A stretch of DNA of 47,952 nt from Planctomycetota bacterium (GTDB lineage: Bacteria; Planctomycetota; UBA11346): positions 1-47,952 of the forward strand of contig JBBQSO010000039.1 in assembly GCA_038213805.1 (NCBI GenBank), in the 5' to 3' direction. The notes beneath the pieces are model-generated. The model had not been told where the DNA came from. It did not search any database and saw nothing but the letters and a program-made list of their open reading frames with translations. Made by a program: the position numbers and the translations under genes. Numbering within the stretch: the first letter of the stretch is position 1; every line of letters begins with the position of its first letter. This document shows positions 1 through 47,952 of this stretch, in pieces.

Positions 1-723
1 GTCACCTATACGGCGCTCGGCCCGGGCACCGCCAGCGGCCTCGCGCAAGTCACCGCTTTCCTGTCCGGCAAGAGCAACACGCAGGCGCGTGCCTTCGTCT
101 GGGATGCGACGACGCAGGCCTATGTCCAGGTTCCGGGCAGCGAGCCCACCGGGGGTTGGCAGCCGTTCCAGGGCGTATTCCTGGCCACGCGTGTGGCGCC
201 GACCTTCGACTTCAACGGCCACGCCACCACCCTGGACTTCACCCTCACCCTGCGCCCTGGGTTCAATTTCGTCTGCATCCCACCGTTGGACGACAATGGC
301 GTCGCGCTGGTCGACCACGACTTCGTCGACCTGCAGCTTGAGGACACCGCCGGCACGGTCATCGCCGGCACGACGCGCGACGCCCTCATCGGCACTGGCG
401 CCTTCTTCTGGGATGGCACGGCGTACAGCCAGGTTGGCACCCTGCACACCGGCAGCGGCTACTGGATCGAAAACGCCAGTTCGCCGCCGGTGGATCTGGT
501 GGTTCGCCGGCTGTCGGTGTCCTTCCAGCCGCTACCGCCGACCGCTGGCGCTGTGCAGATCACCGCGCGTACGCGCTCCGCGCCTCCGCCCCCGCCTGGC
601 GGCAGCGCCGCGTCCTCGGACAGCGGCGGCAAGAGCTGCGGAGCCGGCACGGGGATCGCCACGCTGGTCATGGCGTTCCTGGCGCTGGCACGAATGCGCT
701 TGCGCGGCTCGCGACGTGGCTGA
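1..723 (+). CDS. 5'-truncated exported/surface protein with a C-terminal Cys-TM-basic sorting-like tail
   Basis: Frame 1 is open from base 1 to TGA at 721-723. It has two similar 'AFxWD...Y.QV' segments, a poly-Pro linker, then SGGKSCGAGTG, a hydrophobic helix and an Arg cluster. Confidence 0.8.
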   Translation, partial: VTYTALGPGTASGLAQVTAFLSGKSNTQARAFVWDATTQAYVQVPGSEPTGGWQPFQGVFLATRVAPTFDFNGHATTLDFTLTLRPGFNFVCIPPLDDNGVALVDHDFVDLQLEDTAGTVIAGTTRDALIGTGAFFWDGTAYSQVGTLHTGSGYWIENASSPPVDLVVRRLSVSFQPLPPTAGAVQITARTRSAPPPPPGGSAASSDSGGKSCGAGTGIATLVMAFLALARMRLRGSRRG

Positions 724-873
724 GCGGGCGCCGGCAACCTGAACCGGATGGTGATTCTGCAGACGTCCGTGCGCGGAGCACCCTGCTCCGTATGGCACGC
801 GATGACTCGCAGCCAGGCGGATGGCGTCAGTCCGGGGAGAAATGCCTGTGACCTGCCGGTGCCCCAAGCCTGT

Positions 874-1542
874 TTATGAGGGCGCGGTGCTGGACGCGCC
901 CGGTTCCGCCTCCACCCCCTGCCGCGGGCACCACGCCGCCAGCGGGCAGCGCGCGCAGCGCGGTTTGAGGCGCCGGCAGCAGTCGCGACCCAGGCGGATC
1001 AACTGATGGCAGAGGGGCACCCACTGGTGGGGCGGGAAGCGCGCGGTCAGGGCGCGCTCGGCCAGCAGCGGGTGCTCCTGCGCGGTCCATCCCAGACGGC
1101 AGACGATGCGCTGGACGTGGACGTCCGCGGCGACCGCCGGGATGCCGAAGGCATTGCCCAGGACCACCGCGGCGGTCTTGCGACCGACCCCGGGCAGGCG
1201 CACCAGCGCCTCGCTCGACTCGGGCACGCGGCCGTGGTGCAGGCGCATGACCGCGCGCGCGGCCTCGACGATGGCGCGCGCCTTCTGACGGAAGAGCGGC
1301 ACCTGGCGCACCGCGCGCTGGAGATCGCGGTGGTCGAGGACGGCGAAGGAATGCGGTCCGGTGTAGTGCTCGTTGAGCACCGCCATGACCTTGTTGACCT
1401 GGAAGTCGGTGGCGCGCGCCGAGAGGATCGCGGCCACCAGCAGTTCCCACGGGGTGCGCCCCGTGAGTTCGCAGCGCGCCTCCGGATAAGCCGCCGCCAG
1501 CGCCCGCCCGATCGCCGCGGTGACCTCATCCCCGACCGGCAT
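874..1542 (-). CDS. nth: endonuclease III (HhH-GPD DNA glycosylase/AP lyase, 4Fe-4S)
   Basis: WELLVAAILSA; HhH motif LPGVGRKTA; catalytic Asp in ADVH; C-terminal C-x6-C-x2-C-x5-C cluster motif. Confidence 0.93.
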   Translation of the reverse strand: MPVGDEVTAAIGRALAAAYPEARCELTGRTPWELLVAAILSARATDFQVNKVMAVLNEHYTGPHSFAVLDHRDLQRAVRQVPLFRQKARAIVEAARAVMRLHHGRVPESSEALVRLPGVGRKTAAVVLGNAFGIPAVAADVHVQRIVCRLGWTAQEHPLLAERALTARFPPHQWVPLCHQLIRLGRDCCRRLKPRCARCPLAAWCPRQGVEAEPGASSTAPS

Positions 1543-1627
1543 GGCAATCCCGCATGACCGCCATGCTGGCGCGGTCCGCCTCCGGTAAAAGAGCGTTCAC
1601 CATACGCCCAGTCGACGATATCGAGGC

Positions 1628-1811
1628 TAGAACCGCCAAGACGCCAAGACGCCAAAGCTCGAAAAGGGGACGGACACGGAAGTTGGAACCGACGAGCGGT
1701 CAACAGTCTTGAAAGCGGGTGTAAAGGACTGCTTTGTATCCTGCGACCGATCGGGTCAAGGCAGCGCGGCTATCATTCCGGTCTTGGCACCTGTGCGTCT
1801 TGACGGATCTA
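1628..1811. repeat. inverted tandem-repeat element, ACGCCAAG unit
   Basis: Left arm TAGAACCGCCAAGACGCCAAGACGCCAAAG (1628-1657). The right arm (1781-1811) reverse-complements to TAGATCCGTCAAGACGCACAGGTGCCAAGAC. Confidence 0.75.
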
Positions 1812-1861
1812 TCACTCGGGTCGTGATTACGCTGATGGGGCAAGGCCCCGCACCAGAGAAC

Positions 1862-2380
1862 TCAGAGCCCGAATTCCGCCGACAGGCCCACGATCCCCTC
1901 GGCGAAGCGCTGCGCGATCACCACCTCGCCGCGCAACGGACGCGGCGAACCGGCATTGACCTCGGAGATGCGGAACCTGACATCCAGGCCGAAGAGTACG
2001 GTGAGCAGGTCGTTGGTGATCGCGACGCCGAACTCCTTGGCCGCATCGATGGCGCTGACCGGACGGCCCTCGAGGTCGACGACCGCGGCCATGGTCTTGC
2101 CGATCTGCCGGGTCAGCCCGCGGCTCAGACCGATGCTCACCGTGCCGGTGCGCGGACCGGCGAAGCGCACTTCGACGACCAGCTCAAAGCCTTCGGCACC
2201 GGGCGCCGGTATCACCGCCTCCGGAGTCAAGCCGCCAACTGAAACACCGATGCGGCTGAGCGCCTCGGAACTCGCCAGCTGGCGCGCCTCATGCGCGGTG
2301 GCCTGCTCTTGGATGGCAGCGCGGCGCTTTCGGCCCGCTGCAGGCTTGGCCTTGATGCCAGGGGGCGTACGACGACGCAT
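1862..2380 (-). CDS. CheX-like protein (divergent)
   Basis: VRFAGPRTGTVSIGL...DAAKEF...LLTVLFG...F resembles the CheX fold pattern. ATG chosen at 2380; the start is uncertain. Confidence 0.55.
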   Translation of the reverse strand: MRRRTPPGIKAKPAAGRKRRAAIQEQATAHEARQLASSEALSRIGVSVGGLTPEAVIPAPGAEGFELVVEVRFAGPRTGTVSIGLSRGLTRQIGKTMAAVVDLEGRPVSAIDAAKEFGVAITNDLLTVLFGLDVRFRISEVNAGSPRPLRGEVVIAQRFAEGIVGLSAEFGL

Positions 2381-2633
2381 GGGCACTGTTCCCGACGACG
2401 TACCCCCGATGACGGTAGCGAATGCAAGGGGATTGGTGGCTGTCATACCTCGACGCATGAGCGAACCCCATGCCGACGGCTTGAATGGCCCAGCACATGA
2501 CTTAGCACGAGAACTGTCGCACATCAGCGACGTGTCCCAATCACAGTTTGGAAGAAATGCGCGGTTCACACCCGGATTTGCTGCTGTCCCCGAACGGAGA
2601 CGGCCAAAACCCCGCGGCGACATGCCGCCAGAC

Positions 2634-3971
2634 TCAGCGCATGCCGTACTTGTTGATCAGGCGCAAGAGCGCGGTGCGACTCATCTTCAGCGTGCGCGCC
2701 GCCTCGCTGGTGTTGCCGCGCGCGCGCACCAGCGCGCTGCGGATGGCGATCCGCGACCAGTCCTCGGCCGCGCGCGCGCGGCCCTGCTTATAGGCCAGGA
2801 ACGCTGAACCGGCGGGGATGGTATCGAGGTGCTCGCTGCCCAGCGTCAAGCCACCCGCCGGGACGCCGCCACCCATCGACTGTGCGGCGGCCGTGGCGCG
2901 CGCCATGGCGCGCTCGAGCGCGTTGGCGAGCTCACGGACGTTGCCTTGCCAGCTGCGCGCGAGCAGCTGGGCGAGCGCGGTGGCCGAGATCGCATGCCGC
3001 ACGCCGCTCGGCACCCCGCGCGCCAGGATCGCATGCACGATCTGCGGGATGTCCTCGGGATGCTCGCGCAGCGGCGGCAGATTGACGTGCAGCACGTGCA
3101 ACCGGTAGTAGAGGTCCTCGCGGAACTGTCCGGCCGCGACGCGCTCGTCCAGGCGGGTGTTCGAGGCGGCAATGATGCGCACATCGCTGGCCTCGGCGTG
3201 CTCCGAACCGAGCGGCCAGATCTCGCGCGCCTCGATGGCGCGCAGGAGCTTGGGCTGCATCGCCAGGGGCAGCGAGTTGACCTCGTCGAGCAGCAGCGTG
3301 CCGCCGCGCGCCATGGCGAAGCGCCCACGCTTGCGCTGGCCTGCGCCGGTGAAAGCGCCGGCCTCGTGACCGAACAGCTCGCTCTCGACCAGCTCCTGCG
3401 GAATCGCCCCGCAGTTGATCGCGACAAAGGGTCCGGCGGCGCGGCGCGACAGCTGGTGGATGGCGCGCGCAGCCAGCTCCTTGCCGGTGCCGGTCTCGCC
3501 GGTGATCAGCACCGGCGCGTCCGAGCCGGCCGCGACATCGATGTCACCGTAGACCCGGCGCATCACCGGACTGGTGCCGACCAGGTCACCGCGACCCGCG
3601 CCGGCGGCAGCGCGCAGCGCCAGGGTGTGGTCGACCTCGCGCAGGTGCAGCAGCAGCTCGTCGGGATCGAAAGGCTTGGTCAGGTAGGCGCGCGCGCCCA
3701 GGCGCATGGCTTCGACCGCCGAGGCGATGGTGCCGTAGCCGGTCATGACGATGACCTCGAGTCCCAGGCGGCGGCTGCGCGCCTCGCGCAGCAGGGCGAT
3801 GCCGTCGAGATCGGGCATGCGCAGGTCGGTGACCAGGACGTCGGTGTCACTGACCTTGGCCAGGGCCTGGGTGCCGTTGGCCGCCCCGACCACGACGTGG
3901 CCGGCGCGCCGTAGCAGCTCCTCGAGGGCGCTGCGCAGGGCCTCATCGTCGTCGGCGAGCAGGATCTTCAT
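2634..3971 (-). CDS. sigma-54-dependent two-component response regulator (REC-AAA+-Fis HTH, NtrC family)
   Basis: REC (LLADDD, TDLRMPD, KPF), Walker A GETGTGKE, GAFTGA, LLLDEV, FREDLYYRL, WQGNVREL and a C-terminal HTH. Confidence 0.95.
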   Translation of the reverse strand: MKILLADDDEALRSALEELLRRAGHVVVGAANGTQALAKVSDTDVLVTDLRMPDLDGIALLREARSRRLGLEVIVMTGYGTIASAVEAMRLGARAYLTKPFDPDELLLHLREVDHTLALRAAAGAGRGDLVGTSPVMRRVYGDIDVAAGSDAPVLITGETGTGKELAARAIHQLSRRAAGPFVAINCGAIPQELVESELFGHEAGAFTGAGQRKRGRFAMARGGTLLLDEVNSLPLAMQPKLLRAIEAREIWPLGSEHAEASDVRIIAASNTRLDERVAAGQFREDLYYRLHVLHVNLPPLREHPEDIPQIVHAILARGVPSGVRHAISATALAQLLARSWQGNVRELANALERAMARATAAAQSMGGGVPAGGLTLGSEHLDTIPAGSAFLAYKQGRARAAEDWSRIAIRSALVRARGNTSEAARTLKMSRTALLRLINKYGMR

Positions 3972-4042
3972 GGCTGGTCCAGGACAGGATTGGCGCTGGC
4001 GGACTCTGACCGACCCCACGGCATGGGCAAGACCAGCTCCGC

Positions 4043-6832
4043 TCAGCCCGGTGCAACGACTGGGCGCAAGCGTTCGTTCACCGGCAGGAGGATCCGGAAG
4101 GCGGCGCCGCCGGTCGACAGGTTGGCGGCCTTAAGCTCGCCACCATGTGCCTCGCAGATGCGCCGCGCCACCGTCAGGCCCAGGCCGGTGCCGTTGACCT
4201 TGGTGGTGAAGAACGGTGTGAACAACTTCTGCGGGTCTTCGCCTAAACCCGGGCCGTCGTCCTCGATGGCGATGCTCAGGCGCTGCTCGTCGAGGCGCGC
4301 CGCGAGGCGCACGTGGCAGCCGCGATCGAGCGCCTGGCAGGCATTCTCGAGCAGGTTAATGAGCACCTCCTGGAGCTGGTCCGCGTCGCCCGAGATCACC
4401 GGCAGATCGTCGGGAACCTCGACCGCGAAGCGGATGCCCTTGGCCTTCATGCGCCCGGCGAAGAGGTCGGCCACGGTGCGGATGAGCGGCGTGGCCGGGA
4501 CGTTGCCATCGCCGGTCTCGCGCTGGCGGGCGAACCCGAGCAGGTTGCGGACGGTGCGCGCGATGCGGTCGACCTGCTCACCGATCATCACCAGATTGCG
4601 GCTGACGTCGGGCAGGTGTGCGAGGTCGCTGCGCAGCAGGCCGAGCCACGCCTTGATCGCGGCAATCGGATTGTTGACCTCGTGCGCCACCACTGCCGCC
4701 ATGCGCCCGACGGTGGCGTCGCGCTGCGCTGCGGCCAGCGCCGCCTCGCCGCGCTTGCGCTCGGTGATGTCGGCGACCATCGCCACCATGCTGGTGACCA
4801 CGCCATCGCCGCCGCGCAGCGGTGCGACCGCCAGGCTCAGATAGATCGGGCTGCCGTCGCGGTGGCGGCGCTTGACCTCGATGCCGAGCAGGGTCTCGCC
4901 GGCCATCGCACGCTCGCGCAGCAGGTGGAACTCGCGCTGCGCCTCCGCGTCGACGATCGGCAGCGGCCGGCCCATGACCTCGTCCTCGCGCCAGCCGAAC
5001 AGACGCTCGGCGGCGGGGTTCCACACCGACTGCACCAGGCCGGCGCCGTCGACGATGTAGATCGCCAGGGGCGAACCCTGGATCATGGTGCGCAGGATGT
5101 CGTGGGCGCGCTGCAGCGACTCTTCGGCGCTCTTGCGACTGGTGACGTCGGTGAGCACGCCATGCACGAACTGAACGCGCGCAGGGTCGCCGGTCACCAC
5201 CTGGGCCTCGTCGGCGACCCACACCACGCGCCCGTCGGCGGCAAGCAGCCGGTACTCGATGGCGAGCGGCCGGCGTTCCTGCACGGCCGTGGCGCGCGCC
5301 GTCAGCACGCGCATGCGGTCGACGGGCAGCAGGCGGTTGACGTAGAAGGCGGGATTGGTGATCCAGCTCTCGGGCGGGAAACCGGTCAGGCGCGCGATCT
5401 GCGGGCTCAGATAGAGCATGCTGCTGCAGTCGTCGAGCGCAGCGATGTAGGTGACGATCGGGATCTGCTCGATGAGCGTGCGGTAACGCGCCTCGGCCAT
5501 CAGCAGGTCCTGCTCGGCGCGCTGGCGCTCGAGGCGCGTGCGCAGCGCCTGCACCCCATAGGAAAGGTTCTCGGCCAGCTCGCGCAGCAGGTCCACCTCG
5601 TCGCGATCGAAGGCGCCGACCTCGGCCGAGCAGATGATCAGTACCGCAAAGCTGCCGCCGGTCACGCGCAACGGCAGACTGATGATCGCGGCCAGGCCGC
5701 GGCTGGCCGCGGTGGCGCGCCATTCCGGGTAGGTGCCATCGTCCTCGTCGAGGCGGGCGATGGCGATGGTCCCGGTCTTGATGCAGGTCCCGGCGGGGTG
5801 GGCGGCGGCGCGGTCGTCGCCCCAGCCGATGCGCAGGCGCGCGATGTCCTCGGTGCGCAGGCCGGCCATCACCACCGGCAGCACCGCGCGCGTCGGGCCC
5901 TGGTCGGCAGCGCCCACCCAGGCCAAGCGGTAGCCGCCGCGCGCCACCACGATGCGGCAGACCTCGTCGAGCAGGTCGTGCTCGCTGGCGGCGCGATGCA
6001 ACGCCTGGGCGGCCTCGCTGAGCACCTGCAGCGAGCGACCCATGCGGCGCATGGCGAGCTCGGCGCGACGGTGCTGGGTGAGGTCCTGGAGCAGCAGCAC
6101 TGCGCCGGCGCCGGGCGCGCCGGCCATCGGCAGGGCGGTGAAGCGCACATGGCGCAGCGCGCCGTCGCGTACGCGCAGGGTCAGCCAGCACGGCGGTGCG
6201 GGTGCGCGGGTGAACTCGGCGATGCGCTCCCAGCCCATGGTGGTGGCCTGGCCCTGCTCGCCGTGCGCTTCGATGACGGTCAGCAGCTGGCCCAGGGCGA
6301 GGCCCTCGCCCTCGCTGCGGCTCCAGCCGCTGAGGCGCTCGGCGCTGGTGTTGAGCAGCAGCACGATGCCGGCGGGATCGACCGCGATGACCGCATCGGC
6401 GATGCCATCGAGGATCGCGGAAAGACCGGCCTCGCTGCTGCGCACGCGCGTCTCGAGTGCGTGCCCGCGCATGGCGATGGCGATGGCAGCGCCGAGTTGC
6501 TCTCGCTGCGGCGGCTTGACCAGGAAGCCGAAGGGCAGGGTGCGTTGGATGCGTTCGATGGTGCTGACGTCGTCGCGTACGGTCAGGAACACCACCGGCA
6601 CAGCACCGCCCTCGCGCATGCGCTCCGCGGTCTCGACGCCGTCGAGCGCTCCAGCCAGCCCGACGTCCATCACCACCAGGTCGACCTGGCGGCCGGCGAG
6701 GAACGTCAGCGCCTCCTCGCCGGTCGGCACCGCGCCCACCAGTTCATGGCCAAGCGCATGCAAATGGCTTTCGAGCAGACGGACGGTGAGCGGATCGTCC
6801 TCCACGACCAGAATGGTGACACGTGGCAGCAT
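4043..6832 (-). CDS. hybrid sensor histidine kinase REC-PAS-GAF-PAS-PAS-HisKA-HATPase
   Basis: N-terminal REC (VVEDD, MDV, KP), PAS motifs, GAF (YRLAWVG...SLPL), H-box AHEVNNP, N-box NLLENA, DDGPG, FFTTK..GTGLGL. ATG at 6832; no transmembrane helix evident. Confidence 0.93.
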   Translation of the reverse strand: MLPRVTILVVEDDPLTVRLLESHLHALGHELVGAVPTGEEALTFLAGRQVDLVVMDVGLAGALDGVETAERMREGGAVPVVFLTVRDDVSTIERIQRTLPFGFLVKPPQREQLGAAIAIAMRGHALETRVRSSEAGLSAILDGIADAVIAVDPAGIVLLLNTSAERLSGWSRSEGEGLALGQLLTVIEAHGEQGQATTMGWERIAEFTRAPAPPCWLTLRVRDGALRHVRFTALPMAGAPGAGAVLLLQDLTQHRRAELAMRRMGRSLQVLSEAAQALHRAASEHDLLDEVCRIVVARGGYRLAWVGAADQGPTRAVLPVVMAGLRTEDIARLRIGWGDDRAAAHPAGTCIKTGTIAIARLDEDDGTYPEWRATAASRGLAAIISLPLRVTGGSFAVLIICSAEVGAFDRDEVDLLRELAENLSYGVQALRTRLERQRAEQDLLMAEARYRTLIEQIPIVTYIAALDDCSSMLYLSPQIARLTGFPPESWITNPAFYVNRLLPVDRMRVLTARATAVQERRPLAIEYRLLAADGRVVWVADEAQVVTGDPARVQFVHGVLTDVTSRKSAEESLQRAHDILRTMIQGSPLAIYIVDGAGLVQSVWNPAAERLFGWREDEVMGRPLPIVDAEAQREFHLLRERAMAGETLLGIEVKRRHRDGSPIYLSLAVAPLRGGDGVVTSMVAMVADITERKRGEAALAAAQRDATVGRMAAVVAHEVNNPIAAIKAWLGLLRSDLAHLPDVSRNLVMIGEQVDRIARTVRNLLGFARQRETGDGNVPATPLIRTVADLFAGRMKAKGIRFAVEVPDDLPVISGDADQLQEVLINLLENACQALDRGCHVRLAARLDEQRLSIAIEDDGPGLGEDPQKLFTPFFTTKVNGTGLGLTVARRICEAHGGELKAANLSTGGAAFRILLPVNERLRPVVAPG

Positions 6833-6995
6833 CGACCGCCCAGCGTTCCCGGGGGGCGGGGAATTCAATCAGAGAGCGGCAAGCAGGGCACGGGGGCGGT
6901 AGGGAAGCAGGGTCGGCAGCCGCCGTGTGACCTATCGCCTACGGGCGCCCCCCTCCGACCGTCGCTTGCCGTCCTCCAAGCCCGCCTCCCGCAGG

Positions 6996-8024
6996 CTAAT
7001 CCATGCGCACAACCCGCCGCGTGAGCATGAAGAACGGTACCAGGAGCAGGATAAGCAGTCCGCCAAGCGGATGGGCTGAAGTCGCGACCAGCGCATCGAG
7101 GAGCATGATCCCGCCGAGGGCGGCGCCGACCACCGGCCCGACCAGTGCGGCGCGGCCGTCACGCAGGGCGGCGAGATAGGGCTTGGCGACGCTACGCAGC
7201 AGCCACACGAACAGCACCGCACCCAGGCCGAAAGCCATGGCCATGCCCACCACCTGCAGGGCGCCGTCGCCCTGGGTGATGCGCGGTAACCAGTGGGCGC
7301 GAACCAGCAGGACGCCGGCGGCGAGGATGGCGCCGAACACCAGCGCGCCACCGATGAGCAGCTCGAGGCGGCGGCCCGCGCGGCTCTCAAGCTCGGAGAT
7401 CAGCGTCACGCCCAGGATGTAGGCGCCAAGCACAAGCGGATAGACCAGTAGGTAGCCCTGTCCAGGAGCCGCCACCGGACCGAGCACGGCCAGTTGCAGG
7501 TAGTCGGGCCCGAGCAGCAGCAGCGCGAAGATGGCGTGCGCGAAGCGCACCAGCGCCATGGTCAGGCTGCCCAGGTACGGCACGTCCTTGGTCACCAGAT
7601 TATAGAGGAAGATCAGCGACAGCACCACGCCGGCTGCATAAAAGCTGTGCGGCGGCCCGTGCTGCGGCGCGCGCTGGAGGTCGACCATCGCGGCGCACAG
7701 CAGCGCCCCGACCGCGAACACCACGCCCGCGACGTAGGCCGCGGCGAGGTTGATGCGCCCGGACGGCAGCGGCCGGCGCGGATGCAGGGTGCGGTCGCGG
7801 TCGACGTCGGCGAGGTCGTTCCAGATCATCCCGGACAGGTAGAGCAGGAAACTCGCTGCGATCACCCACAGCACGCGGATCTCGCCACCCTGGGCGAAGC
7901 GCTTGGCGAGGATGCGCAGATCGAGCGCCTCGCTGGCATAGACCGCCATCAGCACCGCGGCGGTGAGGTTGCTGACGATGGTGAACAGCCCGGACACGCG
8001 CACCAGCTTCAGCCAATCGAGCAT
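6996..8024 (-). CDS. UbiA-family prenyltransferase (EboC-like N-terminus)
   Basis: WNDLADVDRD...RPLPSGRI Asp-rich motif and multiple hydrophobic helices. ATG at 8024. Confidence 0.85.
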   Translation of the reverse strand: MLDWLKLVRVSGLFTIVSNLTAAVLMAVYASEALDLRILAKRFAQGGEIRVLWVIAASFLLYLSGMIWNDLADVDRDRTLHPRRPLPSGRINLAAAYVAGVVFAVGALLCAAMVDLQRAPQHGPPHSFYAAGVVLSLIFLYNLVTKDVPYLGSLTMALVRFAHAIFALLLLGPDYLQLAVLGPVAAPGQGYLLVYPLVLGAYILGVTLISELESRAGRRLELLIGGALVFGAILAAGVLLVRAHWLPRITQGDGALQVVGMAMAFGLGAVLFVWLLRSVAKPYLAALRDGRAALVGPVVGAALGGIMLLDALVATSAHPLGGLLILLLVPFFMLTRRVVRMD

Positions 8025-8076
8025 GGCGGATGTGCTTACCGGCTGGCGCGGAGGAACCAAGGGGACAACCTCATTT

Positions 8077-8224
8077 CAGACCCTAGACGCTAGACCCTAA
8101 ACTCTAGGTCGTGGCACGGTGTGGCTGATCGGGACCGACGTTGGGAAAACCTCACTCGGGAGAAATGGCGCGCCATCGCATCCCCGCAGCCAACCTCATC
8201 CCAGTACCTAGGGTCTAGGGTCTG
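8077..8224. repeat. inverted tandem-repeat element, GACCCTA unit
   Basis: CAGACCCTAGACGCTAGACCCTAAACTCTAGG (8077-8108) versus ACCTAGGGTCTAGGGTCTG (8206-8224). Confidence 0.8.
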
Positions 8225-8237
8225 CGCCGCCCCGGCG

Positions 8238-9362
8238 CTACCCGATCACGACGATCGGTTCCTGATCCACGGCGCCCACCGGCCGCGGCCGGCGCAGACG
8301 CAACGCAACCGTCTCCCCCAGCAGCCGCGGCGGGCCTTCCGCCTCCCAACGCTGACCCTCGGCGATGGTCGCCGCGCCCAGGCCGCTGCACACCGGCAGG
8401 CCGCCACCGAGGGTGGCGAAGCCGGTGTAGAGCTCGAGGCGGTCGTAGAGGCCGGCGCGCAGGAAGGCGCCGTGGATGTGCGCGCCGCCCTCGACCAGCA
8501 GTTCGTTGAAACCGTACTGGCCGAGCGCCTGCGCGACCTGCAGCGGATCGTGCGGGTCGGAAACGGCGAGCAGTTCGATGGCGTGCGAGCGTAGCGCGGC
8601 GAGGTTGTCCGCGGGCGCCTGCGCCCCGTGCACCACCAGCACCGGCGCCTGCGCACGCGTCGCCACCAGCATCGAGCCATCCTTGAGCTCGGCGCGCGAG
8701 GACAGCACGATGCGCACCGGGGTGCGCTCGCCGACCTGCGCCGAAAGCAGGCTGGGGTCGTCGTGGAAGGCGGTGCCTGAGCCGATCACGATGCCATCGA
8801 AGACGCGCCGGCGGCGACGGCTCGCGGCCAGCGCCGGCAGACTCGAGATCCATGCGCTGTCGAGCTCGCCGGTGGCGATCGAGCCGTCGAGGGTCATCGC
8901 CCACTTGCCGGTGAAGCGCGGGCGACCGACCGCGACGCGACTGAGGAAGCCGCCGTGCAGGTGCGCGGCCAGCTCCTGCTGGCAACCCTCCTCGTAGGCG
9001 ATGCCCGCGGCCTCGAGCTGTTCCCCCGCCTCGTCCTGGTTGGGATCGCCGATCGCGGCGACCACACGCGCCACGCGCGCCGCGACCAGCGCCGCGACGC
9101 AGGGCGGCTGCCGGCCTTGGCGGGTGCATGGCGCAAGCGTGACATAGACCGTGGCACCTGCGGGATCGTGGCCCTGGGCGCGGCAGTGGCCCAGCGCGTT
9201 GACCTCGGCGTGGGCCTGGCCGTAGACCGCGTGGCGGCCCTGGCCGAGCAGCCGGCCGTCCTTGACCACCACCGCGCCGACGCCGGGGTTTGGCCAGGTG
9301 CGGCCCAGACTCAGTGTGGCGAGGCGCAGCGCCCGCAGCATCCATTGCCGGTCGTCGGTCAT
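8238..9362 (-). CDS. ribD: bifunctional riboflavin deaminase/reductase
   Basis: TWPNPGVGAVVV, HAEVNAL, PC..x..PPC zinc motif, KWAMTLDG, LLVEGG. ATG at 9362. Confidence 0.95.
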   Translation of the reverse strand: MTDDRQWMLRALRLATLSLGRTWPNPGVGAVVVKDGRLLGQGRHAVYGQAHAEVNALGHCRAQGHDPAGATVYVTLAPCTRQGRQPPCVAALVAARVARVVAAIGDPNQDEAGEQLEAAGIAYEEGCQQELAAHLHGGFLSRVAVGRPRFTGKWAMTLDGSIATGELDSAWISSLPALAASRRRRRVFDGIVIGSGTAFHDDPSLLSAQVGERTPVRIVLSSRAELKDGSMLVATRAQAPVLVVHGAQAPADNLAALRSHAIELLAVSDPHDPLQVAQALGQYGFNELLVEGGAHIHGAFLRAGLYDRLELYTGFATLGGGLPVCSGLGAATIAEGQRWEAEGPPRLLGETVALRLRRPRPVGAVDQEPIVVIG

Positions 9363-9378
9363 GGCCGGGCATCCGGGA

Positions 9379-9508
9379 AGTGCGGAGTGCGGGGATATCC
9401 GGAAGCTCTCTGATGAACCGGCGCGTTGCGCATCTGACCACGTTGGACCAAGCGCCCGACGCGGGAAGCGCCACGCACTCCACACTCCGCACTCCGCACT
9501 CCGCACCC
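9379..9508. repeat. inverted tandem-repeat element, GTGCGGA unit
   Basis: AGTGCGGAGTGCGGGG (9379-9394) versus CCACGCACTCCACACTCCGCACTCCGCACTCCGCACCC (9471-9508). Confidence 0.8.
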
Positions 9509-9543
9509 TCCGCCGTCCACCCCTGCAGCGCGGTCCGGCGGCT

Positions 9544-10029
9544 TCACTTCGGCGCGACGCCGCGATGCTCCCGCGCGATGCGGTCGAGGACGCCATTGAC
9601 CAGCTTCGCGGTCTTGGCGTCGCTGCCGAACTGCTTGGCCAGCTCGATGTACTCGTTAATCGCGACCTTGGGCGGGGTGTCGGCGCAGTAGAGCAGCTCG
9701 TAAGCGCCCAGGCGCAGCACCGCGCGGTCGGCGACAGCCAGGCGGTGGATGGTCCAGTTATCCAGGCGCTGGTCGACCGCCGCATCGACCGCCGGACGTT
9801 CGGCCGCGAAGCCGCGGAACAGGGTGAGCGCGAAGGCCTGGGCCTCGGGATCGAGGCCCTCGCTGGCGTCGGTCGGCAGCAGCATGCCATCGTCGACGTA
9901 GCGGTTCTGTTCGAAGCTGTAAAGCAGCTGCAGGGCGAGCTCGCGACCGCGGGTGCGCAGCGCGCTGCGGCCGCGCGGGTTGGCGAGGCGGCCGGTGCCG
10001 GTGCCGGAAGTGGTGCTGGGTTCGTTCAT
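9544..10029 (-). CDS. nusB: transcription antitermination factor NusB
   Basis: RTRGRELALQLLY, DRAVLRLGAYEL, PPKVAINEYIELAKQF, VNGVLD; lies downstream of ribH. Confidence 0.95.
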   Translation of the reverse strand: MNEPSTTSGTGTGRLANPRGRSALRTRGRELALQLLYSFEQNRYVDDGMLLPTDASEGLDPEAQAFALTLFRGFAAERPAVDAAVDQRLDNWTIHRLAVADRAVLRLGAYELLYCADTPPKVAINEYIELAKQFGSDAKTAKLVNGVLDRIAREHRGVAPK

Positions 10030-10043
10030 CGCTGCGGTCCGGC

Positions 10044-10511
10044 TCAGATGCCGCCGAGCAGATTGACCATCTCGAGCGCCGCCAGGGCGGCATCGACACC
10101 CTTGTTGCCGGCCTTGAGCCCGGCGCGGGCCTGGGCCTGATCGGTGGTGTCGGTGGTCAGCACGCCCATGGAGACCGGCACCTCGGAGGCGAGACTGATC
10201 GCGGCCAGGCCCTTGGCGCACTCGCCCGCGACGTAGTCGAAGTGCGGGGTCTCGCCGCGGATCACGCAGCCGAGCGCGACGATGGCATCGTACTTGGCGC
10301 TGGCGGCGAGCTTCTTGACCAGCAGGGGCAGCTCCCACGCGCCCGGACAGCGCGCCACCACGATGTCTGTGTCCTTGACTCCGTGACGGACCAGCGCATC
10401 GATCGCGCCGGCCACCAGCTGCTCGACGATCGCGCCGTTGAAGCGGCCGGCCGCAATGGCGAAACGCCGGCCCTCGCCGTGGAGATCGCCTGCGATGCTG
10501 GAACTGGCCAT
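10044..10511 (-). CDS. ribH: 6,7-dimethyl-8-ribityllumazine synthase
   Basis: [39 protein letters not shown] at 10511. Confidence 0.97.
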
Positions 10512-10592
10512 GGTCGGGACCCCGGGTGCGGCGCGCAGCGTATGGCCGGTTGCAGGGTGGCCAGCGTCAATCGGGGGCTTGAAGGCCCCGAT

Positions 10593-10794
10593 GGCTGACG
10601 GCTGACGGCCGAAGACAGATAGAACAGGAGTGACGCGGAGACGCGGAGATCGGAAGGAGGTAGACATCGGGTTCGCCTGACGGATCCCGGAAGCAGAGGC
10701 CGCTCAGCCCGGGCTGTTCTCCTCCGGTCTCTGCGCCTCCGCGCCTTGTTCTATCGGCGGTCGGTTGTCGGCGGTTGGCTCCAACCCGTCAGCC
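10593..10794. repeat. nested inverted tandem-repeat element (outer GCTGACG, inner ACGCGGAG)
   Basis: Outer arms GGCTGACGGCTGACGG (10593-) and CCGTCAGCC (10786-10794). Inner arms GATAGAACA...GACGCGGAGACGCGGAGA (10618-10649) and TCTCTGCGCCTCCGCGCCTTGTTCTATC (to 10755). Confidence 0.8.
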
Positions 10795-10801
10795 CCTCCA
10801 T

Positions 10802-12424
10802 TCACTTCTTCAAATCCGCCCCGAACCGCTCCATGACCTTGCGGATCGGAATGGCCAGCGACATCGAATCCCCGTGGCCGCCGGCGTCCTCGGGGTTCAA
10901 CACCCGGCTGTTGATGCCGATGACCGCGCCGCTCGCCTGGTCGATGAGCGGGCCGCCGCTGTTGCCGCTGGCGATCTTGCAATCGTGCTGCAGCCACTGC
11001 GCGACCGCCCCCTGGTGGCGCACCGCGTTGAGACTGCCGCGCGAGACCACGATGTCGCTGGGCGACGTCTTGAGCGAGGCCGCGAAGGCGGAGGCAAGCG
11101 GAAAGCCGACTGCCAGGGTCGGCCGCGACAGTTCATAGACCTCCTTGAGTTCGAGGGCGGTGAATGGCCCGTCGCCGGCGGCGGCGAGCAGGGCGAGATC
11201 GTCTTCGGGCAGCACGCGCAGCACGCGCAGGTGGGCCGGCGCGTGGTGCACGGCCCCGTCCCACAACGCCGTGATGTCGCCGGTGCCATCGCCGACCACG
11301 TGCGCGTTGGTCACCAGCAGCCCGCCACGGGTGACGAAGAAGCCGGTACCGGTGCCGCGGCCGGCGACGTGCACCAGCACCACCGCGTTCTTGAGCGTGG
11401 CCTCGAAGCCGGTCGGCGCCGGGCCGGCATCGCCGGCGGACTGCGCGCCGAGCACGGCGGCCGAGCCGGCCGAGCCGGCCGAGCCGACGCGGCCCGCCGC
11501 CTGGGATTTCAACCGCTCGAGTTCCGCGCCGCTCGCGCTGCGCTCCTTCTCCAGGGTGTCGATCTCGGCGGCGATCCGGGCTTGCGCCCGCTCCTGGGCC
11601 TGGTCCTCGGCGAGCAGCGCAGCGCGCGCCGCGAGCTGGCGGTTGAAATCATCCACCGCCGCGTTGCAGGCGTCGTTGGCGTCGTCGTACGTCTTGCGCG
11701 TCACCGGGCTGGGCCGGCCGACGCTGCGCACTTCGCCGTTGACGCCCTCGGTGGCGGCGTTCAGTGCGCGCTTGCGCAGTTCCACCTCCTCATTGGCCTT
11801 GACGATGGCCACCTCGGCGGCCTGACCGGCCTTGGCGATGGTGGCGCGCCGCCGGTCGATCTGCTCGATGCGCTCGCGGCGATCGGCCATCCCCGAGACC
11901 GCGCGATCCGCGCGCGCCTTGAGATTGCCGGCAGCGGCGGTGCTGAGCACGTCGCCCTCGGCAGGCCGCTCGTCTGCGCGCGCCTGATCGTGGCCCTGTT
12001 GGGTGGCCTGCTCCTTGGCCGCGGTGCGGGCCTCGGCGAGCAGATGCTGCAACGTGGCTTCAGTGGCGTCAGCAGGTGCCTCGATGGCGTGGCGCCCGCT
12101 CAGCTCATGGCGCAGGCGGGCGATACGGTCGCGCGCCAGCGCCTGCTCGTCGGCATCGCCACCACTGATGGCGCTAGCCGCGCCAGGCACGCCAACGGTC
12201 TTCCAGTAAAGGGCGTTGAGCTCCTCCAGGGAGGCGCTCTCTGGCACCTGGACGTGCAGGGTGGTGCGCAGGTGGTCGATCAGCGCAAGACGCTCGCCCA
12301 GCCCGAAGGCATCCTCGACCGGCGGCTTGGGGAGGGCTTCAGCCGCCCATCCGCACCCAGCAGCGGAAAGCAGCGCCAAGACTGCCAGACCGGCCAGATG
12401 CGTGGGCAGGGCAGGGGTGAACAT
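10802..12424 (-). CDS. exported trypsin-like (S1) serine protease with N-terminal coiled coil
   Basis: Signal-like N-terminus and Ala/Glu/Arg helical region; catalytic TNAHVV, DLALL and GNSGGP; no PDZ domain. Confidence 0.85.
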   Translation of the reverse strand: MFTPALPTHLAGLAVLALLSAAGCGWAAEALPKPPVEDAFGLGERLALIDHLRTTLHVQVPESASLEELNALYWKTVGVPGAASAISGGDADEQALARDRIARLRHELSGRHAIEAPADATEATLQHLLAEARTAAKEQATQQGHDQARADERPAEGDVLSTAAAGNLKARADRAVSGMADRRERIEQIDRRRATIAKAGQAAEVAIVKANEEVELRKRALNAATEGVNGEVRSVGRPSPVTRKTYDDANDACNAAVDDFNRQLAARAALLAEDQAQERAQARIAAEIDTLEKERSASGAELERLKSQAAGRVGSAGSAGSAAVLGAQSAGDAGPAPTGFEATLKNAVVLVHVAGRGTGTGFFVTRGGLLVTNAHVVGDGTGDITALWDGAVHHAPAHLRVLRVLPEDDLALLAAAGDGPFTALELKEVYELSRPTLAVGFPLASAFAASLKTSPSDIVVSRGSLNAVRHQGAVAQWLQHDCKIASGNSGGPLIDQASGAVIGINSRVLNPEDAGGHGDSMSLAIPIRKVMERFGADLKK

Positions 12425-12751
12425 GGGCAAGTGTGGATCAGCACTTCACCCCGCGCAACCGCACCCGGGCCATCATCAGACAGTCCCCGACCCATGCCGC
12501 TTCAAGCGGGGACTCCGCACCCCCGCGCAGCTTCGCCGTTTCGTTCTTGGCCCAAGCCGCCCAAGGAGCTATGCTTTGTCGGGTGGGGCCTTCGAGGGCC
12601 TCGTGAACTCCGCCCGTCGATGCCATCATCCGGCGCTTACCACGACCCTACCGGCGCAAGTCGACCCCAACCACTGACCCCACGCCCGGTGCCTCTCACT
12701 TTCCGCAGTCCGCCGCTCCATCCCTCCCCTCCCACTCGCTCCGCTCCCCCC

Positions 12752-13660
12752 ATGACCCGCACCCTTTACGTCACCTGCCCCGCTTACGCCCTGCACGGCC
12801 CCCTGGACCGGCAGAAGGTGCAGGAGAGCGCGACGTGGTTCGCCAAGGAATTCGGCCTGGAGGTGGTGATCTCGCCGCTGCTCGACCGGCACATGGGCCA
12901 GGGCGCGTGGCTGCCCCAGGCGGAGCGCCAAGCAGATCTGGAGCGCGCCGTCGACCATACCGCCATTTGGGCCTGCCGTGGCGGTTTCGGATCCATCCAC
13001 CTGATTGAGGGCCTGCTCAAGCTGCAGCCGGCGACGGTACCCTACCTGATCGGCTACAGCGACATCACCGTGCTGCAGACCGCGTGGCACGTGCGGGGCT
13101 GGCAGCTGGGCTGCTATGGCACCATCCCGAACCGCACCCAGGGACGCAGCGGCGCCACGCTGTTCGCCCTGGCGCACGGCCAGGGCTGGAAGCGCAGCCA
13201 GGCCGGCGACCCCGGAGTGCGCGTGCTGCGCGCCGGACACGCGGAAGGGCCGCTCTTCCCAGCCTGCCTGAGCGTGTTGGCGAGCCTGTGCGGGACCGCC
13301 GTGCAGCCCGACCTGCGCGGGCGCATCCTCGCCATCGAAGACGTCGACGTGCACCCGTTCCTGATTGACACCCACCTCAACCAGCTGCACCTCGCCGGCG
13401 TCCTGGATGGCATAGTCGGGTTGACCGGCGGGTCGTTCCCATCGAATGAGCGCGTCGATTACGTCGGTCCAAGCAGCGACGACATCCTCGCGGTCTGGGG
13501 CGAACGGCTGCGCATCCCGACCATCGCACGGCTGCCCTATGGCCATATGGATGACCCGCTGGTGCTGCCCTATGGCCACATCACCACCCTGACGGCGCGG
13601 CGCAGCGGCACGTGGTCGCTGGCGGTGGCGCCCAGCCCAGACCCCATGCCCTGGGCCTGA
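12752..13660 (+). CDS. S66 peptidase (LD-carboxypeptidase LdcA/MccF family)
   Basis: WACRGGFG, LIGYSDIT (Ser), LAIEDV (Glu), PYGH (His). ATG at 12752. Confidence 0.88.
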   Translation: MTRTLYVTCPAYALHGPLDRQKVQESATWFAKEFGLEVVISPLLDRHMGQGAWLPQAERQADLERAVDHTAIWACRGGFGSIHLIEGLLKLQPATVPYLIGYSDITVLQTAWHVRGWQLGCYGTIPNRTQGRSGATLFALAHGQGWKRSQAGDPGVRVLRAGHAEGPLFPACLSVLASLCGTAVQPDLRGRILAIEDVDVHPFLIDTHLNQLHLAGVLDGIVGLTGGSFPSNERVDYVGPSSDDILAVWGERLRIPTIARLPYGHMDDPLVLPYGHITTLTARRSGTWSLAVAPSPDPMPWA

Positions 13661-13727
13661 ACATGCCGCGCCGCACGGCCGTTCCCGGGGCTCGCAATGG
13701 CGGCCGCGCGACCATGCTGGAGCGCGC

Positions 13728-14873
13728 ATGACCGTCCCCGCCACCGAGCGCTACGTCCAGCTGCGCCGCGACCTGCACCGCCGACCGGAGCTGATGTGGG
13801 CCGAGCATGGCACCACCGCGACCGTACGCGACGAGCTCGACCGCCTCGGCATCCCGTGGCAGCCGTGCACCGAGACCGGCACCATCGCCCGCCTCGCGCC
13901 GCATGCCTCCGGTCGCCACATCGCCTTCCGCGCCGACCTCGAAGCGCTGCCGCTCGCCGAACTCACCGGTCTGCGCTGGGCCAGCCAGCACCCCGGCTGC
14001 ATTCACGCCTGCGGTCACGACGGCCACACCGCCAGCCTGCTCGCCGCCGCCGCCCACCTCAAGGCGCGCGAGGCGGAGCTGCCCGGACCGGTCAGTCTGA
14101 TCTTCCAGCCCGCTGAAGAGGGCGGTCACGGCGCTCTGCGCATGATCGAGGCCGGCGCGCTGGACGGCATCGCCGAGATCTACGGCTACCACAACTGGCC
14201 GCCCTTTCCCTTCGGATCAGCGGTGTGCGCGGCCGGGCCGGTCTTCGGCGCCAATGGCGAGTGGACAGCGACCATCACCGGCCGCGGCGGTCACGCCAGC
14301 CAGCCGCACCAGACCATCGATCCGATCGTCACCGGCGCCAACTTCGTGGTTCTCGCCCAGCAGATCGTCAGCCGCCAGGTCGCGCCCCAGGAGTCGGCGG
14401 TGGTGAGCGTCACCTGCTTCCACGGCGGCACCGCCGACAACATCATCCCCGACGCGGTCGAGCTGACCGGCACGGTGCGCGCGGCTACCACCGCGCAGCG
14501 CGACGACCTTGCCCAGCGCGTGGCGGCGACGCTGCAAGCCGCCTGCACCGCGAGCGGCGCGCACGGCGCGTTCGATTACCGCCCCTGCTACCCGGCCACC
14601 GTCAACCACGCCGGCCCGGCGGTGCGCGCCGCCGCCGCGGCCAGCGCCGTGCTCGGCGCGGACCACCTGATCACTACCGGGCTGCCGCTGATGGCCGCCG
14701 AGGATTTCGGCTACTACCTGACGCGCATCCCGGGCTGCTACGTGCTGCTCGGCGCCGGCCGCCCGGGCGAGACTTTGGAGCCCTGCCACAGCCCGCGCTT
14801 CGACTACAACGACGCGCTGATCCCGGTCGTGGTGCGGCTGTGGGCGCGGCTCGCGGGGCTGGCCGAGGGCTGA
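13728..14873 (+). CDS. M20D amidohydrolase
   Basis: RRDLHRRPEL, RADLEALP, HACGHDGH, FQPAEEG, GRGGHAS, AEDF, HSPRFD. Confidence 0.92.
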   Translation: MTVPATERYVQLRRDLHRRPELMWAEHGTTATVRDELDRLGIPWQPCTETGTIARLAPHASGRHIAFRADLEALPLAELTGLRWASQHPGCIHACGHDGHTASLLAAAAHLKAREAELPGPVSLIFQPAEEGGHGALRMIEAGALDGIAEIYGYHNWPPFPFGSAVCAAGPVFGANGEWTATITGRGGHASQPHQTIDPIVTGANFVVLAQQIVSRQVAPQESAVVSVTCFHGGTADNIIPDAVELTGTVRAATTAQRDDLAQRVAATLQAACTASGAHGAFDYRPCYPATVNHAGPAVRAAAAASAVLGADHLITTGLPLMAAEDFGYYLTRIPGCYVLLGAGRPGETLEPCHSPRFDYNDALIPVVVRLWARLAGLAEG

Positions 14874-14996
14874 GCTTCCGGAATCGGACGATGTACAGGC
14901 GCTTCGTTTTGCAGTCGCGGCTATGGCCTCTTCGCGGTGGCGATCTTTTGCAACGAGCACGGATCTGAGCGGTTTACCGTGCCGGCCGTGCTCGCT

Positions 14997-15323
14997 TCAA
15001 GAAGTCTCTGCCGCGATCCAGGCCAGGTAATCGGGGCTGCCGTCGACCACCGGGACGGCCACCAGACAGGGCACGGTAGACGTGTGCAGCTGCTTGACCC
15101 GGGCACTCAACGTGGGCACTCGCCCGGCCACGGTTTTGAGGATGAGCACGGTTTCTTCGGCACTCTCGATCACGCCCTGCCAGCGGTAGAGCGAGCGCAT
15201 GCCCGGAATGATATTGGCGCAAGCGGCGAGGCGCTCTTCGACCAGCTGACGGGCGATCGCTTCGGCCTGGGCGGAATCGTTACAAGTGATGTAGACTAGG
15301 ACCGCGGCGGGGCTTCCGGACAT
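14997..15323 (-). CDS. cutA: divalent-cation tolerance protein CutA
   Basis: LVEERLAACANI...SLYRWQG...LILKT...HT..VP; CAGGAGG Shine-Dalgarno upstream of ATG 15323. Confidence 0.92.
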   Translation of the reverse strand: MSGSPAAVLVYITCNDSAQAEAIARQLVEERLAACANIIPGMRSLYRWQGVIESAEETVLILKTVAGRVPTLSARVKQLHTSTVPCLVAVPVVDGSPDYLAWIAAETS

Positions 15324-15511
15324 CGTCGCGACCTCCTGCGAGCGCTTCGCAGGATTGGTCACTTTCGGTGGTGTCAAGTCGGTTCGCGGAGCGGAATTAC
15401 GACCCCGGAACGAGGCGGGAATGCTGCTCAATTGAAGCTTGGAAAGCCCCTCCTCACGGGTACGAGAGTCACCGAACACCGGACACGGCGGGACGCACCC
15501 CGCAGGACCCT

Positions 15512-16762
15512 ATGCGCACCAAGATCCTGGCCTTCGTCATGGCGGGCGGCAAAGGCACCCGCCTGGAGCCCCTCACCCACACCCGCGCCAAGCCGTCGGT
15601 GCCCTTCGGTGGCAAATACCGGATCATCGACTTCGTACTCTCCAACCTGGTCAACTCGGGCATCTACGGCACCTACGTGCTGACCCAGTTCAGAAGCCAG
15701 AGCCTGACCGAGCACCTGCTCTCGACGTGGAACTTCGGCGCCGTGCTCGGCGACCACTTCATCACCCCGGTGCCCGCCCAGCAGCGCACCGGCGAGCACT
15801 GGTACCAGGGCACCGCCGACGCGATCTTCCAGAATTTCAACCTGATGCGCGACCACAAGCCGGAGCTGGTCGCGGTGTTCGGCGGCGATCATATTTTCAA
15901 GATGAACGTCGAGGAGATGGTCGCCTTCCACTCCTCCACGCGTGCCGACGTCAGCATCGCCGCCATCCCCGTCCCGATCGCCGAGGCCGACCAGTTCGGC
16001 ATCATCGAGGTCGACGAGAATTGGCGCATCACCGGCTTCCAGGAGAAGCCCAAGGTCAACCCCAAGACCATCCCCGGTTCGCCGGACATGGTCCTGGCGT
16101 CGATGGGCAACTACATCTTCACCAGCAACGTGCTGCTCGACTCGCTGAAGAAAGACGCCGAACAGCTGGAGTCGAGCCACGATTTCGGCAAGAACATCCT
16201 GCCCACCCTGCTCGCGGGTGGCAGCCGGCTGTTCGCCTACGACTTTCGCCGCAACCGCATCCCCGGCTCGAACAACGCGGTCAACGACTCCTACTGGCGT
16301 GACGTCGGCACCCTCGAAGCCTACTACGAGGCCTCGATGGACCTGCGCGCGGTGATGCCGCAGCTCGACCTCTACAACCAGGAATGGCCGATCCGTAGCG
16401 CCCAGTACGACTACCCGCCGGCCAAGTTCGTGCACAACGCCGAGGGCCGCGTCGGCCAGGCCGTGCAGTCGATCGTCTGCGAGGGCTCCATCGTCTCAGG
16501 CGGCAACGTCTCCGACTCGATCATCGGCCGCCGCTGCCGCATCAACAGCTACTCCGACGTCCAGGCGAGCGTGCTCATGGACGGGGTCGAGATCGGCCGC
16601 GGCGCCAAGGTGCGCCGCGCGATCATCGATAAGAATGCCATCATCCCGCCCAACGACGTCATCGGCTACAACCCCGAAGAGGATGCCAAGCGTTTCACTG
16701 TCACCGAGTCCGGCATCGTGGTCATCGCCAAGGACCACATCATCCAGCCGATGAAGCGCTGA
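15512..16762 (+). CDS. glgC: glucose-1-phosphate adenylyltransferase
   Basis: MAGGKGTRLEPLT, AKPSVPFGGKYRIIDF, WYQGTADA, FQEKP, SMGNYIF, DFGKNI, YWRDVGT. Confidence 0.97.
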   Translation: MRTKILAFVMAGGKGTRLEPLTHTRAKPSVPFGGKYRIIDFVLSNLVNSGIYGTYVLTQFRSQSLTEHLLSTWNFGAVLGDHFITPVPAQQRTGEHWYQGTADAIFQNFNLMRDHKPELVAVFGGDHIFKMNVEEMVAFHSSTRADVSIAAIPVPIAEADQFGIIEVDENWRITGFQEKPKVNPKTIPGSPDMVLASMGNYIFTSNVLLDSLKKDAEQLESSHDFGKNILPTLLAGGSRLFAYDFRRNRIPGSNNAVNDSYWRDVGTLEAYYEASMDLRAVMPQLDLYNQEWPIRSAQYDYPPAKFVHNAEGRVGQAVQSIVCEGSIVSGGNVSDSIIGRRCRINSYSDVQASVLMDGVEIGRGAKVRRAIIDKNAIIPPNDVIGYNPEEDAKRFTVTESGIVVIAKDHIIQPMKR

Positions 16763-16792
16763 GCGCGCCCACCGCGCTCGCGAACCACCACC

Positions 16793-17299
16793 ATGCCCAC
16801 CAGCCACGCCGCCGACCTGCCTGAAGGCCCGCTGCCGACCGACCGTACGGGCGCCAATGACGTGGTAGTGTATTCGCTGACCGCGCACGCCATTTGCGCG
16901 ATGGACAGGCACAAGTGGATCGAGAGCGAGAAGGCCGGTCACGACCTTGGCGACGGTGTGCATAAGGACTGGATCGACCGCTTCTGGAAGGGCTGGACGC
17001 GCTCCAAGCTCATGGAGCATTTGTACGGCTGGCGCTGCTGGGGCGCGTTCGAGGAGGAGGACTTCGCGCTGCTCACCCGCGCAACTGTCGACTACCACGT
17101 GCCGCGCGCAGTATTGCTGGCGGTCGCCGGGATCCTCGGCGAGGGTGGTGAGAACCTCGACGTCATCGCCTGGGCGCAGTCCGGCAACCACGACCTGGAC
17201 CAGATCCTGTGGCTGCTCGACCGCATCGACATCAACGCCAAGCGCCACCGCCTGCTCACCGACCACATCCGCCTCTTCATCGACAGGAGCCAGCCATGA
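16793..17299 (+). CDS. conserved hypothetical protein with a DUF4032-like HKWIESEKAGHDLG motif
   Basis: Typical codon usage. The stop overlaps the next start (ATGA). Motif recognised from memory. Confidence 0.75.
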   Translation: MPTSHAADLPEGPLPTDRTGANDVVVYSLTAHAICAMDRHKWIESEKAGHDLGDGVHKDWIDRFWKGWTRSKLMEHLYGWRCWGAFEEEDFALLTRATVDYHVPRAVLLAVAGILGEGGENLDVIAWAQSGNHDLDQILWLLDRIDINAKRHRLLTDHIRLFIDRSQP

Positions 17300-18177
17300 A
17301 AGCCGACCAGCTGCAGCACATGACGGTCAAGGAGCTGCGCAGCTTGGCCGCCCAGCTCGGCGTCGCCAAGGCCGGCCGCATGCTTAAGGATGAACTCATC
17401 GCCGCGCTCAGCCCCAAGCCTGCCGGCGCCAAGAAGACGAGCGAAGCCAACCCACGCGCCACCAAGCCCGCGGCCCGCCCGGCACCGCGCCGCACGCGCA
17501 AGCGCGCCTCCTTCACCGCGCCGAGCGGTGTTCAGTCCAGCACGGCACTCGTCAGTTCCGCCCCGGCGCAGACCGCAACCGCAAAAACGCCGATCGCCGC
17601 CGCCGCGCCCGCGGGCCTCGCCATCCCCGAGCAGTACGGCCGCGACCGCCTGGTGCTGCTGGTCCAGGATCCGCACCATATCTTTGCCTATTGGGAGCTC
17701 CGTCCCGAGACCCTCGGACGCGCCCAAGCCCAGGCGGGCGGCACCGGCACGCCGGTACTGGTGCTGCGTAGCGGCGGCACCGCAGAGTACCGCGAGGTCG
17801 ATCTGCGCGGTGGCAACTACTACTTGGCGGTCGCGCCCAGCGGCAGCTACGCGGCCGAACTCGCCCTGCGCGACAGCAAGGGTCATCTGCACGCGCTCGC
17901 CGCCTCCAACACCGTCGCCACCCCTGCGCCGACCGTCTCGACCCGCGTCGACGAGCAGTGGCTGGGCGTCGATGAGACCTTCGATGAACTGCTTGAGTTG
18001 GCCGGCCTGCCGGGACAGGCGCGCACGTATAGCAGCATCAACGCCGCACGCCTGGCAGAGCGGCGTCAGACCAACTGGACCTGGCAGGATGCCAGCACGG
18101 GGCCTGGCCCCGACACCAGCTGGTCCAGCCACTCGCTGTCGAGCCATTCGCTGGGCAGCGGCAGCCTGGTGCGGTGA
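17296..18177 (+). CDS. DUF4912 protein with Rho-N-like N-terminal helix
   Basis: LQHMTVKELRSLAAQLGV...KDELIAAL; IPEQYGRDRLVLLVQDPHHIFAYWE; SNTV.TP; AGGAG Shine-Dalgarno. Confidence 0.88.
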   Translation: MKADQLQHMTVKELRSLAAQLGVAKAGRMLKDELIAALSPKPAGAKKTSEANPRATKPAARPAPRRTRKRASFTAPSGVQSSTALVSSAPAQTATAKTPIAAAAPAGLAIPEQYGRDRLVLLVQDPHHIFAYWELRPETLGRAQAQAGGTGTPVLVLRSGGTAEYREVDLRGGNYYLAVAPSGSYAAELALRDSKGHLHALAASNTVATPAPTVSTRVDEQWLGVDETFDELLELAGLPGQARTYSSINAARLAERRQTNWTWQDASTGPGPDTSWSSHSLSSHSLGSGSLVR

Positions 18178-18186
18178 AGGCTGGCA

Positions 18187-18319
18187 GCTGACGGCTGACG
18201 GCTGACGGCTGACGGCCCCGGATCTAGCGCGTCGCGCTTGATCCGCATGTCCCTTCAAGACCGCTGATTGCTCTGATCGCGTCACCGACCTCTGACCAAC
18301 GAGCTGCCCGCCGTCAGCC
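18187..18319. repeat. inverted tandem-repeat element, GCTGACG unit
   Basis: (GCTGACG)4 at 18187-18214 and a short inverted arm GCCGTCAGCC at 18310-18319, with degenerate CTCTGA-type units between. Confidence 0.75.
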
Positions 18320-18489
18320 ATTGGCCGAGCCCGGCCCCGCCGTGCTCAAGCGTCACCCACGCCCCCACCCAACCGACGGGCTGCATCAACGAATCCCATT
18401 GCCGTACCCATTGGCCAGGGCACCGTGGCCGACCCGGTCGGACCTCCGCCCCATCCCCGAACGCGCAGCCCACGAGGCGCGCCACCACC

Positions 18490-20067
18490 ATGCCCGATGG
18501 CCATCTGCTGCTGGTGCTGCACGCCCACCTGCCCTTCGTCAGGCATCCCGAGGACGCGCATTTCCTCGAAGAGCAGTGGCTGTTCGAGGCCATCACCGAG
18601 ACCTACGTGCCGCTGCTCTCGCGGCTCGAGCGGCTGCAGCGCGAGGGGGTGCCCGCGCGCGTGACCATGACCTGGTCGCCGCCGCTGTGCGAGATGCTCG
18701 CCGACCCCCTGCTGCAGCAGCGCTACCGCGACAGCGTCGGCCGGCTGCTGATGCTCGCCGAGCAGGAGGTCCACGCCAAGTCCGGCACGCCCTTCGCCGC
18801 CGCCGCGGTGATGTACCGCGACCACTTCCGCTACTGCTTGGAGATGCACGCGCGCTTCCAGGGCAACTTCCTGCACTGGGTGCGCGAACTGCGCGACGCC
18901 GGGGTGATCGAGCCCATCACCTGCGGAGCCACCCACGGCTTCCTGCCGCTGATGCTGACCGACAACGGGCGGCGCGCCCAGCTGCGCATCGCGGTCGCGA
19001 ACTACCGCAAGCACTTCGGCGCCGATCCCAAGGGCATCTGGCTGCCGGAATGCGGTTATGCGCCAGGCGTCGAACAGCTCCTCAAGGAGGTCGGGCTGCG
19101 CTACTTCTTCGTCGACACCCACGGCATCTACTACGGCGAGCCGCGCCCGCGCTTCGGCGTCTACGCGCCGGTCTACTGCCCCAACGGCGTCGCCGCCTTC
19201 GGCCGCGATCCTGAGTCATCGCGCTCGGTGTGGTCGGCGCAAACCGGCTATCCGGGCGACGCACTGTATCGCGAGTTCTACCGCGACTTGGGCTACGACG
19301 GCGACTACGCGTGGGTGAAACCGTTCCTGCACCCTGACGGGGTGCGCCGCAACCTGGGACTGAAGTACCACGCCATCACCGGCAAGGTCGAACTCCACGA
19401 GAAGCGCCCCTATGACCCGGCGCCGGCCTTCCTGCGCGCCATGGAGCACGGCACCGACTTCGTCGCCCGGCGTCTGGAGCAGGCGGAGAACCTCCAGCGG
19501 CTGATCGGTCGCGCGCCCGTCATCGTCGCCCCCTACGACGCCGAGCTCTTCGGCCACTGGTGGCACGAGGGCACCCAGTTCATCGAGAGCATCTTCCGCG
19601 CCTGCGCCGCCAGCGGCGGGCGGCTGCGCCCGGTCACCGGCAGCGGCTACCTGGCCGAGTTCCCGATCCACCAGGTGGTCGCGCCGTCGGCTTCGAGCTG
19701 GGGCGATGCCGGCTACAGCGGGGTGTGGCTGAATCCGGGCAATGACTGGATCTACCGCCACCTGCACGCCGCCGAGGAGCGCATGGTCGAGTGCGCCCGG
19801 CAGTTCCCCAACGCCTACGGTCTGCGCGAGCGGGCCCTTGACCAGATGGCACGCGAGCTGCTGCTCGCCCAGTCTTCAGACTGGGCCTTCATCATGACCA
19901 CCGGCACCACCGTGCCCTATGCCGTGCGCCGCACCCGCGACCACATCAACCGCTTCACCGCCCTCTACGAGCAGGTGATGGCCGACCGCATCGACGCGGC
20001 GGTGCTGCGCGAGATCGAGTGGCGCGACACCATCTTCCAGGAGATCGATTACCGGGTCTATTGCTGA
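18490..20067 (+). CDS. GH57 1,4-alpha-glucan branching enzyme (DUF1957)
   Basis: HAHLPFV, EAITETY, THGFLPL, WLPECGY (nucleophile), APYDAELFGHWW (acid/base), LLAQSSDW. Confidence 0.93.
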   Translation: MPDGHLLLVLHAHLPFVRHPEDAHFLEEQWLFEAITETYVPLLSRLERLQREGVPARVTMTWSPPLCEMLADPLLQQRYRDSVGRLLMLAEQEVHAKSGTPFAAAAVMYRDHFRYCLEMHARFQGNFLHWVRELRDAGVIEPITCGATHGFLPLMLTDNGRRAQLRIAVANYRKHFGADPKGIWLPECGYAPGVEQLLKEVGLRYFFVDTHGIYYGEPRPRFGVYAPVYCPNGVAAFGRDPESSRSVWSAQTGYPGDALYREFYRDLGYDGDYAWVKPFLHPDGVRRNLGLKYHAITGKVELHEKRPYDPAPAFLRAMEHGTDFVARRLEQAENLQRLIGRAPVIVAPYDAELFGHWWHEGTQFIESIFRACAASGGRLRPVTGSGYLAEFPIHQVVAPSASSWGDAGYSGVWLNPGNDWIYRHLHAAEERMVECARQFPNAYGLRERALDQMARELLLAQSSDWAFIMTTGTTVPYAVRRTRDHINRFTALYEQVMADRIDAAVLREIEWRDTIFQEIDYRVYC

Positions 20068-20143
20068 AGGCACACCCTCCCCAGGGAAAAAGAAGGCAAT
20101 TCTCCGGTGGCGCCCTAAGCACAGGGACATCCCTTCCTCAGCC

Positions 20144-21022
20144 ATGCCCAGCCTGACTCTGGCCGACCTCGATCAGCGCCCCGAACTCGCGCCCGCGGTC
20201 CTCGCCCTCTTCGCCGCAGCTCCACCGGGCGCGCACCATCTGGTGTGCGGCCTGCCTGCCGCCATGGGGCAGGAGCCGACCGCCGAAATACTCGCCCGCA
20301 CCTCGGGCATGCTGCTCGCGCTGTCCGGCCGCCAGGTCGCGGGGGCGGTTGGCATATGCCCGTACAGCGAGGATCAGGTCACCCTGTGGGGACCCGCCAC
20401 GGCCCAGGCCGCGGTCGCCGAGTTCCTCTTCACCTCGACGCGCGAAGCCCTGCACCTGAGCCGCTTCGGCAGCATGCGCGCGCTGATCGACACCCGCAAC
20501 CGCGAGCAACGCGCCTTCTACCGCGCGCACGGCTTCGCGGCGTGGAAGGACAACCACCTGTACGAATGTGTGCTCGAGGCCCGCACCAGCACCGGCACGG
20601 TCAGCCGCGGCAGCCTGGCCTTCAAGGTCCGGGCCGCGACCACGCGCGACCACAATGCGGTCATCTCGATCCTCACCCGCGCCTTCCCGGACAGCGACCA
20701 CTGCCTGCCGAGCCTGGCCAAGCGCGAGGCCGACGGCTACCGTCACTACGTGCTTGAGGAGAACGGCACGGTGGTCGCCGCGGCGGCCGTGCAGGACGCC
20801 GGCCGCCGCGGCTGGCTCAAGCTGATCGCGGTCAAACCCGAACTGCGCGGCCGCCAGCTCAGCCGCCGCCTGCTTGAGGGCGTGCTCGCCAGCGAGTCGC
20901 GCCGCGGCAAGCGCACCATGGCGCTCGAGGTGCTCGCTGACAACGCGCCGGCGATCGCGCTCTACGAGCACGCCGGCTTCCGGCGCAAGTGGACGGCGAC
21001 GATCATGACGGGGCCGGTCTGA
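20144..21022 (+). CDS. tandem GNAT-family N-acetyltransferase
   Basis: IAVKPELRGRQL (motif A) and NAPAIALYEHAGF; a second FYRAHGF in the N-terminal half. Confidence 0.82.
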   Translation: MPSLTLADLDQRPELAPAVLALFAAAPPGAHHLVCGLPAAMGQEPTAEILARTSGMLLALSGRQVAGAVGICPYSEDQVTLWGPATAQAAVAEFLFTSTREALHLSRFGSMRALIDTRNREQRAFYRAHGFAAWKDNHLYECVLEARTSTGTVSRGSLAFKVRAATTRDHNAVISILTRAFPDSDHCLPSLAKREADGYRHYVLEENGTVVAAAAVQDAGRRGWLKLIAVKPELRGRQLSRRLLEGVLASESRRGKRTMALEVLADNAPAIALYEHAGFRRKWTATIMTGPV

Positions 21023-21307
21023 ACGACTGAAGGTCGGACGTCGGCTAGCCGACAGCTGCGGCGGACTGACAGCCGGATAAGATAGCAGCACCGGAGCAAC
21101 GGAGGAGGGACCTGGCAGATGGCGCCGCACTTTCCTCGACCAGGCTTTCCCCGATCCTCCGGCCCTGCTGTTTCTTCCGGCCTTCCGGACTGCGGACAGC
21201 AGAATTGTGGACGATCAGATCGGGCCAAGAGCGTCAGGAATGAGCGGCATGTCGTCCACGGCGGGAGAGCATGGCCAGGCCTGCCACCCACCAACGAAAG
21301 TACCTGA

Positions 21308-22339
21308 TTAATCAGGGCTTCCGTGATTCCGTTCGGCAGCGGCCCCGGCCTCGTCGAAGCGCGTCTGGAGCGCCGGCGCGAGCTCACCGGCGGCCAGCGC
21401 CAGCATCAGCAGCACGCGCGCCTGCTGCGGGTCGAGCCGGCGCGCGGCGATGAAGCCATAGGCGTCGTCATCGACCTCGATGCCACGGGCCACGCCCCCG
21501 CCGGCCACACGGCTGCTGCGCACCACGGCGATGCCAGCGCGCGCCGCGGCGACGAGCGCAGCGAGGGCATCCGTCGCCGCATTGCCGGCGCCGACGCCGG
21601 CCAGCACCAGGCCGCGCGCGCCGCTCGCGACGGCATGATCGATGAGTTCGCGGCCCATGCCGGCATAGGCGTGAATGATGTCCACGCGTGGCAGGGCGGC
21701 GGGCAGGGCGGCAGGAACGGCTGATGGCTGATGGCTGATGGCTGATGGCGTGGTGAAATTCGGTCCAGCCGGGCCGCAGGCGCCTAGGGGCGGCGCAGCG
21801 ACCGAGCCCAACGCTGCGAGCGCGGTGGTGTGCAGCTTGCGCACGGCGCGCGCGCCGTGGATCGCTCCAGCCATCACCACCAGTACTCCACGCCCGCGCG
21901 CCGCCGGGCTGGCGGCGACCGCCACGGCGTCGTTGAGGTTGCGGGGACCGTCGGCGTGCGCCGCCGTCGCCGGGCGCATCGCCCCGGTCAGCACCACCGG
22001 CATGGCGCCGGACAGGACCAGGCCCAGGAAGTACGCGGTCTCCTCCATGGTGTCGGTGCCATGCGTGACCACCACGCCGGCGAGCGTCGGATCGCCGGCG
22101 AGTTCGTGGAGGCGCCGCGCCAGCGCCAGCCACTGCTGCGGCCCGATATCCTGGCTGCCGAGGTTGCACAGCTGCTCGCCAGTGATGCGCGCGAGGCGCG
22201 CAAGTTCCGGCACCGCCGCCAGCAGGTCGGCGAGTGGGCGGCTGCCGGCGCGGTAGCCCGCGCCCGTGCCGGTCGCCGCGATGGTGCCACCGGTGGCGAT
22301 GAGATGGACACGCGGTAGCGCAGCGGGCGTATTCGCCAT
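21308..22339 (-). CDS. L-asparaginase/glutaminase family protein
   Basis: IATGGTIA, GVVVTHGTDTMEETAY, VLTGAMRP, ADGPRNL, AGVGAGN. ATG at 22339; no signal peptide. Confidence 0.92.
   Translation of the reverse strand: MANTPAALPRVHLIATGGTIAATGTGAGYRAGSRPLADLLAAVPELARLARITGEQLCNLGSQDIGPQQWLALARRLHELAGDPTLAGVVVTHGTDTMEETAYFLGLVLSGAMPVVLTGAMRPATAAHADGPRNLNDAVAVAASPAARGRGVLVVMAGAIHGARAVRKLHTTALAALGSVAAPPLGACGPAGPNFTTPSAISHQPSAVPAALPAALPRVDIIHAYAGMGRELIDHAVASGARGLVLAGVGAGNAATDALAALVAAARAGIAVVRSSRVAGGGVARGIEVDDDAYGFIAARRLDPQQARVLLMLALAAGELAPALQTRFDEAGAAAERNHGSPD
21719..21749. repeat. intragenic heptamer tandem repeat (GGCTGAT)4
   Basis: Four perfect units at 21719-21746 plus GGC, within the segment encoding PSAISHQPSA in the asparaginase. 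Confidence 0.92.
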
Positions 22340-22353
22340 GCCGGGCGCGCTGC

Positions 22354-23022
22354 TCACAGCGTGACGGTCTGCTTCTTCCCGGCGATGGTGACGGTGTCGC
22401 CGGCGTGCAGCTTGCGGCCCGGGCGCAGCTCTTCGGCACCGTTCACCAGGATGCCGCCGGCGCGCACGGTGTGCTTGCCCTCGGCGCCGGTGCCGGCGGT
22501 GGCATTGCGCTTGAGCCACTGCACCAGGGTGATGTAGGGCTGCCCGCTGCCGTCGAGGCGCGGAGCGGCGGGGACCTCGGGCGGCGCGACCCCGCCCGCA
22601 TCAGCGCCGGCCGGAGCAGGCTTGCCGGGCCGCGGCCGCGGCGCGCGGCGCTCCGGACGTGCTGCGCGTCCCTCTGTGGTCGCCGTGCCGCCCTCGCGCT
22701 GACCCCACACCGGGCCACCGCCACGCGCAGCGCGCTCACCACGCGGCTGTGCTTCCGGGCGACCGCGGCCCCCGCCCGCGGGGCGCCCGGCAGGCTGGTC
22801 CGCCGCCGGGCGGCCGCCCTGACCCGCGTGCTTGCGCAGCGGATGCGTGCTGGGCTTCGCGCCCTTGGCGCCGCCCTGGCCGCCCTTGGCGCCACCGCCG
22901 CGCTGCGGCTGGCCTTCGTCCTCGTCGTCAGCGCGGCGGGCGCCGCGCTTGGGGACGGCCTCGCCTTTCAGCGCCTCTTTCCAGTACGGACCGGGACGGT
23001 TGCCGTGGTAGCCCTTGGCCAT
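22354..23022 (-). CDS. S4-like RNA-binding protein (YaaA/YbcJ type) with a long low-complexity N-terminus
   Basis: C-terminal YITLVQWLK...TGAEGK....GGILVNGAEELRPGRKLHAGDTV. Confidence 0.8.
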   Translation of the reverse strand: MAKGYHGNRPGPYWKEALKGEAVPKRGARRADDEDEGQPQRGGGAKGGQGGAKGAKPSTHPLRKHAGQGGRPAADQPAGRPAGGGRGRPEAQPRGERAARGGGPVWGQREGGTATTEGRAARPERRAPRPRPGKPAPAGADAGGVAPPEVPAAPRLDGSGQPYITLVQWLKRNATAGTGAEGKHTVRAGGILVNGAEELRPGRKLHAGDTVTIAGKKQTVTL

Positions 23023-23055
23023 GATGAAGCCCTCGTTGCAGGAGTCGGTTGGAGA

Positions 23056-24090
23056 TCAGGCCCAGGCGTCGAGGTGGCCCTTGATGCGCAGCCACGCATC
23101 GCGCGGGACCTGCGCGCCGAGCACCTGCACCACCGCTGCGCCGCTGAGCGCGCCGAGCCGGCCGCAGCGCGCGAGGTCGAGACCGCGCAGGTGCCCGGCG
23201 AGGAAGCCCGCCGCCCAGCAGTCGCCGGCGCCGGTGGTGTCGAGCGCCTCGACCAGGTGCGCCGGCACGGTGACGCGCTCACGCCCGCGGGCGATCAGCG
23301 CGCCGTCCTTGCCGAGTTTCACCGCGGCGATGGCGACGCGCCCGGCGAACTCCTCGAGCGCGGCGGCCGGGCCGCCGGCGTTCCAGGCGGTGGCCTCGTC
23401 CTGGTTGGCGAAAACGATGTCGACCTGCCCGTCGAGCAGCTCGGCGAGCACCGCGCGGTTGGCGTTGACCACTTCAAAAGAGGCGAGGTCGAGGGCCAGC
23501 GCCGCACCCGCGGCCTTGGCCGCCGCGGCCACCGCGCGGGTCAGTGCGTGATTGAACAAGGTGTAGCCCTCGAGCATCACCAAGCGCACGCCGGCGAAGG
23601 TGGCCGGGGTGAAGTGCGCGGGATCGAGCGCCGCCGCCGCGCCCAGGCAGGTGCGCATGGTGCGCTCGGCGTCGGGTGTGACCATGCTCAGCACGTGGCC
23701 GGTGGGCAGCGTCGGATGGGTGACCAGGCGGGGCTCGCAGTCCTGCTCGCCCAGCACGCGGTGGTAGAATTCACCGTAGGCGTCGGCGCCACAGCAGCCG
23801 ATGAAGGCCGCGCGCACGCCGAGGTTGGCGCAGCCGACCGTGGTGTTGGCCGCGGCGCCGCCGGGGCTGCGGTTGGGCTCCTTGCGGGCAGCCCCCAGCA
23901 TCGCCGCGATGGCCTCGGCGTCGACCATCTCCATGCCGCCCTTGGCCCCGGGGACGTGGCGTTCGAGGAAGCGCTCGTCCACCGGCAGGACCAGGTCGAC
24001 CAGCGGCGAACCGACGCCGACCAGCTCGGGCGCGGGCTTCGACGCGGTGTCCGGAGCGGCAGCGGGAACGGGGAGGGCGGCTTCGGACAT
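23056..24090 (-). CDS. PfkB-family (adenosine kinase-like) carbohydrate kinase
   Basis: GSPLVD, PGGAAANT, TPDAERTMRTCLGAA, FANQDEA, DTTGAGDCWAAGFL. Confidence 0.92.
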   Translation of the reverse strand: MSEAALPVPAAAPDTASKPAPELVGVGSPLVDLVLPVDERFLERHVPGAKGGMEMVDAEAIAAMLGAARKEPNRSPGGAAANTTVGCANLGVRAAFIGCCGADAYGEFYHRVLGEQDCEPRLVTHPTLPTGHVLSMVTPDAERTMRTCLGAAAALDPAHFTPATFAGVRLVMLEGYTLFNHALTRAVAAAAKAAGAALALDLASFEVVNANRAVLAELLDGQVDIVFANQDEATAWNAGGPAAALEEFAGRVAIAAVKLGKDGALIARGRERVTVPAHLVEALDTTGAGDCWAAGFLAGHLRGLDLARCGRLGALSGAAVVQVLGAQVPRDAWLRIKGHLDAWA

Positions 24091-24175
24091 GAGGATTCCT
24101 GCGGAGGTGGAGAGGACTCGATCGATCCTACCCACTGCGCAAGCGACGAGCGGGATGGACCGGTACGGCAGCAGG

Positions 24176-24886
24176 TCAGCGCAGCTCCTCGTCGAGGCTG
24201 CGCGCGACCTCCATGAAGATCGCCTGGGCGCTGCCGCGCAGGGTCGGCACCGGGGTGCCGAGCACGTCCGCGTGGAAGGAGAAGCGCGGTGGGGCCTTGC
24301 GGGCGAGCGCGAGCAGCGCGTCAATGCCGGTGACGGCACCGTAGCTGGCGTGGAACGGATTGCCGTTGGCGATCCACACCGAGGCCAAGGCGCGGTCGTC
24401 GACCAGGTCGAGGCGACCGCTCTTGCCGGTGAGCTGGAAGTACTGGAGCAGCTCCATGACGCCACCGGTCACCACCCCGGAGAAGGTCGCGCTGGCCGCG
24501 GCCAGCTCGTTGAAGTTGATCCCCGGTCCCATGGTCTCGATGTTCGAGATCTGCGGCGCCTGGTTGCCGAGCGAGGCTGGATCGGCGCCGGGTGGCAGCA
24601 GGTGCAGGCGGAACACTTGGCCGCCGATCTGCACCTGGTCGCCGTCGCCCAGGCGCACCGTGTCGGCGATGCGGATGTTGTTGACCAGCACGCCGTTGCG
24701 GCTCTTGAGGTCGACCAGCTGCCAGAACCCGTCGACGTGCCAGCGGACCTCGGCGTGGCGGCGCGAGGCAAGGGCGTCCTGGACGAGGATGTCGACGCCT
24801 TCTTCGCGGCCGAAGCAGTAGGCACGGCCCGTCTTCAGGCGGTAGGAACGCCGCGCCGCGGACACCAGATAGTAATCGACGTTCAT
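24176..24886 (-). CDS. FHA domain + DUF4388 (PatA-N-like) protein
   Basis: FHA motifs FGR, ASRRHA, DLKSRNG; then FSG....MELLQYFQLTGKSGRL...G.DAL. Confidence 0.85.
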   Translation of the reverse strand: MNVDYYLVSAARRSYRLKTGRAYCFGREEGVDILVQDALASRRHAEVRWHVDGFWQLVDLKSRNGVLVNNIRIADTVRLGDGDQVQIGGQVFRLHLLPPGADPASLGNQAPQISNIETMGPGINFNELAAASATFSGVVTGGVMELLQYFQLTGKSGRLDLVDDRALASVWIANGNPFHASYGAVTGIDALLALARKAPPRFSFHADVLGTPVPTLRGSAQAIFMEVARSLDEELR

Positions 24887-24947
24887 GGCCTGCACGGAAC
24901 CTTGTCGCGACCGCGGCAAGCCGCAAGCGGCCCGCGCCCCCGCCGGG

Positions 24948-25493
24948 TCACGGCCCGGCAGGCGTGGAGGTGGCGGCAGCCCCCGCCGGGGTCGCCCGGC
25001 GCCGATCGCGCAGCCGCTTGATCAGGTAGGCGACGACCGCCAGGTTGAGCAGCAGGACCACCACCGGCGTCGGGCCGGGATGGTGGCAGATCTCATAGAT
25101 CTCGATCGGGATGAGCAGGGACGAGCCGATCACCGTCAGCCATTCCGCCCACGACCGGTCGAACCACAGGCCGAAGCCTTCGACCAGGTAGAGCGTGGCG
25201 TAGCAGAAGCTGGCGAAGCCGATCAGGCGCAACTGGTTGGGGTTGGCGTTGCTCACCGTGGTGACCGCCTTGCTGAACAAGTGGCCATGCGGGTCGACGT
25301 GGACCCACTCCAGCCATCCTTCCAACGTCGCCTGGACATCGTGCTTGGCCAACACCGCGATCGCGATGCCCGCTCCGAGGAAGAGCAGTGCCTTGCTCAG
25401 CTTGACCACGGCAATGGCACGCAGCACCCAGGGTGCGTGGTGCGCAGATGCGCCCGCCGCGGGGTCCACGTGATTATCAGAGGCACTACTCAT
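24948..25493 (-). CDS. DUF2127-like membrane protein
   Basis: LRAIAVVK, VEGFGLW...WAEWLTVI.....IPIEIYE, NLAVVAYL. Confidence 0.82.
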   Translation of the reverse strand: MSSASDNHVDPAAGASAHHAPWVLRAIAVVKLSKALLFLGAGIAIAVLAKHDVQATLEGWLEWVHVDPHGHLFSKAVTTVSNANPNQLRLIGFASFCYATLYLVEGFGLWFDRSWAEWLTVIGSSLLIPIEIYEICHHPGPTPVVVLLLNLAVVAYLIKRLRDRRRATPAGAAATSTPAGP

Positions 25494-25608
25494 CGCGCGC
25501 ATCCTGCGGAGCCAGACGCCCATGCCAAGCGCTGCTGACGACCCAAGCGGCGCGCACGCGCCCGGTACCCGCGCCGGATGTACGCAAACGCGCCGGAGCG
25601 GCCGGCGA

Positions 25609-28095
<2,487 letters not shown>

Positions 28096-28222
28096 GGGGG
28101 CTCCGCGCGATGATCGGGAAACTGTAGCCCACGCCCCACGGGTTCAAGACATCCCCGGGCGACCGGGGTGGGTCCCGGGCAGGCGTCCGGGAAACGCTCC
28201 CAGGGTGGGCGGTCCGGCCGCC

Positions 28223-28271
28223 GGAAAACGCGCACCCCGCGGCCAGGCGGGCCGCGGGGTGCGCGTTTTCC
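28223..28271. terminator. perfect 22-bp hairpin, probable terminator of the LacI gene
   Basis: GGAAAACGCGCACCCCGCGGCC-aggcg-GGCCGCGGGGTGCGCGTTTTCC, 22 nt past the LacI stop. Confidence 0.75.
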
Positions 28272-28293
28272 ACGGTTTTCACCGGGTCGGACG

Positions 28294-29364
28294 TCAGCGC
28301 GCGGCGCTGCTCGCCATGCCCACCGTGGTGCGGCGGATCTTCAGGTCGCAGGCCGCGATGGCGCGCTGGATGGGCGGCTGAAGCGGGTTGGAGACCAGGT
28401 TGAGCACCGTGGCCGCGGCCACCGCGCCCATCTGCTCGCAGGGCTCGCGCACCGTCGACAGGCCGATGGCGCGGTGGCCGGTCAGGGGCAGGTCGCCCAT
28501 GCCGATGACCGCGACGTCCTCGGGGACGCGGATGCGCCGGGCGTCGAGGAGCTCGAGCACCGGCAGGGCTATGCTGTCGTTAAGCACGAACAGTGCGTCG
28601 GGGTGCGGCTGGCCGGGCGCGAAGATGCGTTCGATGGCATGCTCGGTGCGCCGTTCCAACGACTGCCCGGGGGGCGCGGCGACGATCCAGCGCTCGTCGA
28701 GCGGCAAGCCGGCGGCAGTGACCGCAGCGCGGTAGGCGACGACACGCGCAGTGCTCATGCGCATCGGGTAGTCGAGGCCAATATGGCCGATGCGCTTGCG
28801 GCCACTCTTGATGAGGTGCTCGACCGCGGCCGTGGCCGCGGCGCCGGAATCCCAGGCCGCGAAACTGGTCTCGGGCATGCCCAGCGGCTGGTCACCGATG
28901 AACACCAGAGGCACGCCGCGCTGGATGAACTCGCGATAGAGGTCCTCCTGGCCGGCCAGGGGCTGGCAGATCACGCCCTCGTCGTGGCGCTGCAGGGCGG
29001 CCTGCAGCTCCTTGCGATGGCGATCGGCGTTGAAGCGATGGGTGGCGACGAAGGGCGTGAAGCCGCCCTGGTCGAAGACGTCGAGCATGCCGGTCATGAC
29101 CTGCTCGGCCCACTCCATGCGGAAGTTGGCGAGCACTACCCCGATCACCCCGCTGCGCTGGCGGCGCAGGTTGCGTGCGGCGATGTTGGGCACGTAGCCG
29201 AGCTCCTTGGCGGCGTCCAGGACGCGGCGCGTGGTCTCGGGGGTGATGCTGCGCTGCTGCGACCGGCCATTGAGGACGATCGACACCGTGGCGCGCGACA
29301 CTTGCAGTCGGCGGGCGATCTCTTTGGTGGTCACGGAGCTGTTGGGGAAGATGGTTTCAGTCAT
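28294..29364 (-). CDS. LacI-family transcriptional regulator
   Basis: TTKEIARRLQVSRATVSIVLN HTH, LGYVPN..ARNL hinge, RVPEDVAVIG, LSTV. Confidence 0.95.
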   Translation of the reverse strand: MTETIFPNSSVTTKEIARRLQVSRATVSIVLNGRSQQRSITPETTRRVLDAAKELGYVPNIAARNLRRQRSGVIGVVLANFRMEWAEQVMTGMLDVFDQGGFTPFVATHRFNADRHRKELQAALQRHDEGVICQPLAGQEDLYREFIQRGVPLVFIGDQPLGMPETSFAAWDSGAAATAAVEHLIKSGRKRIGHIGLDYPMRMSTARVVAYRAAVTAAGLPLDERWIVAAPPGQSLERRTEHAIERIFAPGQPHPDALFVLNDSIALPVLELLDARRIRVPEDVAVIGMGDLPLTGHRAIGLSTVREPCEQMGAVAAATVLNLVSNPLQPPIQRAIAACDLKIRRTTVGMASSAAR

Positions 29365-29387
29365 GGGTACCTCGCGGTACGTGACGT

Positions 29388-29403
29388 AGTATCACGTGAT
29401 ACT
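29388..29403. promoter_or_regulatory. perfect 16-bp palindrome, candidate LacI auto-operator
   Basis: AGTATCACGTGATACT with central CG, 23 nt upstream of the LacI ATG. Confidence 0.65.
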
Positions 29404-29617
29404 GGATTACACTTGTGACCCCCCCTACCTGGGATCAGGGCGGGTAACACAGTAAGGATGCTCGAGAGCGGGGTTATAAACCTCAGGCGCCTGACCGGAC
29501 GTCGCTGGACCAGCGATCAGGGTTTCGCGGCGCTCGTGATCGCAGTCCATGTCACGATCGGATCGTTGTCTTCCCCGAAGGACGGCTAGGTGCCGGCAGG
29601 TGGCCAGGAACCCCGAT

Positions 29618-30069
29618 CAGCGAAGCGGTCACCGGCTTCAACCTCCCCATCTCCTGGTTCGTGGAGGCATCGCCAGCGGCCTCGGCGGCGGTGGTGCGGA
29701 CCTCACGTGCATCATCACCGCGACCGGCAGCGGGCAGGTCACCTTCGACCTGCCCGCCGGTGCGGCCAGCGACCCCGCGGGCAACACCAGTACCGCCGCG
29801 GCCAAGCCTACGCGCAACCTGGACCTGATGGGACCCACCGTCACCGTCGACCAGGCGGGCGACCAAGCCGATCCGACCAGCGCCACCACCATCCGCTTTA
29901 CCGTGGTCTTCAGCCAGCCGGTGAGCGGCTTCGCCGCCGATATGGCCGTGCTCGGCGGTACGGCCGCCGGCACGCTGACCTTCGGCGTCAGCGGCGCCGG
30001 GGGCATCTACGTGGTGACGGTAAGCGGCATAATCAGTAGCGGCACGGTGACCGCCGCAATTCCGGCCAG
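29618..30069 (+). pseudogene. frameshifted remnant of an Ig-like repeat adhesin
   Basis: SEAVTGF in one frame, then AGAASDPAGNTS...PTVTVDQAGDQADPT...FTVVFSQPVSGF...GTVTAAIPA in another. No proper start or stop. Confidence 0.7.
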
Positions 30070-30157
30070 CCGGCATTGCGCAGGGCCGCGGCGCAGCACG
30101 GAGGACCGTGGGCGGCGGCGTGGCTTCGCCACCGCCGGCCCGCGCTCCGTCAGCGAG

Positions 30158-32920
30158 CTACTTCCCCGGCACCTTGTTGATCGTATCGAACACTTTGTAC
30201 TCGATCGCCGCGTGCTCGGCGGATTCGATGCGCATCTCGATGCTCATCTGCATGACCGGCGCGATGCCGGGGATGGTCAGGCTCACGGACTTCTTGTCGG
30301 CGCTCAGCACCGCGGCGGTGGCGTCGACCTTGTCGTGGCCCTCCTTGGCGGGGTCGGTGACCTTGTAGTCCTTCGAGCCGTAGTTGGAGGTGTAGCGGTA
30401 GTTCCAGCGCTCGATCGCATAGTTGGCGACGTCGGCGGCGGTGGCCGGGTCGAGCGCGTGGTCGAAGCCAATGGTCACGCCGGTCGGGGTGACGTGGAAC
30501 GAGGTCGGCATCAGCACCGGCTTGCCGGTGTAGCGGATGCGCTGGAAATTGCCGTCGTGCGAGGCGCTGGTCTGCCAGCCGCGCATACCCGTGACGTACA
30601 GCGCGTGGTCGGCGCCGAAGCGGGCGCGCATGGTGCCGGAGCCGAAGCTGAGCGGGAAGAACACCATCGCGGCCTGCGGCGTGCCGTCGACCTCTTCGGG
30701 CAGCACCGCGAACATGCTGCACTTGCCGTACGAGAAGCCGATCGGCACGCCCGTGAACGGACCCCACTGGTCGTTGTTGACGTAGGCCAGGCCGCCCGGC
30801 GAATTGTCGAGGTTGTAGGGCGTCCACAGCAGCGGCGGATCGTAGGTGGTCGGCTGGGTGTCGCGGTGGGCGGTACCCATGAAGCCGTAGAAGCCGCCCT
30901 CCTTGACCAGGTTGATGCGGTCGACCGGCGTCCAGTTGCCCTGGTTGTCGGAGGTCAGCAGCGGATAGCCGTCGCCGCCGCCCAGGCCGTTGGGCTCGCG
31001 CAGGCCGGTGGCGTAGCGCGTCATGGTCTTGCCGTCCTTGCTGACCTTCAGCACGCAGCCCTGCACCTCGCTGGTGGCGTCGGTGAAGCCGGAACCGAGG
31101 TTCGAGCCCTTGGTGAAGAGGAAGTTACCCTCCTTGTCAGTTTCGAGGTCGGTGCAGAACTCGTGGTAGTGCTTGGTCACCGGCGCGTCGGCGTTGAAGC
31201 TCTCGTAGAAGTCGGCCTCGCCGTCGTTGTTGAGGTCGTGCAGGCGCACCAGGCGGTCGCGGCAGGTGACGTAGATCAGGTCATCGACGATGCGCACGCC
31301 CAGCGACTGGAACAGCCCGGTCGCGTAGCGCTTCCAGGTGATCTTGGCCAAGCCGGCGTCGATGCCCGAGACCAGCCACACGTCACCGTCCATGGTAGTC
31401 ACGGCGGCGCGCGTGCCGTCCTTGAAGAAGTCGTGGCCGGTCAGGCGCATGTAACTTTTGTAGGGGTTCTCGTACGGAACCGGGATGGAGTCGACCACGT
31501 AGGGACCATCGCCCTTGCCGAGCTCGCCGGCGACGGTGACGGTCTCGGCCCAGCGCTGCGGCCCACCCTTGGTCAGCGCCAGTGCATTCGTCGGCTTGGC
31601 GGCGGCGGCGAGGAAGGCGGTGAAGGCGGGCAGCGCGGTGCGCTCGCCCTTCCAGATCGCGACCTTGACCAGCGCGCTGCCGGCGGGGATCTGCAGGTCG
31701 AGGCGGCCGTCGATGGCGGCCACGGTGCCACCGCCACCGATCACGCCGACGGCGGTCACCGTGCCACCATTGTCGAGCACGCCGACACCGCCCTCGACCG
31801 TGGCCTTGCCGCCCTCGGCGAGCACGGTGGCGAGCGCCACGCTGTTCTTGGCGAGGCTCAGGGTGCGGGTGATCGCGTCGACCGCACCCGCGTGCTCGAA
31901 GCCGGGCACCTCGAGGATGTCGGCGCCGCCGACGCTGTAGGACAGCACGGTGGTGTCGCCATGCAGGTAGAGGCCGCGGTAACGCGCCCATTCCGCCGGC
32001 AGGTTGCCGAGGTGCTTGGCGCGCGGATCGACGACGTCGGCGCTGCCGGGCCGGCTCCAGCCGGCGAGGCCGGTGCTGGCCTGGGCGGCGAAGGTCATCT
32101 CGCCCTCGAGCTCGGGCTGGCCTTCGATGCCGTCGCGGCCAGCGGGGAAGATCATGGCGGTCTCTGGGCCGCCACAGGTCACGCGCAGCAGCTCGGTGTC
32201 GAAGACCACGCGCGCGCCGCGCGCCTTGTCCAGGGTGATGACCAGACCCTTGTTGCTGCACACGTTGCCGGGCTGGACGATGGTGCCGGCCACGAACGGA
32301 CCGTGATCCATGACCGCGTACTTGCCGGTGCCGGCAGAGGCGCCGCCCTTGAACTTCTTCCAGGCGGCCTCGTCCCAGGTGATCGCCTCGGCGCCGGCGA
32401 CGTGGCTCAGCGCACTGGCGGGGATGGCCTCCTCCTTGCCGTCGGGGGTCTTCCACAGCAGCTTGCACACCGCCTCGCCGCCGCCTTGGATGTACTCGAG
32501 CTTGAACTGGTGCGCGCCCGCGCCGAGTTCGATGGTGCCGTCCTTGCGGATAGCGGCATGGACGCCGCCGTTGTCGACCACCGGCTTGCCGTCGACGAAC
32601 AGGCGCGACCCGTCATCGGACTCGGTGGCGAAGGTGTAGAGGCCGGCCTTGGGCGCCGTGAGGCTGCCTGTCCAGCGCACACTGAAGTTCTCGTGCAGCT
32701 TGGATTTGCCGAAGTCGCCGCCGCTGGTGCTGTAGCTGACCTTGCCGTCGACGCGCACCAGGAAGGGCTTGGCGTCTTTGAGCTCGTCGGGGTAGCTGGT
32801 GGTGTCCTTGAAGAACTCGGCGACCAGCCCGGGGGCGTCGGCAGCGTGTGCAGCGCCGCCCATGCTGACCAGGATGAGGCCGGCGATGAGACGTTCGATG
32901 CTGGGGGTCGGCAGGCGCAT
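30158..32920 (-). CDS. exported PA14 + DUF6797-like + beta-propeller (sugar dehydrogenase-like) protein
   Basis: Signal peptide ending AHA; PA14 motifs FSVRWTG, ESDDGSRL, NGGVH; RGLYLHG; ATGLREPNG; DNQGNWTP. GGAG Shine-Dalgarno before ATG 32920. Confidence 0.8.
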   Translation of the reverse strand: MRLPTPSIERLIAGLILVSMGGAAHAADAPGLVAEFFKDTTSYPDELKDAKPFLVRVDGKVSYSTSGGDFGKSKLHENFSVRWTGSLTAPKAGLYTFATESDDGSRLFVDGKPVVDNGGVHAAIRKDGTIELGAGAHQFKLEYIQGGGEAVCKLLWKTPDGKEEAIPASALSHVAGAEAITWDEAAWKKFKGGASAGTGKYAVMDHGPFVAGTIVQPGNVCSNKGLVITLDKARGARVVFDTELLRVTCGGPETAMIFPAGRDGIEGQPELEGEMTFAAQASTGLAGWSRPGSADVVDPRAKHLGNLPAEWARYRGLYLHGDTTVLSYSVGGADILEVPGFEHAGAVDAITRTLSLAKNSVALATVLAEGGKATVEGGVGVLDNGGTVTAVGVIGGGGTVAAIDGRLDLQIPAGSALVKVAIWKGERTALPAFTAFLAAAAKPTNALALTKGGPQRWAETVTVAGELGKGDGPYVVDSIPVPYENPYKSYMRLTGHDFFKDGTRAAVTTMDGDVWLVSGIDAGLAKITWKRYATGLFQSLGVRIVDDLIYVTCRDRLVRLHDLNNDGEADFYESFNADAPVTKHYHEFCTDLETDKEGNFLFTKGSNLGSGFTDATSEVQGCVLKVSKDGKTMTRYATGLREPNGLGGGDGYPLLTSDNQGNWTPVDRINLVKEGGFYGFMGTAHRDTQPTTYDPPLLWTPYNLDNSPGGLAYVNNDQWGPFTGVPIGFSYGKCSMFAVLPEEVDGTPQAAMVFFPLSFGSGTMRARFGADHALYVTGMRGWQTSASHDGNFQRIRYTGKPVLMPTSFHVTPTGVTIGFDHALDPATAADVANYAIERWNYRYTSNYGSKDYKVTDPAKEGHDKVDATAAVLSADKKSVSLTIPGIAPVMQMSIEMRIESAEHAAIEYKVFDTINKVPGK

Positions 32921-32994
32921 GGGTCGGGGCTCCGGAGGACTAAGGGTGGATCGCCAAGCGGTACCAGAGGGTGCCGGCGCTGTTGAGGGAAATA

Positions 32995-33008
32995 TGGAAG
33001 CGCTCCCA
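32995..33008. promoter_or_regulatory. LacI-type operator candidate TGGAAGCGCTCCCA
   Basis: One mismatch from the TGGGAGCGCTCCCA palindrome. It abuts a possible minus-strand promoter TTGCCA(33033-33038)-N17-TCAACT, whose -10 is weak. Confidence 0.6.
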
Positions 33009-33332
33009 CAGTTGACGACGTCATACAAAAATTGGCAAGAGGGGAACCATGTCCGTGCGAGGCTGGTGGAGCAGCCGCCATGTCCACTCCCGCGGCGCAG
33101 GGCAGTCACCAACCATGCGCCCGTGCCGAGTGATGCACCAGGACCAGCCTGGACGTCGCGTTACAACCGGTTGCCGGATCTCCACTTCATTACCTCGCTG
33201 CGCCACCAGTCCCGCTTCCCCGCGGCCCTCTCCGCAAACCCGCCATCCTCGGCGGCGGCATGTTGCGCTACAACATACCCGTCCTCCCTCCGGCATCCGG
33301 GTTAGACTTCTCCACTGGCCCCGACCTCGACC

Positions 33333-35825
33333 ATGACCGCCATGCCCGTGCCCATTCTGCTCTTCGCCATGCTGTTCGTGACCGCGCTGGCGGGCGCGCC
33401 GCTGTGCGCCGAGAGCGCCGCCGACCGCGAGCGACTCGCCAAAGGCGCCGCCGCGACCTTCGAGCACGACATCCGGCCGCTGCTCGCGCGCTACTGCGCC
33501 GAGTGCCACGGCAAGGATAAGCAGAAGGGCGACGTCGACTTCTCACACCTCGCCACCGGCGCGGCCGCGCTCAGCGAGCGCACGCTGTGGAAGTCGGTGC
33601 GCGAGCAGCTCGGCAACGGCGTCATGCCGCCGCCCAAGCAGAAGCAGCAGCCGGACGCCGCCGAGCGCGAGGCCCTATTGACCTGGATCCGCACGCTGCG
33701 CGCTCTCGACGCGCCCGATCCCGGCCGCGTCACCGCGCGCCGCCTGAACCGCGCCGAATACGACAACACGATGCGCGACCTGCTCGGACTCGACGCCAAG
33801 CCGGCGGCGGACTTCCCCTTCGACGACGTCGGCAGCGGCTTCGACAACAACGGCGATGTGCTGTCGATCTCGCCGCTGCTCATGGAAAAGTACCTGGTCG
33901 CCGCTGACGCGCTGCTCGACAAGGTGGTGGTCGACGACCAGCTGAGCATGAGCGTGTTCGGAGTCGAGATGGCCGCGACCGTTGACGGCCGAAGCGAAGC
34001 CGGCCGGCCGGTGTCGACCGGGACGGCGAACCAGAAAGACAAGGAGACCGCCGAGTCGCGCGAGGCGCGCCGCCGCATCTTCACCGGCCCCGGCGAGGTC
34101 GCGACCACCTTCACCGCGCCCAAGGACGGGCGCTACACCATCAAGGTGCGCGCCGGCGGCGAGGCGGCGGGCGGCGAGCCGATCGCCCTCGCGGTCAAGG
34201 TCGACGGCCAGCTCGTCGGCGAGGCGCGCGTCACCGTCGGCCTGCGCTCGCCCACCGCCTATTCGGTGACCACCCCGCTCGGCGCCGGCGTGCGCACCCT
34301 GACGGTGATCTGGATGAACCCGAACAGCGAGCCGCCAGCGCCGCCGGGGTCCAGCGCGACGCCCGCGGCGCCTGCGGCCCCCGCGCCGGCCAAGCCTGCG
34401 AAGCCGGGGACGGCCAAGCCCGCGACCGCGAGCACCCCCAAGGCCGCCAGGACCGGCGCGACCAAAGAGCGCGCCCTGGCCATCGACGGCATCGACATCA
34501 TCGGCCCGCCCGCGGGCATGCCCAGCGAGCTGCACAAGCGCCTGTTCGTGGCCGTGCCGGGCAAGGATCTCGAGCGCAAGGCCGCCGCCCAGCGCATCGC
34601 CGAACGCTTCGCGCTGCGCGCCTTCCGCCGCCCGGCCAGCGACGAGCAGATCGAACGCCTGCTGCGGGTCTTCGCGCTCGCTGACGCCCAGGGCGAGGTT
34701 TTCAGCGAAGCGATCAAGCTGATGCTGAAGGCCGCGCTGATCTCGCCAGAGTTCTTCTTCCGCATCGAGGACGACCACCCGGCCGACAGCGCCGGGATCT
34801 ACGCGATCGACGACTGGGAGCTGGCCACGCGCCTGTCCTACTTCCTGTGGTCGACGATGCCCGACGAGGAGCTCTTCACCCAGGCCCGCTCCGGCAAGCT
34901 GCACGAGCCCATGGTGCTCGAGGCGCAGGTGCGGCGCATGCTGAAGGACACGAAGAGCCGCGCCCTGGTCGACAACTTCGCCGGCCAGTGGCTGCAGCTG
35001 CGCAATATCTTCATCGCCACCCCCGACCAGAAGGCCTTCCCGGAGTTCACCAAGGATGTCCGCCAGGCGATGTACGACGAGGGAGCGCTGTTCTTCGACG
35101 CCATCCTGCACGAGGACCGCAGCATGCTGGAGTTCATCGACTCGGACTGGACCTTCCTCAACGCCCGCCTCGCGAAGTTCTACGGCATCGCCGGCGTCGA
35201 GGGCACAGCGATGAAGAAGGTCCAGCTCAGCGACCCCAACCGCGGCGGGGTGATCACCCTGGGCGCGTTGCTGACTGTGACCTCGACGCCGACGCGCACC
35301 AGCCCGGTCAAGCGCGGCAAGTGGGTGCTGGAGGAGATCCTGGGCACGCCACCGCCGCCGCCGCCCGCGGTGGTGCCGCCGATCGAGGACCAGGAGCGCA
35401 AGGACGGCGGCAAGCAGACCATGCGCCAGATGCTGGTGCGCCACCGTGCGGACCCGGGCTGCGCCTCGTGCCACGTGACCATGGATGCGATCGGCTTCGG
35501 CTTCGAGAACTTCGACGTCGTCGGACGCTGGCGCGACCACGACACCGGCGGCCCCATCGACAGCGCCGGCGAGCTGCCCGGCGGCCGGCGCTTCAGCGGA
35601 CCGGCGCAGCTCAAGAAGCTGTTCATGGAGCGCAAGGACGACTTCGTGCGCGTGTTCACCGGCAAGCTCATGACCTATGCGCTCGGCCGGCGCATGGAGG
35701 ATCCCGACGAAGCGGTGATCGACCGCATCGCCGCGGCGGTCGCTGCCGACGGCTACCGCATGAGCCGCCTGATCATCGAGCTCACCCGCAGCTACCCCTT
35801 CCTCAACCGCCGCCTCGCCCGCTAA
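33333..35825 (+). CDS. DUF1592-family planctomycete cytochrome c protein (PSCyt/DUF1587/1595/1592/1588/1585)
   Basis: CAECH; RRLNRAEYDNTMRDLLG; RAFRRP; LATRLSYFLWSTMPD; TSPVKRGKWVL; CASCH. Confidence 0.9.
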   Translation: MTAMPVPILLFAMLFVTALAGAPLCAESAADRERLAKGAAATFEHDIRPLLARYCAECHGKDKQKGDVDFSHLATGAAALSERTLWKSVREQLGNGVMPPPKQKQQPDAAEREALLTWIRTLRALDAPDPGRVTARRLNRAEYDNTMRDLLGLDAKPAADFPFDDVGSGFDNNGDVLSISPLLMEKYLVAADALLDKVVVDDQLSMSVFGVEMAATVDGRSEAGRPVSTGTANQKDKETAESREARRRIFTGPGEVATTFTAPKDGRYTIKVRAGGEAAGGEPIALAVKVDGQLVGEARVTVGLRSPTAYSVTTPLGAGVRTLTVIWMNPNSEPPAPPGSSATPAAPAAPAPAKPAKPGTAKPATASTPKAARTGATKERALAIDGIDIIGPPAGMPSELHKRLFVAVPGKDLERKAAAQRIAERFALRAFRRPASDEQIERLLRVFALADAQGEVFSEAIKLMLKAALISPEFFFRIEDDHPADSAGIYAIDDWELATRLSYFLWSTMPDEELFTQARSGKLHEPMVLEAQVRRMLKDTKSRALVDNFAGQWLQLRNIFIATPDQKAFPEFTKDVRQAMYDEGALFFDAILHEDRSMLEFIDSDWTFLNARLAKFYGIAGVEGTAMKKVQLSDPNRGGVITLGALLTVTSTPTRTSPVKRGKWVLEEILGTPPPPPPAVVPPIEDQERKDGGKQTMRQMLVRHRADPGCASCHVTMDAIGFGFENFDVVGRWRDHDTGGPIDSAGELPGGRRFSGPAQLKKLFMERKDDFVRVFTGKLMTYALGRRMEDPDEAVIDRIAAAVAADGYRMSRLIIELTRSYPFLNRRLAR

Positions 35826-35838
35826 CAAGGACGCTGCC

Positions 35839-37266
35839 ATGCATCCGCATACCCGCCGCTGGCTCCTGCCCCGCCGCACCCTGCTCAAGGGTGTCGGCGC
35901 GGCCCTCGCCCTGCCGCTGCTCGAGACCATGGGCTGGGCCGATCCGCCCCGCGCCGGTGGCGCCTACCGGCCGCCGGTGCGTCTGGCCTTCCTCTACGAG
36001 CCCAACGGAGTGATCCCCGAGCACTTCTGGCCTAAGGACGAGAACATCGGCCAGGGCGCCCCCCTGCCGTCGACGCTTGAGCCGCTGCGCCCGCACCTGG
36101 GCGAGACCCTGATCCTGGGCGGCCTGAGCCACAAGAACGGCAGCGGCGACGCGCCCGGCACGCATGCGCGCGAGGCGGGCACCTACCTCACTGGGACGCG
36201 CATCGCGATCAACGCGGTCAAGACCGGGATCTCGGTCGACCAGGCGATCGCCCAGAAGATCGGCGCCTACACCGCGCTGCCCTCGCTTGAGCTCGGCACC
36301 ATGCCGGCGCCCGCTGCCGGTGACTGCACCGCGGGCTACAGCTGCGCCTATTTCAACTTGTCGTGGCGCTCATCGACCCAGCCGATGCCGAAAGAGATCA
36401 ACCCGCGCGCCGTGCTCGAGCGCCTGTTCTCGTCGCGCAAATCACGTCCGGCGCGGCGCCCGGTGGCAGGCGCCGACACCGGAAAATACGTGGTCGCCGC
36501 CGATGCCGATGCCGCGGCCGGCCCGTCGCTCGACCAGAGCATGGTCGACATCGTCATGGACAGCGCCAAGAAGCTGCGCGAGCGCATCAGCGGCAATGAC
36601 CAGCACAAGCTCGACGAGTACCTCGACGGCATGCGCTCGCTCGAGAGCCGCATCCAGGCGATCGAGAAGCAGGCCGCCGACCAGGCGCAGAACGCGGTGG
36701 CCAAGAAGTCCTACAAGACCTCGCCGCTGATCGAGGTGAAGGCCACCGCGATCCCCGACAAGTTCCACGAGCACGTGCAGCTGCTGATGGACCTCATCAT
36801 CCTCGCCTTCCAGAGCGACACCACGCGCATCACCACCTTCATGATGGGCCAGATGTACCGCGCGCGCGGCTTCCCCGAGATCGGCATCAGCGACGACCAC
36901 CACTCGCTGTCACACCATTTCGACAAGCCCGAGCTCAAGGAGAAGCTGCGCAGGATCGACGCCTACTACATGGAGCAGTTCGTCTACATGATCAAGCGCA
37001 TGAAGGGCCTCAGCGAAGGCCCCGGCACGCTGCTCGACAACTGCATGCTGGTCTACGGCGCCGGCCTGGGCAACGGCTTCTCGCACAGCCCGGACAACTT
37101 GCCGACGATCATCGCCGGCAAGGGCGGCGGCACCATCCGCCAGGGCCGCTACGTGGCCAAGTGCAAGGGCAACATGAGCGACCTGCTCATCGGCCTCGCC
37201 GGGCGCATGGGCGTCGAGCTGCCGAATTTCGGTGACGGGACCAAGGCCCTGCCCGACCTGGCGTGA
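35839..37266 (+). CDS. DUF1552-family protein (Tat signal)
   Basis: RRTLLKG; PVRLAFLY.PNG; ISVDQAIA; SLELG; AFQSD.TR; HHSLSHH; TLLDN. Confidence 0.9.
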   Translation: MHPHTRRWLLPRRTLLKGVGAALALPLLETMGWADPPRAGGAYRPPVRLAFLYEPNGVIPEHFWPKDENIGQGAPLPSTLEPLRPHLGETLILGGLSHKNGSGDAPGTHAREAGTYLTGTRIAINAVKTGISVDQAIAQKIGAYTALPSLELGTMPAPAAGDCTAGYSCAYFNLSWRSSTQPMPKEINPRAVLERLFSSRKSRPARRPVAGADTGKYVVAADADAAAGPSLDQSMVDIVMDSAKKLRERISGNDQHKLDEYLDGMRSLESRIQAIEKQAADQAQNAVAKKSYKTSPLIEVKATAIPDKFHEHVQLLMDLIILAFQSDTTRITTFMMGQMYRARGFPEIGISDDHHSLSHHFDKPELKEKLRRIDAYYMEQFVYMIKRMKGLSEGPGTLLDNCMLVYGAGLGNGFSHSPDNLPTIIAGKGGGTIRQGRYVAKCKGNMSDLLIGLAGRMGVELPNFGDGTKALPDLA

Positions 37267-37271
37267 CCGAC

Positions 37272-37408
37272 AGTCCGGAAGTCCGGAAGTCCGGAAGTCT
37301 CGTGCTGAAGGGCGATGCGCCTGTCGCGCCAACGAGGGCGTGGGCCGTGGACGTTTCGCCAGGCCGGGCTCGTGCCGTCGATCATCAGGACTTCCGGACT
37401 TCCGGACT
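37272..37408. repeat. inverted tandem-repeat element, AGTCCGGA unit
   Basis: (AGTCCGGA)3AGTC at 37272-37299. Bases 37389-37408 are the perfect reverse complement of 37280-37299. Confidence 0.9.
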
Positions 37409-37414
37409 CTTCCC

Positions 37415-38557
37415 TCACTGCTGCTGCGGGAAGCCGAGCGGGAGCGTGATGTTGACCGCGAACTCGCCGGTGCCGTCGAAGACGTGGGCGCGGCGGGTGT
37501 CGACGGCGATCTGCACCTGTGCACCGGGCTGGACGCGGTGATGGGCGTCGCACTTCATCACCAGCGCGGCGTCGCCGGCGGCACGCAAGTGGACGCACTG
37601 GTGGTCGCCCATCAGCTCGGCGAGCCGCACCTGCATGGGCAGGACGGTTGCGCCCGGGGCCGGCGCGGCATAGGCGACGTTGGTGAGGTGCTCGGGGCGC
37701 ACGCCGAGCACTGCCGGGCGACTGGCCATATCGCGCAAACGGCCCAGCTCGGGCATCGCCAGGCCGAGCTCGCCCCCGCCTTCTGGCCGGAATGACCAGT
37801 CCCCACCCGTTGCGATGCACGCACCGGACAGGACGTTCATCGCCGGCGCGCCAATGAAGCCCGCGACAAAGCGGTTGTAGGGATGGTCGTAGATCACCCC
37901 CGGCGGCGCGACCTGCTGGATCGCGCCGGCCGACATCACCGTAATGCGGTCGCCCAGGGTCATCGCCTCGATCTGGTCATGGGTGACGTAGATCATGGTG
38001 GTCTGCAGGCGCTGCTGCAGGGTCTTGAGTTCGAAGCGCATGTCGGCGCGCAGCTTGGCGTCGAGATTGGAGAGCGGCTCGTCGAACAGGAAGACCTGGG
38101 GCTGTCTGACGATGGCGCGGCCGAGAGCGACGCGCTGGCGCTGGCCGCCGGAGAGCTGGGCGGGCCGGCGCTCGAGCTGCTCGCCGAGTCCGAGCAGCTG
38201 CGCAGCGGCGCGCACCTGCGCATCGACGCGCGCCTTGGGCACACCGCGCAGGATCAGGCCGTACGCCATGTTGCGGTAGACGGTCATGTGCGGGTAGAGC
38301 GCGTAGTTCTGGAAGACCATGGCGATGTCCCGGTCCTTCGGTTCGACCTCGTTGACGCGCCGCGCGCCGATGCGGATCTCGCCGCCACTGGCGTCCTCCA
38401 GCCCGGCGATCATGCGCAGCGTGGTGGTCTTGCCGCATCCTGACGGCCCGACCAGGACCATGAACTCACGGTCGCGGACGTGCAGAGTGACGCCTTTAAC
38501 GGCCGGGAAGCCGTTGGCGTAGGTCTTGTCCAGATCGACCAGATCGATTTCAGCCAT
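37415..38557 (-). CDS. sugar ABC transporter ATP-binding protein (MalK/UgpC family)
   Basis: [41 protein letters not shown] and a C-terminal TOBE region with LGVRPE. Confidence 0.95.
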
Positions 38558-38575
38558 GCCGACTTCCTGACACCG

Positions 38576-38732
38576 CCGGGTGCGGAGTGCGGAGTGCGGG
38601 ATGCGGGGTACGAAAACCTCGTGGGCTCTGGAAAGCCGCGAAGCCCATGAGCGGCGGGACAGACATGGTGGAACCCGGCGACATCGTGGCGGCACCGCAC
38701 TCCGCACGCCGCACGCCGCACGCCGCACCCGG
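38576..38732. repeat. inverted tandem-repeat element, GTGCGGA/GTGCGGC unit
   Basis: CCGGGTGCGGAGTGCGGAGTGCGGGATGCGGGG (38576-38608) versus CCGCACTCCGCACGCCGCACGCCGCACGCCGCACCCGG (38695-38732). Confidence 0.88.
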
Positions 38733-38740
38733 TGAATGGC

Positions 38741-39622
38741 TCATCTCAACCCCGTGGTCTTCACACCCTGGATGAAGGTCTTCTGGGCAAGCAGGAACAG
38801 GCCGACGACCGGCAGGACCATCAGCGTGGCCACCGCCATCAGCTGCCCGTACTCGCTATGGTACTGGGTGCGGAACATCGCCAGGCCCAGGCTGAGCGTG
38901 TACTTGTCCTGGTCGGCGAGGTAGATCAGCGGACCCAGGAAGTCGTTCCACGCACCGAGGAAGGCGAACAGCGCGACAGTCGCCACGGCCGGCAGCGACA
39001 GCGGCATGACGATGGTCGCCCAGATGCGCAGTTCGCCGGCGCCGTCCATGCGCGCGGCCTCGACCAGTTCGCGCGGAACGCCCAGGAAGAACTGACGGAA
39101 GAGGAAGATGAAGAACGGCACGCCGAGGAAGGCCGGGACGATCAGCGGTGCGTAGGTGTTGACCAGACCGAGATCGCGCCAGATGCGGAACACCGGGACC
39201 ATCGTCACTTGCGCGGGCAGCATCATGGTAGCAAGCATGATGTGGAAGAGCGGGTCGCGCCAGCGCCAGCGCAGGATGGCGAAACCGTAGGCGACCAGCG
39301 AACTGGACAGCACCGCGCCCACCACCGTGCAGACGCATACCAGCACGGTGTTGCGCAGGAACAGCGGCACCGGCACGCGCTTTATGCCATGCGTGTAGTT
39401 GTCGAGGGTCGGCTGATACGCGAGGTGACGGCCGGTGACGCGATCGATGGCTTCTGCCGCGCCCTGCGGCGCCGGCAACACACCGGGATCAATGCGCGCG
39501 CGCTCGCGGTCGCTTTGCAGCGACATTGTGACCTGCCAGGCGAAAGGCATGACGAAGGTCAAGGCCAGCACCGCGAGCAGCAGGTGGGCGCCGAAGCGCG
39601 CCAGCGGCGAGGTCCGGCTCAT
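38741..39622 (-). CDS. carbohydrate ABC transporter permease (MalG-like)
   Basis: EAA loop PRELVEAARMDGA; WNDFLGPL. Confidence 0.93.
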   Translation of the reverse strand: MSRTSPLARFGAHLLLAVLALTFVMPFAWQVTMSLQSDRERARIDPGVLPAPQGAAEAIDRVTGRHLAYQPTLDNYTHGIKRVPVPLFLRNTVLVCVCTVVGAVLSSSLVAYGFAILRWRWRDPLFHIMLATMMLPAQVTMVPVFRIWRDLGLVNTYAPLIVPAFLGVPFFIFLFRQFFLGVPRELVEAARMDGAGELRIWATIVMPLSLPAVATVALFAFLGAWNDFLGPLIYLADQDKYTLSLGLAMFRTQYHSEYGQLMAVATLMVLPVVGLFLLAQKTFIQGVKTTGLR

Positions 39623-40533
39623 CCCCCCTCTCCATCATGGTACACGAAGCGCCGCGTGGCGCGGAAGGCAAGCCAGGTGGCGGCGATGATGACCAGGAAC
39701 AGCACCCATGCCTGGGCCGAGGCGTAGCCCATGCGCAGGAACACGAAGGCGTTGATGAAGATGTAGGTGGCGAAGAACGTGGCGCTGTCGGCCGGCCCTC
39801 CGTTCGGCCAAATCACCATTGGGTGGGCGAACACCTGGAAGGCGCCGATCAGGCCCATGATCAGGGTGAAAAACAGCACCGGCGAGATCATCGGTAGGGT
39901 TACGTGGCGGACCTTGGCCCAGGCGCCAGCACCGTCAACCTCAGCCGCTTCGCAAAGGTGGCGCGGCACATCGCCGAGCGCGGCGAGATAGAGGATCACG
40001 TTCCCGCCTACGCCCCACGCCGACATGATCAGCAGCGCCGGCAACACCCAGTGCGGATCGTTGATCCAGCCCGGCGGGGCGAGATGCGCCCCCGTTAGGT
40101 GGTTGAGCGCCGACAGCAGCGGGCGCAGGCAGATGTTGATGAAGCCGTAGTCGGCGTTGAAAAGCCACAGCCACAGCACCCCGGAGGCGACCACCGGAAC
40201 GATGCTAGGCAGGAAGAACAGCGCGCGGTAGAGCGCCTGGCCGCGCAGCTTCAGATGCAGCAGCAAGGCAAGCAGCAGCGCCAGGCCCATGGTCAGCGGC
40301 ACGACCAGGGCTGCGAACACCACGGTGTTCCACGCCGCTTGCAAGAAGTGCGGGTCGTGGGCCAGTTCGCGGTAGTTGTCCAAACCCACGAACACCGGCG
40401 GCGTGATCAGGTCGTAGGCGCAGAAGCTGTACCACAGCGAGGCGAGCAGCGGGTAGGCGCTGAACACCACGAAGCCAAGCAGGAACGGGCTGGTGAACAG
40501 CAGCCCGAGGCGGTTTTCGCGGCTGACCTTCAC
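39619..40533 (-). CDS. carbohydrate ABC transporter permease (MalF-like)
   Basis: FVGLDNY, FFLPSIVP, EAAEVDGA, GYASA; overlaps both neighbours by 4 nt. Confidence 0.93.
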   Translation of the reverse strand: MKVSRENRLGLLFTSPFLLGFVVFSAYPLLASLWYSFCAYDLITPPVFVGLDNYRELAHDPHFLQAAWNTVVFAALVVPLTMGLALLLALLLHLKLRGQALYRALFFLPSIVPVVASGVLWLWLFNADYGFINICLRPLLSALNHLTGAHLAPPGWINDPHWVLPALLIMSAWGVGGNVILYLAALGDVPRHLCEAAEVDGAGAWAKVRHVTLPMISPVLFFTLIMGLIGAFQVFAHPMVIWPNGGPADSATFFATYIFINAFVFLRMGYASAQAWVLFLVIIAATWLAFRATRRFVYHDGEGG

Positions 40534-41936
40534 GGGAAACTCCCGGCGCCGGGGCGGCGAAGGACGTGGTCGAGCTGCTCCTGGGTACGCGCGCTGGCCT
40601 CGGCCAGGACCTCGGCGGCGCTGACCGGGGTGCCATCGTCATGGCGCTCGCCGCGCAGCACGCGATCGACGGCACGGTGCAGTTCGCGCACGTAGAAGGA
40701 CTGCACCGGCATCACTGGACGCTGGTGCCGGCACTCGGCGAGGATCTGCACATAGACCCCGAGATGCGGGAACTTGGCGGCCTCGGCCCAGTAGGCGCTC
40801 GGCTTCCAGCCGGGGAACAGGCGGGTGGTGCGCACCGCCATGCTGGTGCCCTCTTGGCTGGCGCAGGCCCACAGGATGAAGCGCAGCGCCGCCGCGCGGC
40901 GCGCGGGATCGGTGCCGCCGGGAATGGCCATGGTCCAGCCGCCCAGCCAGGCGCTGTGGCGCTCGCCACCCGGCGGCTGGGGCAGGAAGGCGAGCCCGAT
41001 ATCCATGCTCGGCGCATAGCGCTGGACGTTGGCAAGCCCCGAGACGTGCAGCACCTGCAGCGCCTGCCGGCCTATGACGAAAGGGTTGTGCTCGGCCATG
41101 CCGTAGCTTTCCGCCACGGTGGAGATGCGTGCGAAGCCGTAGGTGTGCGCGTAGCCGCTCATCCACTCCAGGGCCGCAACCACTTTCGGATCATCAGCGG
41201 TGACGCGCTGATGGACATCGTCGTAGAACTCGCCGCCGAACGCCCACCCCCAGGTGAACAGGCTGTTGGCGTTGCCGTAGATGCCCCACGGGACGAGCCC
41301 GAGGCGCGCGGCGCGCTGGTCGCCGCCGTCAGCGGCCAATTTGGTGCAAACGGCGTTGAGGCGGTCGAGGTCGGCGAGCGTCTCCGGCGGCCGCTCCGGG
41401 TCGATGGTGCCGGGCGGGACCTCGCCATCCGCCACCAAGCGGCGGAGCATTCCACGATTCCACGCGAACCCGAAGTTGGGATCGGCGCAGTAGGTCAGCG
41501 CGTAGATGTGGCCGCGGTAGACGCACTGCTTCCAGCACGGCGCGAAGAACTCCCCGGCGAGCCGCTCCGGATCGACGCCGGCCTCGCGCAGCAGCCCTTC
41601 GAGCGGCGTGAGCAGGCCGCGCTCCGCCCACTCGGATACCAGCGGACCGTCGACGAACACCACCTCGGGCGCGCAGTGGCCGATCACCGCGGTGAAGAAC
41701 TTCTGGCTGTTGGCCAGGTCGTTGGGGGTGAACAGCAGCCGGGTGCGGGTGTCCGGGTGGGTGCGCTCGTACAGCGCCGCCGCATCCACCCACGGTTCGA
41801 GCAGCGGGCCACCCCACGGGTGCCAGATGCGCAGCGGCGTCCGCCCGTCGTCCGGGCCGTCGCCCGGTGGACGCACCAGCACCAGCAGGACGACGATCGA
41901 CACGACGCAGAGCAGGGCGGCGAGGACGCGGATCAC
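40530..41936 (-). CDS. sugar ABC transporter substrate-binding protein
   Basis: N-terminal hydrophobic anchor; SBP family-1 pattern (WAERGLLTPL, AFLPQP, LGGW); in an operon with the permeases. Confidence 0.88.
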   Translation of the reverse strand: MIRVLAALLCVVSIVVLLVLVRPPGDGPDDGRTPLRIWHPWGGPLLEPWVDAAALYERTHPDTRTRLLFTPNDLANSQKFFTAVIGHCAPEVVFVDGPLVSEWAERGLLTPLEGLLREAGVDPERLAGEFFAPCWKQCVYRGHIYALTYCADPNFGFAWNRGMLRRLVADGEVPPGTIDPERPPETLADLDRLNAVCTKLAADGGDQRAARLGLVPWGIYGNANSLFTWGWAFGGEFYDDVHQRVTADDPKVVAALEWMSGYAHTYGFARISTVAESYGMAEHNPFVIGRQALQVLHVSGLANVQRYAPSMDIGLAFLPQPPGGERHSAWLGGWTMAIPGGTDPARRAAALRFILWACASQEGTSMAVRTTRLFPGWKPSAYWAEAAKFPHLGVYVQILAECRHQRPVMPVQSFYVRELHRAVDRVLRGERHDDGTPVSAAEVLAEASARTQEQLDHVLRRPGAGSFP

Positions 41937-42074
41937 GATGGCTAACCCGGGCGCTCGGGGGGCGGAGTTGCGACGCAGGGCTACATCCCAGCTGGACTCC
42001 TATGTTAGCCACCGCGCGCGCCGAGCCTCATGACGGAAGCCCGGCGCCACTGCAGCGCACCACACGCCGGCGGG

Positions 42075-43319
42075 TCAGTGCCCGGTGAGTTTCGGCTGCG
42101 CCGCGTCCCAGCCCGCCTGGTCGACGGTCTGGACGTGCTGCAGGAACACGAAGGTGCCCTTTTTGTTGCCGACCACGATGTCGGGATGGCCATCGCCATC
42201 GACGTCGGCGATGGTCACGTCGGTGCCCACGCCGGAATCGTCATCGATCTTGTAGGGCACGAAGTGGACCGCGCCTTTCTCGCGCACCTGGCGGAACCAG
42301 TAGAGCACCGCCGGCTCTTTCGCCTGCGGATCGCCATCCGGGCCGTGCGCCCAGAAGCGCTTGCCGGTGACGATGTCGGGCAGGCCGTCGCCGTCGACGT
42401 CGACCACCGCCACCGCGTGCATCTGGGTGAAGACCAGACCGTAGGCGTTCTCCTCGGGGGTCTTGCCCATGATCAGGTGCTTGGTGAAGGTGTGGTCGGC
42501 CTGCTGCTCGAACCACGCCAGTCCGAAGCCGTGCGCCTCGAGACTGGTGACGATGTCCGCGCGACCGTCGCCATTGACGTCGACCACGCGCATCTGCGCG
42601 CCGCCGCTGCCGAGATCGGCGGCGTGATAGACCCACGGCACCGCGTCGGCGCTGGCGGGATGCTCCCACCAGCCTTCCTTGAGGAGCAGATCGCTGCGCC
42701 CATCGCCGTTCACGTCACCGTAGCCGAAGCCATGGGTGTAGCGCTCCCACTTGCCCTGCTCGGAGATGGCGTGGAAGGCCCACGGCTGGTCCGGGGCCTT
42801 CGCGTCGGGCTCGGCGTAGCCGATGCGCCCACCGCTGGTGCAGAGCAGCTCGGGCTTGCCGTCACCAGTGATGTCGGCAAAGGCCGGCGACTCGTTGTCA
42901 ACCGAGGCCAGCGCCAGGTGCTGCTTCCACGGACCCTCGGCGCCCTTGGGGTTTTCCCACCAGAAGGCCTCCTTGCCGGGATAGCCGACGGTGACGATGT
43001 CGGCCCAGCCGTCGCCGTTGATGTCGCCGGCGAAGGTGAAGAACTGCAGCTGGGAATAGGTGTGCGGATCGAAGGGCTTGCCCGGGTAGAACTCGTGCTT
43101 CACCGCGAAGCCCGGACCTTCGTACCAGAACGGACCGGAGATGATGTCCAGCTTCCCGTCCTTGTTGATGTCGGCGACCGCTGCACCTTCATTGTAGAAC
43201 ACATCGCTCAGGCGCTGCTTGGTGAAGGTGTGCAGGACCAGCGGCTCGGCCGCCGCGGCGCCCGCGACGGCGCCGAAGGCGAGGAGCGTGCAAAGGGTCG
43301 ACGGAAGGACGGTGGCCAT
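42075..43319 (-). CDS. exported FG-GAP/VCBS repeat protein
   Basis: Signal peptide and seven DxxxDGxxD/E loops (for example DINKDGKLD, DINGDGWAD, DVDGDGHPD). Confidence 0.9.
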   Translation of the reverse strand: MATVLPSTLCTLLAFGAVAGAAAAEPLVLHTFTKQRLSDVFYNEGAAVADINKDGKLDIISGPFWYEGPGFAVKHEFYPGKPFDPHTYSQLQFFTFAGDINGDGWADIVTVGYPGKEAFWWENPKGAEGPWKQHLALASVDNESPAFADITGDGKPELLCTSGGRIGYAEPDAKAPDQPWAFHAISEQGKWERYTHGFGYGDVNGDGRSDLLLKEGWWEHPASADAVPWVYHAADLGSGGAQMRVVDVNGDGRADIVTSLEAHGFGLAWFEQQADHTFTKHLIMGKTPEENAYGLVFTQMHAVAVVDVDGDGLPDIVTGKRFWAHGPDGDPQAKEPAVLYWFRQVREKGAVHFVPYKIDDDSGVGTDVTIADVDGDGHPDIVVGNKKGTFVFLQHVQTVDQAGWDAAQPKLTGH

Positions 43320-43541
43320 GAGGGTATCCAGGGGGTGCAGGACAGGAGTACGGCGTCCGGCATGATGCCGTTGCGTCGGCGTTCCGGAAGCGGATCTGGC
43401 GGTGTGGCGCCAGCACCGGCGCACATGCCTTGAACGGGGCTCATCAATGTTCGCGTGGAATCGTCCTCAACGGCGCTCATGCACTGGACAAGGTCGGATA
43501 CCTGGAGTTCGATCCGGTTTTCCGGTCAAACGTGTCCGCTC

Positions 43542-43901
43542 TCAGGCGAGGTCGGCCCACGTCTCGGGTGCGAACCCGACCAGGCCGCGCGTGCCGGCGA
43601 GCACGAACGGGCGCTTGATGAGGTTGCCGTTGCCGGCGAGCAGGGTGAGCGCCGCCGCGTCGGTCATGGTCGGCAGCTTGTCCTTCATGCCGAGCGCGCG
43701 GTAGTCCTGGCCGCTGGTGTTGAACAGGCGCTTCACGTCGCCGCCGACCGCCGCCAGCATGCGTTTGAGCTGCGGCACGCCCGGCGGGCGTTCGCGGATG
43801 GGCAGCTCGCGGAAGGGCACCCCTCGCGACTTCAGGAAGGCGGTGGCCTTGCGGCAGGTGCTGCACTTGGCGTAGGTGTAGACGTCGAGCATGCGCGGCA
43901 T
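43542..43901 (-). CDS. ArsC/Spx/MgsR (YffB-like) family protein
   Basis: YAKCSTCRKA, LFNTSGQDYR, LIKRPF...GF. Confidence 0.88.
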   Translation of the reverse strand: MPRMLDVYTYAKCSTCRKATAFLKSRGVPFRELPIRERPPGVPQLKRMLAAVGGDVKRLFNTSGQDYRALGMKDKLPTMTDAAALTLLAGNGNLIKRPFVLAGTRGLVGFAPETWADLA

Positions 43902-43933
43902 CGTGGGCCGCGAGACGCGAAGCCAAGGCGCGA

Positions 43934-45229
43934 TCAGCGCCAGGAGGCCGGCAGGTCGGCGTCGGTGGCGAGCAGGATGGCGAGGATGGCGGCGCGCTCA
44001 TCCGCGCCGAGGTAGGCGTATTCGCCGCTCGCGTCGGTGCCGAGCAGGATGGCGTGCAGGCGCCCGTAGAGGTGATCCTTGAGCGGCGCCGGCAGGGCGA
44101 CGAAGGCCTGCGAGGTGATCAGCCAGCTGCAACGGTAGCGCAGGAGGCGGTGACGCAGGTCGAGATCACGCAGCGAGTGGCTCTGGCCGTCGCGCGGCCC
44201 GCGCGCGGCGAACTCCGCCGCGAAGCCGGAGCTGCCCGCGACCGGGTCGGGCAGCTGCGTCTCGTCGGCGAACAGCAGGTAGCGCAGCAGCTCATCGCCG
44301 GCGCTGCGGATGCGCCGCACGGTGCTGTCGCTGCGGAAATCCGCCCCGCGCTGCAGCGCCTGGTTCATCGCCGCCTCATCGCGTAGCGCGAGGCGCGCGG
44401 CATAGCCGGCGCGGGTGATGAGGTTGTGCATGCGCGCCTGGTGGCCGAGCACCAGCAGCGCGATCAGATCGCTGCCCGGCTCGAGGTAGTCCGCAGGATC
44501 GATGCGGTGACCGAGGGTCGCAAGGTTGGCGCCCGGCTCGCGGTCCACAGCCTCGGGCGCGGTGGTCCCGTCGACCAGCAGGTTGCCGAGATGGCGCATG
44601 CGCCCGTGGCTGCCAGTGACGTACCAGCCGCCCCAGCGTTCAGCCCACGGGCTGCCCTGGTCGGTGGTGAACGAGCCGTGATCAAGCAGCGGCTGGCCGC
44701 TGCGGTCGGTGAAGGTCGAGCGCAGCACCAGCCCCGGCACGCCGCCGGTCTGCCCGTTGGCGTCGTGGCACTGCAGACATTCGTGGGTCTGGCGCCGCGG
44801 CCGCGGCCGCTCGCCACGGTGGGCGTCGAGCACGTAGAACATGGTGCCTTGGCGCGGATCGGTGGCGGCCAGCTCGATCACCCCGCCATCCGGGACGGTG
44901 CCGACGTAGACCTCGTCGTTGAAATACAGCGCGCGCGGCGTCGACGGCGCGATCAGGTCGCGTTGCAGGCTGATCTTGGCGAACACCAGGACCTGCGATG
45001 CGGCCGGCACCGCCAGCGCCCGCAGCACGGCCGGCAGGTACCCATGCGCCGCATTCCACTCCAGGGTCGTGCTGCCGTCCTCCAGCCGCCGCAACAATCC
45101 CGCCACCGCGTCGGCGGGCACGCTCGCACTGTAGCTGATCGGCGCTTCGTCGTAGTCCGCCGCTGCCAGCCGCACCGCCAGCGTGACCAGCAGTGCAGCC
45201 ACGATGCGGACCGCTGCGCGCGAATTCAT
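43934..45229 (-). CDS. exported hypothetical protein with a single CxxCH heme motif
   Basis: Signal-like N-terminus; SQVLVFAK.SLQ, PRALYFNDEVYVG, CLQCH, ERWGGWYVTG. Start uncertain. Confidence 0.75.
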   Translation of the reverse strand: MNSRAAVRIVAALLVTLAVRLAAADYDEAPISYSASVPADAVAGLLRRLEDGSTTLEWNAAHGYLPAVLRALAVPAASQVLVFAKISLQRDLIAPSTPRALYFNDEVYVGTVPDGGVIELAATDPRQGTMFYVLDAHRGERPRPRRQTHECLQCHDANGQTGGVPGLVLRSTFTDRSGQPLLDHGSFTTDQGSPWAERWGGWYVTGSHGRMRHLGNLLVDGTTAPEAVDREPGANLATLGHRIDPADYLEPGSDLIALLVLGHQARMHNLITRAGYAARLALRDEAAMNQALQRGADFRSDSTVRRIRSAGDELLRYLLFADETQLPDPVAGSSGFAAEFAARGPRDGQSHSLRDLDLRHRLLRYRCSWLITSQAFVALPAPLKDHLYGRLHAILLGTDASGEYAYLGADERAAILAILLATDADLPASWR

Positions 45230-45362
45230 CCTCATCTGCATCGACGCACCCCCCGAGCGTCCTGCGACAGCGCTGTAACCATGTCTGTTTCCCGCGCTCA
45301 TTAAAAGGACATATCGATCCGGTTATACGATTAAGACCCCGGCGCGTTGCTGTATGCCCCTC

Positions 45363-45767
45363 CTATTTCCCCACCTCCACCACCCGCCACCCTTCGGCCG
45401 CTGGCGCCTCTGGCAGCAGCGCGATCGCGCCGGGCAGGTCGCGCACCAGCTCGAGAGCCTGGCGGTTGGTCTGCACCACGCGCGGCATGGCGCCACCACC
45501 CGAGAACACCAGGCGCTTCCAGCCGCGCAGCAGGCGCTCGGTATCGCGGCCGACGATCTCGCGCACCACCAGGTCGGCGCTTTCCTCGAGCGACAGGACG
45601 ATCCGCACCGCGCTGCCGTCACTCCAGGTCGAGATGCGCCCGAGCATGATGTCGCGCACGCGCTCGACGCTGGGCGAGTCCTCCGGCACGTGGGCGTTCA
45701 GCACGGCGACCTCCGCCGGGAGGCGGGCCGCAGCCAGCAGCACCACGAGCAGGGCGAGGTGGCGCAT
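45363..45767 (-). CDS. small exported protein resembling a half periplasmic binding protein
   Basis: Signal peptide; RDIMLGR...W.DG; WKRLVFSG.G..P; V...PGAI. TGATG overlap with the upstream barrel gene. Confidence 0.75.
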   Translation of the reverse strand: MRHLALLVVLLAAARLPAEVAVLNAHVPEDSPSVERVRDIMLGRISTWSDGSAVRIVLSLEESADLVVREIVGRDTERLLRGWKRLVFSGGGAMPRVVQTNRQALELVRDLPGAIALLPEAPAAEGWRVVEVGK

Positions 45768-46957
45768 CAGAAGTCCACCGTGGTCTTCAACGCGAAGATT
45801 TGCCAGTTCTGCGTGAAACCACTGGGGTTGTCCGACGCAAGCAGCCCGGTGGTGCCCCACAGATCGCGGAACTCGGCCTTCAGTGACCAGTGCGCGAGCG
45901 GCTGGAAGCGCACCGCCAGCACCGCCGCATACACATAGGAGGCGCTGTCGTGATAGGCGTCGGCCCAGGTCGCCTCGAACGCTGCGTAGGGCTCGAGCCA
46001 ACGGCGAGCATGCCAGGTGGCGCTCGCGTAGGCGCCCGCACTGTTGTCGACCAGGTCGGAGCCGAAGCCGAGGGGCGCCACTTCGACGTGGGCGCGGCCG
46101 TGGATGCGCAGGTACTCGGCCGCCAGCGTGGCGGAAGGCAGTTCGAGCTGGGCGGAAAGCACACCCTGCCAGTAGTTTTCAGCCTGGGTGTGGCTGGTGG
46201 TGCCGGTCGCGGGTGACGCGGCATCGACGCGGAAGTCATGCAGGTCGAGCAGGCTGGCGCGCAGCGCCAGCCCCGACCAGGGCGTGTTCCACTGCACCAT
46301 GCCGCCGGCATTCAGACCGGTGGTCATGGTGTCGATACGCTCGCCCAGGCCGAGTTCAGTCAGGTAGGTCGCGAAGCCGCCGTTGGTGTTGTACGACTTG
46401 CGGCCGGCGTGCAGTGCGTATTCGACGCTGCCCCCGCCGCCGATCTGGACCAGGCCGTAGACCTTCACCCCGTCGTTGGAGATGTAGAAGTCGCGGGTGC
46501 GCAGCGCATAGATGCTCAGCGGCAGGAAGATCGGCACGCGCGCCGCGTCGACGTCGAGTTCCTCGTTGTAGAGGCCAAAGGGGATCTTGAAGCGCCCCAC
46601 GGTGACGCCCAGTGCATCAGCCGCCCGCCAGTCGGCATAGGCCCAATCGAGGGTGGCACGCCCGTTGTCGTAACGGGACAGGTCGCGCGCATAGATCTGC
46701 GCGCCGAGGCGCAGGCGGTCGACCGGCCGGGCGATGACATTGGTGGCGGCTTCCCAGAATTGGGTGGTACCCCGGTCGTCGACGCCGAACCAGTTGTTCC
46801 CGGCGGCGGCCAGCCAGCCGAAGCTGGCGAAGCCGTGCGCCTCGAGCCCGAGGGCTTCGCCAGGGTACTCGTACCCCCACGCCGGGGTCGCGAGCAGCGC
46901 CAGGATGGCCACCAGCGCGGTGGGCGTGCGTCGCAGTGGGCGTTTTGCGTCCAGCAT
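45767..46957 (-). CDS. outer-membrane beta-barrel / porin-like protein
   Basis: Signal peptide (AWG); HGFASFG; LDWAYADW; GRFKIPFGLYNE; C-terminal Phe (TTVDF). Confidence 0.8.
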   Translation of the reverse strand: MLDAKRPLRRTPTALVAILALLATPAWGYEYPGEALGLEAHGFASFGWLAAAGNNWFGVDDRGTTQFWEAATNVIARPVDRLRLGAQIYARDLSRYDNGRATLDWAYADWRAADALGVTVGRFKIPFGLYNEELDVDAARVPIFLPLSIYALRTRDFYISNDGVKVYGLVQIGGGGSVEYALHAGRKSYNTNGGFATYLTELGLGERIDTMTTGLNAGGMVQWNTPWSGLALRASLLDLHDFRVDAASPATGTTSHTQAENYWQGVLSAQLELPSATLAAEYLRIHGRAHVEVAPLGFGSDLVDNSAGAYASATWHARRWLEPYAAFEATWADAYHDSASYVYAAVLAVRFQPLAHWSLKAEFRDLWGTTGLLASDNPSGFTQNWQIFALKTTVDF

Positions 46958-47025
46958 CACGGTCACTTCTACGATATCGGGCGGCGAGCGTCCAGTGCAC
47001 ACCCGGCCCGCTGCCGAGAGTGGGC

Positions 47026-47952
47026 TCACGGGGGGGTCTGCGCGCCAGGTGCAGCCGGGCCACCGCTGAAGGCGAAGCGGATTTCCGCACCCACGCCCAC
47101 CTCGCCCGTGGCGCGGATCCACCCGCCGTGCCGGTCGACGATGCGTTTGACCGTGGCCAGGCCGATGCCAGTGCCCTCGAACTCGTGCGCGGCATGCAGG
47201 CGCTGGAAGGGCGCAAACAACGCCCCGGCGTGCGCCTGGTCGAAGCCTGCGCCGTTGTCGCGCACCACGAATGCCTCGCCGTCGGCGGCGAACTCGATGC
47301 ACGCGTCCGCGCGCCGGCCGGTGTACTTCCAGGCGTTGCCGAGCAGGTTCTCGAGCACGCTGCGCGCCAGCCCCGGATCGGCGCGGCAGCGCAGCGCGTC
47401 GGCGATCCGGCAGTCGACGCGACGCTGCGGCTCCTTCTCGCGCAGCTCAGCGAGCACCTCGCGGGCGATGGCACCAAGGTCGACCTCCTCGACCGTCATG
47501 GCGCGGCGCGCGATGCGCGACAGGCCGAGCAGGTCGTCGATCAGCCGGCCCATGCGCGCGGTGGCGCGGCGGATGGTGGCGAGGTGGCCGCGGCCGACGT
47601 CGTCGAGACGCTCGGCGCAGTCCTCGAGCAACGCCTTGCTGAAGCCGTCGATGCTGCGCAGCGGTGAGCGCAGGTCGTGCGCCACCGAATACGAGAACGC
47701 CTCAAGCTCGCGATTGGCGAGTTCGAGGGCGCGCTTGGCGCCGGCGAGCAGTGCGACGCTTTCGCTGAGCGCGGCGGTGCGCGCGGTAACGCGGTCCTCG
47801 AGCGCCGCGTTGAGCGCGCCGAGACGCACTTCGTGCTCGCGCACCGCGGCGAGCGCGCTGCGCAGCGCCGCTTCGCGCGCCGCCACCGCCGCGCCCATGC
47901 CCAGGAAGGCGCGCGACAGGTCGCCGACCTCGTCGCCGCGCCGCGCGTCGAG
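47026..47952 (-). CDS. 5'-truncated sensor histidine kinase (HAMP-HisKA-HATPase)
   Basis: Frame open to the window end (DEVGDLSRAF, HAMP); FSYSVAHDLRSPL, NLLGNAWKY, DNGAGF, GTGIGL. Confidence 0.93.
   Translation of the reverse strand, partial: LDARRGDEVGDLSRAFLGMGAAVAAREAALRSALAAVREHEVRLGALNAALEDRVTARTAALSESVALLAGAKRALELANRELEAFSYSVAHDLRSPLRSIDGFSKALLEDCAERLDDVGRGHLATIRRATARMGRLIDDLLGLSRIARRAMTVEEVDLGAIAREVLAELREKEPQRRVDCRIADALRCRADPGLARSVLENLLGNAWKYTGRRADACIEFAADGEAFVVRDNGAGFDQAHAGALFAPFQRLHAAHEFEGTGIGLATVKRIVDRHGGWIRATGEVGVGAEIRFAFSGGPAAPGAQTPP

What the first reader, a model, noticed from the sequence alone, without database searches (positions are those of the whole stretch)
1628..38732. 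Family of intergenic elements: same inverted tandem-repeat architecture, five different repeat units
Seen: at least 7 intergenic elements of about 130-200 bp, at 1628-1811 (ACGCCAAG), 8077-8224 (GACCCTA), 9379-9508 (GTGCGGA), 10593-10794 (GCTGACG + ACGCGGAG), 18187-18319 (GCTGACG), 37272-37408 (AGTCCGGA) and 38576-38732 (GTGCGGA). Each has a 7-8 nt unit repeated on one side and its reverse complement on the other, around an unrelated non-coding core. Six lie between co-directional genes, several of them probable operon junctions, and one between convergent genes. Architecture is conserved while sequence is not, which differs from ordinary REPs/MITEs (conserved termini) and from microsatellite slippage (no inverted partner expected). 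Known context: cyanobacterial STRR heptamers; from recollection, similar repeats flank four-helix-bundle (Avd/IVP-like) and GxxExxY nuclease-family genes in PVC genomes. Inference: these are non-autonomous 'empty' members of an undescribed mobile or RNA-processing system, possibly long hairpins cut from or stabilising polycistronic mRNA.
Basis: partly seen in the sequence, partly recalled or inferred. Interest (0 to 1): 0.85.

Follow-up and report, generated by a model that had tools for sequence, protein, structure and literature searches.

The report
Repeat-armed hairpin elements with rewritten arms
This planctomycete genome carries about 300 small hairpin elements whose arms are inverted runs of 7-8-base repeats, the same arms that bracket two small cargo genes, and between close relatives the arms change their repeat unit in concert while the middle is kept, which gives a testable handle on what bacterial heptamer repeats are.

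Summary
The seven elements are real, three with one weak arm. Genome-wide there are 299 inward-facing pairs against 5 outward; 226 of 2171 gaps qualify against 0-2 in shuffles. Three copies enclose a four-helix-bundle (IVP) or GxxExxY nuclease gene. Orthologous junctions in relatives are empty, shared, decayed or hold another unit family. New here: arms switch GGCTGAC/GGCTGAT in concert around retained cores (17 of 28 arms; background 3-9%), variants are polar along arms, and one core is a host coding tail. Best reading, inferred: a DNA-level cassette system whose arms are recognised and renewed in trans. The scan found this architecture before, on this genome (e1-1376192) and on others; convergent heptamer pairs are in print (PMC4692102). 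I did not find the cassette link in the papers searched.

The parts
1628..1811 (.). ACGCCAAG-family element, right arm degenerate; unit family is related to GxxExxY-type arms
   Evidence: no intact element at this junction in G003 or G010
8077..8224 (.). AGACCCT-family element between ribD and a UbiA-family gene; hot-spot junction
   Evidence: same element in G003, other unit families in G010, G005, G007 and L283, none in G001, L284, L288
9379..9508 (.). GTGCGGA-family element between nusB and ribD
   Evidence: shared with G010, 22-bp empty junction in G003, GTCCGAT-type element in G005 and G007
10593..10794 (.). outer GGCTGAC-family element, right arm weak, enclosing a second element
   Evidence: (fold z -6.0); G010 has a GGCTGAC element without the inner one, G003 an ACGCCAAG element
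10618..10755 (.). inner ACGCGGAG-family element; both arms align with the arms of the GxxExxY cassette on contig C28
18187..18319 (.). GGCTGAC-family element just after a stop codon, right arm weak
   Evidence: shared with G010, replaced in G003, absent in G001, G005, G007
37272..37408 (.). AGTCCGGA-family element between convergent genes; same arm family as the IVP cassette on contig C29
   Evidence: G003 holds a nested element of two other units here
38576..38732 (.). GTGCGGA-family element inside a sugar ABC transporter operon
   Evidence: (fold z -4.9); 57-bp junction without a pair in G003

Best explanation
The elements are the gene-less majority of a dispersed cassette system that acts on DNA. 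Shown: each element is two inverted arms of about 22-33 bp made of a family-specific 7-8-base unit, always facing inward, around a passenger core that is unique and unconstrained. A few copies carry an IVP four-helix-bundle gene or a GxxExxY PD-(D/E)xK nuclease gene. Elements come, go, decay and replace one another at gene ends and tolerant protein loops, and arms are held to a lineage-specific unit across many loci. Inferred: the arm is the functional unit, recognised in trans by the cassette proteins. A nick at or beside an extruded arm, by the nuclease or a host structure-specific nuclease, is repaired by copying another arm. This installs or refreshes arms and, when both arms pair with a donor, swaps the core or lands a cargo gene. 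Empty elements are then landing pads rather than decayed genes. Whether the concerted unit change comes from templated rewriting or from selection for a protein-binding site is not resolved; I lean to rewriting, about 60:40.
For: Fixed polarity, 299 vs 5. Same arm families on cargo cassettes; inverted arms flank 24 of 27 GxxExxY and 22 of 54 IVP genes examined (27 of 63 and 54 of 175 matches). Arm unit follows the cargo clade: GTCCG-type units form one IVP clade (99/89), and ACGCGGAG arms join G000 with G020 of another genus (99/97). Gene-less GTCCG 7-mer elements occur in 6 of 41 genomes, three of which have an armed IVP of that clade. Identity G000 vs G010: arms 0.934, four-fold sites 0.861, other intergenic 0.827, cores 0.707 (25 elements). 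Unit ratio GAT:GAC is 980:41 in G000, 119:151 in G010, 23:39 in G003. 17 of 28 orthologous arms free of GAT in G010 are mostly GAT in G000 (my count), against 2 of 58 to 39 of 445 in the same contexts outside arms. At four sites the core is homologous (p 0.002) while the units differ on both arms; at four others the arm family is kept around an unrelated core. Variants are polar, outer GAT to inner GAC 31 vs 1 (43 vs 5 over all runs). Strand symmetry: G-U 132, A-C 125. Nuclease residues D68, E78, K80 are invariant or nearly so in 25 homologues.
Against: No insertion event was caught: no target duplication (mean shared run 3.4 vs 3.5 nt in controls) and no clean empty/filled pair at high identity. 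Cores are neither copies of each other nor host coding fragments (2.6% vs 1.7% for shuffles), so their origin is unexplained. No armed cargo gene was found in G000 for the AGACCCT, GTGCGGA or ACGCCAAG families (genome 90% complete). 32 of 54 IVP genes examined lack inverted arms. Unit and protein travelling together shows co-inheritance, not recognition. G010 loci were chosen for GAC runs, which inflates the direction but not the size of the switch; with only fragmentary G003 data the direction of change is unsure. Arm-to-arm conversion over about 30 bp is short for RecA-type recombination (recalled). Structure matches for the nuclease are weak (best E 0.002).
Confidence: 0.5

Rival explanations
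1. RNA-level intervening sequences in mRNA: the stem is cut out of, or stabilises, polycistronic transcripts (RNase III-like), as for IVS in 23S rRNA.
For: Strong predicted RNA folds (z -6.0 and -4.9). The cargo is the IVS protein family PF05635, and IVS excision by RNase III is shown in PMC4990558 (abstract and introduction read). The 5' arm lies a median 16 nt after a stop codon.
Against: G-U 132 vs A-C 125 on the sense strand. Four whole elements are in frame inside genes, and the one in a uvrA-like gene stays in frame in G010 despite a diverged core. Elements are most frequent between convergent genes (60 of 338 vs 134 of 1250), where no cistrons need separating. It does not explain the concerted unit change.
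Confidence: 0.15
2. Host-tolerated or domesticated hairpins (terminators, exonuclease blocks, nucleoid sites) that arise by slippage and are kept by selection; the cargo genes merely sit beside them.
For: Enrichment at 3' ends and convergent junctions, depletion at divergent ones (32 of 583). Arms are conserved. 27 of 44 G010 elements are shared with G000, like the 83% shared in Xanthomonas (PMC4692102, section 14).
Against: No U tract (11 of 166 vs 9 antisense). Loops are about 90 nt. Five unit families alternate at one junction. The same arms travel with cargo genes across genera. Slippage alone predicts neither an inverted partner nor one polarity.
Confidence: 0.15
3. Templated end-addition: a telomerase-like polymerase adds repeats to both 3' ends of a nicked stretch of DNA, giving inward polarity, lone arms and new units on the outside.
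For: Explains the fixed polarity, the outer-GAT gradient, arms no more alike within than between elements (0.765 vs 0.761, n 30), the host-derived core at the sucC-like gene and lone arms. IVP resembles Avd, a reverse-transcriptase accessory (PMC10053308, passages). Bacterial tandem-repeat-making RTs exist (DRT10, PMC12632851, search listing only).
Against: No RVT_1 match in G000 (90% complete). The ACGCGGAG arm has non-repetitive parts. 11 of 33 G003 junctions are too short (5-61 bp) to hold the core, so most cores are not resident DNA. In the AGTCCGGA family the outer unit is the minority variant.
Confidence: 0.1
4. Ordinary MITEs or REPINs moved by a known DDE or Y1 (RAYT) transposase.
For: Size 120-180 bp, terminal inverted repeats, intergenic position, nesting and patchy presence. 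The ACGCGGAG family has conserved termini.
Against: No core families beyond one tandem duplicate and two weak pairs among 275 cores. No target duplication. None of the 4 Y1 transposases above cut-off has these arms within 700-900 bp. DDE transposases were not searched.
Confidence: 0.1

Closest known systems
GGGAATC heptamer repeats of Xanthomonas (Rehm et al. 2015, PMC4692102; passages and sections 14 and 16 read)
   Same: Intergenic heptamer runs of about four units; 70 and 75 cases of convergent inverted pairs; depleted between divergent genes; function unexplained.
   Different: One unit family, read as a G-quadruplex; no cargo genes, unit switching or replacement in the parts read. Here six or more units coexist, most not G4-forming by inspection.
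TAACTGA repeats of Beggiatoaceae, Cyanobacteria and Bacteroidetes (MacGregor 2015, PMC4679880; abstract and passages read) and cyanobacterial STRR (recalled)
   Same: Short tandem heptamers in intergenic DNA, some translated in frame; TGGCTGA here differs from TAACTGA by two transitions.
   Different: Described as direct repeats before start codons (169 sets, one indirect); 'four helix' and 'intervening sequence' do not occur in that text.
ORF-bearing intervening sequences of 23S rRNA (S23p/PF05635; Warrier et al. 2016, PMC4990558; abstract and introduction read)
   Same: A PF05635 gene bordered by complementary arms; sporadic and horizontally acquired.
   Different: IVS lie in rRNA helices and are excised by RNase III. 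These lie between or inside protein genes, have tandem-unit arms, also carry GxxExxY, and are mostly gene-less.
MITEs, REPs and REPINs with RAYT (recalled; PMC2817692 seen in a search listing only)
   Same: Small, numerous, hairpin-forming, extragenic, non-autonomous.
   Different: No shared core, no target duplication, no armed transposase found; arms are tandem units that change in concert.
Diversity-generating retroelements (Avd; PMC10053308, passages read)
   Same: IVP is homologous to Avd.
   Different: No RT found, no template/variable repeat pair; core differences hit A and T alike (0.38 and 0.40).

Membership tests
Heptamer/octamer simple-sequence repeats (STRR-like) | abundant intergenic tandem runs of a few 7-8-nt units | tested here: met
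Heptamer/octamer simple-sequence repeats (STRR-like) | convergent inverted pairs as in Xanthomonas | tested here: met
   299 vs 5
rRNA intervening sequence (IVS) | located in a 16S or 23S rRNA gene | tested here: not met
   window elements lie between protein genes; no Rfam match in the window; rRNA genes elsewhere in the genome were not searched
rRNA intervening sequence (IVS) | bordered by complementary arms, may carry a PF05635 ORF | tested here: met
   C19 and C29 cassettes
rRNA intervening sequence (IVS) | excised from the RNA by RNase III | not testable with these tools
   no RNA data in hand; indirect tests negative
MITE | terminal inverted repeats | tested here: met
MITE | families of copies sharing the internal sequence | tested here: not met
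MITE | target-site duplication | tested here: not met
   30 ACGCGGAG elements; termini of the other families are too fuzzy to test
MITE | cognate autonomous transposase with the same ends | tested here: inconclusive
   long cores hold IVP, GxxExxY and one membrane-protein gene only; DDE families not searched
REP/REPIN with RAYT | Y1 transposase flanked by the repeats | tested here: not met
   0 of 4 above cut-off; one sub-threshold match has an ACGCCAAG element nearby
Diversity-generating retroelement | reverse transcriptase plus template/variable repeats | tested here: not met
   no PF00078 match in G000, 90% complete
Diversity-generating retroelement | adenine-specific mutagenesis | tested here: inconclusive
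   A and T mismatch alike in cores, strands pooled and changes not polarised
Intrinsic terminator | U tract after the stem on the sense strand | tested here: not met
   11 of 166 vs 9 antisense
PD-(D/E)xK nuclease (GxxExxY cargo) | fold and D...ExK catalytic residues | tested here: met
   PF13366 E 3.5e-37; D68, E78, K80 conserved; model pLDDT 94; activity untested

The most novel reading that the evidence does not exclude
An undescribed class of bacterial mobile system in which short tandem-repeat arms are actively written and rewritten on chromosomal DNA by cassette-encoded proteins (an Avd-like pentamer and a small PD-(D/E)xK nuclease). Hundreds of gene-less elements would act as unit-specific landing pads, and bacterial heptamer repeats (STRR, TAACTGA, GGGAATC) would be its footprints.
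Probability: 0.3. Interest if true: 0.92.

Novelty: new variant of a known kind. Interest (0 to 1): 0.72.

Why it matters
Heptamer repeats have been seen in bacterial genomes for decades without a mechanism; the two papers read leave it open (PMC4692102, PMC4679880). Here each repeat family has a candidate cognate protein, and a natural one-base unit switch around retained cores gives a ready specificity test. If arms are rewritten in trans, that is a new route of targeted DNA change. If they are selected binding sites, two large uncharacterised protein families get a ligand.

Tried and rejected
RNA evidence: no RNA holder was listed for window 7000-11000; this is no evidence either way, and no reads were laid. 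Core hypermutation: cores diverge faster than four-fold sites (0.707 vs 0.861), but those sites are 93% GC and constrained, and decayed arms diverge similarly by eye, so I read cores as neutral. Methyl-C or context mutation as cause of the unit switch: rejected, though G000 shows a mild overall C-to-T excess (3181 vs 2119). Arm-to-arm mirroring within an element: not seen. Intrinsic left/right orientation of empty elements: not seen (AB pairs 6 vs 7.8 expected, no sense bias). Residual core ancestry within families: none in four of five families; the ACGCGGAG excess probably reflects untrimmed arm ends, not checked further. Cores as resident host DNA in general: rejected; the sucC-like case is the exception. 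An outgroup for site C30 was not found. Strain-level alleles were not obtained: the RibD scans gave 3 and 9 loci, none closer than the genus relatives. No solved-structure sequence match for GxxExxY; fold matches to Cas4 and Hjc resolvases are weak. Dropped rows: 9 of 53 G010 element sites lacked a two-sided orthologue; core homology could not be computed for 3 of 15 pairs. Literature: ten searches found no paper linking tandem-unit arms to IVP or GxxExxY genes; GxxExxY occurs in 3 held papers, and the one read mentions it in passing. A recalled survey of prokaryotic simple repeats was not held. No supplements were read, and most subscription journals are not covered.
Full report
Setting. The window is contig C39 of genome G000 (5.5 Mb, 180 contigs, 69% GC, 90% complete). 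Planctomycete-type domains in the window and the record titles of RibD relatives point to Planctomycetota. Genes were called with my own codon model and named by family scans. The labels guaB/guaA, rtcB/rtcA, sucC/sucD and uvrA for other contigs are my recognition of the sequences and come from no call; oppC/oppD and hrpA are from earlier scan notes.

Observation. The seven elements are there; three have a degenerate right arm. A lone arm at 21719-21749 was missed. Period-7 and period-8 runs in the genome fall into a few unit families. Of neighbouring arms within 700 bp, 299 face inward, 5 outward and 29 the same way. 226 of 2171 gaps of 80-700 bp hold a tandem run with an inverted partner, against 0-2 in ten shuffles. 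Median core is 91 bp and median element 147 bp; the upstream arm lies a median 16 nt after a stop codon. Frequency is 60 of 338 convergent, 134 of 1250 co-directional and 32 of 583 divergent gaps.

Cargo-bearing copies. G000 has five IVP (TIGR02436, PF05635) genes and one GxxExxY gene. Two IVP genes are enclosed by GGCTGAT and AGTCCGGA arms, and the GxxExxY gene by ACGCGGAG arms that align with the inner element at 10618-10755. The other three IVP genes belong to mostly armless clades. In relatives, inverted arms flank 24 of 27 GxxExxY and 22 of 54 IVP genes examined, out of 63 and 175 matches. Units follow protein clades, and gene-less GTCCG 7-mer elements occur in 6 of 41 genomes, all of this genus, three with an armed IVP of the matching clade. 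This shows co-inheritance; recognition is inferred.

Turnover at junctions. At 8077 five unit families alternate among nine genomes and three have none. At 9379 G003 is empty and G010 shares the element. Of 44 G010 element sites with an orthologue (53 tried), G000 has the same family at 27, one arm at 2, another family at 3 and none at 12, several of these last being decayed copies. Of 33 G000 elements with a G003 orthologue, 7 are shared, 1 has one arm, 7 have another family and 18 scored none; 11 of the 18 are 5-61 bp long and 2 hold a further unit type by eye. The guaB/guaA junction holds the IVP cassette in G000 and G010, 35 bp in G003 and short hairpins of other units in G007-G009; the rtcB/rtcA junction holds different GxxExxY cassettes in G000, G010 and G005, a broken one in G003 and nothing in G001. 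No target duplication was found.

Cores. Among 275 cores the only non-arm similarities are one tandem duplicate and two weak pairs. None of 292 gene-less cores matches cargo profiles better than shuffles, and they are not coding-like. Between G000 and G010 cores are 70.7% identical, against 93.4% for arms, 86.1% for four-fold sites and 82.7% for other intergenic DNA; core length is correlated (rho 0.79). I read them as neutral passengers of unknown origin. One exception: at the sucC-like gene the left arm is in frame and the core is the Lys/Ala-rich tail, which six other genomes have without that arm. Four whole elements and several lone arms are in frame in genes.

Concerted arm change. GGCTGAT to GGCTGAC matches are 980:41 in G000, 119:151 in G010 and 23:39 in G003. 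Of 60 G010 arms mapped, 41 have an arm in G000: 26 are richer in GAT in G000, 5 in G010 and 10 tie; 17 of 28 GAT-free G010 arms are mostly GAT in G000. The loci were picked for GAC runs, so the direction is biased. The same contexts outside arms differ at 3-9% of sites. Among 15 element pairs, cores were homologous in 7 (four of them with the unit switched on both arms), not significantly alike in 5 and not computed in 3. Along arms GAT lies outside GAC, 31 to 1, also in G010 loci (7 to 0); in the AGTCCGGA family the outer unit is a minority variant. The two arms of an element are no more alike than arms of different elements.

DNA or RNA. The strands fold well, but mismatches are strand-symmetric (G-U 132, A-C 125), there is no U tract, and in-frame copies argue against quantitative cleavage. 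No RT was found, and no Y1 transposase above cut-off carries the arms. GxxExxY models as a PD-(D/E)xK fold with conserved catalytic residues; its structural neighbours, Cas4 and Hjc, are weak matches.

Mechanism. Shown: architecture, cargo link, turnover, neutral cores, concerted and polar arm change. Inferred, at about 0.5: arms are DNA sites recognised in trans and renewed by nick-initiated copying from other arms, which can also exchange cores or land a cargo gene. Rivals: IVS-like RNA processing (0.15), host hairpins (0.15), telomerase-like end-addition (0.1), ordinary MITE or REPIN (0.1).

Prior knowledge. Convergent heptamer pairs are in print for Xanthomonas (PMC4692102) and related heptamers for Beggiatoaceae (PMC4679880), both without mechanism. 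IVS cassettes share the protein (PMC4990558), and IVP resembles Avd (PMC10053308). The elements fail tested defining features of IVS, MITE, REPIN, DGR and terminators. Ten searches found no description of the cassette link. Earlier notes of this scan describe the architecture on this genome and at least eight others; they are leads, not support. The short notes I saw did not mention the unit switch around retained cores or the polarity, and one word search for them returned nothing. Verdict: a new variant of a known but unexplained kind, interest 0.72; the categorically new reading stands at about 0.3.

Noticed in passing
window 21719-21749: Lone GGCTGAT arm translated in the asparaginase linker; the G003 linker is one residue shorter and lacks the perfect repeat (seed or decayed arm). 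The same peptide occurs in two other G000 genes (C61:8065, C73:12890).
   Followed up: partly
L002, L003, L004 (G000 C6, C9, C115): IVP genes without inverted arms share a conserved leader of about 100 nt upstream of the start, beside GCGAG-type repeat runs; possibly a second element type or a structured RNA.
   Followed up: no
L208 (G008), L155 and L120 (G010), G000 C31:15992-16400: Tandem duplications, three of them including the end or start of the neighbouring gene, suggest homology-anchored uptake of junction alleles from relatives.
   Followed up: no
L234 and L235-L241: The sucC-like gene of this genus ends in a histone-like Lys/Ala-rich tail in all 8 genomes seen.
   Followed up: partly
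G032: 53 IVP matches in one genome, many with internal stops: a burst of an IVP-bearing element.
   Followed up: no
G000 C34:31765-32290: GGCTGAT-type arms, the right one weak, enclose a 114-aa membrane-protein gene that looks like host DNA.
   Followed up: no
L218 (G007) and L219 (G005): The rtcB/rtcA junction also takes unrelated low-GC genes without arms; a general insertion hot spot.
   Followed up: no
window 42075-43319: FG-GAP repeat protein; in G010 an FG-GAP-like gene follows the DUF1552 gene directly, so gene order near 37272 differs.
   Followed up: no
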